Source: Halichondria panicea
Lineage: Eukaryota
Assembly (NCBI RefSeq): GCF_963675165.1
Contig: NC_087378.1
Location: 270,562-334,561, forward strand
DNA: 64,000 nucleotides
Direction of reading: 5' to 3'
In this document: in pieces, positions 1 through 64,000 of the stretch
How positions within the stretch are numbered: the stretch's first letter is position 1
Layout of the letters: the number at the start of each line of letters is the position of its first letter
Notes under the pieces: model-generated
Databases searched by the model: none
What the model was told of the DNA's origin: nothing
Seen by the model: the letters and a program-made list of their open reading frames with translations, nothing else
Program-made: the position numbers and the translations under genes

Positions 1-181
1 ATTTCTTGGCCTAATAATTATAGGCTGTATAATTATAGAGACAATAATTATATATCTCTGGGATTATATTAATAATAGGTATGGCTTAGTGAATTATGCT
101 GTTTGGCCATTCTCTGCTGCAATTAAGTGCACTGCAGTCCACTGTACAGCTAGCCACTGCATGTAGAACAGTGTACAGAGC

Positions 182-3100
182 CTATAGTGTGCATGGTACT
201 ATCACTGTATGTTTTCTCGTGGGGTAAAACAGTTCTGCTATAGCTATCTTGTTTCGAGAGGCTGGCCTACCATTGTCTGTGATGGTAACGACGGTTGTCT
301 GGGGGGCCACAAACAGCGCCCCCTGGGGAGGGGGGGACACCAACACTACAGAGAATGACTCAGTAGACTCTGAAGTAGTATCATCTAGGAGGGCCACATT
401 GACACACATCTCAGTGGGGGAGGAGGAGTCAAACACCAATGGGAATGAATCGGCCACAAAGTCAGAGCCAGCTGTAAAAATAAGTGTATGAGCATTAGCA
501 CAGGGAGGAGGTACACTTACCAATTGCTGATCCTGTTTCTTGTGTTGCTATAGTTATTGGTAGACTGATAGCAAGGGCTGGACCACTCACACTCACACAC
601 ACACTCACAAAACTGGTTCCTTCACTCACACTATCGGCAGCCTGAGAGAAGGACACTTGTGCATCTGAGAGAAGGGGGCGGGCATTAAGAGGGTGCGATT
701 AGATTGGGTGTGGTCTTACTGTCAGAGTTGTTGATGATTACTGTTCCCATGGATACACCAAATGTGATTGCATTGCTGGTGCTACTTAGTTCCACTGTGA
801 AGGTCTCGCTACTCTCCACTAGATTGTCTGGTGCTATGGCAATGTTCACACACTGTCTGACGTCAGATGAAGAGAATATCAGGAATTCATTGACACCAGT
901 GTAGTCAGAGCCAAACACTGGAGGGAGGAGAAGGGTTATATAATTATAACAAGACAATTTCGGAAAATTCAACAAGAAATGCAAACGTATCTATCAAGAA
1001 CACTAAAAAACCATGTGCACACAACCTTAAGGTCTTTACCGTTTTTGAACGAAACAAAATTTAAGATGTACATGTACAAATTAAGATTCACAGCCCAAAG
1101 TTAATCTGTCTGGGATACAAGTTACATAATTGTATATCAAAACAGGACCATTAATTTTTGTAAAAATTCCTTACATGCAATATATGGTGGCTATCCCTCA
1201 AAGTGTTTATTAAAGAAAAGGTTAAAAGTTGCAAAAGTTACGAGTTAGTCTTACGTGCAGTAGCGGTCCCGTCCATGGTAGTGAGTTGAACACCAGCTAA
1301 TCCAGTCAACTGTCCTTGAGTAATGGCTGCACACACCATCACAGACCCCTCACTCTCACTTATGATATAGTTGGCCTCCTCTAAGGAGATGGTGGCAGCT
1401 GTGGTGGGGTTGTGTTCAGTGATTGAGCATATAATAAATTATGTAATTAAGCTACTTACATGTGTCATCATCAAGAATGGTAACTGTTCCCATGGATACA
1501 CCAAGTGTGATTGCATCGCTGGTGCTACTTAGTTCCACTGTGAAGGTCTCACTACTCTCCACTAGATTGTCTGATGCTATGGCAATGTTCACACACTGTC
1601 TGACGTCAGATGAAGAGAATATCAGGAATTCAGTGACACCAGTGTAGTCAGAGCCAGACAGTGCAGTGGCAGTTCCGTCCATGGTAGTGAGTTGAACACC
1701 AGCTAATCCAGTCAACTGTCCTTGAGTAATGGCTGCACACACCATCACAGACCCCTCACTCTCACCTACGGTATAGTCGGCCGCCTCCAAGGAGATGGTG
1801 GCAGCTGTGGTGGGGTTGTGTTCAGTGATTGAGCATACAATAAATTATGTAATTAAGCTACTTACATGTGTCATCATCAATAATGGTAACTGTTCCCATG
1901 GATACACCAAGTGTGATGGCATCACTGGCGCTACTTAGTTCCACTACGAAAGTCTCGCTACTCTCCACTAGATTGTCTGGTGCTATAGCAATGTTCACGC
2001 ATTGTCTGGTATTGATGGATGACAGGAATTGAGCAGAGTTGACGGGAGTGTAGTCAGAGCCAGGCGCTAGAGGGGGGTGGATAGTGAGGGTATCATCACC
2101 AGCTACTCCACTTACTAGCTGTTCCAACAACACTAGAGAACTGGAGGGGCAGGAGCACTCCAGGGTCAATTTCTCCATCAGTAATGGCTGCACACACCAT
2201 CAGAGATCCACTATCCTCAGTCACACTGTACACACCCATCTCTAGGGAGACTGTCACGGCTGTGTGTGTGTGTGGGAGGGGGAGGGGAGTGATCACTCAC
2301 CTTATACCAGCAAGAGTTGACTTACTATCATCATTGAGAATGGTGACTGTTGCCATTGAAGCACCCAGTGTGACATCAGGATCAGAGCTAGTCAGTTGCA
2401 GTGTGAAGGTCTCATCATTTTCTACCCGACTGTCTTGAGTGATGCTGATACCACCACACTGTGTCAGACCATTGGCAGTGAACGTGAGAGACATAGTACC
2501 CAGGAAATAGTCACTACCGGCCTCTGTAAGGGAAGGAGGGATTGTGTCAGTCGAGGTGTTTAGTGCATTGCCAGCATCCATCAACTCACCAGCTGTTCCG
2601 TCCGTGGCAGAGAGTTGAACTGACACAGTTTCAGCTGACAACAGCTGTTCACTGGTAATGACTGCACACACCACCAGAGATCCACTATCCTCAGCAACAC
2701 TGTACACATCCATCTCTAGGGAGACTGTCACGGCTGTTGTGGTGGGGTTAGTAATACTGTAGGGTCGTTTATATTGAAGTTGAACTTACTATCATCATCA
2801 ACAATGGTAACTGTTCCCATGGATACACCAAATGTGATTGCATCGCTGGTGCTACTTAGTTCCACTGTGAAGGTCTCGCTACTCTCCACTAGATTGTCTG
2901 ATGCTATGGCAATGTTCACACACTGTCTGACGTCAGATGAAGAGAATATCAGGACTTCAGTGACACCAGTGTAGTCAGAGCCAGACAGTGCAGTGGCAGT
3001 TCCGTCCATGGTAGTGAGTTGAACACCAGCTAATCCAGTCAACTGTCCTTGAGTAATGGCTGCACACACCATCACAGACCCCTCACTCTCACCTATGGTA

Positions 3101-6100
3101 TAGTCGGCCAACTCCAAGGAGATGGTGGCAGCTGTGGTGGGGTTGTGTTCAGTGATTGAGCATACAATAAATTATGTAATTAAGCTACTTACATGTGTCA
3201 TCATCAATAATGGTAACTGTTCCCATGGATACACCAAATGTGATTGCATCGCTGGTGCTACTTAGTTCCACTGTGAAGGTCTCGCTACTCTCCACTAGAT
3301 TGTCTGATGCTATGGCAATGTTCACACACTGTCTGACATCAGATGAAGAGAATATCAGGACTTCAGTGACACCAGTGTAGTCAGAACCAGACAGTGCAGT
3401 GGCAGTTCCGTCCATGGTAGTGAGTTGAACACCAGCTAATCCAGTCAACTGTCCTTGAGTAATGGCTGCACACACCATCACAGACCCCTCACTCTCACCT
3501 ACAGTATAGTCGGCCAACTCCAAGGAGATGGTGGCAGCTGTGGTGGGGTTGTGTTCAGTGATTGAGCATACATAAATTATGTAATTAAGCTACTTACATG
3601 TGTCATCATCAATAATGGTAACTGTTCCCATGGATACACCAAATGTGATTGCATCGCTGGTGCTACTTAGTTCCACTGTGAAGGTCTCGCTACTCTCCAC
3701 TAGATTGTCTGATGCTATGGCAATGTTCACACACTGTCTGACGTCAGATGAAGAGAATATCAGGACTTCAGTGACACCAGTGTAGTCAGAGCCAGACAGT
3801 GCAGTGGCAGTTCCGTCCATGGTAGTGAGTTGAACACCAGCTAATCCAGTCAACTGTCCTTGAGTAATGGCTGCACACACCATCACAGACCCCTCACTCT
3901 CACCTACAGTATAGTCGGCCAACTCCAAGGAGATGGTGGCAGCTGTGGTGGGGTTGTGTTCAGTGATTGAGCATACAATAAATTATGTAATTAAGCTACT
4001 TACATGTGTCATCATCAATAATGGTAACTGTTCCCATGGATACACCAAATGTGATTGCATCGCTGGTGCTACTTAGTTCCACTGTGAAGGTCTCGCTACT
4101 CTCCACTAGATTGTCTGATGCTATGGCAATGTTCACACACTGTCTGACGTCAGATGAAGAGAATATCAGGACTTCAGTGACACCAGTGTAGTCAGAGCCA
4201 GACAGTGCAGTGGCAGTTCCGTCCATGGTAGCGAGTTGAACACCAGCTAATCCAGTCAACTGTCCTTGAGTAATGGCTGCACACACCATCACAGACCCCT
4301 CACTCTCACCTACGGTATAGTCGGCCAACTCCAAGGAGATGGTGGCAGCTGTGGTGGGGTTGTGTTCAGTGATTGAGCATACAATAAATTATGTAATTAA
4401 GCTACTTACATGTGTCATCATCAATAATGGTAACTGTTCCCATGGATACACCAAATGTGATTGCATCGCTGGTGCTACTTAGTTCCACTGTGAAGGTCTC
4501 GCTACTCTCCACTAGATTGTCTGATGCTACGGCAATGTTCACACACTGTCTGACGTCAGATGAAGAGAATATCAGGACTTCAGTGACACCAGTATAGTCA
4601 GAGCCAGACAGTGCAGTGGCAGTTCCGTCCATGGTAGTGAGTTGAACACCAGCTAATCCAGTCAACTGTCCTTGAGTAATGGCTGCACACACCATCACAG
4701 ACCCCTCACTCTCACCTACGGTATAGTCGGCCAACTCCAAGGAGATGGTGGCAGCTGTGGTGGGGTTGTGTTCAGTGATTGAGCATACAATAAATTATGT
4801 AATTAAGCGACTTACTTATACGATCACCATCAAGAATAGTAACTGTTGCCATGGATACACCAAGTGTGACATCATCGCTGGTGCTACGTAGTTCTACTGT
4901 GAAGGTCTCGCTACTCTCCACTAGATTGTCTGATGCTATGGCAATGTTCACACACTGTCTGACGTCAGATGAAGAGAATATCAGGAATTCAGTGACACCA
5001 GTGTAGTCAGAGCCAGACAGTGCAGTGGCAGTTCCGTCCATGGTAGTGAGTTGAACACCAGCTAATCCAGTCAACTGTCCTTGAGTAATGGCTGCACACA
5101 CCATCACAGACCCCTCACTCTCACCTACAGTATAGTCGGCCAACTCCAAGGAGATGGTGGCAGCTGTGGTGGGGTTGTGTTCAGTGATTGAGCATACAAT
5201 AAATTATGTAATTAAGCTACTTACATGTGTCATCATCAATAATGGTAACTGTTCCCATGGATACACCAAATGTGATTGCATCGTTGGTGCTACTTAGTTC
5301 CACTGTGAAGGTCTCGCTACTCTCCACTAGATTGTCTGATGCTATGGCAATGTTCACACACTGTCTGACGTCAGATGAAGAGAATATCAGGACTTCAGTG
5401 ACACCAGTGTAGTCAGAGCCAGACAGTGCAGTGGCAGTTCCGTCCATGGTAGTGAGTTGAACACCAGCTAATCCAGTCAACTGTCCTTGAGTAATGGCTG
5501 CACACACCATCACAGACCCCTCACTCTCACCTACGGTATAGTCGGCCAACTCCAAGGAGATGGTGGCAGCTGTGGTGGGGTTGTGTTCAGTGATTGAGCA
5601 TACAATAAATTATGTAATTAAGCTACTTACATGTGTCATCATCAATAATGGTAACTGTTCCCATGGATACACCAAATGTGATTGCATCGCTGGTGCTACT
5701 TAGTTCCACTGTGAAGGTCTCGCTACTCTCCACTAGATTGTCTGATGCTATGGCAATGTTCACACACTGTCTGACGTCAGATGAAGAGAATATCAGGACT
5801 TCAGTGACACCAGTGTAGTCAGAACCAGACAGTGCAGTGGCAGTTCCGTCCATGGTAGTGAGTTGAACACCAGCTAATCCAGTCAACTGTCCTTGAGTAA
5901 TGGCTGCACACACCATCACAGACCCCTCACTCTCACCTACAGTATAGTCGGCCAACTCCAAGGAGATGGTGGCAGCTGTGGTGGGGTTGTGTTCAGTGAT
6001 TGAGCATACATAAATTATGTAATTAAGCTACTTACATGTGTCATCATCAATAATGGTAACTGTTCCCATGGATACACCAAATGTGATTGCATCGCTGGTG

Positions 6101-9100
6101 CTACTTAGTTCCACTGTGAAGGTCTCGCTACTCTCCACTAGATTGTCTGATGCTATGGCAATGTTCACACACTGTCTGACGTCAGATGAAGAGAATATCA
6201 GGACTTCAGTGACACCAGTGTAGTCAGAGCCAGACAGTGCAGTGGCAGTTCCGTCCATGGTAGTGAGTTGAACACCAGCTAATCCAGTCAACTGTCCTTG
6301 AGTAATGGCTGCACACACCATCACAGACCCCTCACTCTCACCTACAGTATAGTCGGCCAACTCCAAGGAGATGGTGGCAGCTGTGGTGGGGTTGTGTTCA
6401 GTGATTGAGCATACAATAAATTATGTAATTAAGCTACTTACATGTGTCATCATCAATAATGGTAACTGTTCCCATGGATACACCAAATGTGATTGCATCG
6501 CTGGTGCTACTTAGTTCCACTGTGAAGGTCTCGCTACTCTCCACTAGATTGTCTGATGCTATGGCAATGTTCACACACTGTCTGACGTCAGATGAAGAGA
6601 ATATCAGGAATTCAGTGACACCAGTGTAGTCAGAGCCAGACAGTGCAGTGGCAGTTCCGTCCATGGTAGCGAGTTGAACACCAGCTAATCCAGTCAACTG
6701 TCCTTGAGTAATGGCTGCACACACCATCACAGACCCCTCACTCTCACCTACGGTATAGTCGGCCAACTCCAAGGAGATGGTGGCAGCTGTGGTGGGGTTG
6801 TGTTCAGTGATTGAGCATACAATAAATTATGTAATTAAGCTACTTACATGTGTCATCATCAATAATGGTAACTGTTCCCATGGATACACCAAATGTGATT
6901 GCATCGTTGGTGCTACTTAGTTCCACTGTGAAGGTCTCGCTACTCTCCACTAGATTGTCTGATGCTATGGCAATGTTCACACACTGTCTGACGTCAGATG
7001 AAGAGAATATCAGGACTTCAGTGACACCAGTATAGTCAGAGCCAGACAGTGCAGTGGCAGTTCCGTCCATGGTAGTGAGTTGAACACCAGCTAATCCAGT
7101 CAACTGTCCTTGAGTAATGGCTGCACACACCATCACAGACCCCTCACTCTCACCTACGGTATAGTCGGCCAACTCCAAGGAGATGGTGGCAGCTGTGGTG
7201 GGGTTGTGTTCAGTGATTGAGCATACAATAAATTATGTAATTAAGCGACTTACTTATACGATCACCATCAAGAATAGTAACTGTTGCCATGGATACATCA
7301 AGTGTGACATCATCGCTGGTGCTACGTAGTTCCACTGTGAAGGTCTCGCTACTCTCCACTAGATTGTCTGATGCTATGGCAATGTTCACACACTGTCTGA
7401 CGTCAGATGAAGAGAATATCAGAAATTGATTAACACCAGTGTAGTCAGAGCCAGACACTGGAGGGAGGAGAAGGGTTATAAAATCGGGAAGGAAGTGACA
7501 AGAGTAGTCTTACGTGCAGTGGCAGTTCCGTCCATGGTAGTGAGTTGAACACCAGCTAATTCAGCCAACTGTCCTTGAGTAATGGCTGTACACACCATCA
7601 CAGACCCCTCACTCTCACCTACGGTATAGTCGGCCACCTCCAAGGAGATGGTGGCAACTGTGGTGTGATGGGGGGTAGTCAGGCATACAACACACACCAT
7701 AACTTATGCAAATCAGAGTCAGTAACTACAATGGTGGCTATTCACTCACCGTTACTATCAATAATTTCCACTGACACATCTTGTAGGGTCACCGTGACGA
7801 ATGAGTCTCCAGCTGTAATGTGGCCAGTGAAGATTTCAGAGGATTCCAGTAGTTGGTCATCATTGATTGTCACCTCAACATTCTGTATTCCCGGACCACT
7901 AAACTCAATAATCTGTACCGTACCGTCGTAATCATCAGGGGCTGTAATTATAGGTATGATAGCATGAGTGGTGCTGACTCAGCAAGCTGCTGACTTACCT
8001 TCCGCTGAACCATCACGTGTGTAGAAAACAAAGTACGAGGTGAGGGGCTGCACTTGTATGGGATCAGGGAAATCTCCACTGATGCTGACTGATAATACGA
8101 GGGGACCTTCATTCTCCCGGACCCGCACAGAAGAAGCCGTGAAACCAACAGTGATCTCTGGAGGAGCAGTGAATAATTGATCATGACATAATTATATTGT
8201 AATACAGTGGAACCTCCATTAACGACCACCTCCAATTGCAAAGAGCAACCACACGCTATATAACGGCCAAGAGCTCAGGTCCGGATTGAAACTACAATGA
8301 CTTCAATGTAAAGCAACCTTTCAGGAGCGACCACCTCTTTACTCCGCATAACGAGCAGCTTTCTAGTCGGCCCCAACTAGCTTTAGCAACGGAAAATAAC
8401 CTCCAGAATTAGCAGAAAATTATTGCTGAGATAGCATTATTTTGCACAATCGTGAAAACCTGGCTGTAGCTTGTCTCTACAGCCTTTTCAAAGCTTGTAT
8501 GAGCTAAAGAAGCAGTTAGCAAAGCCCCAAGATTCCTTTGCAGCAAGAAATGACTCATAGAAAATACATAGCTGGCAATCGAAACCTCCCAAGGAAGACC
8601 ACCTCTCTATAACGGCCAAAAGGCTGGTCCCCAATGGTGTCCATTTTATGAAGGTTCCACTGTACATGTTTGAACTTATTATTGACTACCTTATTATAAA
8701 CGGGTACTAATTTTAGCAAATTTTAGCGAACTTGTAATTAATGCTAAATTAAGTACCGTACGGGTAGAAAATTTCGAGGTGTTTTTAATTTCGCGTTTTT
8801 CGTGGGTGGCTGCAGAACACGAAAATTAAAACCTATGGAAGGCTTCGTATACGCATGCGAGATAGTGCCACACCCTAACTCCACGAAATTTACTACCCGC
8901 GAAATTTTCCAAATAAGACAGAATATTGAATTGCACGAAAATTTACACCCTCGAAATTTTCCACCTGTACGGTACGCGCTAATAATAAAACGCAATTGAT
9001 AAAAAAATATGTATGTTTTTTTTTCATATACTTTTGTATAATGTAATGTACTTTTGAGAGTATGCTAAGCAAGCTAGCCCTTTCTTTATCTGTATCTGAC

Positions 9101-9279
9101 TCCAAACTTTCCATTCAACCTTAAAACTCATACTTGTACATCTTTTGAGATATAATTATTGTGGTAATGAATTTGCTACAAATCCGCCAAAATTAGTACC
9201 CTAAAAACAGAGAAAAACCTGAAAACGCTAAAATTACTACCCATCTATTAAGGTATTGTATACATAATGTACCATTTTC

Positions 9280-9311
<32 letters not shown>

Positions 9312-11387
9312 AGTGTTTTACCAGGGAAGCAAGAGGCAGTGAGGATGTCCTCACAGCAGTCTCCTCGCTGGAAACAGCCCTGAGAGCACGAGCAGTTGAC
9401 TAGTGCCACGGAGATGACACAGTCAGTGGTGCTGCTCTCTACACAGCAGCCATCGTACACACCACGGCACAAGTCTACAGTATGTCAGACACCATGCGTA
9501 ATAGTGACTCTATAGTTCCTACATCTAACCTGTAGGGAATGCACCACTGCCACTGCCACTGCCACTCCCACTGCCCATAAGCTCTGCACACAGTGACAAA
9601 GAGTGTGAGAATGGAATGCAACACATTAAGCTCATTAGCCTTGTACCAGGCAGAGAAATGCACACACACAACAAACACTCACCACTGCAAGACAAGCCAT
9701 CACCCGTGTAACCAGGCAGACACACACACTCAAAACCAATCGCCATGTCAACACAATTGGCATTAGGGTCACAGTTACTCAGACCTTGCAAGCACTCATC
9801 AACCACTGAAATATAAGGAGGAGACCATTATTATTAGTATGTGGCCATACTAACATAATTATATCCCTCACACCGATGCTTAAACAAACACTGACTAGCT
9901 GCTACGTACTATACTACATCGATAATTAGCACAATTATAATATGTGCGCATGATATATATAAACTCACAGGGTCTCTCTACCGAGGTGCCCACTTCAAAT
10001 ATCCACACTCCTCCAACTCCAACGTTGGTGGTTGTATCAAGCTCCAGGACAGCACCCGTGTTGGAGCCAGGCAAAAAGAACATGTTGGAACCTTCCCCAA
10101 TAAAACCCACGTCAGCTCTGTCCCCCCCGAATCCATTGACCCCACCATCACTATCCCCTGTCATCCATTGTAGGAGGTTGTCTGCATACATCAGGACAGT
10201 GAAGGATCTTACTCCATCAGTGGCCACTATGCACTGGAACGTATTTGTCTGGGGAGGAACAAGAGAGGACAATTATACTTTGCACTGCAAGTAATTGTAT
10301 TTGACAAACCATGCAATACTACCACTCACTAGATCATCATGGTTGTCTTGGTAGCCGACGTAGAACCAGGTGGCAATGAAAGCACTTGAGACAGTAGAGC
10401 TACCAAAGCCGAGGTTGGCTAGTTCGTTGACTCTGTTCAATACTGCAAGCTCTGTAGTCTCTCGATAGAAGACATGTCCAATACTAGTTGTGTCTGCATC
10501 AGCTGAGAAGGCATAGACGGATGCTGAGGTTCCACCACTGCTGACCAACTCCAACACACCATCAGTGTGCACCTATGCATGGGATTAGGGGGTAGGGCAA
10601 CACAAGAGAGGTAATATGTGCAGTGGGGGGGGGGGGGGGGGGGGATTGCAGTGCATGCATTAAAGAGGTAGTGAGTGCAGGGGGGTTAGTATGCGGGCCA
10701 GGCAGTGCAGGACAACACACAATGTGGGAGAGGTAATGGAGAGACAATCATTGCCTGGTACTGAGGTAGTACAGTGTAGGGTGCATGGTGACTGGTACAA
10801 GTGTCCACATGACAACACCATATACAGTCCAACTATCTCTGCTATGTGGGTGATCATAATTATCAATACAAACATTGGATTGCATTCTGCAAACTGAGGC
10901 TAAAGATGGAAAGCGATGCGAGCACCACTCACGCACACACACACTACTCCCAGGCCTTCCTTTTATTGCTGATTTAGTCTAGCTGAGTATCTATCTATAG
11001 AAGGCAGCAAAAAACAAAAAGACGACATGAGGCAGCAATCAACTTATTGTGACATGCAAGAACAGAAGAAAGAGCCTGTGTAGCCACCACACACACACAC
11101 ACATGCATACACACATATATACTACAGGCAATACACCACTCACTCACACACACACACACAGAGGCTACAGATAATGCACGTACTGTAATAGTCTCCCGCT
11201 GCAGTCCTAGGAATGGAATATTGGCCGCTAAATTCACAGAAGCTGATACATCATTTCCTCGCTGCAACTCAGTGTCTCCAGAGTCGGGGCCAAATGGCAG
11301 GAACATGGGGAGAGGTATCGCCCACACAGTCTGGAGGGCCGTCAGACATAGTAACAAAACTCTCACTGACACCATAACCTCCACCAT
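182..11387 (-). CDS. Multi-exon gene for a secreted NIDO / cbEGF / SMB-like / Calx-beta (at least 20 copies) protein; the 3' end probably runs off the window start. Exon 1 is ~11196-11387. NIDO exons are ~10322-10567 and ~9960-10250. The cbEGF exon is ~9690-9806 and the SMB-like exon ~9300-9462. Divergent Calx-beta exons lie at ~7950-8160 and ~7745-7930, the near-identical array at 720-7700, and a further Calx-beta exon at ~243-523.
   Basis: Minus-strand translations: exon 1 MVEVMVSVRVLLLCLTALQTVWAIPLPMFLPFGPDSGDTELQRGNDVSASVNLAANIPFLGLQRETIT has a signal peptide followed by the NIDO N-terminal motif. ...HTDGVLELVSS...AFIATWFYVGYQDN and ...NTFQCIVATDGVRSFTVLMYADNLLQW are NIDO-like. VVDECLQGLSNCDPNANCVDMAIGFECVCLPGYTGDGLSCS is a calcium-binding EGF domain. 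CSCSQGCFQRGDCCEDILTASC matches the somatomedin-B cysteine pattern. The repeated ...ADYTVGESEGSVMVCAAITQGQL...SSETFTVELSSTSDAITFGVSMGTVTIIDDD is a Calx-beta domain. Every exon is bounded by GT...AG with a consistent phase (DDDT then one extra nt, then GTAAGT). Confidence 0.6.
1260..7700 (-). repeat. Tandem array of about 15 near-identical units of ~405-406 bp, each unit being one Calx-beta exon (~339 bp, 113 codons, phase-preserving) plus one ~66 bp GT-AG intron. More divergent units lie at 1858-2731 and 7745-8160.
   Basis: ORF track shows 112-aa MELADYTVGESEGSVMVCAAITQGQLTGLAGVQLTTMDGTATALSGSDYTGVTEVLIFSSSDVRQCVNIAIASDNLVESSETFTVELSSTSDAITFGVSMGTVTIIDDDTCK repeating at 3185, 3590, 3996, 4402, 5217, 5623, 6028, 6434 and 6840, with a period of 405-406 bp. 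The intron sequence gtaagtagcttaattacataatttattgtatgctcaatcactgaacacaaccccaccacag is itself conserved. A handful of diagnostic substitutions (LATMDG, STND, ELRSTSDDVTL...ILDGDR) are shared between non-adjacent units. Confidence 0.9.
8198..8657. mobile_element. MITE-like non-autonomous TIR element in an intron of the Calx-beta gene. TIRs are TACAGTGGAACCT / AGGTTCCACTGTA, flanked by TA, as in Stowaway/Tc1-mariner-derived elements.
   Basis: ...gtaaTACAGTGGAACCTCC... at ~8198 and ...gaAGGTTCCACTGTAcatg at ~8645-8657. Internal direct repeats accacctc...taacggccaa. No ORF. Confidence 0.45.
8756..8975. mobile_element. Second MITE-like element with ~25-bp TIRs, TACCGTACGGGTAGAAAATTTCGAGG / CCTCGAAATTTTCCACCTGTACGGTA. 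It belongs to a dispersed TACCGTA-ended repeat family.
   Basis: Terminal inverted repeats read directly at 8756-8782 and 8950-8975. Related TACCGTA(T/C)ACG...GAAAATT ends occur at ~12672, ~43776, ~44097 and ~46327. Confidence 0.4.
9285..9311. repeat. (TG)n microsatellite in an intron.
   Basis: tgtgtgtg... run. Confidence 0.9.
10625..10645. repeat. Poly-G homopolymer (~21 nt).
   Basis: cagtggggggggggggggggggggattg. Confidence 0.9.
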
Positions 11388-12037
11388 TCAACTAGCAACA
11401 ATCCTAACACACAACTATTGCAAATAATAGACTGTAGCTATATAGCTTGAGAGTTCGTTTTGCTTATAAATATCACTGAAATGAACGTAATGTCGTATGC
11501 TGCATGCACTGTGGACTATCATAGCTAGCTTGAGCTGTGTGTGGTATGCTAACATGGAAGCCCTACAGAGACGTACCAGGCAATGTGATTGTCAGGATAA
11601 TTATAGCTCATTTGCACACTTATGATCTTAGCTCCTCCTGACTACTGGCAGGTTGGGAGGAATGAGACACACACACACGTGAAGTCATTGATATCTCTTT
11701 ATATACAAGCAGCCTTACAATAATAATTTCACTATTAAAGCAGATCAGATGACATCTCTTGCAGCTTTGTATCAGCAGTGCCACTGCATGGTGTTCATGA
11801 ATGGTGTGTTAATTCATCAGTCCTTCATCTGCATGCATGTTCTGTAGCCAGTCCATTCATAACTTATCAATGATTAACTTGACCATTAATACCAAATTTA
11901 TATCAACATTAATAGTGTACAATATGCACACAATAAAGAATAATGCAAGCACAATGAACCAAGCATTGGATAGCGAGTTTAACAACAATAGTCTAATAGT
12001 GTGAATGAATAAATGAGTTGGTTGGTTGATGTGGTGT

Positions 12038-27471
<15,434 letters not shown>

Positions 27472-27862
27472 TAGTGATTCTTGCTGCAGCTGCCCGCCAG
27501 AAACACAAGTCCAGAAACGATCACCACCTCCTGCACCTGGCTTTCAAATCTTACTCGTTGTAATTACTATTAGTACGGTTTATTGGATATCTTTTCCTGC
27601 AAACGAGCCCCTCCCCTTATTCTTGAGGTAGTTTTGCAAACTAGATCTAGTTGTAACATGTCAGTCAGCGCAGCATGGATACACGAACACATGGGACCAT
27701 ATAATGATCATATGTTATCATCTGAGGAGACTCTCTAGTCTTGCAGGCCATACGTTGAAGGAGGGGACGGCTACCTTGTAATCACACTCACAGGACAGTG
27801 TGTGGACGGGATTAATAAAGTTTCTATTTCTATCCAAACTATTTGTTCATCAACTTAAATCA

Positions 27863-29167
27863 TTACTGAACAATGTTTCTAATAGTTCCTATTTCATCAA
27901 TCTCACACTCGACCACATCTCCTTTCTGTACGTGTGTGTGTGCAAAACCAATAATAATAAATTTAAATTATTATTAATGAATATACAATTCTACCTTAAG
28001 ATAAAGCGGAGGTTTTCTGAAACAGCCTACTCCAGGGGGGGTCCCAGTAAGCACCACATCACCCGGTTCTAGGGTCATGAACCTTGAGAAGGGGGGGGGG
28101 GCAGTGTATAGTAAAATAGTAGCAGATAGCAAACGTACCTGGAGAGAAAGGTGACTAGCCCTTGTGTTTTGTGGACTAGTTGGTTAGTGTTAGAGTTCTG
28201 GACAGTCTCCCCATTCAGTCTGCAGCGTATACCCAGGTTATGGGGGTCTGTGGGCCAGAGGGGATGATGATAGAACCATGAGTGAGAGTGCTCACCAGAG
28301 AGAGAGGGTGTGGTCACAATGGCTGGACCAAGAGGGGAGAAGGTGTCAAAGGTCTTCCCAATGAGCCACTGTCCTCCATTCCTGTGCAGCTGCCAGTCTC
28401 GAGCACTCACGTCATGAGCAACCATGTAGCCTGCAACATGAGACATGGCCTCACTCTCCTGCATAAGCAGCTCACATGAGCTGTGTGGTAACAAGGGTGG
28501 TGTGTGGGTGGGTACTGACCTTGATGTTCTTGCCACGCTTGCACACAATAAAGGCCATCTCCACTTCATAATCCAGACACTATAAGATGTATGCAATAAT
28601 TAATTAAAACGTTTGAACTTGGCTCCAACCTTTGTCTCATCAGAGAGCAGAATAAAGCCATTAGGCTCCGTGATGGTGGAGGCAAACTTGTTGAAGATGA
28701 CAGGCTCCTTTGGAACAGGAACGTTTTGTTCAGTACAATGGTCAATGTAGTTCAGACCGACGCAGATCAACTTCTGGGGGTCGTAGATGGGGGCTTGGAG
28801 TTCAAAGGTCCCTGGCTGGAGGGTGTGGTCAGTTGGAGCAGCCTCCGCTACCCTGCACAGTGAGAATATTAAAGGACAAATTATATTTAATATGGCTATA
28901 AAAAAAAAGGCGAGTGTGTTTGTGTGTATACACAAACACACTCGCGCCTAACCAGAATAGCTACGCCAGGCCATTGTACCTTGCTGCTGCTGGTGCACTG
29001 GTGTCCCACTGCTGCAGGAAGGTCTTCATATCCTTGGGGATGGTGGGGTCCACAGCAGTCACATCCACCACACACCCACCATTCACCAGCTCCACACCCA
29101 CACGCCTACACCCCTCACCACTAGCACCACCCTCACAGAACTGCACCAGACGAAGCTTCACATCCAT
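27863..29167 (-). CDS. FAHD2: Fumarylacetoacetate hydrolase domain-containing protein (FAHD1/FAHD2-like), ~5 exons.
   Basis: [10 protein letters not shown]...[116 protein letters not shown]...[77 protein letters not shown]. Colinear with vertebrate FAHD2. Confidence 0.8.
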
Positions 29168-29370
29168 AGCTATGCTCAGAATCTCACATACTTAAAGCTA
29201 AACTCCACCTTGAACTCCACCTCATGCAAAAACTCCAGCAAACGGGGGAGGGGCTGGAAGCCCACACGTGACACCCCTTGTTCCGCAGGCGTTACTTCTC
29301 TCCGACCTTTGCTGTGCAGTGACTCAGCTCTATACGTACCTTCCAGCCTTCGCTACCTCACAGAGCCGCC
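29168..29370. promoter_or_regulatory. ~200-bp bidirectional promoter region between the divergent FAHD (minus) and MVP (plus) start codons. It contains CACGTG.
   Basis: The two ATGs lie at 29167 and 29371 in head-to-head orientation. An E-box, cacgtgac, sits at ~29262. Confidence 0.4.
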
Positions 29371-32300
29371 ATGAGCGAAAAGAAGATAGTGGGGATCCTG
29401 CCCAACAACTATGTCCATGTACTGGACCTGGTGAGTGCTGTTTGTGTTTGCATTCAACATGTGTGTGTGTGTGTTTGTGGCTCTGATCAGTACATGAACT
29501 GAGTAGGTGGCCTTACAAGTGTACTGTACATGTACTACACACTACCGTCTCCCTCACAGACAACCAACATTACGACACTGGAGGTGGGCCCAGCGAACCT
29601 CATGCTGCGTGACAACCAGAAGTTGGTGGCCGGGCCGCACCCCTTTGTCAAGGTACCCCCAGGCTATTACTGCATTGTCAAGAACCCCATTGACCCAACG
29701 TAAGAATCATTCGATTAACTTTTGAGTGGTGATTAAACTTTATGTTTTCTGTAGTAAGCCATTACAAGATGGAAAGCTGTTTGAGCCGAGATTTGGTCAT
29801 CAGGAGGTCCGACTGCATGGAGTAAGTTACCCCCCCCCCTCCCTCTCAGTGTTAGCATTGTTTAACCACACCCCTCAGGAGCCCTTCCCGCTCTACCCCG
29901 GGGAAAGCCTAGAGGGAGGAACTCTTGCTGGTGAGTCTATACATGGTGATTGTACATTTCAATGACCCTCCCCCTCTTCTGCCAGACTACAAGGGAGCAG
30001 TTCGCCAGCTGCCTGTGTTGAGAGCTTGTCATGGTCTGCACTTGAGGGCACTGGTGGATATAGAGGCTGATGGAGAGATGAGGCGATGTGGTGATGAATG
30101 GCAGCTCAAGGGACCTGTCACTTATATCCCTAATCCTGATGTGGTATGTACTCTTAGAAAGCTAACCCTCCTAACATTCACAAAGTGTCTGCTTTCATGT
30201 ATAAGTTACAGCTCGTGATTACTTGATCCCCACTCAGCACAGTATAGCTATCAGTTTACACTGTCTCCATTCTTACTACAGGAGATTGTCAGGAACATGA
30301 GTCCCCAGGTGATTGCGGGTGGCAATGCTCTGAGGCTGAAAGCCAGACAAGAACTAGTGGACAAGGATGGTGCTCCACGCTTCACTGGAGAGGAGTGGCT
30401 TGTGAGGGATGTGGGGGCGTACCTGCCTGGTGTCATGGAAGAGGTACAACTAGCATACTAGTAATATTGTCTGTGAAGCTTGTGCTACATGTATTCCCCA
30501 GACCTAGTAATAATTGCTGGCCTAGGTTGATTCTAATACCAATTACTGAGTTTATACAGACCCTCCCCCTCCCTCCAGGTGGTTGGTATGGTCGATGCTT
30601 ACACAATGACTTCTCAAGTAGCACTGCACATTTTGGCCACTGACAACTTTACTGACCAGTTTGGGGTCAAAAGGTGTGTCTGTACTTGTATTGTGGGTGT
30701 GGTTTAAGTGTGTGCGTGTACAGGCACATTGGAGACGAGTGGTTGGTCACCAGCGAACAGTGCGAGTCTTATATCCCTGACATCACTGAGGTACGCACAC
30801 GTCCACACACACACCCTCACACCTTACACACCTCACAGGATATGAAACGTGTGGTGAACCTGACGGTGCTCAAGTCCCACCAATATGCAGTGGTGCTGGA
30901 CCCAGTGGGACAAGACAATAAGAACACACTTGGTTGCAGAGAGTTGCGTGTCGGACCAACCACTTTCTTCCTGCACCCAGGTAACACAAACTAGGCCACC
31001 CACCACAACACAGCCATATTAACTGAGCATTATCTGCTGTAGGTGAGAGACTGGAGACTGGCATCAAGAACTCTATGATCCTCCAAGCTGACGAAGCCGT
31101 CGTTGTCACAGCACACGACGAGTTTGTCGACACTCTACCGAATGGTGCGTTTGTTCAATTTCAATTGTGTGTGTCTGTGTGTTACTTGGATGTACGCACT
31201 GCTACAGGCAAGACTGTTCAGCGTGGCCCTGGTGACAAGTGGATGATCCATGGACCCACTGAGTTCATACCCAAAACAGAGATTGGCAAGTTTGAGAGGA
31301 GGAAGACGATCCCCCTCAATGAGAATGAGGGAGTGTATGTACGAGACATTCAGTCTGGTCAGGTTCGCTGTGTCCATGGACCTCAGGCGTACATGATACA
31401 GGCCAATGAGGAGCTGTATGAGAAGGAGCTCACCCCACTAGTGGAGGACTTGCTCAGGTACACTACCATCACTCTGTGTTACCTTGTGGTGTGTATGTGG
31501 CCAATGGCCCATTGTGTTCGTATGTACTGCATTGTTAGTACTTCCTTTGTTTTGTGTAAAGTAGCTTTTCCTTTCCATGCAGACATGGTGGTGGTATTGG
31601 AGATGCCTCCATTAGAAAGCTCTCCTATTTTGATGGCTCTGTTGACCCCAAGTACCAGGTTGGTATCCACTAGCCAGGATGGTTCTGTTATTTATTGTAA
31701 TTTTAACCCCTCCAGTCCCGAGACCGTACTCGAGTGATTACATACCGTTGTCCTAGCAACACGGCAGTGCAAGTATACAACTACCTCAAGAAGACGGCTA
31801 GAGTTGTGTTTGGTCCTGACCTGGTCATCCTCGGCCCTCACGAGACATTCAACGTCCTCTTCCTCAGCGGTCAGTGAGTGGGGAATAAGATTCTCAACTT
31901 GTTTTTTTTAGTGCCCCTAACTTTAGCCTGGAGCGTATAACTTGATTGCATGTGTGCTATGTGTACTGTACAGTAGTGTGATGTGTTGCTTGCTGTGTAA
32001 ATCAATCATAGCTTTCAGGCCCAACTTTCCATTTTATGAAAGAAAAAGGCTAGATGAATTTGGACCTGTTATTGAGAGACCATAACTAATGTCCAACTTC
32101 ATAGCTAAAGATTATAACTCTTGGGCAATCTTTTCCCATTTTCTGGTTGCTTTTTCTGAATTGTGTTGTTTGTTGTATTATATGATTTTTTTTGTCTCTT
32201 GTAGCTGGCAAGCCCAAGAAACAAGGAGCTCTCATCTCCATCTGTATCATGCTTGGGCCAGACTTTATCTCAGACACTATCGTCGTGGAAACATCGGACC

Positions 32301-34542
32301 ATGCTCGACTCAAAGTAGCCATCTCAATGAACAACGTCTTCAGAGTATGTGTAATATCCCAACTCAACCGTGTGTGTGTGTTGGTCTTATAGTGTATGAA
32401 ACGTACACTCTTTCCCACTGTTTGTTAATGACTGTGTGTGTCCTCCCCCTGTGTGCAGTTTGAGAAGGGCAATGCAGAGTCTGAGGCACAACTGTTCTCT
32501 GTGCCTGACTTTATCGGGTTCGCTTGTCGTGAAGTGGCCAGTAAGATACGTGCCTCTGTGGCCTCACTACCATTTGAGCAGTTCCACAAGTACTCGAATG
32601 ACATCATCCGTGCTGGAGTGTTTGGCAAGAGTGAGGAGGGGGAACTGAAAGAAGAGCTGATCTTCAATGCCAATAACCTGGTGAGCCCTCATTTACTAGT
32701 CGCCCTCTATATAAACCCTCCTGGGGAGATCTCAGTTACTAGTCGCCCTCTATATAACCCTCCTGATGAGATCTCAGTCACTAGCCGCCTCTATATGAAC
32801 CTTCCTGATAACTGTGTATACATAGACTGTGTTTCTATGTTTTCTCGTATGATAATTTTCTGATGTGTTGGGATAGAGTGTGCGGACTGATGTTGTCAAC
32901 AAAACATGTTTACTCTCCCCTCAAGCCACAATAGTGTGGCCACTTGCTGACAGCTGTTGGTGTTCATTAAAATTCAATATTTGAACAAGGGTGTTCCTAT
33001 TCATGAGCAGTGTTGTGGACATTTAGTGATCCCATTGTTGTATTGTGTTTAGGTGATCACCAACATTGATGTCCAGAGCATAGAACCAGTGGACCAACAC
33101 ATGAGAGACAGTCTCATGAAATCTGTGCAGATGGCCATTGAGATATCTACCAAGTAAGCTCAGCTATCCATTACATACTGTCTCCCCATCTAATAATTAG
33201 TTATGTGGTTATGTGTGGCAAATTGCAATTAGCAATGCCTCTATTGTAGTGTACATGTTCATGCACAATGTGCTTCTCATGTACACTGACCACGGCTTGT
33301 GTCAACATGTGTATCTATGTGCCCCCTAAGTGACTCTACCACCATTACTCTCTTACACAGCTCTATTGAGCGGTTTGCCCAGCACGAGGCCAAGAGGACA
33401 GAGCAGAAGGCTAGAGGAGAGTTAGAGCGTCAGAAGCTAAATAATGAGAAGGAGGCAGAGGAAGCTCGCCACTTGCTGTTGAAGCTACAAGCTGTGGCAT
33501 CTGCAGTGGAGTCCTCTGGACAAGCCAAGGCTGAGGCCCAGGCTCATGCTCAGAGGCTACTCATTGAGGGACAGAGTGCTATTGAGTGTGAGTGAGGTAG
33601 TGTGAACCTTGGAGCTTCCACTCTGACTCAGTACAAGGGCATAGTGCATGAATACAGGGACTAGTCATTGTGACAATGCTGTACTGATTGTGTGGTCGAT
33701 TGTCTCGCTGGACTACTACATGTTGATAAGCAAATGTGGTCATGTTCTCATTAGTGTATTATTTATCACGCTATGACCATTGCTGGCTTCCATGTTTCAC
33801 TCATAATTATTTGCAATTTTAGGCCATTGTGTGCTTTGGTGGGTGTGTTTAGAAAATAAACTAAATGTCCTTATCCCCCTTCCCAGTGGCTGAGTTGAGA
33901 GCTGAGGCTGCTCGAGTGGAGAATGAGGCAGAGTTGAGCTGCCAGTCTCAGGCCAGAGAGGCTGAGGTGTCCTTTATCAGGGAGCAGAACCAACTGGAGA
34001 TAGCCAAGGCCAAGGAACTCAGTGACATTGAAGTAAGGAGTAATTAATAAGTCAGGGTACTGAATTTACAGCTGCTTGTAATTGTCTTAGTGGTAATCGG
34101 TTGTTAATTACATAATGATTGTGGGCGTCTGTTAGACCATTGACTGTGTGTGTGTGTGTTTTGTGCAGGTGGGCAAGTTCTCTAAGATGGTAAGTGCTGT
34201 GAGCAAGCAGACCATTGCCCGCATTGCCATGGCTGGCCCAGAGGCTAAGGTGAGAGCATCCAACCATGACTTCCTCTGAGATTATACAGCTCATGTTTAC
34301 TATTAGACTTAGTACTGCACTATCATTTTGTGGAGATCAAAGCATACAGACTTTATATCAACAATATACATACATACAACATGCAGTCAATCACACCTGT
34401 ACACATACACACACACACACACCCTCAGCTCAAGATGCTACAAGCCCTAGGCATTCAGAATGTTCTCATCACTGATGGCAAGAGCCCGGTCAACTTGTTC
34501 CAGTCCCCTCAAGGCATCACGCAAATGCCCGGACACTACTGA
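29371..34542 (+). CDS. MVP: Major vault protein, ~20 exons.
   Basis: Exon translations: [20 protein letters not shown]|[46 protein letters not shown]|...[14 protein letters not shown]...|[53 protein letters not shown]|[54 protein letters not shown]. Then [94 protein letters not shown] and [46 protein letters not shown]. Then the shoulder and cap-helix exons, ending in [37 protein letters not shown]. Colinear with vertebrate MVP repeat structure. Confidence 0.9.
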
Positions 34543-34812
34543 GATATCGAGAGTAGCCAATTATAACGACTTAGGTTTTTTATCGTGTTTTTTAGTGATT
34601 GACTCTTCATAATTATAACGTTTTAGATCCTGTTGTGTGAACTCTCACAATGTTAGAGATTGTATAGTCTGAAATTATTTTTTTGTTGATGATTAATCAT
34701 TGGCGATGTTGTATAATTATTATGAGCTGACAATGGCAACTGATATGAATAGCTTGAACAGGTAAGCAAAAAGATTGTTCTAGAATAATCTAGTAAAAAT
34801 TAAATGCTTCCC

Positions 34813-34908
34813 CCGCATTGGCTGATGCAATGCCTTTGGCAATGACTGTCAGCTTTCTGATTGGTGAACATCAAATTACGTCATCTGTTTACCTGAATTT
34901 TATATAAG
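34813..34908 (+). promoter_or_regulatory. Candidate PDCD4 core promoter. Two inverted CCAAT boxes (ATTGG at 34817-34821 and 34860-34864) are followed by a CRE-like TTACGTCA (34876-34883) and TATATAAG (34901-34908).
   Basis: Motifs read directly ~420-500 nt upstream of the PDCD4 ATG. A GT donor at ~35027 suggests a non-coding 5' exon. Confidence 0.35.
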
Positions 34909-35325
34909 CAGAGATCTTGGCAATAAATTTAATTTTTTACTCTCGATTGATTTTGACTCGATTGAATTGTTGTTGGCCGTGCTGAGAAGCCTAGAGAGCT
35001 TATCGAGCTTATCTTGCCTGTATTGCAGGTACTGAAGGACGCAAGCAGCTTTGAGACCATCCGAAGCCACCTCTTGGAACAGCAGCTCAGCTCACACTAC
35101 TGTTGCTCCAAAAGTGAATGTTTGCGTGACTACTCCTCTCTCACCGGCCGGCTACTCTTACGCAGCCACTGACGACCCTGCAACTGTCTCTCACTTCCAC
35201 TACGAATCACCACCAACCAACCGACGTTTGGCCAAACTAGAACTATAAAAAAATCATTAAAGTATAATTATTTCATCTTTTGAAGAATTTTACTGCACTC
35301 ATTTTGCACACAGCAAGTTACAAGT

Positions 35326-37853
35326 ATGTCTTCGATGGAAGTCGACATTCCGCAGCAAGTAAATAGCTACAAATACTCTCCACCGACCAACGGTCATCAT
35401 GTACATTTCGATACTGAGATCAAGGTTGTGAAGCTCGCCGCCACAAGCACAGCACCGCAGCAACGTCCCAAACACAAGTCTCGTAGGAGAGCCCGCGTTC
35501 CTAACCTTGAGCTGGAAGACGATGAGATGTCTGGTGTGAGCAGCACAGGCAAGCCCCCTTCCCCGTCCAAACTAAAGAAGATGGCTGACAAGGACCGTCA
35601 TTCTCGCTCTGGCCGCAGGGGAAATCCTAAGAAAGGTGAGGGTTGTTGATGTAAGGACACCTTGAATTGTATTTTGACTTGCTGCAGTAATGTCTGACCA
35701 TAGATGGTTGTGTTTTGTGTGGGTGCTGTAATGGTGATTGCCAAGTCATGTGTGTGTGCCTACTGTACAGGGGTGTAAGCTATTGATAGTCTCAGCTGGT
35801 AATCCCATTGTATAGGTGTAATCTAGCGTCAGTTGACACCTCGAGTGGCAAATAGAGATACCTGTTATGATTGCCATTGGACACCCATTAGCAAACTTGC
35901 ATGTTTACTGCATTGTCAGCACTGATAATGCATGGTCAACATGGTGCAATGATTACGCTTGATTGTTGCCAATGTGCTGATGTTGTGCTGATGCCATTGT
36001 TGTGTTGTGTGTGCCACAGTTTGCAGGTGTGCTGTGAGGTAGAACTTTAGGTTACTGGTTACCTTTGAGAATTGAATTTTTGAGTGCTGGGTTAAATTCA
36101 TTAGCCAGCTGCACCCAGTTCTATCTAATGATATTCATTTGTCATTTGAACTAGTGTGGCAGATTAATTAGTCCCTTGGTTGTTGTTTTAGAGCTTCTCA
36201 CATTATCTGCACCCGATGAATGCCGGTGTTGTTTACTGCTAAATCCCGTTAAACTGGTTTGTCCAGATTTCTATCTGATAATTCCTTTGTGGGCTGACCA
36301 CCATCACAAAGATCTCACTTCCCTTGTTTACATGTCTTATGTTTATCAACAACAATTGTCTTTTCTCAGGTGGTGCTGGTGGCAAGGGCACATGGGGCAG
36401 TATCACTGATCAGATGTATGCTGACTCAACAACACAGGATACTCATGACCCCAACTACAGCTCTGAGGATAATGATGAAGTAAGCAGTCCTATACAGTGA
36501 CAAAGGACAAGGTGTTGATTGCTGTGATTATCTCCCTTGCAGACCACATATCTTGTGAGCAGCCCAACATCCCCTCAATTGAGCAGTGAGGAGTTTGAAA
36601 AGACAGCCACTGAAATATTCCTCGAGTACTTTGATCATGGTGATACTGGAGAGGTGGCCAACACTCTAACAGGGCTTTCCATTAAGAACAACAAGCATGA
36701 GGTGGGTTCTAAACATGTTGAATGTTGTGCATGGCTATACTGCTATATACCTCCAGGTTATTCGTGTGGTTGTGAGCTTGGCTCTGGAGGAGAAAGATTC
36801 CAATCGCGAGAAGGTCTCTGTACTCATTTCTGACTTATATGGACAAGTTGTGAACGGCCGTGAGGTGGCCAAAGGCTTTGAATTGGTTCTGTCTCAACTG
36901 GATGACCTCTCTCTGGACACTCCTGATGCTGCCACTGTAGTGGGCAACTTTATGGCTCGCTGTGTGGCTGACGATTGTCTACCTCCGGCCTTTGTCTCTA
37001 ACTACCCTAAAGTTGACAACAAGAACACTTTGTAAGTGTAATGTTATTGTGCTACTTCAGTGTTGTCATCCTCCCCCTCCCTACAGTGATGCCATGAAAA
37101 GGGCCAAGCTCCTGCTGAGTATGAAACACAGCATTGCTCGCCTGGACAATGTGTGGGGAGTGGGCGGAGGTCAAAGGCCTGTCATGTTCCTCATCAACAA
37201 GGTAATTAATGATTATAATTATTCCATCAACCCTCCCTTATTATTATATTATTCTGTACAGATGAACCTCCTGCTCAAAGAGTACCTCTCCTCTGGTGAC
37301 TGTGTTGAGGCTATCCGCTGTCTCAGAGAGTTAGAGGTGCCCCACTTCCATCATGAGCTAGTCTATGAGGCCATTGTAATGGTCATGGAGAATGCTACTG
37401 AAGCTTGTGCTGAGATGATGACTGATCTTCTCCTGTACATGTATCAGACTGGCATCATTTCCTCTGATCAGCTCACCACTGTGAGTTTTTGCACGTCTTT
37501 TTTCCAGCAATGTTTATGAATGCATGCCGTTTTTTTTGCAGGGATTTATGCGTGTGTTTAGTGATATCACTGACATTGTGTTGGATATTCCCAATGCTTA
37601 CCACACTCTCAACAAGTTTGTGGATCGTGGAGTGGCTGCTGGTTTTGTGTCTCCCCAGCTTGCCATTGAGAGCCCCTCCAGGTATGCAGGTCAATAGCTG
37701 GTTCTGCCTTATAATTAATTGTATGGCTTAAGCTTATTAATTTCCTAGTTTTCTTTTCTTGTAGTCACTGTGTCTGTTGTTTCTTTGTGCAGGGGCCGTA
37801 AGCGCTACGTGAGTGAGGGAGATGGTGGTGCTATCAAAGAGCCAGAAGATTAA
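35326..37853 (+). CDS. PDCD4: Programmed cell death protein 4 (two MA3 domains), ~9 exons.
   Basis: ...KKG|GGAGGKGTWGSITDQ...DPNYSSEDNDE. First MA3 domain: EEFEKTATEIFLEYFDHGDTGEVANTLTGLSIKNNKHEVIRVVVSLALEEKDSNREKVSVLISDLYGQVVNGREVAKGFELVLSQLDDLSLDTPDAATVVGNFMARCVADDCLPPAFV. Second MA3 domain: MNLLLKEYLSSGDCVEAIRCLRELEVPHFHHELVYEAIVMVMEN...GFMRVFSDITDIVLDIPNAYHTLNKFVDRGVAAGFVSPQL. C-terminal GRKRYVSEGDGGAIKEPED*. The match to human PDCD4 is very close. Confidence 0.85.
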
Positions 37854-38461
37854 AGCTAAATTCAACTGTTCCCAAACTGCTATTTTGAATATTTGACCCT
37901 GCCTGGTTACGAGTGTTTGTATTGATACATGATTATACGAACTGCTGCTGTATGTGCTGCTGTATGTGTGTATCGATCACCACCTATAAGAGGAGGTGTT
38001 AGCTAGAGTGTGTATGACATCTCATGCATTCATTTGTCTCGGTCACTGCCTTGATTCTGTCAATCCCAAACCATCCATCCATGTAAACTTTTGTAATAAA
38101 GTGAACCTATTCATGTGATAATGTGTACCTACTAAGCTAGAGACGCTTAATGCCAGGTATGACGCAGTCGCTAATAAAGATAAAAATAATTGATTAGGGG
38201 TTTTCCCTCTGATGTGCTATGATCTCGAAATTTAGTCGCCTCATAGAATTTCAACGGTTGGTAATGATCGCCAAAGGAATATAATTATCATGGTTGCCTA
38301 CTTTTTGCTGACTGTGCAGAATGCGTGGTGTTGTAGGTGGGCGTGGCTGATTCTAGCTGAACTCCGAGCAATGCCTCCGGCAGCAACAACACAAATGCAG
38401 ATTCTTTTCAAGTGGTGAAGCTTTCAAGAGACAGCTTGTGCAGCGGTCAAGTATCTAAGAG

Positions 38462-41400
38462 ATGGGTGTATGGTGGAGCAAAAGTCAGACTGGTAAGTTG
38501 TCTTTAGCAGGCTAGTACATGTCTGTAAAATTCATCACATCGCTGCAATATTTATAATGACTTTTTACTTGGTTAGTTTATATGTAGCTGTGCATCTCTC
38601 ATTGGTAGCTAGCTCACAGTAGTTATGGTATGCTTATAAGCAGCAGTATTAGTAATATGCTCAGCAGCCACAGGTCTCATGCAAACACCATTCATTTACA
38701 TGCAGTATATGAGAAGATAGAGGCTGGCCTTCATGTGGACCTTGAGGAGACTCTCATCTCCCCCCCTCCTGGCTGCGAGACAGAGTCATGGCTAGAGTAC
38801 TCATTCAAGAGGGACATTGTCAGTGTACCCAGCTCCCTCAACGGCTCTTGGGTCGTACTAGATACCAATACTACAAACCACCTATTGCAATCCACCACAC
38901 CACATGGCAGTACAGAACAACTACAGCATTACAGCAGCACTGAGCAATCATACACAAGCTTAGAGGAAACATCGTACACCACCGTGCTGTCAGAAGAAGT
39001 CTCCTTGGAGGAGCTACAGTGTGAAACAAATAGTGAAATGGAAAGTTCTCTATTGACCTCAACACCGAAACAGGAAGGCAGTCTAACATTGGCTGAGTTG
39101 GGTAAGGAAACAGTCTCTTCCTCTCTGTATTCATTAGGCTGTATTCACCCAGTTTGAATGGCTGCCTGCCTGCCTGGTTGTGGTGTAACATGCATTCAGC
39201 TGAGTAGGCATGCTGACATGGCTGTGTACCCCAAACAAGCGTATTTAATAACAAGTGTAATGTGTAATCAAAACATTACACATTTTTATATTGTGTATTG
39301 CAGTCTTTTAGTCTAGGTGTCCAGCTGTTGTCACCTCATCATGATTGTTCATGTACACAGCTGTAGGGGAGTGTAGGGATGGCGTGTTTCTAGACACTGG
39401 GTCACTGCAGAGGACTCCAGTTCATTGCACCAAACCTTTCCGTACCAACAGAAGTTTAACCTTCAGTGGCACTGATTCACCTAGTAAGTTTGTCTGTACT
39501 TTTAGGGTAGTAGTACACTGATGTGGTACACTAGAAAGTATGTTCTGGTTACTAATGTTGTTTATTTCTTTGCAGGACATTCCCTTTACTCTGGAGCCAG
39601 TGTGCTGTCCATGGGCAGACCATTCTCCCCAAACGGTGGTGAGTTGTGTTGCTTTGTCTTTGAGGTCAGCTGTTGGAAGTGGTCCATTTACCATGGGCTG
39701 TTTATCACTGCCATCAGATTGTGTTGACAGGAGCTAGACACTTAGTACAGTGCCTCTTTGCTTCTGTTGTGGCTATGGCTGCCACAAGGAATTCACCACT
39801 GTTATGTAAGGTGACCTGTTCTTCCCCCAGGTGACTGTCAGTCTCTCACTGCCTCCCTACTAGCCTTAAGCACCTCTTCTGAGAAAGGGCTCTTCATTTC
39901 CCGGCTCCTCCAGACCCATCAGACCACCCTCACACAACAGATAAGACCTAAGGATGTAGCCAAACAGCTCTACAACCTCGCAATCCTAGACACAGCTGAA
40001 ATGAACAGAGCTAGGAGCAGTGCTTTAAACGAGACTGACAGGGCTAAAGCTATTGTGCTGTATCTACAAAAGAAGCTTAGATACAAGCCAGAGCTCTTCT
40101 CTGATGTGTGTGCAGCTCTCAAGAAAGCTGGAGTGGAGATCATTCAACAGATCAAAGGTTTGGTGTAGTTTACATCCTTACATGGCTGCCCTTTGTTGTG
40201 TCTGTGTCTCAGCTGTTGTATTGAGGGTATTGCTCTAATGTAGCAAAGTGATAGGGTGTAGCACATGTTCCATTAGTTGCCAAATACTTCAGTTATTGAC
40301 TAATCAAACTTTGTTTATAAATTAACACACTTAAATTTTCTACAGCTGAAGTTCGCAGCAGATATCCTGATGACTCTGACCTCACAAGGAGCATGTCTGT
40401 GCTTAGCAGAGCAGATCTTATGTCTTCTTGTGAGTTCCTAATTTGTACCATGTGTTGGTTTACAATAGAGGCCCACTGGAGGGTATAATGCTTCATTGAT
40501 TGTGGTACACCATGTTTTGATAACAGCTGATCTGATAACACTGCAGATTGTGAGCCTTTATCATCCATTAGCAGCCAGAGCAGCGAACAACACTTGGAGA
40601 ACACTGTAAGTACTTGTTGAGGGTCTTGTTATATTATGTTACATGCTTTTGTGTACAGGGCGTTTCCCTCGAGGAGGCTTGCAGAGATGGTCTCTTGGTA
40701 ACAGCTAAGCTAATTATCTCCAAAGAAGTGTCTAGGAATGTGAGTATCACTGTAGCCAGACTGCAATGCCTTACCACTAACCTGTCCAGAATGGCCCCAC
40801 TCTCCTGTTAGAAGCGTGCAGACTAGAGGTGAATGTGTGTGTGCTCAATATGCTGCTCACTGAGGCCTCTCTGGACACCAACACCATCACTCAGGTACAC
40901 ACCTCGTGTGCATAGGACCAATCACCAGTATATGATAATTATACCTACGTATACTATAGTATAACAGGACCCCACTCCACACTGCCACTGCTGCTCTCAC
41001 ACCCCAGACCTCCTCACAGGAACTACAGGTAATGTAACTATATCAGACCAACTCCCACTGTATTGATGCCACCTCTCCACAGGCCCACCAGAACCAGCTC
41101 AGGCAACAGAGGATGAAAATTGAGAACCTTCTAAAGCATGAAGCAGACCCAAGTGCTAAGGATGATGTAAGTCAAGTTTTATAATCCTTGTATTGCTTAT
41201 CACTGGACTGTTTCTATATACAGGATGGCAACACTGTTCTCCACCTTGCTGCTCTGAGGAGAGACACTGAGACCGTGGCTATTGTCCTGAGATACAGTAC
41301 TACTTGCATCGACCTCATCAATAAGGTGAGTATATATACCTCATTGACTGTATCCATTGTATGACCTTTGCCCCCCCCCCCCCCTCCAGCGAGGCAACAC

Positions 41401-42150
41401 AGTGCTTCACATTGCCTGTCATGAGGGTCTCACTGAACTAGTCAAGTTACTGTGTGCCAAGGGAGCCAATGTTACCATGCCAAACAACACCAGGGTGAGT
41501 GAGTTCATTGTGTATCTATCAACTTTCCCCTCTACAATAGTTACTTGTACAAACACTATAATGGTACACTGACTGTATGATATGACCCACACACACACAC
41601 ACTACATCACCTACAGGAGCACAAGACTCCCCTGCACTATGCCTGCTACTGGGGCAGTGTAGAGTTGGTGACCCCTCTCCTCAGCAGGGACTCCTCATGC
41701 GAGTACATGAATGCACAGGACGGTAATCAAGACACTGCTCTGCACATTGCCAGTCGCTGTGGACACAAGGCCATCATCAAGCTACTCGTGTCCAGAGGGG
41801 CAGCTAAAAGAGCCAAGAACAAGGTATTTTTCTACCACATTTCAAAATTAAGAATTTTAACTTAATTAGCTTGAATTCACACTAATTAACATGTAATACC
41901 ACTCTTCAATCTTTGATCATCACCTTATGTTGTGTGTTTTAATTATGTATTCCTGTCCCCCTCAGGATGGCAAGACCCCAGTAGACCTGGCTATTCAGCA
42001 CGAGCATAAAAAAGCTGCCAAAACGCTAGAGAAGAAGAGCCCGTGGTTGAAGAGACGCCGCACCAGGTCCAGTGGAGCCACCTCTCCCCTGAGAGTGGAT
42101 ATTGGACATGAGGCTCTGTGTGAGAGTGACTGTGACGAGACTATTAATTA
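38462..42150 (+). CDS. Gene A, ~15 exons. It comprises an MG-start micro-exon (MGVWWSKSQT), a Ser/Thr-rich region, a death-fold (DD/CARD-like) domain, and 4 ankyrin repeats.
   Basis: Exon 1 is 38462-38492 with a GTAAGT donor. Death-fold exon ~39832-40160: GDCQSLTASLLALSTSSEKGLFISRLLQTHQTTLTQQIRPKDVAKQLYNLAILDTAEMNRARSSALNETDRAKAIVLYLQKKLRYKPELFSDVCAALKKAGVEIIQQIK. ANK exons: DGNTVLHLAALRRDTETVAIVLRY..., RGNTVLHIACHEGLTELVKLLCAKGANV, EHKTPLHYACYWGSVELVTPLLSR...DGNQDTALHIASRCGHKAIIKLLVSRGA, DGKTPVDLAIQHEHKKAAKTLEKK. Stop TAA at 42148-42150. Confidence 0.65.
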
Positions 42151-42593
42151 ATTGACTGTGTGTTTGTGTCACTAAAAAAAATCATTACACCATTTTGCGT
42201 ACCTGCTTTTGCTTGCAGGTTTAACTGTCTGTTCAGCTCTGTTTGTATTTTTGTATTCTCATCATTATTATTTTTGTGTGCATGTACTATTAGGAGTGCA
42301 CATGTACTCCTGGCACTATTTATACTATTTTTGTGTCTCTGTACAGTGGAATCACATTCATTTTTTGTCATGTGCACAGCATTAACTATATTCATATGAA
42401 ATCTTGTAAAGATAAAGAATATTGACTACAAAGAGGAATTGAAATATCAAAAATAATAAAGCAATCTAACAAGCTATGGGGAACAGATGGTCCAGACACA
42501 GTAAGGGAAGTAATTGGTGCAAGCCCAGCAGAGTTTGTAAGCTTAGCTGTATATTGATAATCTGCATATTGATAATCTGCATGTGCTAACAAT

Positions 42594-43319
42594 TTGGCTC
42601 CTGTATACATTACAGAGGAGGATACTTCGGCTTCTCTGCCACCACGTCTGCTCAACAGTTCACGGCCTCCCCCTGTCCAACGAGCCAACAGTGATCCAGT
42701 CAACTGTCCAATCCCTTCACCCACTCCTGAAGAACACATTCAATTCACACCTTTCAGTTTCATACTACCAGATAATGCACTCTCTGAACCTTCCCTCAAA
42801 CACCCGCCCACCACCCTCCCACAACCCACACACACACACAACGATGATGATATTGAGCTGTCAGTACGAGATGAAGGTGATGAATGGTGGAGTATCAATC
42901 GTAGGCTTGCAGCAGACGCAGTGGCGGCCACTCCCAACACTAGCAGCTCTGAGGGCACTGACCAGGGCAGTCAGACAAACACCTTTCAATGCTCATATCT
43001 TGGAATGCATAGCTTCACCATTGGCTCGAGGGAACCACAGTCAATAGAACAGAACACAACAGAACAGCAACTACAGGAAGATGTTGTATTGGAAGAAAAT
43101 AGCCATTCAAAAAGCAGCCAAGAGCAAGGACACTCTGTGAGCGTTGGTGGGAGTAGCCACATGCCTGCAGTGTACCTTGGCATGAACAGTTACATCCTGA
43201 CCAAGGAGGAAGAGCTGGAGGAACCAGAATGCAATGATGATAAAACCACTCAAAGTCATGAGGAGTCAATTAATTACAGTAGCTACAATGCTGTTTATCT
43301 GGGAATGACATGCCATTAA
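42594..43319 (+). CDS. Hypothetical low-complexity ORF (241 aa) with three (A)VYLGM(H/N/T) motifs and a Ser/Pro/acidic-rich body. It may be a separate small gene or an alternative terminal exon (acceptor ttacag at ~42620).
   Basis: Long ORF in non-repetitive sequence. The repeated motifs SYLGMHSF, AVYLGMNSY and AVYLGMTCH are spaced ~60 aa apart. Confidence 0.25.
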   Translation: MAPVYITEEDTSASLPPRLLNSSRPPPVQRANSDPVNCPIPSPTPEEHIQFTPFSFILPDNALSEPSLKHPPTTLPQPTHTHNDDDIELSVRDEGDEWWSINRRLAADAVAATPNTSSSEGTDQGSQTNTFQCSYLGMHSFTIGSREPQSIEQNTTEQQLQEDVVLEENSHSKSSQEQGHSVSVGGSSHMPAVYLGMNSYILTKEEELEEPECNDDKTTQSHEESINYSSYNAVYLGMTCH

Positions 43320-44405
43320 TTGTTCTGTTTTTGGATTTACTGTGTCTCAATAGCTGCATTGTTACTATTGTATTGTTGATGTGTACAACACCTTGTTTCT
43401 ATCTCTACCACAATGTTATGTCAAGAGGAACTCTTGGTCATGTGCAAACACAAACCCTGGGACTTCCCCGATCCCTAACTCGCTAGCTATATAGCTGCTT
43501 CTATCTATGCTGCCACGAACAGTCAACTACTAGCCTAGGCTAACCTGAACACTCCTTTGGCAGTTGATACATCAAAACAACAGGTACAATCATTGATACA
43601 ATAGCTACAAAAACTGATAAATAGCTAGCTGGTGTCATTAAGCCTTCTAAAGTTAACTTCAAAAGGGGGGGTCAAGGGACCCCATGGACCCTCCTCTGGA
43701 TCCGCCACTGATAGCCTCCGATCCCATCTTCAGTGCGGCCTGGAACGAGGCTAGGCATACCGTAGCGGGTTATTTTCGAGGCACTAAATTCGAACAAAAG
43801 AGGATTTTATTCTGTGTGGTCAATCCTCCTCGAAAACCTCGAAAATTTTGTGCCTCGAGCTATAACGGACATACGTAGATACTTGCTCATAATTAAGTGC
43901 CTTAATTTATGAGGCATTAATTTATGAGGCACTGCACTAAAGCAAGACTACTCGAAAATTTGAATTTACTTCCCGTATTGTACTCTATATACTGTAGGGG
44001 TATGAACCTCCATCCTTGCCATCCTTGAAAATAAAATCTTTATTTGAGGCGAACAAATTATAACTAAAACGAATGTTTCAATGGCTCCTACTATAGACAC
44101 CTACCGTATACGTGGAAAATTGGTCGGTTTTTAATTTGGCGGATTTACAAGATCGCAATTAGTAGACACAACACCATTGCAGCAGTAGCCACGCCTGAGA
44201 CGACAAGTCAGTTCAAATGCATTATTTGCCAAATCCACCAAAATTAATTAATAATAATATTGTCCAGTTATAATTAGAAAAAACTGCTGTTGATGAATTT
44301 GTATGTACATGTTACCCTCTTCTACTCTACGTCTTTTTCTTATAGGGATTCGGAACTGCTCTCGCATTTTTGTAAGAGTCAGCTATCCTGCCTTCTACCA
44401 AAACA

Positions 44406-46205
44406 TGGCTTCTAAGCCAGCTCCTGGAAGCAGCTACCAATCTATTGAATACCAAACGATGGTCAAGTGTGCTTCTTCAAATTTAAATTGCATTAAATCA
44501 TCACCAAACACCATTGGAACAGCAATGTTCGGAGAAGGCTACATCTCCGAGTATGTCAGAGATATTGTTGGTTCTACGAGTGTATCCGGAGTCGACAAAG
44601 CACAACAGCTTCTGAATACCATAACCGATCGTGTAAAAACCGATCCCCTTGCTTACAATGGCTTTGTTGAGATCATCAGAAATGAAGGTACATGGGCATG
44701 TTGTTATTTGGAGCAACTTCAGAAAGTCTATGAGGAGCTTAGCCTTGAAGCACAACAAATTGAGGAACAGTGCTTGAGTGATTCTGATAATTCCTTTCAT
44801 TCCCTCCCTGACGAGTTATCTTCTCTCAACATAGGTGCAGATGTTACCTCACAAGGATTCATTTGTCCTTATTGTAAAAAGTGCTCTCCCGAATCTTCTT
44901 TTGAAAATGATTGCCCACATGCTGAAGAGACAGAGAAGCTAGAGTGCAAAGCTTTCTTCCCATTTTTAGATTGCTCTAAAATTGATCCTGAAGATAAGAA
45001 AGATCTAGAATGGCACCTTCTTCAAGATTATCGAAAGATTCTAAAGTCTTACGCTCGCCTGGAAAATTCACTAATCAACTCTCTTGAATCTCGTGAAGTG
45101 AACATTGAAAAACTTGACAACTTTGTTTGGAATCTCGTAGAGCCACCTCAAACACAGCAGCAGAAAAAAGTCGAAAAAGCTGAAACGGTGACAGCAATAT
45201 TTATACGTGTACGTCCTCACAAATCGTTCTTCAATTATGATATTGTAGAAGAAGTTTCAAAAGAGTTCGGGACACCTGCCGATAAGAAATTAGTTGCCGA
45301 GTATGTAGCTGCCTTGAATGAATACTGTAAACGCAGTGTGTTTGAAGTTCCTCCTGTCTTTATTCATAATGCCTCCGAAAGGAATGATTGCAAACAGTTT
45401 GCTTTTAAATACACTCCAGGAAACCCTGTTACACTGGGAGACGTTCAGATTATACGTAGAAAAATTGCTTCTATTCTTGGGATTAATGTGAGACTGTTGA
45501 AGCTTTGTTCTATCGAAAAAGGGTGTGTAAAAATGGTCTTCCTTGTGCCCGAGTTTGTTCTTGAAATTATTAACTCCATTTCTGTGAAACAGAGATCTGC
45601 ACTTACAAATCTCTGCATCAAAATTGTGCCAGTAATTGACAGCCGTCAACCACACTCAGATGCTATCACAGTTTCTGATAAAGTATGTCGCTTAGCTATA
45701 TGCATACATACTAGTATACGTAGCTGGTTTGTAGCTGTCTGTTTCATCCATATAACTCTTCGTTCACAGGAAGTTGAATCTCCAAAAGCTGACAAAAAAG
45801 GTCAGTCATTATTCCGAGGCGCGTGGGCGGTCACGGGTTATAGTATAGTCTGTTGGTTACATATAAGGGTGCAAGATTGGATCTTTATACCGCAACCAGT
45901 AAATTATGTATAATTGTGTAGTGATGCTGACATAATTTTATTATGGGGTGCTGTTTGTATCAAAATCCAAAAAGGGTTGATGGTATGAAATGGAGTCTAG
46001 CCGTAATCATGACATCTCAATAATCATTTCAGGTTTAGCCTCCTTCACTGGCCTCCTCTTCGAGAAAGTGCGGTCTAGGATCGAGGCTATTGCAGGCGAT
46101 GCTGAACAACTCAAGGTGCTGTTACGCAGCGATTATTCTGAGTCTGCCTATGGCCAGGATGGAATAAACATAGACATGATTAAGCCAGGTGATGTCAATT
46201 ACTAG
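44406..46205 (+). CDS. Gene B. A large first coding exon (44406 to ~45693) encodes an N-terminal helical, possibly death-fold, module plus a Cys-containing middle region. Small exons follow at ~45770-45810 and 46031-46205. The 3' end shares an exon family with gene G. The gene may extend downstream or be spliced to gene C.
   Basis: MASKPAPGSSYQSIEYQTMVKCASSNLNCIKSSPNTIGTAMFGEGYISEYVRDIVGSTSVSGVDKAQQLLNTITDRVKTDPLAYNGFVEIIRNEGTWACCYLEQLQKVYEEL.... The last exon GLASFTGLLFEKVRSRIEAIAGDAEQLKVLLRSDYSESAYGQDGINIDMIKPG is homologous to gene G exon SDAEKLKLLLPPMNYSVFNKDGVNIDFVEPG (46095-46300 is ~85% identical to 61143-61340). The apparent stop GDVNY* may in fact be an intron donor (CCAG|gtgatg), as in gene G. 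Confidence 0.45.
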
Positions 46206-46616
46206 CAAATAGGACACTTATTGATGCATGATAACACAGTTGCCAACACTGCGGACACCAACCTTGAAATCAGTGATGATTCTGCAGTTTCAGATAAAGT
46301 GTATGATATTTATCGAAGCGTAGCTGCACAAGGGATATACCGTATACGTAGCGCTAAATTTTTTCAAGGGGTTTAATTTTTGCTGTTTTCGTAGGTTAGC
46401 AATCCTACATAAAAATAAAGTCCACGAAAATTGTTCTGTAATTAGAATTATCAGCTAAAACTTAAAGGCGTGGCTTCCAGTAAGCAGTCATCCCACAAAC
46501 ATTGTGCAACGAAATGCTTTTAGAGGCTATTCCAAATTTTGCGCTTACGATATATACAATAAAGCTGACTGTGTGTCTGTTTTGCAATAGATTTGTCGTT
46601 GAGGGTGGGTTGTGCC

Positions 46617-49005
46617 ATGCAACCTACCATCCCCGAACCAGAAGGTTATATTGACTCTGAGCAGCCAAAACCAAAGCCTGTTCTCCCAAATGGTAAGAGT
46701 GCTCATGCATTTGTGACAAAATAGGTTCACAATCTTTTCACCATTATTTTAGAAACTGGAGAAAGTATGGTCGAATTCATATACAGACGAACCAAAGACA
46801 ATTATGTTCGATTGACAAGTGACATCCGTAGGCTAAACCCTCACCATGTAGCGGTGTACCTGTTTCAGAATAACCTGATTGGCATGGAGGAACTCAACTA
46901 TTCGGCTAACCTATACCGTGAAGATAGTGTCAAAGCAACTCGATTAGCCAATGTAATCTTCACCTGCGACCTCCCTCACCAGTTCCAGGCTGTCCTGACG
47001 GCATTCGAAGAAGCTGGAGTTGAGACTGTGACAGAGATTGCAGGTAAATATTAAGCGTTTTTTAGTTTGTATTAATTTTAAGCTGTTGCAGCTGAAGCGA
47101 GAGATCTTTATCCTGATGCCTTCCTTCCTTCCTCTGATCCAGAGACTCCACTGAGTCAACAGGTAATCATTGTATGACTTGTGTATGTATGGTAATATAA
47201 TATAATTGTTGACCTTGTAGAATAAAAACTTAGAGTTTGATCAACTTAAAGAAAAGATAACGCAAGTGTCAGCTGATGGAGGTGGTGGTCCCACAGCAGC
47301 TATAGCATACATTAACGAGCTGGTTCATCCAAAGGTTGGTTACGGATAAACTCTCACGCACCGGTATTTCACATGCAAAGCTATTGGTGGGTGTGGTTTC
47401 CTGGCATTAGAAGAACCCACAAAAATTAATTTATGTTGAGGGCTCTGGAACAAAATAATAGTAAAAAATTTCCCACTATATACGGTAATATGTTGTGCAG
47501 GAGAGGGAGTTGCTGCTTCACAAGGCCAGTCATGGCACCACTGACTTGAATACCTTCAACATTGTGCTCCTGTCTACAGAGGCAGCATTGATCAACTTTT
47601 CAGATGAGGTAAAATAATAACAGCTGTATAAGTTATTTGATGTGTTGTCTAACCTCAGAGAGTCAACCAGAGGACCCCACTCCATGTTGCTTGTGCGTGT
47701 CTGCCTGATACTCGAGACGACATTAAGACTAAGCAACAGTTGTCAAAAATCGACAGCTTATTGAAGCATGAAGCTAAAGCTACACTGCAAGACATTGTGA
47801 GCTCATGTTATACACACACTGCTAATAATGACGTGTCTACAGGATGGCAACACCCCCCTACACTTGGCTGCACTACGCGGTAATGCCAAAGCAGTGTCAT
47901 TGATTTTGACGCTTGATCCAGACTCCAGGAACATAGCAAACCATGTGAGAGATAATGTATTAGCTGCGCACATGAAAATAATGATAACATAATATATATC
48001 ACCCTGTGTTCTTATGTACAGCTTGGTAACACAGCATTACATATAGCAAGTAAGAAAAACTTCTTGGAAGTGGCCCGAGCTCTGTGTGCGCACAAGGTGG
48101 ATGCTTGTCTATCCAACAAGACGAAGGTTGGTGAAGGGATCGGTGTGTGAGTGTGTATATTGGGTAATGTTGGCATATAATTACAGAAATCACGTACTCC
48201 TTTGCATCAAGCTGCGTCCAATGGCCATTTGAAGATGGCAAACATGATCCTGGAGTATGAACCCAGTTCAGCAGTGTGTGTTGACAAGGTTTGTTCGGAT
48301 ATTGTCATGATACCATAATGATTAATAGCTTTATTTTGTAGAAAAACATGAGCCCTCTGCTACTGGCTGCTAAGTGTCGCAAGGTGAACATTGTTGAGCG
48401 GCTGGTCAAGAAATCTCTGTGTCCAGTTTTTGTAATTGATAATGTGAGTTCTAATTTTTTGACATGCCACAGGCTAGATTAAATGTCTCCCTCACTCCAG
48501 GAGGGGAGGACCCCTCTCCACTTTGCCTGTGCCTGGGGTAGCTACGAACTTGTTGAGCTTCTCTTGAAAGCAAACAGCTCGAGAAATTTCGTCAACCACA
48601 AGGACAACAAGGGAGATACTGCATTGCATATAGCCGGTCATCATGGTGATACCAAGGTCTGGAAACTTCTGTGCTCTAAGAATGCCTCCAAAAAAGCAGT
48701 CAATGATGTAAGCTTTTATACAGTACTCTATATGTATCATTACCATGAACCACTCTAGTTTGATGAGACACCTAAGGAGGTAGCAGCCAATGCTGGTCAT
48801 CACTCTCTTCCTTATAGAGGACGAATAATTAAAAAAGTTACAAGGAAGATTCAGAAGAAGATATCAAAGCAGCCTACCCTAAGCTCCTCTCAGTCGTGTG
48901 TGTCCCTCAGGTCTACTGCCAGTGCCCTGTCATTCCAGTCCACCATCTCTGCCAACAACTACCTACAAACTACCGAAGAAAGCGACCTCGATGAAACTGT
49001 GTGAA
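46617..49005 (+). CDS. Gene C, ~13 exons: a CARD/death-fold domain followed by ~8 ankyrin repeats and a basic/Ser-rich tail.
   Basis: CARD-like exon 46750-47052: ETGESMVEFIYRRTKDNYVRLTSDIRRLNPHHVAVYLFQNNLIGMEELNYSANLYREDSVKATRLANVIFTCDLPHQFQAVLTAFEEAGVETVTEIA. ANK exons: RVNQRTPLHVACAC..., DGNTPLHLAALRGNAKAVSLILTLDPD, LGNTALHIASKKNFLEVARALCAHKVD, KSRTPLHQAASNGHLKMANMILEY, KNMSPLLLAAKCRKVNIVERLVKK, EGRTPLHFACAWGSYELVELLLKAN...KGDTALHIAGHHGDTKVWKLLCSKNASKKAVND. Last exon ...ETPKEVAANAGHH...ESDLDETV*. The first exon has an upstream AG acceptor, so fusion with gene B transcripts is possible. Confidence 0.65.
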
Positions 49006-49242
49006 CTGTTTATTTATTATTATTTCTCGTCTGATGTTTTTATGTCTTTGTACTCGAGTACTCATGCTATATATGCAACCAATGCATCTATATATTTTTA
49101 CCTAGATGTTTTGATGTGGACATAATACATGTAATGTTATTATCTGGAATAATTATTGTAAATTACATGGCTGACATAAAAAGTGCTAGAGACACAAAAA
49201 GTGAACAAAATTGAGTGAAATGAACAGTACTGTGATAGTCCA

Positions 49243-52200
49243 TTATAGAGGCTCTCCACCAGCTGGGGGGATGGTATGGGCGGAGCTAGTACTCGTCAGC
49301 AGAGAGTGGGCGGAGCTAGTACTCGTTAGCAGAGAGTCTGTCGAGGACATCCTTGGAAAATGATCTCTTCTTCTACTATTGAACAATCCTCTGATGCCCT
49401 TCTTGGGATGTGGGGGATGACCAGCATTTACCCCAGCCTCCTTGGCAGTCTCACCAGCCTGTACATAATACAGAAGGGGCGGTAAATAGCATCAGCCACA
49501 TAAACTTGCAAAACACATGATATATAATACAACTTAGGGGGAGGGGAAGCCAACAACAGTTACACAGTTACACTAGTTGTACATGTACTTACTTTGTTTG
49601 TGATTTTCTTGGATGCATTCTTTGACTTGAGTAGGGTGACTATATCACAGTTACCATGCCGATAAGCTAAGTGTAGGGCGGAGTCTCCGTGGTTGTCTTG
49701 AGTGTTTATGTAGGAGTGAGATGAGTCAGTCTTGAGCAACCAGCCCACCAGTTCACTCTCCCCCCACTCACACGCATAGTGGAGGGGGGTACGTCCATCC
49801 TACAGGGGGAGGGAAGGGGGGTAGTGTACATGCATAGTGGAGGGGGGTACGCCCATCCTACAGGGGGAGGGAGGGGAGGGGGGTAGTGTACATGCATAGT
49901 GGAGGGGGTACGTCCATCCTACAGGGGAGGGGGGTAGTGTACATGTACTATAGGTATTGTTAATCATTAACCATTTAGAGGACATGAAAGCTGTTCATAC
50001 AATGCTTACACTCGCAGTGTAGTGACCTTACACCCCTTATTATTATATGCAACAATGGAACAGCTGACTCAGAGCACTACACAATAATAGCTTCTGTGTG
50101 GGTGGAGAAACTGCTGAGTCATATTATAGTGAATATGGTACTAGTGGGTACAATAGCTCACAGCGTCAGGCCAGGTGACTGGACAGTGTTGCTGACTCAA
50201 CAAGCTAACAGCCATGGCAGCAGAGCGATGTTTCAGGGCAAGATGCAGCGGCTGCATTCGTTTCTATGGAAGCAAGGAGGCACATGAGATAGTTGGGCCT
50301 ATCACATGACAATGGCTTACCCCATCAGTACAGTCCACCACTCCAGGGTCATAGTTCACCAGCACCTCCACTACTTTAGTGTGTCCCTTCACTATGGCTT
50401 GGTGTAGTGGACAACGCTGCTTCTATAAGAGGGGGTGAAGGGTTGGTACAGGGTCATCAATATAACTAGCATACCTTTGTTCTGTTGAGCAGTCTTGCAT
50501 TGGCTTGATGCTCCAGTAGTACAGAGATGACACTAAGGCGTCCTTCTCTACAGGCTATGTGCAGTGAGGTGTTGCCCAGCTGCACACAGTTAAAGACTAT
50601 GAATACACGTTTTAAGTACATTCACACTTTCACAAGTCTAGCTGGGGGGGACACAGCTGGTTGTAATTACTGGGTTAGGAGTGCTCTGGCATCATGAATC
50701 AACTTGGAGGTTGACAGAGCAAAGCAAACAGGAACACAAGGAACTTAATTCAGTTCCTAATAGAAAACCCTGGTCAATGGCTTCAATACAATACTCATAA
50801 ACAGGAAGCCTGGAACACACACACACACACACACACACACACTACCACAACTCACGTTGTTGGCAATGTCCCGGCAGGTTGGGGTATTCTTGAGAATGAG
50901 TTTAACACAGTCTGCATTGTTGTGCAAGGTGGCCAGGTGCAGTGGAGTGTTGCCATCCTATACATGCACATAGCAACAATGGTGAGGCTAGCTAGCACAC
51001 GGTGAGCACATGTTACCTTATCAGGCAGAGTGCAGTCTGAGCTGAGACTGAGCAGTTTAGTGATCTTGGTTTTCTGTTGTTCCTCAAGCCAGCGAGTCCT
51101 CTCATTGATAGTCAGTGGGAGGTAGGTACAAGCCACGGCCAGCGGTGTGCGATCATCTAGTCTCTGTGGATACAATCAAAGAATCACTAAAAGCAACAAC
51201 AAACTCACTAGTTTAAACCATCCACTAAAATAATCTCCTGAGCGTGCACAACAAAGCTATAATTACACTACAAATGCACATACATTGGAGTGAAAAGAAA
51301 ACATGTTAAATATTGATTGGCTGACCTCATTCCTGTGATTGACCATGTTCTTGTCGACATTCATTAGAACAATGTTGAATGTGAACACATCAGTGCCCTG
51401 TGCACACGCCTCATGTAGCAGCGACCTGCTGACCTATACAGAGACAGAGGGGGGGGGCAGGGTAAATAGCTATTGTAATTTATAGGCAGTAATGGTCTAA
51501 TATCACACAAACACCAACCCACCTCCCTGTCTGGATCTTGGTCGATGTGTCCCTGCAAGAATCTCACAGCTGCCAGGAAACCATCATCTCTGAACGTCCT
51601 CCGTGTCTCCATCAGCTGTAGTAACACGCACATGACACATCATGTACACACCAACACAGGAACTGACTCACAATGCTCTCAACTGGACTGTCTTGCAACG
51701 TACTGGTTGAGATGTAGTCGAGTTGAAACCCTTCTGATGGTAATCTCCCAGATCCACCTGCAGTTGATAGTACACATACACGTTCACATTATGTTATGAG
51801 CTCAACAATCAACGCTTACAGTCGCTGTTGGAATTACTGGGATGTCTAAATGAGTCCAGATCACAGCGCAGGTTCAGTGAGCGGCCACTCCCCACGCTGT
51901 CCGCTACCTCAGGAAATGCCAGTGACATAATCTCTCTAGACTCCACACTGGCAGTCCTAGTGGTCCTAGACTCAACACTGGCAGTCCTAGCGGTCCTAGA
52001 CTCCACACTGGCTGTTCGGGACTTGTCCCTAGGCCGAGACTCGAGGCTGGACAGAGGGGAGGTATCTTGTAAGAGGGGCCCAGAGTCTGCACTGGAGCTT
52101 CGGGTGTGCTGAGGACTGGAGGGACCTGGGTCACATGATAATGACTCCTCGATAATGCTAGGAAGGGGACCGGGATCAAAGAGAAATCTGGATCTTGGCA

Positions 52201-52498
52201 ACTCTGGATCACTGGGACACTTGTGTATTGGCCTGTCTGCAGAGCATGGCTCTCTTGAAGGACCTGCATGTACGTAGTCAACCACTAGCTACAGTAAGAG
52301 TTGGGTGGGTACCTGTGTGAATATCCTCTGACACAAACACCTCACAGCTCTCCTCTATCCCAGGTCCAATAAGAAGCCAGCCCTCAATCTCTTCTGGTGG
52401 GTGGTGGCTGGGCTCTGCAAGACAGGTTCCATCATACACTGCACACTATATATCATGACAGCTAAATAGTCTTACCTTGCTCTTGTTGACTGATAATG
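49243..52498 (-). CDS. Gene D (minus, convergent with gene C). It has an MG-start micro-exon (MGGIISQQEQ at 52498-52468), a Ser/Pro-rich region with SRTARTASVE x3 repeats, at least 6 ankyrin repeats, and a tail paralogous to gene C.
   Basis: Minus-strand exons: KQRCPLHQAIVKGHTKVVEVLVNYDPGVVDCTDG, DGNTPLHLATLHNNADCVKLILKNTPTCRDIANN, DGRTPLHYACEWGESELVGWLLKTDSSHSYINTQDNHGDSALHLAYRHGNCDIVTLLKSKNASKKITNK (compare gene C EGRTPLHFACAWGSYELVELLLKANSS...), last exon AGETAKEAGVNAGHPPHPKK...SLLTSTSSAH x2...*. Stop at 49243-49245. Confidence 0.55.
49263..49330. repeat. In-frame 33-bp tandem duplication (GGGCGGAGCTAGTACTCGT(C/T)AGCAGAGAGT x2) inside the last coding exon of gene D.
   Basis: Read directly. 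On the minus strand it encodes the duplicated SLLTSTSSAH. Confidence 0.8.
49801..49945. repeat. ~62-bp tandem repeat x ~2.5 in a gene D intron. Each unit re-copies the splice acceptor (ctgtag on the minus strand) plus the first ~26 nt of the following ANK exon (GATGGACGTACCCCCCTCCACTATGC).
   Basis: ctacagggggagggaagggggtagtgtacatgcatagtggaggggggtacg(t/c)ccatc is repeated. The authentic exon start is the first copy at 49800. Confidence 0.75.
50813..50842. repeat. (AC)15 microsatellite.
   Basis: acacac run. Confidence 0.9.
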
Positions 52499-52721
52499 CC
52501 TCCCATGATTCACTGCTTGGCCTGGCTTGTCAAACTTGTAGATCTTCAGTCAATAGTGCAACAAATGGAGCCTGCATAGGATGCTACACTGCAGTGACTG
52601 CTCAGCTAAAATGTACGGTAGTACAGTACAGTAGTATTGTAGTGAGAAAGGTCAGCAGTCAGCAAGAAGTCAGCAGAGTGAAAGATCGTCAGTGGAACAA
52701 ACCGTTTCAGTTGTATCATAT

Positions 52722-52749
52722 GATACAGTACTGACGTCAGTACTGTATC
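52722..52749. promoter_or_regulatory. Perfect 28-bp palindrome GATACAGTACTGACGTCAGTACTGTATC centred on a consensus CRE/ATF site (TGACGTCA), ~225 nt upstream of the gene D ATG. An E-box CACGTG lies at ~52795.
   Basis: Read directly. Position is relative to the minus-strand start at 52498. Confidence 0.4.
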
Positions 52750-52761
52750 ATCTATGTTGTA

Positions 52762-54298
52762 TCATAGATAGAAAAGGGAGGGATTGGAAACGAATCACGT
52801 GTGCCGAACACTCCTTGTCTGCCGGAAGCATAGATCAAAGAGGGAAGTGATCACTACTTATACTTCCTCAAAATAAAAATTGTGTTCCAGCCAGCTGATT
52901 TCGAGTATATGGCTTTCAAATTCTAGTTCTCAAGAATGGCTTTCTAGCTCAGGTCTACATTTGCACTGTACAATGGAAAGTAGTGCTCCTGCTCCATTTC
53001 AGAGTAAGTGATGTTGAACTGTTTGTTAATAATAAATAATAATTAATTACTTTCCATTTACTTTCTTTCCTTTTCATGTAAATGCAGGTAGGTTTAAGGA
53101 AGCTTTTATGACTGTTTTGACAGAGAGTACATAGATTCAAAGCTTCATCACCAGAGGAAGCAGTTGCCCTCAACACAGCTTCTGCGTTGATAGTTAATTT
53201 CGTTGGAGGGTTCTGAACATAGTGTGATGGTTCGGGCTGAAATTCTACTCAGAATTGAAGTCGTGACACTCTGCAGCATCATTTAATTATCATGCACAGT
53301 TAAATTTATAGAATTGAACAATAATTTATCACAGTTAAGAATTGAACATTCAATGTGATTGAACATGTTATGGTTGTGCCTTCTTTTGGGAAGGGGTTAT
53401 TCTCATCACCTAGCTGCAATGGTCGCCTTCTATTGTCTTTCAGCAGTTGCCTCTAATTGTTGCACATGTGCTGTTGATCACCCGAAGAGCCTGTGTTCTT
53501 AGCAAATTCACTAACATTCGGGTTCTCGTTGGATTTACCCCTATGTCTTTGTTGGCCAATTTAACGGGGTCCTGGCACAACCTGTTGCTGATGACTCCAG
53601 GTATTGTGAACAGATATCTAACCATCTCCACAAATGACCTCACTGCAGGTATTGTTATAAAAGTATAGTGTGGGCAATAATCAGTATAGCATGCTTACCA
53701 GTAATCCTAAATTCATTCTTTCGTGAATGACGATTCAAAATTTTCACGGCATTTCTGTAAGTGCAAACAAAGACAATGCAAAACTTCAAATACTCCTCTA
53801 ACAGTATATTAGCAGAATATATTCAACTAGCCCTTTTTAGAGATGAAAAAAGGAGACAAAAAACACTCCTGAAATACTTTATTTATTGATATAGTACAAA
53901 AGTTTCACTTGTATCATTCAAAAAGTAATACTTACGCAAAGCACTAGGACCCAAGTATACAGTTTGACACAGGTACAAACTGCAAATCAGCTTTACATAT
54001 GTGCTAGAGGGAGACATAATTTTGACTATCACCTTACCCTACAAAACTGGCCTATTATTCTGCTTCAACTCTACTGAAGTAAGTTTCTAACTTACCAGGT
54101 ATGAATACAGTTAAGCCACGGACATCTGGCCTAACCCAGAAGTCTAAGTTAGACTCTAACAACGTCTGCAAGAACTGAGTCAGAGAAAATCTTTGTTACA
54201 ATCCCGCCAGAACGTGATTACGTAACAAGACAAGGAGTGTTTCAACGGATATCATTGAAATTGTCGTTCGTTTCCAATCCCTCCCTCTTCTATCTATG
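52762..54298. mobile_element. ~1.54-kb non-autonomous TIR DNA element with no transposase ORF. TIRs are at least 33 bp (CATAGATAGAARAGGGAGGGATTGGAAACGAA), extending imperfectly to ~60 bp. It is flanked by a 7-bp target-site duplication GTTGTAT (52755-52761 and 54299-54305). It is inserted in the divergent gene D / Pol lambda intergenic region.
   Basis: Left end ...ctatGTTGTATcatagatagaaaagggagggattggaaacgaatcacg. Right end cgttcgtttccaatccctccctcttctatctatgGTTGTATattc. Interior ORFs are short. Confidence 0.55.
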
Positions 54299-54441
54299 GT
54301 TGTATATTCAGCATAAGGTGGGGAAAGGTCCTCAAAAAAACTAACTGTCTCGAAGGGAAGCCGCGGAATGCCTTTGTGTACCTATGAGAGGGGTGGGGCT
54401 GCTTGGTGGTCAAGAAGCTTTCTAGCCCCTTACAACAAGTG

Positions 54442-57114
54442 ATGAGTAACTGCTCAACAGGTGACTATCTGAGTGATGTGTGTGCGGTGATTGTGAAACA
54501 AGGAGTGGGGAAGGCCAGGGCTGACATACTCTCAAGACAGCTAGTCGCTAATGGAGGAAGGACAAAAGATAGCCTTGATAGTACAGTGACTCACGTCCTA
54601 GTGGGTAACAATGTCCGTTTGTCTCGTGTGCCACACTTGATGAAACTAAAGCAAGTGCCTGACAATGTTCTAGTACTGAGAGCTGATTGGCTGAGTGCTT
54701 GTCTAGTGGAAGGACGAAATATTGGTCACGTTCAGTACATCGTACCCCCGGAGTCCCCCGTCAAGATAAGCCACACCCCCTCTCCCATCAAGCCATCACC
54801 CTCGACTACAGTAACTAAGAATAAAGTGCCAACACCTTCAGAATCTCAATCAGAAATTGTCAAAATAGAACCAGATTCTACCTCCACTCCATTGGACGTA
54901 CCTCATGACCCACCCTCTACACCACCAGACACATCACATGACCCACCCTCTACCTCTAGCATGACCTCCCCCAAGGTAAGGGGGTACTACTTGCTCTCTC
55001 ATGTCCATCACTCTTAGTCCCCCTCACAGGCTGGCATGTTCAGAGTGACTGACCGTCGCTGGAAGGTGCGGCTGGAACCACACAGAGCCAAGGGACGGTG
55101 GGAAGATGCGGACTCTGATAGTGATTACTCAGGGGACGAGATGGAGGAGACAAAGGAGGAGAGAGACAAGGTGAGGCATGCTAGTACATGCTTGAGATGT
55201 GTGGTTTGATAGTAGCAGTTGTGGTCAGGGCATGTCACAGCATGCCAGAGCATTGATCATCATCCCTCACAGCGTGTGGAGTTTGCCAAGCAAGAGGTGG
55301 CTACCTCCTCCCTAGCCTTGATCCCAGGCCGCACTGAAGGCCTTGTGAAGGAGGCTACCTCCTCCCCTGCCAAGAAGAAGGTGTGTGGGTGTGTGAAGAT
55401 GGTGGGTGGTGACGTTTGTGTATTGCAGGGACGGTGGATTTGTGAGATGCCGTCCTCAGAGATCAAGGAAAGAGTCAACCTTAACAAACACATCACTGAC
55501 AAACTGGAGGTACGTGCGCCGTGTCTTGTATGACCTAAACACTCCCTACCCATGCACACAGGATCTGGTGAGTGTGTACCAGAATAGTGGGGACAAGTGG
55601 AGGGCACTGCAGACCAACAAAGCAATCCAGTCCATCAAGAGACAGACCACAGAGATCACCTCCTATGAGGTAGACCAACTAGTAGAGGGAAGAGGAATTC
55701 CTTTTCAATTTGTATTCTGTTTCTCATACAGGAAGCTCGAGACCTGCCGTTTGTTGGTGAGCGGATAGCTAACAAGATTGATGAGATTATCTTCAGTGGT
55801 GGTCTCAGACGATTAGAGCACGTGGACAAGGAGAAGGAGGCGGTCCTCACCACTTTCATGAACATCCACGGTGTAGGGAAAGTCATTGCACACCAGTTCT
55901 ATGCTCAGGTGAGAGCTCCAACTAGTACGTACATCTCCAGGGTTATTGCTTATGCTCTTTGTATGACAAAGAACCAAATTCTGGTACTAACTTAGCCCCC
56001 CTCCTCACTCATGCATTGTCAGGGCTACCGTACTCTTGATGAGCTACGAGACAGTGGAGTGCTCAATAGACAGCAGACGATTGGCCTGAGGCACTTTGAT
56101 GACTTTAACGAGAGGATGACTCGGGATGAGGTGGCTGAGATCGAGGAGAGGGTGAGGGTGGTCTACTAGTAGGCACACTGTCAATACTGTACACACCTCT
56201 ATTGAACATACTGCCCTAACTAAGATCCCGTATCGTGGTTGAGATCACTTAGTTGTAGCTACTGATTTCCCTACAGAGCGCTTGTAGACTCTTAAGTGTT
56301 GTAACAAGTGTTGTCTCTGTGCAGGTAAAGGAGTTGTGTGTGTCCATTGTCCCGGGCATAGAGGTGGTCACATGTGGTTCGTATCGCCGTGGCAAGTCCA
56401 CCTGTGGAGATATTGACCTCCTCATCACTCATCCTGATGGCCGCTCACACAGAGGAGTGTTTGAACAGCTGCTAATACAGGGGAGGGAGGTGGGGTTCTT
56501 CACAGATGACCTCTCTGTACATAATGACCCCGGGGGACAGTGCAAGTACCTGGGGGTGTGTCAACTCGGGCCAAATAGGAAGGTAGATGATCCTTATTAT
56601 GCTCAGACCCTATACCCTAGTACCCCCTCCCCTCTCCTCACATAGTATCGTCGTATAGACATCATCCTGGTACCATACAACGAGTTCCCCCTGGCTCTGC
56701 TCCACTTCACTGGTTCAGGCCACTTCAACAGATCCATGAGGAATAAGGCCGATAAGATGGTGGGTCCATACCCTAACCAGTCATGTCATTGTTTATTGCC
56801 TCCTCCTATAGGGAATGTCCCTCTCAGAGCACGCCCTGTGTACTGGAGTCATCAGAAAGGTATTGCTCTACACCACATTGTCTGTGCACGCACGTACAGT
56901 GTACATATATGTTCAACCTTATAATTATAGTTACCACTACTTTACAGTAGCTTATTATGTCGAGTATACACACAGTATTCACTTCTTTCTACCCCCTGTG
57001 CAGAATGGGGCTAAGATATTTGATGGTACCCCCCTCCCTGTGACCTGTGAGAAGGATGTGTTTGACTACCTCAACACAGAGTACAGAGTAGCCACTGAGA
57101 GAGACCACCCATAA
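54442..57114 (+). CDS. POLL: DNA polymerase lambda (family X), with a BRCT domain, a Ser/Pro-rich linker, an 8-kDa lyase domain and the polymerase domain. ~10 exons. The start is assigned to ATG 54442 (the track ORF begins at a TTG).
   Basis: BRCT region [36 protein letters not shown]...HVLVGNNV...[19 protein letters not shown]. Then HITDKLE|[36 protein letters not shown]|[59 protein letters not shown]|[43 protein letters not shown]|[52 protein letters not shown]...[11 protein letters not shown]|[38 protein letters not shown]|[16 protein letters not shown]|[36 protein letters not shown]. Colinear with human POLL, including the catalytic Asp triad context. Confidence 0.85.
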
Positions 57115-57429
57115 GCTAGAACTAGTGAGTAGTGCAAATCATTCTTGAACATAAACAACACTCTGGAGTTATAATTTTGATCACATGCTTTGTTGCTCAA
57201 ATATTCATGTTTTATTTCGGTTTGTTCAAACAACTATTGTCCAGTAGCATTGTCTAGAGATATTACAGCTGCAGTTGATAATGCTTGTGTCATCACTTTC
57301 TCTTTACTTGCTAGCGTTAATCACAGCCATATTCGACAATGAATGCAATATTGACAAATGGTTTTAATGTCAGTACAGCATTTTAGACGGCAAAAATCAT
57401 CAATTCTCATTAGCAACCCTTAGCCGAAC

Positions 57430-59612
57430 ATGGGTATTAACCTAAGTCAAAGCAAGCAAACAGGTAAGTGTCCCCTATATACTAAGTGTTGGTACCTGGT
57501 GCTGCATGATCTCACTCTCCAAGGCTTCATTGACGAGAGTGGAGAATACAACCAGGAGTGTTGGCATGAGTGGGTGCTGTATCACAAATCCAAGTCACTA
57601 CCTGCCTCGTTGGATCGTGGGTCAAGTACTCTCAATGAATTTGAAAGGCTATCTAGCAAATCTGAGCCGCCTACAATAAAACGTAAGAAAGCTCCAACTT
57701 TTACAATTGGTCCTGCTACCAACAACTCGCCAGAAAGTGACTCCGACAAAGAGTTAGAACCACACATTCTTAATGGTGAGATTCTCCGCATTTTTTTGCA
57801 TGATTATTCTAAGTATACACCATTTTTGCAGGCGTATACTGCATACAGAAACCAGATGTGATTGATATTACATCAGCAGGGGCAATGTATCCAACAGTTA
57901 AAGATCAAAAAACAGCCTTTGGTGTCAATTTTGAGGTTCCCAAAGGAGCTGTTCCGACCGATGCTGCTACATCGTTAGAAGTGGCTGTTTGTCTCAGTAT
58001 CGGTTCGAGCCAATACCCAGAGGACACCACTCCCATCTCCCCCATCCTCCAGCTACATCCCAAAGAAAACTTCAAGCTCCTGCAGCCGATCACTGTCACC
58101 ATGCCACACATACTCTCTGAGCCCTCTGATATAGGAGTCATGAAAGCTGTGACCACGGAGGACCGGTTTGAGAAAATCGATACAGAAATTACTCTTGGGA
58201 ATAAAGATGGACATGGAACAGCTACTTTCCGTTTGGAGCACTTCTGCTACATACAGCTGTACACTAAACTAACACCCGATACAACAAAAACAATTCGCTA
58301 TTGTATTTTTCCAGTTCTACCCAGGAAGGTTCCCTTTGATGGGTCGTTTATGCTGTACTTCTGCATAAGTTATCATATGAAAGAATGTCGTGAGGTAAGT
58401 ACACTCTAATTATGTATACTGACTCCTTGAGCTAGTGTTTCTGTACGTACAGGCAATTGAAGATCAGTGTAAGAATATAGCAAAGCTCAAGGAGCATGGC
58501 CATGAACTTGTAGAGGACAAGCTTCAACCGTTTTTGTTCAAGCCTGAAGCCAATAGCATCAGTGCTACCTGTACTAGACCCAAACAGAAATCAGGTTGGG
58601 AGTGGAGAAATCTCAACGGAGAAAGAGGAGTGAGTTTAGTATATTATACAAGTCATGTGCTTTTATTGTTACATAATTATGCTAGTGTACAATGAAGTTG
58701 ATTGTACATGTATGCTTCCCCAGATTGTAACAGAATCAGTCAAACCATGGAGCATGGACCCTGCTAATCTGAAGGATGAAGCTAACAGATTTCTCTATCC
58801 CCCCAGCTTTAAGGTAGAGGTACGGGGCTCCGGAAACAGAACAAGTCAAGATGAAATCGTTATGAATTTCTCTGGAAATACCGAGACACCTCTTCCAGAT
58901 ATTGGTTTTTACCTACCAGGTAGTATAGGGTGTGTCATGACTGACATTGATGCTTTGATTGCCTTAGGGAATAATGCTGCCTTGAATCTAGGAGACCATG
59001 ACAAATCGCATCTGTCGTTAGGTGGGACAAGTTGCATATGCTCTATTATTGTAATTAGCTCCAATTCATCCAGGTTCAACTGTATACGACTCAGCTACGT
59101 GTACCACACAAGAATCAGTTCTTAGGACTAATTATGAGGACATCATCTCAATGGTTTCACAAGATACGCAGGGTGTTGCTGACAGCCTGTTCTCCAAAAG
59201 GCTTATCGAAACACCAATCCGAGATGACGTGAGGGATGATCGCAGAGGTTCCAACAGAGACAGGGCAAGAAAAATTGTGGACAACATATTTGATAGGATT
59301 AAAGGAAAACATATCAATTACGAGCAATTTCGTACCTTTTTGGACATTCTTGCTTCTCAAAGTCAAGAAAACAGCCAGAAAATAAAAGAAATACTTGGTA
59401 ACTTGTAATTAACGTGCATTTGCTTAATTTTGTGTATCAATACAGATTCGGATAGAGAGAATTTGAGTCCCACGATTGAAACCGACGATCTAGCCAGCTC
59501 TTTAGATTCAGTGTTTGAATTTGAGGCCCCTCCTTCTACATCTGACATTCCCGGGTCCAGTGGTAGCAGTGACAGTGAAGAAACTCATCGTCGTATCACT
59601 CAAGGACAATAA
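57430..59612 (+). CDS. Gene F. It has an MG-start micro-exon (MGINLSQSKQT, 57430-57463), a linker exon, a ZU5 domain and UPA-like region (57830-58396), further exons, and a C-terminal death-fold (DD/CARD-like) domain.
   Basis: ZU5: AFGVNFEVPKGAVPTDAATSLEVAVCLSIGSSQYPEDTTPISPILQLHPKENFKLLQPITVTMPHILSEPSDIGVMKAV. UPA-like: GTATFRLEHFCYIQLYTKLTPDTTKTIRYCIFPVLPRKVPFDGSFMLYFCISYH. Death-fold: SQDTQGVADSLFSKRLIETPIRDDVRDDRRGSNRDRARKIVDNIFDRIKGKHINYEQFRTFLDILASQSQENSQKIKEIL. Stop at 59610-59612. Confidence 0.6.
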
Positions 59613-60216
59613 TTCATAATTATCGTACATGCATGCATAACTTAGCTGTGGAAAAGATAAGGTGTAATTGTAATTCATTGCCTTTAAATTTAAAAGAATG
59701 TGCTGACAATATCTCACAGCTAGATCTAGTTCAATGATTTGTCTGCACTCGTACTCTTCAATGCATCCAATAATTATAATGTGTTATATTCAAATTTCAA
59801 GACAATAATAATTGTAAAATAGCTAGATCTTCATGAATCATGATTTGTAATTGTATACATGTACATGTAGTGTACATCAATGACAGCATTGCAATGAATT
59901 ATAGGCCACCTACAGGGGGGGTTATGGTGGGTTGGCCACGCCCAGCTAGGTTGAGGATCTGCATCATCATGTCTGATCATGTCCACTAGTCACTGTCTGT
60001 GTGTCACCATAGATAATAGAGCAACTCTTTTATCTATGACTACATTCTGTCGAGTATGTACCTGCAGCAGTCAGTCAGTGCACATGAGTTGCGTGTGTGC
60101 ATGCAGAGAATTTCAGATTGGCAAAGTTAGCTATCAAAAACAGACCCATTTCCACGCATGCTTTTTCTTCAAAATTAATTAAAAGGGTCTGAAAGCATGC
60201 AATCATTGCCACCATT

Positions 60217-60602
60217 CAGTAGACATCATCCTGGTACCATACAACGAGTTCCCCCTGGCTCTGCTCCACTTCACTGGTTCGGGCCACTTCAACAGATCCA
60301 TGAGGAATAAGGCTGATAAGATGGTGGGTCCGTACGTACCCTAACCAGTCATGTCATTGTTTATTGCCTCCTATAGTTATAGTTATAGTTACCACTACTT
60401 TACAGTAGCTTATTATGTCGAGTTTACATACAGTATTCACTTCTCTCTACCCCCTGTGCAGAATGGGGCTAAGATATTTGATGGTACCCCCTTCCCTGTG
60501 ACCTGTGAGAAAGATGTGTTCGACTTGATTACCTCAACACAGAATACAGAGTAGCCACTGAGAGAGACCACCCATAAGCTAGAACTAGTGAGTAGTGCAA
60601 AA
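60217..60602 (+). pseudogene. Duplicated fragment of the Pol lambda 3' end. It copies the last two coding exons and 3' flank of 56653-57137 at >95% identity, with a ~100-bp internal deletion that removes the [16 protein letters not shown] exon. It lies between genes F and G and is a non-functional pseudo-fragment.
   Basis: Translations [41 protein letters not shown] and [30 protein letters not shown] were read directly. Alignment shows cctcctatag[deleted]tatagttaccac. Confidence 0.75.
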
Positions 60603-60919
60603 CATGTTACTGTAGCTAGTAAATGAACAATCAAAGCTGTTGGTTTTATTTGTGCTCAATCATCATTGCATTGTCTATAGCATAGCTGTTGTAAGAATTA
60701 ATGTATTATTTTGGCCTTCACAATAAGTGTCATTTGAATTCATTGTGGGAACATATTGTTAGCAGGTGTTTACCCTATTCATTTTATGCTCGTCACGTTT
60801 TGCATGACCTCTTAGAATAACTATATTCATGTGCCAGACATCGTATATAGCTAACCAACTAGCTGCTGATCTGTGAGAGTATACAGCTGTGTAGAAACAA
60901 TACTTTTTTGGAAGCCACC

Positions 60920-63648
60920 ATGGCTGAAGGTAACTAAATAAGTATCAACCTGAATTGTGGTTAACTTGTTATCTGAATATATTAGCTGTTTCAACTGTTT
61001 TCTGTTTCCATACACAGGAGGGAAAGGCGAAGAATTGCCAGATTATGGGGAGGATTGGACACACATTGAATCAAGTAACTTTCAGACAATATAATTATGC
61101 ATTACTGATTAATGACGTGTGTTCACTATTTAAATCGTGACACTCTTGTGCAGGTGATGCTGAAAAACTCAAGCTGCTGTTACCTCCAATGAATTATTCT
61201 GTCTTTAACAAGGATGGAGTAAACATAGACTTTGTTGAGCCAGGTAATCATTTACAGTTAATTACTAGCAAATAGGAGACTTATTGATGCATGATAACAC
61301 AGTTGCCAACACTGCGGACACCAACCTTGAAGTCAGTGATGATCCTGCAGCTGCAGGTAAAGCGCATGCATGATAATTATATATATATAGCACTTATTGA
61401 TGATGATAATACAGTTGCTGACTCTGCATTAAGTACAGACACCAGCCTTGAAGTCAGTGATGATCCTACAGATTCAGCCAATCTGTTGTCAACCAGCACT
61501 GATGAGTTAGCTGCATCATTACCATCGAAAGATCTGCCTGCAAGTAATAGTAAGGAGCTTCAAGTACGATTGTTGCATGCATAATTTATGCTAGAATCAT
61601 TTGCAGATCAAACTGAAACAACCAGTACTTTTGATAAAGATGCTAGTAAGGGACCAACTATGCTACTTCAGGGAAATGAAAAACCTACTGAATGCATAAT
61701 TCAAGGTCACGAGGACTGTACAGTAACCACTCAAGGTACTCTATTGTAACTAACTGATTGGTTGCGTTGATACATCCATACAGATTATGTGCAACCGCCC
61801 ACTCTATTTGAGGTGTCTTCTGAAGGAGGAACATGTTCTCTCAAGGATCTGAATGTTACCATCAAAATTCCACAAGGAGCTGTTCCGCCTGGTGTTAAGG
61901 CATATTTTCGAGTAGCAGTGTGTCTTGGCAGTGGACAGAGTGTGTATCCAGCGGGCGCAATCCCCATCTCCGCAGTCTTTTTGCTACAAATGACAAACGG
62001 AGTTGAGCTCCAGGAACCTGTCAGAATTTCTCTGCCGCACTTTCTGTCGGACCCTGCTAAAGTTGGTGAAATGGGTGTTATGAAAGCTCCACACGACGAG
62101 TCTGGTCCCCCAAAGTTTATTGAACAGCCTTGTAAAGTTACACCTGTAGATGGGCACGAAATAGCCACTTTTTCTATTCAGCACTTCTGTTACTTGCAAT
62201 TGTATACAAAAGCAAAATCTGAAGAGGCTTTGGAATTCAGGTACTGCATTTGTCCGGTTTTGCCTCTCTTTTCAAATATGCCTCTTGGCACACCATTTTT
62301 TATGTATTTCTGCTTGACGTACTTTGATCCAACTTTCTTGATGGTGAGAGTCACTAGCGTGTGTGCTTAGGTATGTATGTATTACATGTGTCTATTCTTC
62401 ACCCCTCAGGCACTTGATTCACAGTGTGAAACAGTTCCCAGATTAAAGAACCATCGTGTTGATAAGGACAGAATAATACAGTTTACTGCATCACACAGTT
62501 TGAGGGTTAGCACTGTCAAATATAAAGTCAATAAACCACAACGCAATAGTGGCTGGCAGTGGGACGTTTCTTACACTGTGAGTATTTTCTTTAACTTCAC
62601 CATTGTATATAGGATTGACACATAACGTCTTTTTTCCAGGCTCTAGATATGCCTCTTCATCCCTCAGAACACACTGATAATGGCTTTAAATATTTGTTCA
62701 ACTCATTCCTCTATCCTCCAAGTTACAAATTGGAGGTCTGTGGCTCTGGGAGCAAAACAAATACAGATATGGTTGTAGTAACCTTCCGAGACTGTTCAGG
62801 AAAGAAAATTGAAATAGCGGTGCCGCTACCATCTTATACCCCTGGTAAGTGTACACAGATTGTTACTAATAAACGTTATGATATTTGATTGACTTTACCT
62901 CAGGCCCCAAAGAGCCGGAAAAGCTTTCTCCTGAGTACATAGTGTTCAAACTATGCTCAACAAAGCTAATACAGATAATAAAAATAGTCGCGGTTACCTT
63001 TGGTGATGCTCTTTGGTCAGCGGACTTGATACCGAGTGATGTGTTGGACTGCACGCGGGAGATGACACACGCTGTAGAGAAAGCTCAGAAGCTAGTGTAT
63101 ACCATAAGAGACTCTATTGAGCATAGGCCGAGCAAGTATCATGACTTTGTTAAAGTTCTGAAAGACAATAACGAATCATGGGCGATCAATGCCCTCAGCA
63201 CACTGGATAAATGCTACAGTGACCTCAAAGGGAAATATATTTCAGAAGTACTAGAACACCACAGAACAACTCTTATAGTGGAAATTAATCCCATATTGGG
63301 CAGAGTAATCAATCGTCTCTGGAGATTGTGTATTGTTCGAGTTCCTGACTCTAGGAAGTCGGCCCAAGATGTCATAACTATCTTAGGCGATGAGCTGAAA
63401 TGTAAACCATGGCTGTTTAAAAATGCATGCATTGCTCTCGGCATTGGAGGCCTGAAAAAGGACACTATTAAAACCATTCAAGGTATGTCAGTGAGTATGT
63501 GATGAGTGTTCACAATGTCATATCATGCAGTTACGGTGTGTAAGCGCTTCCCTAAAGCTTTGAAGGAGACACAAGTGCTTGATGGGAGTGGTGGTAGAAG
63601 AGAGCTGATGGTAGAGAACACTCCTAAGAGAACCCTGACTATGCCGTG
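60920..63648 (+). CDS. Gene G, a paralogue of gene F. It starts with a Kozak ATG (gccaccATGG), followed by small acidic/Ser-rich exons, a ZU5 + UPA exon (61783-62345), two middle exons, and a large exon (62905-63480) with tandem death-fold domains, then a short terminal exon.
   Basis: ZU5: TLFEVSSEGGTCSLKDLNVTIKIPQGAVPPGVKAYFRVAVCLGSGQSVYPAGAIPISAVFLLQMTNGVELQEPVRISLPHFLSDPAKVGEMGVMKAP. UPA: HEIATFSIQHFCYLQLYTKAKSEEALEFRYCICPVLP...FFMYFCLTYF. Death-folds: IQIIKIVAVTFGDALWSADLIPSDVLDCTREMTHAVEKAQKLVYTIRDSIEHRPSKYHDFVKVLKDNNESWAINALSTL and ILGRVINRLWRLCIVRVPDSRKSAQDVITILGDELKCKPWLFKNACIALG. Exon order parallels gene F (..SGWEWRNLNGERG / ..SGWQWDVSYT; ..FLYPPSFKVEVRGSGNRT / ..FLYPPSYKLEVCGSGSKT). 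Confidence 0.55.
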
Positions 63649-64000
63649 AACAATGGTGGAACAAACACATAATGTTTATAATTAATTTGCGCATATGTCA
63701 TAATTTTTGTTCTTTGTTGTGCCATTAAGTCTGTACATTTGTAACAGATGTAAGAATTTATTATGAATATAACGGGCATCATGTGATCATGAATATGATT
63801 AACACTGACAACCAGATATTGTACGTATTGTTATATCCCAATGCACATTATCCCCACTTTTCATTGGCTAACTATAACCACCAACATTACATAATTTGTA
63901 TCCTCAAGCATAATTATAATTCCCTGGGAATATATGCAAGAATATAAAATTAGTAATTATGGTGACATCATATCATTAACTGCATACAATGGATAAGGAA

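What the first reader, a model, noticed from the sequence alone, without database searches (positions are those of the whole stretch)
1260..7700. Hyper-regular exon-plus-intron tandem array of near-identical Calx-beta modules
About 15 consecutive units of 405-406 bp are essentially identical (>98%) across both the 339-bp Calx-beta exon and its 66-bp intron. Only a handful of diagnostic substitutions differ (LATMDG, STND, ELRSTSDDVTL..ILDGDR), and these are shared between non-adjacent units. That pattern indicates very recent unequal-crossover amplification and ongoing gene conversion, or a copy-number-variable locus. Every exon is symmetrical (phase 1/1), so copy number can change without disrupting the reading frame. 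Calx-beta polyproteins of this kind are the hallmark of sponge aggregation factors, which are implicated in cell adhesion and allorecognition, so this may be a hypervariable self/non-self adhesion locus. The array may also be collapsed or expanded in the assembly.
Basis: partly seen in the sequence, partly recalled or inferred. Interest (0 to 1): 0.8.

Follow-up and report, generated by a model that had tools for sequence, protein, structure and literature searches.

The report
Copy-variable Calx-beta exon array, sponge
A giant secreted matrix or adhesion gene of the sponge Halichondria panicea contains a very young run of almost identical exon-plus-intron units, each encoding one calcium-binding Calx-beta domain; two assemblies carry 11 and 8 units, but the gene does not look like a classical sponge aggregation factor.

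Summary

**The array**
- There are 11 consecutive units of 405-409 bp (window 7192-2734), plus a twelfth at 1804-1399. There are not about 15.
- Each unit is one 345-nt exon (one of 348 nt, one of 342 nt) plus a 60-61-nt intron. All introns are GT-AG and phase 1.
- Each exon is one complete Calx-beta domain (Pfam 82 bits).
- Every other module in the gene is split into exons of 144 nt and about 200 nt. The amplified unit has therefore lost its mid-domain intron.
- Exons and introns are equally similar (0-5 differences per 406 bp), so the identity reflects recency, not selection.
- The "non-adjacent shared" variants mostly come from a 6-unit (2,438-bp) block duplication.

**Copy number**
- An independent contig of a different haplotype carries 8 units instead of 11. 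Its reading frame is intact and its units carry private variants. This is direct but unvalidated evidence for copy-number variation.

**The gene**
- It is from Halichondria panicea and reads: signal peptide, NIDO, EGF, Cys-rich segment, 23 Calx-beta domains, then an orphan 184-aa C-terminus. The predicted protein is 3,193 aa.
- The C-terminus is too short to hold a Wreath domain, and no aggregation-factor gene cluster surrounds the gene.
- Aggregation-factor membership and a role in allorecognition remain unproven.

The parts
2734..7192 (-). Contiguous array of 11 fused single-exon Calx-beta units. Exons: 7192-6848, 6786-6442, 6380-6036, 5975-5631, 5569-5225, 5163-4816, 4754-4410, 4348-4004, 3942-3598, 3537-3193, 3131-2790. 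Each is followed by a 60-61-nt intron (56 nt after the last exon).
   Evidence: Tandem Repeats Finder: period 406, 11.5 copies, 97% matches. Exon and intron boundaries, GT-AG and phase 1. Pairwise differences of 0-5 per 406 bp among generic units. Pfam Calx-beta 82 bits per unit.
5230..7457 (-). First copy of the higher-order (6-unit, 2,438-bp offset) block
   Evidence: At offset 2438, window 2792-5019 matches 5230-7457 with 13 mismatches in 2,228 bp. Variants are shared in register: 6786 with 4348, 6380 with 3942, 5975 with 3537, 7192 with 4754, 7657 with 5163.
2792..5019 (-). Second copy of the higher-order block. It begins inside unit 5163, which is a chimera: a generic 5' part (up to unit position 174 at most) joined to a 3' part of the 7657-module type (from position 276 on).
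7254..7657 (-). 5' flanking Calx-beta module that is still split: exons 7657-7514 (144 nt) and 7457-7254 (204 nt), separated by a 56-nt mid-domain intron. It is about 93% identical to the array unit once the intron is removed.
1866..2733 (-). Two divergent split Calx-beta modules that interrupt the run: exons 2733-2590 and 2523-2326, then 2259-2116 and 2066-1866. The last of these exons is followed by the array-type 61-nt intron.
1399..1804 (-). Isolated twelfth fused unit: exon 1804-1460 plus a 61-nt intron.
   Evidence: 7-10 differences from the generic units
720..1398 (-). Split module related to the unit: exons 1398-1255 and 917-720, with a 337-nt mid-domain intron. The ends of this intron match those of the 56-nt intron in module 7657.
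271..664 (-). Last Calx-beta module inside the window (exons 664-521 and 471-271). The gene continues past window position 1.
   Evidence: The continuation was recovered from locus L007.
7750..8157 (-). First Calx-beta module of the gene: exons 8157-7999 and 7941-7750.
9322..11387 (-). 5' end of the same gene. ATG at 11387 with a hydrophobic leader. NIDO domain in exons 11387-11184, 10572-10330 and 10248-9969. EGF exon 9805-9683. (GS)n linker exon 9583-9530. Cys-rich exon 9474-9322. A 1,164-nt intron then joins in frame (phase 1) to exon 8157.
   Evidence: in-frame splice model. Pfam NIDO 126 bits and EGF_3 39.2 bits; no family found for the Cys-rich exon.

Best explanation
The feature is a very recent, copy-number-variable tandem array inside one gene. 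That gene is a 44-exon, roughly 3,200-codon gene of the demosponge Halichondria panicea. It encodes a secreted, very acidic protein built as signal peptide, NIDO, EGF, Cys-rich segment, about 23 Calx-beta domains and a 184-aa C-terminal region.

Inferred history: the ancestral Calx-beta module has two exons (144 nt plus about 200 nt, both phase 1). In one module the mid-domain intron was removed precisely. The resulting 345-nt exon, together with its 61-nt downstream intron, was then multiplied by in-register unequal crossing-over. A later exchange duplicated a 6-unit block. Further exchanges still add or remove whole units, giving 11 units in the window and 8 in a second haplotype.

Every unit is phase 1/1 and keeps canonical splice sites. 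Each gain or loss therefore adds or removes exactly one 115-residue Calx-beta domain without breaking the reading frame.

Inferred function: the Calx-beta run forms a calcium-stiffened rod of an extracellular matrix or adhesion protein, and the array changes its length and valency.

What is shown: the anatomy, the domain identity, the species, the equal similarity of exons and introns, and the difference between the two assemblies. What is inferred: the order of events, expression, and the protein's role.
For: - **Repeat and gene model:**
- **Domain identity:** Pfam Calx-beta at 82 bits per unit. phmmer against the PDB aligns the unit to CALX/NCX1 CBD1-CBD2 at E = 1.4e-13. Acidic residues at several positions are retained, including the '(I/L)-D-D-D' strand end. 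That these are the calcium-binding positions is my own knowledge of CBD1.
- **Intron loss:** all 6 non-array modules in the window are split at the same codon, and 4 of the 5 modules downstream are split as well (the other's second half is fused to the following half-module). The fused exon equals 144 + 201 nt, and its junction is the exact splice product. Amphimedon aggregation-factor Calx-beta domains use the same roughly 145-bp exon and phase 1 introns (PMC5400394).
- **Recency:** 5 synonymous and 8 replacement variant sites fall on 86 and 259 sites respectively. There are 2 intron variants in 61 nt.
- **Higher-order block:**
- **Second allele:** ENA contig ctg15267 has 8 units, open frames and private unit variants. 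Its flanks differ from the window at 9 of 2,789 and 5 of about 3,300 positions, so it is a different haplotype.
- **Short-read assembly:** a contig of another assembly ends 21 nt into the first unit.
- **Species:**
- **Full architecture:**
Against: - No reads or transcripts could be examined. The unit count of either assembly could be wrong, and splicing of every unit is assumed from intact signals only.
- The two alleles cannot be related by one clean exchange. Unit L14362 differs from its positional partner, window unit 4754, at 4 sites.
- A simple 6-unit duplication predicts 13 modules, but 12 are present. At least one extra event is needed.
- No experiment bears on the protein's function.
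Confidence: 0.82

Rival explanations
1. The gene is a true sponge aggregation factor (MAFp4/AqAF family), and the array is a hypervariable allorecognition determinant.
For: - The organism is a demosponge.
- The protein has many Calx-beta domains behind a leader peptide.
- The exon pattern (144 nt plus about 200 nt) and the exclusive use of phase 1 match the AqAFs (PMC5400394).
- Copy number differs between haplotypes.
- AqAFC also has exon-plus-intron repeats, at about 85% identity.
Against: - The C-terminus after the last Calx-beta domain is only 184 aa, in four short exons. It has no Pfam or PDB match. In the AqAFs the Wreath domain occupies the last three exons, and the final two average 523 and 336 bp.
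- A NIDO-EGF head is not part of the described aggregation-factor architectures.
- There is no other Calx-beta gene in the 64-kb window, and none was seen among the called genes of the 6 kb downstream of the gene's stop. The neighbours are SMC, FAA hydrolase, MVP and MA3 genes.
- The units differ from each other too little to encode much specificity.
Confidence: 0.1
2. The array is old and is kept uniform by continual gene conversion (concerted evolution), rather than being a recent amplification.
For: - Similarity falls off towards the edges of the array, in module 7657, unit 1804 and module 1398. This is typical of homogenised arrays.
- Some variants are shared out of register with the 6-unit block: position 286 in units 7192 and 5569, and position 177.
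- Variants are redistributed between alleles.
Against: - The in-register 6-unit pattern has only 8 mismatches in about 2.2 kb. This is of the same order as allelic divergence in the flanks and points to a duplication on the timescale of present polymorphism.
- The two explanations are not exclusive, since unequal exchange produces both effects.
Confidence: 0.2
3. The array, or its copy number, is an assembly artefact: an expansion in the reference or a collapse in the second contig.
For: Near-identical 406-bp units are hard to assemble. The two assemblies disagree, 11 versus 8. Short-read contigs break at the edge of the array.
Against: - Both long contigs show the same order of distinguishable units: split module, five generic units, the 409-bp chimera, then the terminal unit.
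- Units carry their own variants, and the second contig has private ones.
- The flanks show that the two contigs are different haplotypes.
- The whole array is under 5 kb.
Confidence: 0.07

Closest known systems
Repeats inside Amphimedon queenslandica aggregation-factor genes (AqAFC R1-R3, AqAFE R1-R2; Grice et al. 2017, PMC5400394)
   Same: Both are sponge Calx-beta multi-domain genes with duplicated segments covering exons and introns. Both show an extreme bias to phase 1 introns and the same modular exon of about 145 bp.
   Different: The AqAFC repeats are two-domain units at about 85% identity in three copies. Here the unit is one domain with its internal intron lost, present in 11-12 copies at about 99-100% identity, and the number differs between haplotypes. 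The gene has a NIDO-EGF head and no Wreath-sized tail.
[quoted passage not shown]
   Same: The domain combination (NIDO plus Calx-beta) is the same, and both are demosponge secreted proteins.
   Different: Only the description is available. No sequence could be compared, so orthology is untested. That protein was 8.2% of the filtered aggregation-factor preparation but 0.5% after size-exclusion chromatography, so it is not a stable component of the aggregation factor.
Human LPA kringle IV type-2 coding copy-number variation (PMC7613587)
   Same: It is a tandem array inside a gene whose near-identical units include exon and intron. Each unit adds one protein domain in frame, and alleles differ in unit number and hence in protein size.
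   Different: The domain (kringle), the lineage and the unit are unrelated. LPA has more than 40 isoforms documented in populations, whereas only two alleles were seen here.
Calx-beta domains of Na+/Ca2+ exchangers (CALX/NCX1 CBD1-CBD2; PDB 3rb5, 3us9)
   Same: The sequence family is the same (E = 1.4e-13). Acidic residues are retained at several aligned positions, including the '(I/L)-D-D-D' strand end. That these positions bind calcium in CBD1 is my own knowledge.
   Different: Those domains are cytoplasmic regulatory domains present as a pair. Here there is an extracellular run of about 23.

Membership tests
Pfam Calx-beta (PF03160) | Match to the family HMM above the gathering score | tested here: met
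   82.4 bits per fused unit against a cut-off of 27. All other modules also match.
Sponge aggregation factor, Group 1 (Grice et al. 2017) | [quoted passage not shown] | tested here: inconclusive
   The 3' end of the gene was recovered from the allelic contig. After the last Calx-beta domain only 184 aa remain, in exons of 144, 126, 165 and 119 nt, with no Pfam or PDB match. The AqAF Wreath domain spans three exons, and the last two average 523 and 336 bp. A full Wreath domain therefore does not fit. However, the Wreath HMM itself was not available to run.
Sponge aggregation factor, Group 2 (Grice et al. 2017) | [quoted passage not shown] | tested here: met
   18 modules in the window and 23 in the full gene.
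Sponge aggregation factor, Group 2 (Grice et al. 2017) | Top BLAST hit is a known aggregation factor (AqAF, MAFp3/p4, GEOCY AF, SdSLIP) | not testable with these tools
   No aggregation-factor sequences were reachable. The protein searches returned only distant, mostly unnamed hits from metagenome and genome assemblies at about 30% identity; the few names are bacterial. The supplements of both papers are not held.
Sponge aggregation factor (characteristic, not strictly defining) | Calx-beta modules in a pattern of about 145-bp exons, with virtually all introns in phase 1 | tested here: met
   144-nt first exons. Every intron from the one preceding the EGF exon to the stop codon is phase 1. Non-aggregation-factor Calx-beta genes of Amphimedon are also 78-82% phase 1, so this is weak evidence.
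Sponge aggregation factor (characteristic) | Lies in a tight cluster of paralogous aggregation-factor genes | tested here: not met
   tblastn with the unit finds Calx-beta coding sequence only at 1-8160 of the 64-kb window. Upstream neighbours are SMC, FAA hydrolase, MVP and MA3 genes. Downstream genes carry no Calx-beta domain in the precomputed annotation and include a gene with a beta-TrCP domain; two read by eye as Thr-rich membrane proteins.
Coding copy-number-variable exon array (LPA KIV-2 type) | Tandem near-identical units containing exon and intron, each unit in frame | tested here: met
Coding copy-number-variable exon array (LPA KIV-2 type) | Alleles differ in unit number | tested here: met
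   11 units in the window against 8 in ENA ERZ26868619 ctg15267, which is a different haplotype by flank SNPs. This rests on two assemblies only and is not validated with reads.
Pfam NIDO (PF06119) / EGF_3 (PF12947) | Match above the gathering score in the same reading frame as the Calx-beta exons | tested here: met
   NIDO 126 bits (cut-off 25). EGF_3 39.2 bits (cut-off 28.5). The splice model is in frame.

The most novel reading that the evidence does not exclude
[quoted passage not shown] Individuals would then carry size and sequence isoforms of a calcium-dependent adhesion rod that contribute to tissue compatibility. This would be a second polymorphic component of sponge self/non-self recognition, outside the Wreath-domain aggregation-factor family.
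Probability: 0.1. Interest if true: 0.7.

Novelty: new member of a known kind. Interest (0 to 1): 0.4.

Why it matters
This is a clean, datable example of how giant modular matrix and adhesion genes grow. An intron is lost within a module, the symmetrical phase 1/1 exon plus its intron is amplified, a block is then duplicated, and the copy number still differs between haplotypes.

For sponge biology it flags a NIDO-Calx-beta protein class, already seen as a major component of crude aggregation-factor preparations, as a candidate length-polymorphic protein. This could be checked with a single PCR.

For genome work it marks a locus where assemblies disagree and short-read contigs break.

It does not by itself change what is known about allorecognition.

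Tried and rejected
- **Protein database searches.** A search with a 347-aa stretch of the protein (the first Calx-beta module, the split module at 7657 and one array unit) found only distant hits at about 30% identity; the few named ones are bacterial. All were shorter than about 600 aa, and no sponge protein appeared. The N-terminal 405 aa found two ORF fragments only. The C-terminal 184 aa found one ORF fragment from another sponge contig, which reaches only the last exons.
- **Representative library.** With one NIDO exon it returned NIDO fragments and multi-NIDO proteins, but no full-length relative.
- **Look-ups by exact protein.** The RefSeq protein of the neighbouring gene was not on record. 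The exact 97-aa unit ORF was found only on the same ENA contig, so no third allele is available.
- **Paper supplements.** Those that might hold aggregation-factor or Clathria prolifera sequences are not held.
- **Structure prediction.** A single-sequence AlphaFold model of one unit was all-beta but had low confidence (pLDDT 56), so it was not used.
- **RNA genes.** Rfam and tRNA scans of the window found nothing.
- **Somatomedin-B reading of the Cys-rich exon.** The cysteine pattern suggested it, but Pfam gave no match, so it is left unnamed.
- **Positive selection on the units.** This was considered and rejected: 8 replacement against 5 synonymous variants gives a ratio of about 0.5 on tiny counts.


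Full report
**1. The observation**

Tandem Repeats Finder reports a 406-bp period at 2792-7457 (11.5 copies, 97% matches, score 8914). It reports a second patch at 1255-2008 (1.9 copies, 93%). Reading the minus strand shows coding units bounded by '...ccaccacag|CTGCCACC...' and '...GACACAT|gtaagtag...'.

I built the exon model by hand. It has 24 exons from 8157 down to 271. Every intron is GT-AG and every intron is in phase 1. The joined reading frame has 2,070 codons without a stop, whereas the other two frames have 152 and 188 stops.

The fused exons are 345 nt (348 nt in unit 5163, 342 nt in unit 3131). The introns are 61 or 60 nt.

There are 11 consecutive units (7192-2734). Two clearly different modules follow, differing from the unit at about 176 and 106 of about 406 positions. 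After them come a twelfth unit (1804-1399) and a related split module.

Among the nine generic units the pairwise differences are 0-5 per 406 bp. Unit 1804 differs at 7-10 positions, and unit 5163 at 19-21.

**2. What the unit is**

One unit translates to 115 residues. It matches Pfam Calx-beta over the whole model: 82.4 bits against a cut-off of 27. All other modules in the gene match as well.

Against solved structures, two tandem units align to the CBD1-CBD2 pair of CALX/NCX1 at E = 1.4e-13. Acidic residues are retained at several aligned positions:
- the Glu in 'YTVGESEG'
- the Asp in 'TMDGTA'
- the acidic residues in 'SDNLVESSETF'
- the terminal 'IIDDD'

That these are the calcium-binding positions of CBD1 is my own knowledge, not a tool result. 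A single-sequence AlphaFold model was all-beta but of low confidence (pLDDT 56), and I do not rely on it.

**3.

Every Calx-beta module in the window outside the array is encoded by two exons. The first is 144 nt (159 nt in the first module) and the second is 192-204 nt. A phase 1 intron splits each module at the same codon. The six split modules are 8157/7941, 7657/7457, 2733/2523, 2259/2066, 1398/917 and 664/471. Four of the five modules downstream of the window are split in the same way; the other's second half is fused to the following half-module (section 7).

The array exon is 345 = 144 + 201 nt. Its sequence across the junction (...ACTGCAC|TGTCTGG...) is exactly the spliced product of the flanking split module 7657.

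The mid-domain introns of modules 7657 (56 nt) and 1398 (337 nt) share their ends (gtaagact... ...ataacccttctcctccctccag). The intron is therefore ancestral and was removed precisely in the unit that later multiplied.

**4. How young the array is, and why variants are shared at a distance**

Among the ten generic fused exons there are 13 variant sites. Five are synonymous (on about 86 synonymous sites) and eight are replacements (on about 259 sites). The 61-nt introns carry two variants.

Exons, synonymous sites and introns are thus about equally uniform. This is what recent duplication predicts, and it is not what protein-level selection predicts.

The variant table and the distance matrix show a period of six units:

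| Unit pair | Differences |
|---|---|
| 6786 and 4348 | 1 |
| 6380 and 3942 | 0 (including the same 1-nt intron deletion) |
| 5975 and 3537 | 1 |
| 7192 and 4754 | 2 |

In addition, the 3' part of unit 5163 equals that of split module 7657.

At an offset of 2,438 bp, window 2792-5019 matches 5230-7457 with 13 mismatches in 2,228 bp. Only 8 of these fall in the central 2,182 bp.

Unit 5163 is a chimera. It is generic up to position 174 at most, and of the 7657 type from position 276 on. This is the expected junction of an unequal exchange between the first split module and a unit six places downstream.

Two variants do not fit the six-unit register: position 286 in units 7192 and 5569, and position 177. 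A simple duplication also predicts one more unit than is present. Additional exchanges or conversions must therefore have occurred.

**5. Copy number differs between two assemblies**

An exact look-up of an intronless ORF in the window identified the organism as Halichondria panicea: XP_064383744.1, on an 8.64-Mb contig.

By walking from ORFs shared with the window I fetched an ENA assembly (ERZ26868619). One of its contigs, ctg15347, is 100% identical to window 34303-55913. Another, ctg15267 (431 kb), covers window 1-24364.

That second contig has the same gene, the same split module and five generic units followed by the 409-bp chimera. After the chimera, however, it has only one generic unit and the terminal unit. 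That makes 8 fused units instead of 11, a difference of 1,217 bp.

Several results show it is a different haplotype:
- All its units keep open frames.
- Its units carry private substitutions not seen in any window unit.
- Its flanks differ from the window at 9 of 2,789 and 5 of about 3,300 positions.
- It also has a (TG)n length difference.

Its terminal unit looks like the 5' part of window unit 4348 joined to the 3' part of unit 3131. An in-register exchange removing three units would produce exactly this. The neighbouring unit does not match as simply, though.

A short-read contig of another assembly (GCA_022076545.1) ends 21 nt into the first fused unit, as expected for a real repeat.

I could not examine reads. 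The counts therefore remain assembly-level evidence.

**6. The whole gene**

Upstream, six further exons join in frame. They encode an ATG with a hydrophobic leader, a NIDO domain (126 bits), an EGF domain (39 bits), a (GS)n linker and a 51-residue Cys-rich segment with no family match. A 1,164-nt intron then leads to the first Calx-beta exon.

Downstream, on the allelic contig, thirteen more exons follow, all in phase 1. They encode five more Calx-beta domains (273 bits in total). One of these exons fuses the second half of one module to the first half of the next. After them comes a 184-residue C-terminal region in four short exons, and then a stop codon.

The C-terminal region has no Pfam match and no PDB sequence match. 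It is conserved in one ORF fragment from another sponge contig.

The predicted protein of the window allele has 3,193 residues, a mass of about 330 kDa and a pI of 4.05. I saw no transmembrane segment.

**7. Is it an aggregation factor?**

Grice et al. define aggregation-factor candidates in two ways. Group 1 has a Wreath domain. Group 2 has at least three Calx-beta domains plus a best BLAST hit to a known aggregation factor.

In favour:
- The Calx-beta count is met.
- The exon pattern and phase 1 bias agree. They are also common in other sponge Calx-beta genes.

Against, or untested:
- The C-terminus is too short and too differently organised to hold an AqAF-type Wreath domain, which occupies the last three exons, the final two averaging 523 and 336 bp. 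I could not run the Wreath HMM, however.
- The BLAST criterion was not testable.
- The gene is not in a cluster. No other Calx-beta coding sequence occurs in the 64-kb window. The neighbours are SMC, FAA hydrolase, major vault protein and MA3-domain genes on one side. On the other side are two ORFs that read by eye as Thr-rich membrane proteins, and a gene with a beta-TrCP domain.

[quoted passage not shown] It made up 8.2% of the filtered aggregation-factor preparation but 0.5% after size-exclusion chromatography (PMC11670116).

I therefore file the gene as a sponge NIDO-EGF-Calx-beta extracellular protein, possibly associated with the aggregation factor. I do not file it as an aggregation factor.

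**8. Mechanism, and how far it is shown**

Shown:
- the anatomy
- the domain family
- the precise intron loss
- the equal uniformity of exon and intron
- the six-unit block
- the in-frame nature of unit gain and loss
- two alleles with different counts

Inferred:
- Unequal sister-chromatid or allelic exchange is the generating process.
- All units are spliced into the mRNA.
- The Calx-beta run forms a calcium-dependent extracellular rod whose length changes by one domain per unit.
- The protein acts in matrix organisation or cell adhesion.

The allorecognition idea remains a speculation. The units are almost identical to each other, so most variation would be in length, not in sequence.

**9. 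Novelty and score**

Arrays of repeated exons in giant extracellular genes are known. So are coding copy-number variants such as LPA KIV-2 (PMC7613587). Exon-plus-intron repeats have been noted within the Amphimedon aggregation-factor genes, at about 85% identity.

This case is a new and unusually young member of that kind. It has a clear intron-loss step and assembly-level evidence of allelic copy-number difference, in a barely described protein class. Interest is 0.4.

Noticed in passing
window 17584-19473 (+) and 21648-23433 (+): An intronless 629-aa ORF, apparently with several membrane-spanning segments, has no Pfam match (it is XP_064383744.1, 'uncharacterized'). A tandem second copy about 4 kb downstream is about 96% identical at the DNA level but is broken into two overlapping ORFs of 249 and 388 aa. 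In the other haplotype the first copy is called as 549 aa.
   Followed up: partly
window 23568-24489: A 27-bp minisatellite (TTATGCTGATTTATACTTATTGCTGCT) is present in 34 copies at 98% identity. The ENA contig ctg15267 ends inside it, at about window 24364.
   Followed up: partly
L007 8979-8647 (minus strand; outside the window, 3' of it): This is a second kind of fused exon in the same gene. A single 333-nt exon joins the second half of one Calx-beta module to the first half of the next. Here an inter-module intron was lost rather than a mid-domain one.
   Followed up: partly
L007 6858-6095 (minus strand; C-terminal exons of the gene): The 184-aa Cys-containing C-terminal region has no Pfam or PDB sequence match. 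It is conserved, with the same exon break, in an ORF fragment from another sponge contig (P0244 on L008). It could correspond to the Ig-like plus Fn3-like 'AF-interacting region' described in Clathria prolifera, but this could not be tested.
   Followed up: partly
window 8158-9321 (the 1,164-nt intron): This unusually long intron contains several copies, in both orientations, of a motif like 'aaatttcg(c/a)gggt(g/a)(t)aaatttcgtg', as well as other repeat-like sequence. It may be a small inserted mobile element. A 73-aa ORF within it recurs unchanged in four other assemblies.
   Followed up: no
window 9284-9316: A (TG)n microsatellite just inside the donor end of the long intron is 28 nt longer in the second haplotype.
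   Followed up: yes
window 57858-58409 (+) and 61789-62370 (+): Two related ORFs with ZU5 domains (Pfam 27 and 33 bits) lie about 4 kb apart. They suggest a duplicated ZU5-containing gene at the right end of the window.
   Followed up: partly
window 13610-13711, 15884-15996, 16974-17080: Three long dinucleotide or tetranucleotide microsatellites lie around the SMC-like ORFs: (GT) in 51 copies, (GT) in 56 copies and (ACAC) in 27 copies.
   Followed up: no

Follow-up and report, generated by a model that had tools for sequence, protein, structure and literature searches.

Do the NIDO domain and the long array of Calx-beta domains encoded on the minus strand of this Halichondria panicea DNA belong to a single gene and, if so, what kind of protein does it encode? 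The window analysed is the whole stretch of 64,000 nucleotides (contig NC_087378.1, positions 270,562 to 334,561). A sequence-only reading had placed at 182 to 11387 a signal peptide, a NIDO domain, a calcium-binding EGF domain, an eight-Cys somatomedin-B (SMB)-like module and at least 20 Calx-beta domains, and had regarded the combination as undescribed.

Gene model and extent

The peptides quoted in that reading were all found on the minus strand, where 30 GT-AG exons belonging to a single gene lie between 11387 and 271. All parts are co-oriented and 29 of 29 in-window introns are GT-AG, as had been stated; moreover, every exon after exon 3 is of phase 1-1. The gene starts at ATG 11387. It does not end at 182, which is merely the stop of a read-through ORF; rather, the final in-window coding base is 271, and the donor next to it opens a 362-nt intron that spans the window edge. 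Beyond the left edge lie 13 further exons encoding Calx-beta 19-23 and 184 C-terminal residues up to a TGA stop, as seen in contig L003 (ENA ctg15267), which covers the same locus (window position x is L003 position x+9752). The whole-gene model has 43 exons across ~21 kb (30 in the window), with GT-AG at all splice sites, 0 in-frame stops, two phase 0 and 40 phase 1 introns, and a typical intron of ~61 nt. L003 and L002 come from an independent assembly of the same species, which, leaving the array aside, matches the window at 99.6-99.9% identity and has all exons intact; the identity of the contig that carries the continuation is 99.6-99.8%. We conclude that the minus-strand gene is real and that the window holds the front three-quarters of its ~3,200-residue product.

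The head region comprises, in order of transcription:

11184..11387, minus strand: exon 1, with the ATG, a signal-peptide-like segment (MVEVMVSVRVLLLCLTALQTVWA, then IP) and pre-NIDO sequence FLPFGPDSGD...FLGLQRETIT; phase 0 end; donor GTACGT
10330..10572, minus strand: exon 2, first half of NIDO (Pfam NIDO E 7.9e-10 for the exon alone)
9969..10248, minus strand: exon 3, second half of NIDO (TNTFQCIVATDG...; Pfam NIDO E 5.8e-22); phase 1 end
9683..9805, minus strand: exon 4, one EGF domain, likely of the calcium-binding type (EGF_3 E 1.5e-9); phase 1-1
9530..9583, minus strand: probable Ser-Gly mini-exon ELMGSGSGSGSGSGAFPT, 54 nt, in frame, with AG/GT flanks; phase 1-1; weak donor GTTAGA
9322..9474, minus strand: exon of the 10-Cys SMB-like module, containing CSCSQGCFQRGDCCED; RGD codons 9367-9359
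8158..9321, minus strand: long intron of 1,164 nt that separates the SMB-like exon from the start of the Calx-beta exons; repeat-like sequence and a (TG)n microsatellite inside

Homologous contigs carry the same order. P0016 (ENA/Logan contigs L005 and L006) is a 637-residue uninterrupted ORF on a 2.0-kb contig that was assembled twice independently; it encodes a signal peptide, NIDO, EGF, a GSG linker, a 10-Cys module, three Calx-beta domains and a TM segment. L007 (~73% identity) contains a signal peptide, NIDO, EGF, SG linker and Cys module, and L001 has NIDO, the Cys module with an SG linker, and exons for Calx-beta, all inside 1.9 kb. The domain and exon order kept in P0016, L001 and L007 supports the prediction of a single gene, in line with the sequence-only reading. 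In homologues Calx-beta follows the Cys module directly, so the 1,164-nt intron is not expected to conceal a further domain.

A NIDO domain, one EGF domain and a Cys-rich module form the head

The signal peptide was called by inspection only, with its hydrophobicity checked on the Kyte-Doolittle scale. Joined, exons 2 and 3 match NIDO (PF06119) at E 5e-36 and 125 bits (cutoff 25), and both the signal-peptide-like start and the NIDO domain proposed earlier are upheld. The intron after exon 2 is in the identical place in the homologue P0001/L001. Exon 3 shares 60-82% identity with many metagenomic exon fragments, and the nearest named NIDO relatives are scattered across animals at ~40% identity.

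As to the proposed calcium-binding EGF domain, an EGF domain is supported by EGF_3 (38-42 bits, cutoff 28.5) and, by inspection, an Asx-hydroxylation pattern, C-x-D-x4-F-x-C-x-C; the calcium-binding type is likely, with EGF_CA borderline (23.6-28.2 bits, cutoff 27). The EGF exon is absent from L001 and present in P0016 and L007. The 54-nt mini-exon that follows (9583-9530) is a probable part that the earlier reading had overlooked. It has a weak Pfam Serglycin match, and an SG or GSG linker lies at the corresponding place in L001, L007 and P0016; the linker may be a glycosaminoglycan attachment site.

The next exon is Cys-rich, as had been proposed, with 10 Cys rather than eight, all 10 of which are kept in L001 and P0016. 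Somatomedin_B, the sole Pfam family matched by the Cys module, stays below its cutoff (best 16.5 bits, cutoff 23.1, C-terminal half only). PDB sequence matches are all SMB domains but weak (E 0.08-6), and an AF2 single-sequence model had a pLDDT of 46.5, too low for use. The module shares with SMB domains of vitronectin, ENPP1-3 and SUSD2 the C-terminal pattern C-x-C-x3-C-x5-CC-x-D-x(4-5)-C, and differs from them in its Cys number, its N-terminal half and its score below the Pfam cutoff. Vitronectin residues 9-44 align over the module; however, the earlier claim that its RGD occupies the vitronectin position does not hold. The vitronectin RGD comes after the SMB domain, outside it, whereas the RGD here stands immediately before the CC pair and aligns with that of ENPP3 SMB1, with an identical RGDCC.

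The Calx-beta array is built of near-identical units

The Calx-beta array comprises:

7750..8157, minus strand: Calx-beta 1, divergent (exons 8157-7999 and 7941-7750)
7254..7657, minus strand: Calx-beta 2 (exons 7657-7514 and 7457-7254; internal phase 1 intron)
2790..7192, minus strand: Calx-beta 3 to 13, eleven single-exon units, each a 342-348 nt exon plus a 60-61 nt intron
2326..2733, minus strand: Calx-beta 14, divergent (exons 2733-2590 and 2523-2326)
1866..2259, minus strand: Calx-beta 15 (exons 2259-2116 and 2066-1866)
1460..1804, minus strand: Calx-beta 16, single exon of the array type
720..1398, minus strand: Calx-beta 17 (exons 1398-1255 and 917-720, with a 337-nt intron between them)
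271..664, minus strand: Calx-beta 18, divergent (exons 664-521 and 471-271); final in-window CDS; donor G/GTAGGC
1..270, minus strand: first 270 nt of the 362-nt intron at the left edge of the window

The domains match Calx-beta (PF03160) at E = 0, so the array itself is confirmed. Its size had been overstated for the window: Pfam counts 18 domains there rather than at least 20, 23 in the whole gene and 20 in the second assembly. The 66-nt intron inside Calx-beta 14 is also open in frame, so that its retention is possible. The usual acidic motifs are retained in the domains (E-x-x-G close to the beginning, then DGTA, xSDY and D..E..E.F, with DDD at the end). The best 120 homologues are generic, mostly bacterial arrays of ~30% identity and include no protein named as an aggregation factor (AF).

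The units of Calx-beta 3-13 have a period of 405-409 bp and are 96-100% identical to one another (TRF, 11.5 copies, 97%). They form a higher-order repeat of six units in which the spacing 406, 405, 406, 406, 409, 406 recurs. The second assembly has 8 units where the window has 11, i.e. three fewer 406-bp units, and the frame is kept in both; this difference may partly be assembly error.

The product is predicted to be a secreted, acidic rod

The whole predicted product has 3,193 residues and a pI of 4.05 (426 Asp+Glu vs 56 Lys+Arg). It consists of a signal peptide, NIDO, one EGF, the Ser-Gly linker, the 10-Cys SMB-like module, 23 Calx-beta domains and a 184-residue C-terminus. No hydrophobic segment was detected after the signal peptide (maximum Kyte-Doolittle value 1.87 vs 3.1 for the TM segment of P0016). 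The C-terminal 184 residues, a pair of small beta-rich modules, matched nothing among Pfam families or PDB sequences; they are conserved in L004, in which Calx-beta exons are followed by a matching C-terminus with the same stop at 64% identity.

In total, we favour the explanation, with a probability of roughly 0.6 for the whole of it, that the locus is one large predicted protein-coding gene of a compact-genome animal, that its product is secreted, strongly acidic (pI ~4) and lacks a membrane anchor, and that it most likely serves in matrix or adhesion as a rod stiffened by calcium. Parallels with sponge AFs, set out below, also speak for it: the abundant NIDO and calx-beta protein in Clathria preparations, the low pI of AF components, and the phase 1 bias and short introns of AF genes. 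The Calx-beta domains would probably bind calcium to form a long stiff rod, as in the Calx-beta arms of sponge AFs, and this rod would keep the NIDO/EGF/SMB-like head apart from the C-terminal module, so that the two ends could have different binding partners in the matrix or on cell surfaces. A glycosaminoglycan chain may sit on the Ser-Gly linker. Finally, unequal crossing-over between near-identical 406-bp exon-plus-intron units of phase 1-1 could alter rod length with the frame unbroken. Of the earlier proposal of a lineage-specific matrix or aggregation protein, the part that concerns extracellular matrix or aggregation is plausible.

Alternative readings

A true member of the demosponge AF family, which would act in cell aggregation and in telling self from non-self, its repeat-number polymorphism adding to individuality, would share the signal peptide, the long Calx-beta array, the very acidic product and a unit number that varies between two assemblies. 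AF components have a low pI (PMC11670116), and introns in the AF genes of Amphimedon and Xestospongia are almost exclusively of phase 1 (Xestospongia mean 62 bp; PMC5400394), matching the extreme phase 1 bias and ~61 nt introns observed here. Moreover, 2024 proteomics of Clathria AF preparations found an uncharacterised NIDO and calx-beta protein in abundance; it co-purifies in part with the AF, but fell to 0.5% after size-exclusion chromatography (PMC11670116). AF membership is marked by a C-terminal Wreath domain or a top match to a known AF, whereas the two small C-terminal modules here reach about half the described Wreath size and the best 120 homologues carry no AF name. The gene lies not in an AF cluster but beside SMC3 and unrelated genes of the mucin-like and beta-TrCP types. 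The two haplotypes are <0.5% apart outside the array; therefore, there is no sign of hyper-polymorphism. Altogether, we consider AF membership unlikely.

That the protein is chiefly an integrin ligand, with cells attaching through the RGD on the SMB-like knot and the Calx-beta rod acting as a spacer, appears to us quite unlikely. The RGD directly precedes CC, an arrangement shared with ENPP3 SMB1, and ENPP2 SMB2 carries an RGD at the corresponding spot according to a review (PMC8808174), which also relates that structural work on ENPP2 assigned integrin binding to other residues. Among relatives, ERGD is kept in L007, but L001 has SLNN and P0016 FLGD instead. Beside two disulphide-bonded cysteines the RGD may be unexposed, and as a chance tripeptide it would be fairly frequent in 3,193 residues, although it is the only one there. 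An artefact, i.e. two adjacent genes (a NIDO/EGF/Cys protein and a Calx-beta polyprotein) that were merged or an array inflated by mis-assembly, is very improbable. The intron before Calx-beta 1 is far longer than the others, the exon model was derived from genomic sequence, and the array copy number is unequal in the two assemblies; however, the Calx-beta part begins in phase 1 and has neither its own start codon nor its own signal peptide, the Cys module is joined directly to Calx-beta in three homologues, one of them as an uninterrupted ORF, and the array is present with its frame kept in both assemblies.

Comparison with known systems

The bilaterian matrix proteins SNED1, nidogen, alpha-tectorin and mucin-4, the nearest named NIDO relatives (~35-44% identity), likewise carry NIDO at the N-terminus, immediately behind the signal peptide, and EGF often comes next; in contrast, they continue with Sushi/FN3, nidogen G2, VWD/ZP or AMOP domains rather than a Calx-beta array. 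FRAS1/FREM (ECM3), linked to MAFp4 in the literature, also have extracellular Calx-beta repeats within a large matrix protein, but only ~5 of them, with CSPG repeats (in FRAS1 also furin and VWC modules) and no NIDO. P0016 shares the N-terminal domain order (NIDO identity 39%), but has only its three Calx-beta domains before a TM helix and short tail, reads LGD for RGD and is normal in lysine content (17 K).

Sponge AFs (Clathria MAFp4/MAFp3; Amphimedon AqAFA-E) resemble the Halichondria gene in their signal peptide, tens of Calx-beta domains, low pI, phase 1 exon modules, short introns and near-identical internal repeats including introns, and some members have EGF; the Halichondria gene differs in its NIDO head, in being without a recognisable Wreath and in lying outside an AF cluster. 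While AqAFs have a three-exon Calx-beta pattern, it uses one or two exons per domain. The Clathria NIDO and calx-beta protein, likened to the Halichondria product by a one-sentence description, likewise pairs NIDO with Calx-beta, is secreted and was obtained from an extracellular fraction in which acidic Calx-beta proteins abound. A sponge protein with the combination that had been thought undescribed is thus already on record, and the Halichondria gene is a fine representative of a kind that has received little study rather than a new one.

Gene structure and extent

By reading the DNA by hand and joining the exons by script, we assembled 30 exons of the NIDO–Calx-beta gene on the minus strand between positions 11387 and 271 of the window. 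Automatic exon chaining by a simple dynamic programme over-predicted junk exons outside the array and was replaced by the hand reading. The peptides quoted in the sequence-only reading were recovered in the ORF listing as well as in a three-frame reading of the minus strand and, as claimed there, all introns are GT-AG; moreover, no in-frame stop is present. The first two introns are phase 0, every later intron is phase 1, and intron length is mostly 49-100 nt.

Individual parts of the gene model
9583-9530, minus strand: probable 54-nt mini-exon encoding ELMGSGSGSGSGSGAFPT, with a phase that fits between the EGF and Cys exons and a weak donor
L003 6095-9660: part of the gene beyond the window, read from L003

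The mini-exon was kept in the model because all three N-terminal homologues (L001, P0016 and L007) have an SG or GSG linker in this position.

The gene had been proposed to end at 182. The last exon in the window stops at 271 with a donor site, and conserved downstream exons are carried by L003, which covers the same locus in an independent ENA assembly and runs beyond the left edge of the window (window x = L003 x+9752); these exons rule out both the stop at 97-99 and the ORF end at 182 as the 3' end of the gene. Two entries of the protein library, P0013 and P0074, are verbatim copies of two window ORFs and led to the ENA contig ctg15267_138.93x_l (431 kb), which comes from the same species and, outside the array, matches the window at 99.6-99.9% identity. 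L003 contributes 13 further exons, all phase 1, that encode Calx-beta 19-23 and 184 residues followed by a TGA at L003 6097-6095. Over the whole gene, phase 1 applies to 40 of the 42 introns, and a length of ~61 nt is typical.

The complete conceptual protein has 3,193 residues, a mass of about 328 kDa before modification and a pI of 4.05, with 426 acidic versus 56 basic residues. Because hydrophobic segments are absent from the complete conceptual protein downstream of the signal peptide, it is predicted to be secreted and not membrane-anchored. Lysine occurs only twice in the 3,193 residues versus 55 arginines, and the close homologue exons in L007 encode none. Long Calx-beta proteins are generally poor in lysine (median 1.1% in 120 matches), which makes the near-absence of lysine somewhat less remarkable; it is the extreme of a trend and not unique.

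Domain order in homologues

The proposal that NIDO, EGF, SMB-like and Calx-beta domains belong to one gene is supported by three independent homologues sharing this order. In P0016, one unbroken ORF of 637 residues on a 2.0-kb contig encodes a signal peptide, then NIDO and EGF, a GSG linker, the same 10-Cys module and three Calx-beta domains, and in addition a transmembrane helix; as contigs from two assemblies have almost identical ends, this contig is most simply explained as a transcript. In the Tara contig L001, the NIDO exons share the intron position and are followed by an SG repeat and the Cys module and then by Calx-beta exons; EGF is absent. In L007 (~73% identical), signal peptide, NIDO, EGF, SG linker and Cys module are all present. 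Finally, L004 contains Calx-beta exons and then the same C-terminus, which is 64% identical and has the same stop position. Since the domain order is kept in homologues, the prediction that the N-terminal and Calx-beta exons form a single gene is well supported.

An extra domain hidden in the 1,164-nt intron was considered and ruled out, as the homologues carry none there. L007 contains a 114-residue secreted Cys-rich ORF (MQLMKLLLALAALLGATCAQRCPDKVEC...) at 4110-4454 on the minus strand, i.e. on the opposite strand and downstream of the Cys-module exon, which may lie inside the equivalent of this long intron.

NIDO, EGF and SMB-like domains

The NIDO domain was confirmed by Pfam PF06119, which matched at 124.8 bits versus a cutoff of 25 (E 5e-36) over profile positions 30-185 of 186. 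For the proposed calcium-binding EGF domain, the presence of one EGF domain was upheld (EGF_3, 38.3-42.3 bits versus a cutoff of 28.5), while its calcium-binding character was borderline, EGF_CA scoring 28.2 when the exon was searched by itself and 23.6-25.9 together with its surroundings (cutoff 27). By inspection, the pattern CVDMAIGFECVC agrees with the Asx-hydroxylation consensus; the N-terminal site L-V-D-E-C is only a partial match to the D-x-D/N-E-C motif.

The Cys exon, previously read as an 8-Cys SMB module, encodes 10 cysteines, all of which are kept in L001 and P0016. Somatomedin_B is the only Pfam family matched, and is also the sole match for all three homologues; the best score for PF01033 is 16.5 bits versus a cutoff of 23.1 and covers profile positions 16-32 only, i.e. 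the C-terminal half, while the N-terminal half of the module departs from Somatomedin B. In a PDB sequence search with the module, all eight matches at E up to 10 were SMB domains (ENPP3, vitronectin, SUSD2 and snake venom phosphodiesterase; E 0.08-6). A single-sequence AF2 model of the module had a pLDDT of only 46.5. In total, we conclude from these matches that the module is probably an SMB-like variant that falls short of the curated family threshold.

The RGD tripeptide of the module had been placed at the position of the vitronectin RGD. The module aligns to vitronectin residues 9-44, and this positional claim fails because the vitronectin RGD is located after the SMB domain. Instead, RGDCC aligns exactly with ENPP3 SMB1. 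ENPP2 SMB2 carries an RGD, yet integrin binding seems to use other residues (review, PMC8808174). Among the homologues, the tripeptide is kept in L007 (ERGD) and replaced in L001 (SLNN) and P0016 (FLGD). Tentatively, a role of the RGD in cell attachment is possible.

The Calx-beta array

At least 20 Calx-beta domains had been proposed for the window; Pfam PF03160 gives 18 matched stretches in the window and 5 more in the extension beyond it. At 7192-2790, eleven units each consist of one 345-nt exon and one 60-61 nt intron; their mutual identity is 96-100%, introns included, and their spacing reveals a six-unit higher-order repeat. The array comprises 11 units in the window (2790-7192) versus 8 in the ENA contig (L002 14272-17461, L003 12484-15673). 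The three units absent from the ENA contig map to the second copy of the six-unit higher-order repeat, and both versions are in frame; the difference is either a true length polymorphism or an assembly difference.

Calx-beta 2 (7254-7657) and 17 (720-1398) have an internal phase-1 intron between ...TATA and LSGSDY.... Array units 3-13 and unit 16 are without this intron, though up to 93% identical to units 2 and 17. The pattern points to recent intron loss or to the spread of an intron-less copy.

Neighbouring genes

The window has a GC content of about 44%, and Rfam and tRNA scans of it were empty. It contains about a dozen genes in 64 kb, suggesting a compact genome. Dense gene packing, introns of about 60 nt, the GC content, neighbours of animal type and the parallels with published sponge genes point tentatively to a demosponge.

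Features around the gene
12038-26824, minus strand: SMC3-like gene (36-residue signature, SMC hinge, SMC_N region)
17584-19473 and 21648-23433, plus strand: tandem pair of paralogous ORFs that lack introns, located in the apparent SMC3 gap
23564-24513: long 30-nt-period minisatellite with two open frames (MLIYTYCCF... repeats)
28075-28941, minus strand: FAA-hydrolase-domain protein
29925-33595, plus strand: major vault protein
36537-37519, plus strand: MA3-domain (PDCD4-like) protein
54403-57114, plus strand: BRCT-containing family-X DNA polymerase-like gene
57858-58409 and 61789-62370, plus strand: two paralogous ZU5-domain ORFs (E 5e-6 and 7e-8)
L003 3077-3871 and 4191-4658, plus strand: two ORFs beyond the window's left edge, converging on the 3' end of the gene
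L003 803-1369, minus strand: beta-TrCP-like gene beyond these two ORFs

The SMC3-like gene lies directly upstream of the NIDO–Calx-beta gene, ends about 650 nt before its ATG and appears to span a ~10 kb gap (15.7-25.7 kb) with other genes on the opposite strand. The tandem ORF pair in this gap encodes multi-pass membrane proteins with a Cys-rich N-terminus and no Pfam match; one has 629 residues and the other is split by a frameshift (249 + 388 residues). The FAA-hydrolase, major vault protein, MA3 and BRCT/pol X neighbours are ordinary animal genes. Each ZU5 ORF is trailed by further similar ORFs, suggesting a tandem pair of ZU5-containing genes. The two ORFs converging on the 3' end encode Thr-rich mucin-like repeats and then a transmembrane helix.

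Relatives and the aggregation-factor question

With the NIDO region as query, HMMER returned 1,940 relatives from the full library, and among the best 150 of these NIDO and Calx-beta co-occurred in one, P0016. Those with a name come from a broad range of animals (vertebrates, nematodes and others) and comprise SNED1, alpha-tectorin, mucin-4-like and similar proteins. In word-indexed searches, the N-terminal query found only two proteins and the C-terminal query one, while generic arrays dominated the matches to the Calx-beta query. The combination, first thought undescribed, has already been reported, as a NIDO + calx-beta protein in Clathria aggregation-factor (AF) preparations that is recorded as a proteomics entry only (PMC11670116). 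The gene product is an already reported, barely characterised kind of protein. In total, the feature is real and well defined, and the sequence-only reading was right on architecture and wrong on domain count, gene end, vitronectin RGD position and novelty. As all domains are known and their combination has been reported, the locus is a useful annotation and no surprise to specialists.

The gene shares with AFs a signal peptide, a Calx-beta array and phase-1 introns. Group 1 AFs have a Wreath domain at the C-terminal end (Grice et al. 2017); the present C-terminus, at 184 residues, is shorter than the described Wreath (model ~285-360 residues), has no Pfam or PDB sequence match, and gave chance matches only when its profile was searched against PDB. 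As regards Group 2 AFs (Grice et al. 2017), a Calx-beta query of 930 residues gave no AF-named protein among its top 120 homologues, ranked by scores summed over domains and with most entries unnamed; these homologues are mostly bacterial arrays of ~30% identity. Moreover, the locus has no tandem AF gene cluster, SMC3 lying upstream and the mucin-like transmembrane ORFs and beta-TrCP downstream. Membership of the gene in the AF family is not established.

Several AF-associated proteins, including Calx-beta and nidogen-like/EGF proteins, have in common a conserved C-terminal Ig + Fn3 'AF-interacting region' (PMC11670116). The Clathria region and the present C-terminus are alike only in position, size and the presence of two beta-rich modules, and we consider it unlikely, with a probability of roughly 0.15, that the conserved 184-residue C-terminus is the counterpart of this region. 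If it were, the locus would give, for the first time, the full genomic structure of the NIDO + Calx-beta component of the sponge aggregation system. Individuals would then differ in rod length by whole units of exon plus intron, and the head would join NIDO to a proteoglycan linker and to an SMB-like knot that bears an RGD and can engage receptors on the cell surface.

Cell adhesion and self-recognition in sponges depend on huge Calx-beta proteins, the partners of which are poorly known. For one NIDO + Calx-beta protein, the locus supplies a complete, hand-checked gene structure, a head architecture conserved across several species, and a clear in-frame repeat-number difference between two assemblies; it also adds two modules without an above-threshold match to any known family, a variant SMB-like one with 10 Cys and a conserved one at the C-terminus. 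In Amphimedon and Xestospongia, nearly all introns of the AF genes are phase 1, with a mean intron length of 62 bp in Xestospongia, and the genes contain near-identical repeats including introns (Grice et al., PMC5400394); phase-1 introns and intron-containing near-identical repeats are common to these AF genes and the present gene.

Follow-up and report, generated by a model that had tools for sequence, protein, structure and literature searches.

A sponge cluster of CARD, ankyrin-repeat and ZU5-UPA genes with a candidate self-cleavage motif

Why a 25-kb stretch of the genome of the breadcrumb sponge Halichondria panicea should carry six adjacent genes with CARD, ankyrin-repeat (ANK) and ZU5-UPA modules, and what such proteins might do, is the question raised by this locus. 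The first-pass annotation of the window (the whole 64,000-nucleotide stretch of contig NC_087378.1 that was analyzed) had proposed a six-gene cluster, and all of its gene-like units were found at the coordinates and on the strands it gave, with genes A, B, C, D, F and G spanning 39.8-63.6 kb. Its domain reading, made from raw sequence, was essentially right. The cluster is probably a tandem array of adaptor genes particular to the sponge lineage and built on a single divergent CARD family, in which F and G would self-cleave like CARD8, NLRP1 and PIDD. Sponge-specific expansions of such modules are already known, and the suggested accord with expansions in basal metazoans holds for both published cases: ZU5 proteins (Zhang et al. 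2012, PMC3482391), whose expanded group F and G fit, and Death-like/TRADD-N proteins, described as one to three Death-like domains, TRADD-N and a variable C-terminus, with 357 members in Amphimedon (Kaur et al. 2021, PMC8195603). New here is an H-F-C motif at the ZU5/UPA junction. The features, in window positions, are as follows.

39815-40162, plus strand: gene A, CARD-like (type 2) death-fold exon (Pfam CARD_2 E 0.007, short of its gathering threshold); 5' limit approximate, taken as the ORF start
40659-40739, 41224-41325, 41390-41494, 41617-41823, 41966-42151 (stop included), plus strand: gene A, ankyrin exons predicted from GT-AG splice models
44405-45682, plus strand: gene B, single 426-codon exon
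44435-44749, plus strand: gene B, CARD (aa 11-115)
~44864-44914, plus strand: gene B, four invariant cysteines (C154, C157, C160, C170)
45389-45628, plus strand: gene B, RRM/ferredoxin-like alpha/beta domain (aa 329-408)
46098-46187 (DAEQLK...MIKP), 46239-46298 (VANTADTNLEISDD...), plus strand: gene C, leader exons (blastn against G; tblastn of the G RefSeq protein)
46753-47043, plus strand: gene C, CARD-like (type 2) exon; the alignment of A with C extends through the domain
47663-47796, 47843-47944, 48022-48126, ~48187-48288, ~48345-48443, 48501-48707, 48759-49004, plus strand: gene C, ankyrin exons (splice models)
52288-51820, minus strand: gene D (span 49243-52288), Ser/Pro-rich first exon
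51156-51017, 50957-50856, 50579-50475, 50422-50321, 50263-50162, 49799-49593, 49458-49243, minus strand: gene D, ankyrin exons (splice models)
57430-57774, plus strand: gene F (57430-59408), N-terminal region starting MGINLS (splice sites read)
57834-58394, plus strand: gene F, ZU5 exon (Pfam ZU5; H-F-C at 58239-58247)
58453-58629, 58724-58918, plus strand: gene F, UPA-like exons
59076-59408, plus strand: gene F, CARD exon (Pfam CARD)
61017-61076, 61156-61242, 61302-61355, 61414-61548, 61597-61734, plus strand: gene G (61017-63649), first five exons (RefSeq protein mapping, 100%)
61783-62343, plus strand: gene G, ZU5 exon (H284-F285-C286 at 62182-62190)
62410-62577, 62640-62846, plus strand: gene G, UPA-like exons
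62906-63481, plus strand: gene G, CARD1 and CARD2 in one exon
63530-63649, plus strand: gene G, last exon

The ankyrin arrays of A, C and D score 113.8, 96.7 and 122 bits, respectively, against a Pfam Ank_2 gathering score of 27.3. Gene A, described at first as DD-like with four repeats, does join a death-fold to an array, but the fold is CARD-like and the repeats number about six (Ank_2 E 6e-33; Ank E 1.5e-28); its product ends in ESDCDETIN. Gene C has the eight repeats originally counted if two small exons (48187-48288 and 48345-48443) are included (Ank E 1e-28), and its product ends in EESDLDETV. Gene D, with about eight repeats (Ank_2 E 1.6e-35) and no death-fold detected, lies tail-to-tail with C and shares 37-42% identity with it across the ANK region (blastp), as expected of the ANK-only convergent paralogue that had been proposed.

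Judged from sequence, all death-folds in the cluster are CARD-like, not DD. Assignment to the CARD subfamily called for either a Pfam CARD score reaching the gathering threshold or a bundle of six helices, the first of them kinked, that most resembles solved CARDs, and the cluster family falls within it. The C-terminal domain of F scores 23.2 bits (E 7e-5), just below the gathering score of 23.9, and a 1213-aa homologue with about nine copies of the CARD1-type domain scores 76.7 bits. A CARD1 profile spans the whole of the ICEBERG CARD (E 0.005) and the caspase-9 CARD (E 0.055-0.077) at values short of the usual significance cut-off. The CARD2 family, with its A and C members, aligns with the CARD1 family at an hhalign probability of 94.3% (E 1e-7). 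Pfam finds no match for the CARD-like domain of C alone, and Pfam Death (PF00531) matched no cluster gene at E <= 1-10.

By blastp, A and C share 32% identity over 363 aa (E 2e-43), with the N-terminal domain covered, and F and G share 31% over 438 aa (E 2e-53). The N-terminus of A resembles G residues 578-676 (E 6e-8) and that of B resembles G residues 490-589 (E 2e-9; phmmer 1e-8 to 5e-11 for G CARD1 against the B CARD), which bears out the proposed kinship of the helical N-domain of B with G. Genes C and G additionally have in common a block of two 5' exons and the intervening intron (46091-46313 and 61149-61380), with 81% nucleotide identity over 235 bp (blastn). In G, these leader exons are of phase 1-1, with splice sites fixed by the RefSeq protein; those of C are assumed to have the same phases by homology. 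Together, the paralogy and the common exon pair support an origin of the cluster genes via local duplication and exon shuffling, in line with the locally evolving, module-shuffling family first envisaged. No additional paralogues of the cluster genes were found at 1-38000 of the window, and two ORFs within the span annotated at first (38630-39157 and 42594-43319) had no Pfam match.

Gene G corresponds to RefSeq LOC135332284, an "uncharacterized protein" with four annotated isoforms (XP_064383735-38) that agree 100% exon by exon; its coding sequence begins (MAE) in an exon upstream of 61017. An alternative extra acidic exon may extend gene F to 59612. Both proteins run from a disordered N-terminus (147 residues in the G AF2 model) through ZU5 and a UPA-like region to one CARD in F (type 1) or two in G (type 1 and type 2). 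They had been labeled ZU5-UPA-DD, of which the ZU5 is recognized by Pfam (PF00791; 24.4 bits in F and 30.3 in G, gathering score 21), the UPA is discernible at fold level only and the DD gives way to CARDs. A profile of 74 homologues matches the ZU5 of ZO-1 (E 9e-10), ankyrin and UNC5B among PDB sequences, and the G model, with pLDDT 85-97 at residues 150-375 and 90-97 at 470-665, matches the fold of the ankyrin-1 (3f59, TM 0.64) and ZO-1 (2kxs) ZU5 domains. Its best Foldseek match is the ZU5-UPA-DD of UNC5B (3g5b, E 6e-13; 436 aligned columns vs a 383-residue structure, TM 0.54 target-normalized), alongside ankyrin-B ZU5-ZU5-UPA-DD (4d8o, E 2e-10, 444 columns), and the alignment places ZU5, UPA and death-fold in supramodule order within one polypeptide. 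The putative UPA is thus a fold-level assignment: Pfam UPA matched neither F nor G at E <= 1, and residues 345-470 of G are poorly conserved and modeled at pLDDT 35-80, with few homologues covering the poorly modeled part at 380-470. Many of the long homologues end with the conserved module, which no CARD follows.

Among known systems, F and G are more closely paralleled by the FIIND-CARD of CARD8 and NLRP1, or by PIDD. CARD8 and NLRP1 have the same domain order, from a disordered N-terminus ahead of ZU5 (for CARD8, a layout as in G; PMC9213247) through UPA to a C-terminal CARD, and likewise bear an x-F-nucleophile motif on the loop ending ZU5. They differ in using Ser where F and G have Cys, in beginning the motif with Ser rather than His (His being found in PIDD and Nup98) and, from G, in lacking its tandem CARD pair. 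Pfam FIIND (PF13553) had no match at E <= 1, NLRP1 and CARD8 FIIND structures were absent from the best 50 Foldseek matches of the G model, and neither protein was matched by the family profile among PDB sequences. PIDD1 (LRR-ZU5-ZU5-UPA-DD), which self-cleaves at HF/S (the slash marking the cut), shares an H-F-x motif with invariant His and a ZU5-UPA-death-fold feeding a death-fold platform; it has two ZU5 domains, LRRs, a DD and Ser, whereas F and G have one ZU5, no LRRs, CARDs and Cys. The ZU5-UPA-DD proteins UNC5B and ankyrin-B/G (3g5b, 4d8o, 6m3q) resemble the G model best in fold across the entire span, but they do not self-cleave, lack the H-F-nucleophile motif and end in a DD. Ankyrins also carry their ANK repeats in the same polypeptide as ZU5-UPA, whereas the cluster has its arrays in separate CARD-ANK genes. 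A canonical ankyrin identity (ANK1-3, in which one protein combines some 24 ANK repeats with ZU5-ZU5-UPA-DD) was considered and rejected, the 6-8-repeat arrays and single-ZU5 modules being in different genes.

A motif of the form [H/S]-F-[S/T/C] on the ZU5/UPA junction loop, the sequence feature used here for self-cleaving ZU5/FIIND proteins (PIDD, UNC5CL, NLRP1 and CARD8), is present in both F and G as H-F-C, which the G model places in the loop that joins strand 277-282 to strand 287-293. Among ~130 homologues of the ZU5 exon, H284 is conserved in 128/131, F285 in 102/131 and C286 in 124/131, as are H236 (130/134) and H254 (111/131). In CARD8, SF/S is described in the loop with which ZU5 terminates, just before a long strand; cleavage requires H252 and H270, and Ser, Thr and Cys are each usable as nucleophile in such chemistry (PMC3210808). 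The two CARD8 histidines are 18 residues apart (PMC3210808), as are H236 and H254 of G, and the spacing from H254 to C286 is 32 residues vs 27 in CARD8. The ZU5 superfamily has itself been termed a thiol autopeptidase (PMC3482391). The placement of H-F-C where PIDD has HF/S and CARD8 has SF/S, an equivalence drawn from secondary-structure position and residue spacing rather than superposition, suggests that F and G self-cleave as human CARD8 and PIDD do, with a Cys nucleophile.

If so, the ZU5-UPA unit would sever its own polypeptide backbone at the F285-C286 bond through an N-to-S acyl shift, with Cys replacing the vertebrate Ser as nucleophile. Both fragments would remain associated until the N-terminal piece is removed, whereupon the released UPA-CARD piece could oligomerize and recruit other CARD proteins, so that F, and especially G, would operate like CARD8, NLRP1 and PIDD. 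With both CARD types of the cluster, G could bridge B-type and A/C-type partners, and the ANK arrays may serve as ligand- or target-binding surfaces. From domain content only, we infer that the proteins act in immunity, allorecognition or cell death.

That F and G are instead non-cleaving scaffolds, held in a closed, auto-inhibited ZU5-UPA-CARD state as in the ZU5-UPA-DD of UNC5B and ankyrin and opened by ligand, is possible if rather doubtful. The top fold matches, UNC5B and ankyrin-B, are non-self-cleaving, with NLRP1 and CARD8 outside the best 50, and H-F-C, H236, H254 and C305 could then be metal-binding or purely structural, which is compatible with the conservation of several Cys and His residues outside the motif (C305 in 115/127; column 289 Cys in 97/131). 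Gene F, moreover, has Thr at the H254 position and so may not cleave. Against a scaffold stand the exact H-F-[nucleophile] form of the motif in the junction loop and the conservation of its Phe and nucleophile positions, the Leu that UNC5B has in place of the essential Phe (PMC3210808), and the autoproteolytic GAIN/GPS domains (e.g., 8oek and 4dlo, E ~1e-4) among the significant Foldseek matches of G. Self-cleavage is the preferred reading of the motif.

As for origin, the initial description of a disassembled ankyrin/PIDD architecture does not carry over: no finding points to an ankyrin or PIDD gene as the ancestor, which leaves "disassembled" as a metaphor only. That a single ancestral gene of ankyrin or PIDD type (ANK, ZU5, UPA and DD) split to give the cluster is very improbable. 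It would account for the ankyrin-like module types and for the match of G to ankyrin-B, but the ANK genes have their own N-terminal CARDs, the death-folds are not DDs, F and G have a single ZU5 and no LRR, and the ANK genes are separated from the ZU5 genes by gene E. The latter, at 54.4-57.1 kb, is an unrelated Pol X/Pol-lambda-like polymerase (Pfam BRCT, HHH_8, fingers, palm and thumb) that the first-pass annotation omitted. The ZU5(HFC) module also occurs in the ~130 homologues with very different partners, such as RasGEF plus DED, which points to modules being reshuffled across a large, expanded family and not to a single fission.

Gene B encodes a type 1 CARD followed by the four-cysteine cluster and the RRM-like domain. 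On another view, which we regard as unlikely, part of the cluster is evolutionary debris or has been wrongly delimited: B would be the 5' exon of a longer gene of the LOC135330889 type, copied in truncated form, D would be an ANK paralogue minus its CARD, the B/C boundary might be misplaced, and functional genes might number fewer than six. The exact B protein is not in the NCBI set and is known solely as a raw ORF call from ENA, the closest NCBI protein (84% identical) has 240-390 further residues that are absent from the window, and two other sponge contigs carry a B-family ORF followed by long same-strand ANK-exon arrays. Recent local rearrangement is also evident from a partial copy, at 60220-60605, of the 3' exons of the Pol-lambda-like gene. 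Yet every exon has an open reading frame and plausible GT-AG sites, and B retains all 45 invariant family columns despite 16% divergence from its nearest paralogue. The B exon ends at the splice donor GATAAA/GTATGT in phase 0, whereas the C leader (by homology with the G copy) and C CARD exon (from the splice model) have apparently phase 1 acceptors, so that splicing B straight to C would break the reading frame. The B architecture, taken as it stands, recalls the Death-like plus TRADD-N sponge proteins (PMC8195603; NCOA6 clade, Kaur et al. 2021), defined by an N-terminal Death-like domain and then a TRADD-N (RRM-like) domain: B has an N-terminal Death-like domain (CARD) and then an alpha/beta domain of RRM-like type, while the tails of its relatives vary, with PDZ in one and ANK arrays downstream in two.

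The genes considered here lie in a locus of the demosponge Halichondria panicea that is already annotated in the RefSeq genome. The window has ~44% G+C, short introns and a eukaryotic character, and the exons of gene G, joined by hand and searched for homologues, retrieved a single protein, P0001, whose exons are 100% identical to window positions 61017-63649. This exon-by-exon match places the locus in H. panicea, within the annotated genome, where four isoforms of G (LOC135332284, XP_064383735-38) are on record. None of four models of gene F built by hand had an identical protein in the collection, and the first intron and choice of C-terminal exon of F are provisional.

The first-pass annotation had described six neighboring gene units carrying ANK, death-fold, and ZU5-UPA modules, a finding that both Pfam and blastp show to be real. 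Pfam scans of stop-to-stop ORFs joined by hand identified strong ankyrin repeats in genes A, C, and D (E 1e-28 to 2e-35) and ZU5 domains in F (24.4 bits) and G (30.3 bits), both above the gathering score of 21 bits. Splice models obeying GT-AG gave ~6 ANK repeats in A, 8 in D, and 8 in C, the last count taking in two small exons (48187-48288 and 48345-48443). The ORFs at 38630-39157, 42594-43319, and 45990-46300 and the whole of gene B had no Pfam match. All paralogies claimed earlier were recovered by blastp among the six products: A aligns with C over its full length, including the N-terminal domain; C aligns with D, its tail-to-tail neighbor, across the ANK array; F aligns with G over 438 residues; and G residues 490-589 and 578-676 align with the N-termini of B and A, respectively. 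A tblastn search of window positions 1-38000 retrieved no additional family members.

The helical domains of the cluster fall into two CARD types. Relatives of the single-exon ORF of B share 32-86% identity, and in an AlphaFold2 model built from a 12-sequence alignment residues 11-115 form a bundle of six helices, the first of them split (pLDDT 82-90); Foldseek relates this bundle to the CARDs of Apaf-1, ARC, RIP2, and caspase-1 (TM 0.70-0.79, target-normalized). This domain, the first helical domain of G, and the C-terminal domain of F are homologous and constitute type 1; the G domain matches the B CARD at BLAST E 2e-9 and members of the B family at phmmer E 1e-8 to 5e-11. The F domain scores 23.2 bits against Pfam CARD, just under the gathering score of 23.9, while a homologue with about nine tandem type-1 copies (P0039, 1213 aa) reaches 76.7 bits. 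Over nearly the whole domain, the type-1 profile weakly matches the CARDs of ICEBERG (E 0.005) and caspase-9 (E 0.055-0.077). Type 2 comprises the N-termini of A and C and the second CARD of G. Alone, it gives a weak Pfam CARD_2 match (E 0.007), its profile aligns with the type-1 family at an hhalign probability of 94.3% (E 1e-7), and it is helical at pLDDT >90 in the model of G; a sequence search of its profile against PDB chains gave no meaningful match. Pfam Death was matched in no gene of the cluster. Death-folds are thus present as proposed, with the label "DD-like" to be replaced by "CARD-like".

An exhaustive HMMER search retrieved 283 relatives of G, ~130 of which span G residues 150-340. 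From these, 74 entered the alignment for AlphaFold2. CARD-only rows were excluded because MAFFT, given short CARD fragments alongside ZU5 rows, misaligned the fragments with the ZU5 region, an error that X-padding did not cure. The resulting model divides as follows.

AlphaFold2 model of G by region
Residues 1-147: disordered, pLDDT <50
Residues 150-375: all-beta, pLDDT 85-97
Residues 380-470: poorly defined, pLDDT 35-80
Residues 470-665: two helical bundles, pLDDT 90-97

The best PDB match to this fold is the complete ZU5-UPA-DD of UNC5B (3g5b, E 6e-13, 436 aligned columns). Ankyrin-B ZU5-ZU5-UPA-DD (4d8o, E 2e-10) also matches, as do other ankyrin ZU5 domains, the ZO-1 ZU5, and the autoproteolytic GAIN/GPS domains of adhesion GPCRs. 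Because Pfam detected no UPA in F or G, the UPA of this region is a predicted one, named solely by fold alignment. The description of F and G as ZU5 plus UPA plus death-fold therefore holds, with ZU5 from Pfam, UPA at the fold level, and CARD as the death-fold. Outside the cluster, a homologue of 1533 aa (P0072) contains RasGEF_N, RasGEF, a weak DED, and a C-terminal ZU5 bearing an H-F-C motif; judging from the architectures of P0039 and P0072, this ZU5 module is joined to widely different N-terminal parts.

In the G model, the H-F-C motif (..EHFCY../..QHFCY.. in F and G) falls on the loop that links the final ZU5 strand (277-282) to the long strand after it (287-293). Conservation of the motif and of two further histidines is given below.

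Conservation of selected G residues among homologues
H236: kept in 130 of 134
H254: kept in 111 of 131
H284: kept in 128 of 131
F285: kept in 102 of 131
C286: kept in 124 of 131

Where F and G have H-F-C, PIDD and Nup98 have HF/S, and CARD8 and NLRP1 have SF/S (slash, cleavage point). The CARD8 site likewise sits in a loop that closes ZU5 at its C-terminus, immediately ahead of a long strand and with the Phe buried; its cleavage requires both H252 and H270, and the acyl-shift chemistry can start from Ser, Thr, or Cys (D'Osualdo et al., PMC3210808). H236 and H254 of G share the 18-residue spacing of this CARD8 pair. ZU5, GPS, and Nup98 have been grouped as a single superfamily of autopeptidases with a thiol at the active site, and ZU5 proteins have undergone lineage-specific expansion in sponges (Zhang et al., PMC3482391). 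Taken together, the motif conservation, the loop position, the histidine spacing, and the published autopeptidase chemistry make self-cleavage of G between F285 and C286 likely. F, with Thr at the position of H254, may be less active.

Cleaved G would be expected to behave like CARD8, which has a similar layout of disordered N-terminus, ZU5 and UPA on either side of the cut, and CARD (PMC9213247). Several observations count against self-cleavage: Pfam FIIND has no match, NLRP1 and CARD8 structures are absent among the top 50 fold matches of G, and many long homologues stop shortly after the motif without a CARD. The H-F-C site was equated with those of PIDD and CARD8 from its place in the secondary structure and from residue spacing. 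The literature searched yielded no report of a ZU5 or FIIND with a Cys nucleophile. The wider proposal is a large sponge ZU5(H-F-C)-UPA-CARD family that self-cleaves at Cys and signals by releasing the UPA-CARD fragment, the cluster here encoding both a sensor and the adaptors that serve it. Under it, each CARD of G would find its counterpart in a neighboring gene, type 1 in B and type 2 in A/C, and the "functional degradation" logic of CARD8/NLRP1 would operate in a non-bilaterian animal with no NACHT domain. We regard this proposal as a tentative one, with the odds against it. In vertebrate CARD8 and NLRP1, where the FIIND-CARD principle has been studied so far, the sensor is cut in advance and degradation of the remainder frees the CARD fragment. 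Self-cleavage of F and G, if real, would mean that this principle is older than bilaterians and uses thiol chemistry; it would also give research on sponge immunity and allorecognition a concrete, testable module, with candidate partners in the neighboring genes. Otherwise, the locus is one more annotated-but-uncharacterized case among the sponge expansions of apoptosis-type adaptor domains that are already published. The near-invariant H-F-C motif and the CARD-type pairing between G and its neighbors are what merits experiment.

Gene B is a candidate member of a family described from Amphimedon, in which 357 proteins have between one and three Death-like domains at the N-terminus, then a TRADD-N domain resembling an RRM and a variable tail (Kaur et al., PMC8195603). 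Its layout fits this description; Pfam TRADD-like_N matches weakly (E 0.16; 0.026 in one relative), and a sequence search of the B family profile against PDB chains gave no meaningful match. The B ORF ends at a good donor (GATAAA/GTATGT, 45682/45683), directly past the equivalent of which its relatives diverge. The closest RefSeq paralogue (P0004 and its longest isoform P0028, 84% identity to B) runs on into exons not in the window. By eye, the C-terminal stretch of P0028 is PDZ-like (GLADKVGLKNEDVVVAVNG). Two contigs, presumably from other sponges, carry a B-family ORF followed by ANK exons.

B-family ORFs flanked by same-strand ANK exon arrays
L001 (ERZ25069764): 13200-21431 and 1000-3000
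L002 (ERZ25067879): 12860-15000

These arrays are long and consist of near-identical single-repeat exons with a period of ~230-530 bp. Their position beside B-family ORFs suggests that CARD/RRM-like/ANK proteins are a recurrent sponge architecture, and, with the continuation seen in the closest RefSeq paralogue, that B may be just the 5′ portion of a longer gene. A direct splice from B to C was rejected, as the B donor is in phase 0 and the acceptors of the C leader and CARD exons appear to be in phase 1, which would put the join out of frame; the B/C boundary is provisional.

Self-blastn aligned 46091-46313 of C, which covers a pair of leader exons and the intervening intron, with 61149-61380 of G at 81% nucleotide identity. 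The leader exons are phase 1-1 in G, where the RefSeq protein sets the splice sites, and are assumed by homology to be so in C. Amid genes otherwise unrelated or far more diverged, this block offers direct evidence for a recent exon transfer between a CARD-ANK and a ZU5-UPA-CARD gene; the second leader exon is also duplicated internally in G. Between F and G, the Pol-lambda 3′ exons 56656-56804 and 56919-57142 recur as a fragment at 60220-60605 (+) with 94-95% identity, which shows ongoing local rearrangement. Derivation of F and G from the same recent duplication was rejected, since they share 31% protein identity and no DNA-level match, versus 94-95% nucleotide identity for the fragment. The locus is a compact case of death-fold, ANK, and ZU5 recombination via phase 1-1 exons and a common 5′ exon pair. 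The earlier interpretation is supported overall, save that the death-folds are CARDs and that a "disassembled ankyrin" lacks evolutionary support; by analogy, CARD8/NLRP1 and PIDD, rather than ankyrin, would be the closest functional counterparts of F and G.

Other features of the window are as follows.

180-7180, minus: at least 15 nearly identical tandem Calx-beta exons of ~112 aa, period ~407 bp (Pfam 78.8 bits)
9895-10269, minus: NIDO domain exon
17584-19473, plus: intronless 629-aa ORF with Cys-rich N-terminus and many hydrophobic segments, no Pfam match
21648-23433, plus: second copy of this ORF, ~4 kb downstream, split in two overlapping frames (21648-22397, 22267-23433)
23564-24513: minisatellite of ~930 bp, period ~27 bp
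28075-28941, minus: FAA-hydrolase-domain gene
31075-32863, plus: major vault protein gene
36697-37516, plus: two MA3 domains (55.6 and 64.1 bits) of a PDCD4-like gene directly upstream of the cluster
49770-49945, minus: local tandem duplication in gene D (87% over 63 bp), just upstream of its double-ANK exon
54403-57114, plus: Pol X of lambda type (Pfam BRCT, HHH_8, fingers, palm, thumb), mid-cluster, unrelated to the family and unnamed in the first-pass annotation

The Calx-beta and NIDO exons look like parts of a single extracellular protein of very large size, perhaps one resembling an aggregation factor; the near-identity of the Calx-beta copies points to amplification in the very recent past or to concerted evolution. 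The minisatellite is open in two frames, encoding ~30 repeats of a 9-residue unit (MLIYTYCCF / LYADLYLLL). The ORF at 38630-39157 is possibly part of the PDCD4-like gene or of A. The duplication in D yields a second, frame-shifted "DGRTP..." start and is probably intronic debris. Gene F starts with MGINLSQ (57430-57465), which fits the N-myristoylation pattern M-G-x-x-x-S, and its first exon may be tiny, given a strong donor (CAG/GTAAGT) after 11 codons. The C protein ends in -D-E-T-V* (48975-49004), which looks like a class I PDZ-binding tail (S/T-x-V), and its paralogue, the A protein, in -D-E-T-I-N* (42122-42151).

Follow-up and report, generated by a model that had tools for sequence, protein, structure and literature searches.

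The window analysed here is a 64,000-nt stretch of the genome of the demosponge Halichondria panicea (contig NC_087378.1, positions 270,562 to 334,561). Sequence L001 matches it at 100% identity, and a protein of the same sample is 100% identical to H. panicea XP_064381912.1. Four neighbouring genes in the window, designated A, B, D and F, open with a very short first exon encoding Met-Gly-x-x-x-Ser, as found by direct reading and a scan of both strands (Table 1). These Met-Gly (MG) micro-exons comprise 8-11 codons, place Ser at residue 6 (Met = 1), continue with Lys, Arg or Gln and then a polar stretch, and end in a phase-1 GTAAG donor. All of them match the permissive PROSITE pattern PS00008, through GVWWSK (A), GNRWSR (B), GGIISQ (D) and GINLSQ (F). 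An earlier note on this DNA had described the exons of A, D and F as fitting the N-myristoyltransferase (NMT) consensus, and both the direct reading and the PS00008 matches bear this out. Its details required correction: Ser, given as lying at position 5 or 6, is residue 6 in A, D and F alike; the gene D exon, given as 52498-52468, was 8 nt off (52506-52476, minus strand); and the fourth micro-exon, that of gene B (42476-42500), had been missed and emerged from the both-strand scan.

Table 1. Features of the MG genes and of the contrast gene C, in window positions; a slash marks the exon end
Feature	Position	Strand	Content	Exon 1 reading	In-frame stop upstream of ATG
Gene A, 15 exons	38462..42151	+	MG exon, Ser/Thr-rich linker exons, weakly CARD-like exon, ankyrin-repeat exons		
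Gene A first coding exon	38462..38492	+	MGVWWSKSQT + G, phase-1 donor GTAAGT	ATG GGT GTA TGG TGG AGC AAA AGT CAG ACT G/gtaagt	TAA, two codons
Gene A internal exon, 63 nt, phase 1-1	39576..39638	+	contains MGRPFSPNG		
Gene A weakly CARD-like exon	39831..40157	+	CARD_2 sub-threshold match		
Gene B first coding exon (predicted)	42476..42500	+	MGNRWSRH + A, phase-1 donor GTAAGG	ATG GGG AAC AGA TGG TCC AGA CAC A/gtaagg	TAA, three codons
Gene B second exon (predicted)	42616..43319	+	in phase with exon 1; 234 codons, three YLGM motifs		
Gene C start, contrast case	44405..45913	+	MASKPAPG..., no MG exon		
Gene D, 13 exons	49243..52506	-	MG exon, acidic-Trp exon, Ser/Pro-rich linker, ankyrin repeats		
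Gene D first coding exon	52476..52506	-	MGGIISQQEQ + G, phase-1 donor GTAAGA	ATG GGA GGC ATT ATC AGT CAA CAA GAG CAA G/gtaaga	TGA, two codons
Gene F, 7-exon model, 570 aa	57430..59612	+	MG exon, linker, ZU5 exon, UPA-like middle, weakly CARD-like C-terminus		
Gene F first coding exon	57430..57463	+	MGINLSQSKQT + G, phase-1 donor GTAAGT	ATG GGT ATT AAC CTA AGT CAA AGC AAG CAA ACA G/gtaagt	TAG, three codons

The signal is carried by four of approximately six cluster genes, and no MG micro-exon signal was found in the other window genes with a start identified or sought; gene C, for instance, starts with MASKPAPG..., and its RefSeq paralogue (LOC135330889) has the N-terminus MASMSAPRSS. Two further kinds of match were discarded. 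Matches reading MGTVTIIDDD at 0.7-7 kb belong to internal Calx-beta repeat exons and are not starts, and MGRPFSPNG at 39611, a candidate fifth MG start, fails PS00008 (R3, P7) and belongs to an internal gene A exon, being found within the RefSeq protein as ...HSLYSGASVLSMGRPFSPNG.... The joint pattern of ATGGG, a PS00008 match, an open frame and a phase-1 GTRAG donor 21-45 nt downstream was counted on both strands of positions 8001-64000 and in 300 Markov simulations for each of orders 1, 3 and 5. Four occurrences were observed against a mean of 0.18-0.28 expected (P for at least four, <=0.003).

Genes A and D are related ankyrin-repeat genes. The RefSeq protein 'ankyrin-3-like [Halichondria panicea]' (P0171, 673 aa) has an N-terminus identical to the gene A exon 1 peptide and was rebuilt exactly in its entirety from 15 window exons, the first being that at 38462-38492. 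Its Ser/Thr-rich linker exons are all of phase 1-1 and its ankyrin-repeat exons of phase 0-0, the latter accompanied by strong Ank-family matches in Pfam. The description of gene A as a death-fold protein needed correction: it encodes an ankyrin-repeat protein in which the death-fold (CARD-like) segment gives no more than a sub-threshold Pfam match (CARD_2, E=0.007, 16.8 bits, below the curated cut-off of 28.2). This segment has no PDB sequence match, and an AlphaFold single-sequence model gives it six predicted helices, but at pLDDT below 60. The 13-exon, 614-aa model of gene D equals RefSeq XP_064383746.1 exactly, and no kinase domain lies behind its RefSeq name, 'serine/threonine-protein kinase'. 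Gene D shares 32-35% identity with gene A across the ankyrin part and is its paralogue there. Its orthologue in the sponge sequence L005 has the N-terminus MGGIIGSVAPSKDEE (MGGIIG...), and the MGGII codons of the two differ by synonymous third-position changes (GGA>GGG, ATT>ATC).

In gene F, the ZU5 domain scores above the Pfam cut-off of 21 (PF00791, 26.9 bits for the exon and 24.6 for the protein). CARD scored 22.8 and 18.6 bits, below its cut-off of 23.9. The C-terminus gave a PDB phmmer E of ~1 to the caspase-9 CARD and nothing better, its AF2 model was too poor to use, and we describe the two downstream regions as UPA-like and CARD-like only. The representative library contains 314 ZU5 relatives. 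Five splice variants of gene F were searched for, and none had an annotated protein. The MG exon can be followed through its relatives. Two close ones (L002 and L003) read MGSNLSQSKQT, with a synonymous GGT>GGC change, and the two distant orthologues (L004 and L005) read MGNRQ[N/S][K/R].KKK.ETSK.KQT/G, the start in a divergent sponge genome being MGNRQSRVKKKRETSKDKQT/G. In L004 and L005 the donor phase is kept, a 64-nt intron follows whose 3' end aligns with that of H. panicea intron 1, and exon 2 begins G(Y/F). Approximately 85 residues after the MG exon are not alignable between gene F and its L005 orthologue; in this comparison PolX exons are 57-97% identical per exon, but the ZU5 exon only 48%.

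As translation starts, the micro-exons are annotated in A and D and conserved in D and F. The RefSeq models of A and D begin at exactly these Met-Gly codons, and a divergent sponge genome retains, for D and F, the MG start together with its donor phase and first intron. Each of the four ATGs is preceded by an in-frame stop at a distance of 2-3 codons and has a purine at -3 and a G at +4. The view that A, D and F begin with these exons thus stands as far as it is checkable, through RefSeq models, orthologue conservation and upstream stops, respectively, in A and D, in D and F, and in all three.

Gene B, which we predict as a fourth Met-Gly-starting gene from sequence logic, would encode a protein of 242 aa that matches no Pfam family. 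An alternative, to which we give somewhat less than even weight, is that it is not an independent myristoylated protein: its start would be a chance ORF start in the gene A 3' region, and the ORF that follows would either serve gene A as an alternative terminal exon or be an unexpressed relic. Neither RefSeq nor any other source yielded a full-length annotated protein for it, its C-terminal 104-aa ORF being on record solely as a mechanical ORF call. Only 325 nt separate the gene A stop from the gene B ATG, an AATAAA 16 nt upstream of this ATG could serve as the gene A poly(A) signal, and the phase-1 acceptor of exon 2 would also fit the phase-1 donors of gene A. Against this, the ATG combines its upstream stop with a GTAAGG donor in the exact phase needed by the 234-codon ORF, the NMT motif is very good (Asn3, Ser6, Arg7), chance would produce the joint pattern only ~0.2 times across the window as a whole, and three YLGM copies are not given by chance.

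We consider N-myristoylation to be the best reading of the MG starts, with the recurrence arising by inheritance, selection and easy gain or loss of Gly2, and we place the probability of this sequence-based reading at roughly 0.65. All eukaryotes have NMTs, which work co-translationally on nascent chains that begin with Met-Gly (PMC7048800). In the four sponge genes, methionine aminopeptidase would remove Met1, after which NMT would add myristate co-translationally to Gly2. The N-termini have Gly2, lack Pro7, carry an uncharged and non-aromatic residue 3 and continue into a hydrophilic tail; Ser6, together with Lys7 in gene A, would fit the substrate pockets of NMT, in which a substrate Lys7 forms a salt bridge with Asp471 (PMC7048800). 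The AlphaFold single-sequence models had a mean pLDDT of 36-38, too low for use on N-terminal accessibility. No TM-like segment was found in the A, B, D or F proteins; among long ZU5 relatives 46 of 89 have a TM segment. Myristate would then be expected to confer a weak, probably reversible membrane attachment on these soluble proteins. Against this reading, basic residues are few in H. panicea (K7 in A; R4, R7, H8 and K9 in B; K9 in F; none in D), and none of the four proteins has a Cys for Src-family SH4-type palmitoylation among its first 10 residues. Myristate alone would give only weak binding. In the L004 and L005 gene F orthologues, KTKKK or RVKKKR follows MGNRQxx, and this adjacent cluster would reinforce attachment. 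We infer lipidation and membrane localisation of the A, B, D and F proteins, as well as any death-fold or innate-immune-type signalling role.

The MG starts could also be real without being lipidation signals, Gly2 reflecting the preferred G at +4 or an N-terminal-Gly stability signal and the PS00008 match being incidental. G at +4 is favoured for initiation, a preference that in itself makes Gly, Ala, Glu, Asp and Val commoner as residue 2, and all four ATGs carry it together with the purine at -3. By our own estimate from amino-acid frequencies, approximately one-fifth of MG proteins would match PS00008. A related L005 ZU5 gene has the same micro-exon layout with Ala2 (GCT) in a 10-codon, phase-1 first exon, MASSYRLFKR/, which shows that the family does not require Gly2. 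In addition, an N-terminal Gly can serve as a degron (Timms et al., as cited in PMC7048800). We nevertheless regard this explanation as rather unlikely: Ser, the best-fitting residue, occupies position 6 in all four genes and the tails are polar; orthologues with adjoining sequence diverged beyond alignment still have Gly2 and a small residue 6; the signal occurs in four of approximately six cluster genes, against none among the other window genes with a start identified or sought; and a Lys/Arg cluster, the classical partner of myristate, directly follows the motif in the distant gene F orthologues. N-myristoylation remains our preferred reading.

As to the origin of the recurrence, the earlier note had proposed that one micro-exon was shuffled among the cluster genes. 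A mobile phase-1 start cassette copied between non-homologous genes has some appeal, as the phase-1 ends of all four exons, each with phase 1-1 exons next in line, make them splice-compatible, and unrelated architectures, at least three in number (ANK, ZU5 and domain-free), carry an MG exon. The peptides also resemble one another beyond the NMT rules (...SKSQT in A and ...SQSKQT in F), and MGNRWSR of gene B resembles MGNRQSR of the L005 gene F orthologue. However, a MAFFT alignment of the four exons with 100 nt on either side revealed no shared blocks in flanks or introns, and not even the ATGs were aligned. Convergence is possible among exons as short as these (25-34 nt) when NMT constrains them, and a recent duplication adjoining gene F (56700-57142, with its copy at 60264-60605; 94% identity) ends short of the MG exon. 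The paralogues A and D may owe the exon to their common ancestor, and at most three origins are needed. The Ala2 version of the same first exon in the L005 ZU5 gene differs at this codon by a single base (GCT/GGT), suggesting that one base change can create or destroy the MG signal. We therefore consider shuffling improbable. The recurrence is best explained by duplication inheritance (A and D), selective retention across species (D and F) and easy gain or loss of Gly2, and recent movement of one exon is not needed. Least credible is the existence of upstream coding exons that would displace Gly from position 2: genes B and F lack annotation, but the RefSeq models of A and D begin at these ATGs, the upstream stops confine any acceptor to the last 6-9 nt before the ATG, which contain no pyrimidine tract, and the F and D orthologues retain the ATG-GGN start.

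In summary, the cluster is best explained as a set of fast-evolving cytoplasmic signalling-type genes (A, B, D and F). A far more speculative extension, which we think doubtful, is that the demosponge phase-1 MG exon is a reusable lipid-anchor module that places ankyrin, CARD-like and ZU5 proteins and a YxxM-type scaffold (gene B) at the inner membrane face, that the cluster forms a membrane-proximal death-fold or innate-immune-type hub, and that myristate in gene F replaces the TM segment of about half of its ZU5 relatives. If the lipidation prediction is true, membranes are the site of action of these fast-evolving ankyrin and ZU5 proteins of the sponge, and G2A mutants with alkynyl-myristate labelling would provide a simple handle on an early-branching animal gene family. 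The MG signal itself is of a textbook, ordinary kind and the gain is incremental; for annotation, gene B is apparently unannotated, gene F has no protein model that we found and the kinase name of gene D is unsupported.

HIV-1 Nef is myristoylated. Its N-terminus, MGGKWSKRS (PMC8440812), shares a W-S-(K/R) core with gene A (MGVWWSKS) and gene B (MGNRWSRH). More generally, the sponge proteins share with such NMT substrates Met-Gly, a small uncharged residue 3, Ser6, Lys, Arg or Gln at 7 and a hydrophilic stretch, although Nef is unrelated to these ankyrin, ZU5 and domain-free proteins and the sponge lipidation is predicted only. Src and MARCKS combine myristate with a basic cluster in an 'electrostatic switch', a combination matched by the L004 and L005 gene F orthologues, whereas the H. 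panicea copies have lost most of the basic residues. Signal-peptide first exons ending in phase 1 were, according to work attributed to Patthy and co-workers, reportedly used in metazoan exon shuffling; as in the sponge genes, a short N-terminal targeting exon precedes phase 1-1 modules. Those exons serve secretion, whereas the sponge MG exon would target the cytoplasmic face via lipid and bears no sign of exon movement.

TRAM/TICAM2, a myristoylated TIR adaptor, and FRS2, a myristoylated docking protein with multiple phosphotyrosine sites, are soluble proteins of the adaptor type that an N-terminal MG signal recruits to membranes, as predicted here for the sponge proteins, with which they share no sequence homology. 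With no domain and with YLGM motifs of the YxxM type in three copies, gene B would be comparable to a scaffold of the FRS2 or DAP10 kind, its tyrosine phosphorylation being speculation. Gene F resembles the ZU5-UPA-death-domain proteins of the UNC5, ankyrin and PIDD type in its ZU5 domain, which is followed by a middle region and a helical C-terminal segment with a weak CARD match, putative counterparts of UPA and the death fold. UNC5 has a TM segment, as do about half of the long relatives of gene F; gene F has neither an ectodomain nor a TM segment, and the lipid anchor predicted here would take their place.

Four genes of the cluster, A, B, D and F, open with a short first coding exon that begins Met-Gly (MG), and we place the probability that their proteins are N-myristoylated, a prediction made from sequence, at about 0.65. 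The earlier note had described such micro-exons for A, D and F, and direct reading of the sequence found all three, with two corrections: the gene D exon lies 8 nt from where it had been placed, and the serine given as residue 5 or 6 is residue 6 in every case (Met = 1). The fourth, in gene B, was absent from that note and emerged from a scan of both strands. The donors of all these exons are in phase 1. For the chance expectation, we counted ATGGG starts matching the PROSITE N-myristoylation pattern PS00008 and followed, in an open frame, by a phase 1 GTRAG donor 21-45 nt downstream. Window positions 8001-64000 hold four such matches, all confined to less than 20 kb, against a mean of 0.18-0.28 in Markov simulations of order 1, 3 and 5 (P(at least 4) <= 0.003). 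No MG micro-exon start was found in the other window genes whose starts were identified or searched for; neighbouring gene C starts MASKPAPG, and a search of gene G yielded none. A further candidate, MGRPFSPNG at 39611, was rejected as a start, as it sits in an internal 63-nt exon of the RefSeq gene A model and also fails PS00008.

Spliced gene models were built by hand, and independent RefSeq annotation agrees that the MG exons are the first coding exons of genes A and D. The 13-exon, 614-aa model of gene D equals XP_064383746.1 exactly, and the RefSeq protein of gene A ('ankyrin-3-like', 673 aa) was rebuilt exactly from 15 window exons, the first at 38462, its N-terminus MGVWWSKSQTVYEKIE being the same in the hand-built model. 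Gene F comprises 7 exons and 570 aa, with all junctions GT-AG and in frame, and gene B is apparently a two-exon gene of 242 aa that lacks annotation. Neither B nor any of five F splice variants had an annotated protein by exact look-up or homology search, an absence that weighs little because the word-indexed protein search also missed ORFs known to be in the collection; for F, related ORFs exist although the protein homology search with its model gave 0 matches. All four ATGs have a purine at -3 and an in-frame stop (TAA, TAA, TGA and TAG) 2-3 codons upstream, so that the frame is not extendable within the exon. These stops (38456, 42467, 52512 and 57421) may reflect chance (~4e-4, a rough estimate) or a guard against N-terminal extensions that hide Gly2; the orthologues in L004 and L005, two distant orthologous loci, are without an in-frame stop at this distance.

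The strongest argument for the MG exons as probable true starts is comparative. In two close relatives (L002, NCBI GCA_022076545.1, 95% nucleotide identity; L003, 98%), gene F starts MGSNLSQSKQT, with a synonymous change in the Gly codon. L005 (ENA ERZ25070530), from a more distant sponge, is a syntenic cluster in the order ANK genes, PolX, three ZU5 genes, in which the PolX exons are 57-97% identical to those of the window but the ZU5 exon only 48%, and it retains both comparable starts. Its gene D orthologue reads ATG GGG GGC ATC ATC GGC (MGGIIG...), the MGGII codons differing at third positions only, and its gene F orthologue starts MGNRQSRVKKKRETSKDKQT/G; gene F on L004, a Tara scaffold, starts MGNRQNKTKKKGETSKNKQT/G. 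Gene F keeps its donor phase and its intron 1 length (60 vs 64 nt); the 3' end of the intron (tgcatgatctca..cc.ag) and the residues opening exon 2 (G-F/Y) are conserved too. The ~85 residues after the first exon could not be aligned at all with L005, so that the first exon is more constrained than the linker behind it. L006 and L007, which carry paralogues or homologues of gene C, yielded neither A/B orthologues nor convincing MG exons.

The earlier note had further proposed that a single MG exon was shuffled among the cluster genes. Its phase 1 end does fit the phase 1-1 linker exons downstream in A, D and F, and the architectures that carry it are unrelated to one another; yet no nucleotide similarity links the four exons or their flanks, and genes A and D are paralogous across their ankyrin parts, so that both can have inherited the exon. 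In addition, another L005 ZU5 gene has the same 10-codon phase 1 first exon but with Ala2 (ATG GCT..., MASSYRLFKR/), which places signal and non-signal one base change apart. The downstream copy of the PolX 3' end likewise stops short of where a copy of the gene F MG exon would be. On the sequences compared, movement of one exon is unsupported, nor is shuffling required; the observation in the earlier note is confirmed and extended to a fourth gene.

Pfam identified ankyrin repeats in A and D and, above cut-off, a ZU5 domain in F; the 'death-fold' segments of A and F match CARD below threshold only. PDB sequence searches with the CARD-like segments of A and F gave no significant match, and their AlphaFold models, made without alignment, were discarded (pLDDT 36-38). 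Gene D bears the RefSeq name 'probable serine/threonine-protein kinase DDB_G0278535', which is probably a transfer artefact, Pfam having found ankyrin repeats only and no kinase domain. At its ankyrin exon 12, a 58-bp unit in 2.7 copies duplicates the acceptor and the first ~25 nt (GATGG.CGTACCCC..CTCCACTATGC), leaving two decoy acceptors in intron 11. Gene B, in which Pfam found no domain, has an AATAAA 16 nt upstream of its ATG and three YLGM motifs (CSYLGMHSF, AVYLGMNSY and AVYLGMTCH), a YxxM-type pattern; YxxM is known from PI3K-recruiting adaptors. Soon after the MG exon, A, D, the L005 D orthologue and F carry an acidic-Trp-hydrophobic-hydrophobic-(I/L/Y) motif, which resembles a W-x-x-L/I/V short linear motif (LIR-like); in gene B, DEGDEWWSI is located further in.

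Genes in the window are tightly spaced, with GT-AG introns of 50-150 nt, and the neighbours of the cluster are a Calx-beta repeat gene, SMC-like exons, major vault protein, a PDCD4-like MA3 gene and a BRCT/PolX polymerase. A 536-aa ORF is also found on contig ERZ26868619 of an ENA metagenome (138x coverage), where locus and window are 100% identical, and a protein on another contig of that sample is 100% identical to H. panicea RefSeq XP_064381912.1. These identities assign the window to Halichondria panicea, a demosponge, in agreement with its intron lengths and gene spacing. By coordinate arithmetic the window-matching contig stops near window position 18330, which means that the assemblies differ there; a frame change near 22.3 kb interrupts the second copy of the membrane-protein ORF. 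Each 406-bp unit of the tandem array consists of one Calx-beta-like exon plus a short intron (MGTVTIIDDD...), a layout that recalls sponge genes of the aggregation-factor type, and the 27-bp minisatellite seems to fall in an intron of the minus-strand SMC-like gene. A PolX tail followed by a ZU5 gene recurs in L004 and L005. Across the ZU5 exon, genes G and F share 59% nucleotide identity.

Coordinates of the features discussed (window positions unless a locus is named; a slash marks an exon end)
Feature	Position	Strand	Detail
Gene A first exon	38462-38492	+	ATG GGT GTA TGG TGG AGC AAA AGT CAG ACT G/gtaagt
Gene B first exon	42476-42500	+	MGNRWSRH + A/gtaagg
Gene D first exon	52506-52476	-	ATG GGA GGC ATT ATC AGT CAA CAA GAG CAA G/gtaaga
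Gene F first exon	57430-57463	+	ATG GGT ATT AAC CTA AGT CAA AGC AAG CAA ACA G/gtaagt
Gene A acidic-Trp motif	38780-38870	+	NGSWVVLD
Gene D acidic-Trp motif	52340-52390	-	EEIEGWLLIG
Gene F acidic-Trp motif	57545-57580	+	HEWVLY
L005 D orthologue acidic-Trp motif	L005:1870-1900		KDEWVVIE
Gene B	42476-43319	+	
Gene D	49243-52506	-	
58-bp repeat at gene D exon 12	49770-49931	-	2.7 copies
L005 Ala2 micro-exon	L005:9503-9533		apparent start of ZU5 gene
536-aa ORF	44303-45913		
Tandem array, 406-bp unit	1255-7457	-	~13 copies, two TRF rows, 93-97% identical
27-bp minisatellite	23568-24489		34 copies, 98% identical
Multi-pass membrane-protein ORF	17545-19470, 21573-23430	+	two tandem large copies
PolX 3' end duplication	56700-57142, 60264-60605	+	94% identity; upstream of gene G
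Gene G, second ZU5 gene	61288-64000	+	extends past window end

Eukaryotes universally possess N-myristoyltransferases (NMTs), which act on Met-Gly chains during translation, once Met is removed (PMC7048800). The N-termini GVWWSK (A), GNRWSR (B), GGIISQ (D) and GINLSQ (F) all combine an uncharged, non-aromatic residue 3 with Ser6, no Pro7 and a hydrophilic tail, and gene A adds Lys7, the substrate residue that forms a salt bridge with Asp471 in human NMT1 crystal structures (PMC7048800). No TM-like hydrophobic segment was found in the proteins of these four genes, in contrast to 46 of the 89 long ZU5 relatives; a lipid anchor would thus be the sole evident membrane route. The four N-termini hold no Cys for palmitoylation and basic residues are scarce in those of H. 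panicea, so that membrane attachment would be weak or switchable; in the F orthologues of L004 and L005, the classical polybasic partner is present. Literature searches on myristoylation with death domains in sponges, and on the accession numbers, returned nothing relevant. Because MG signals belong to a well-known kind, the result serves as an annotation-level lead, useful but unsurprising. HIV-1 Nef is a validated NMT substrate. The N-termini of A and B resemble that of Nef, MGGKWSKRS (PMC8440812).
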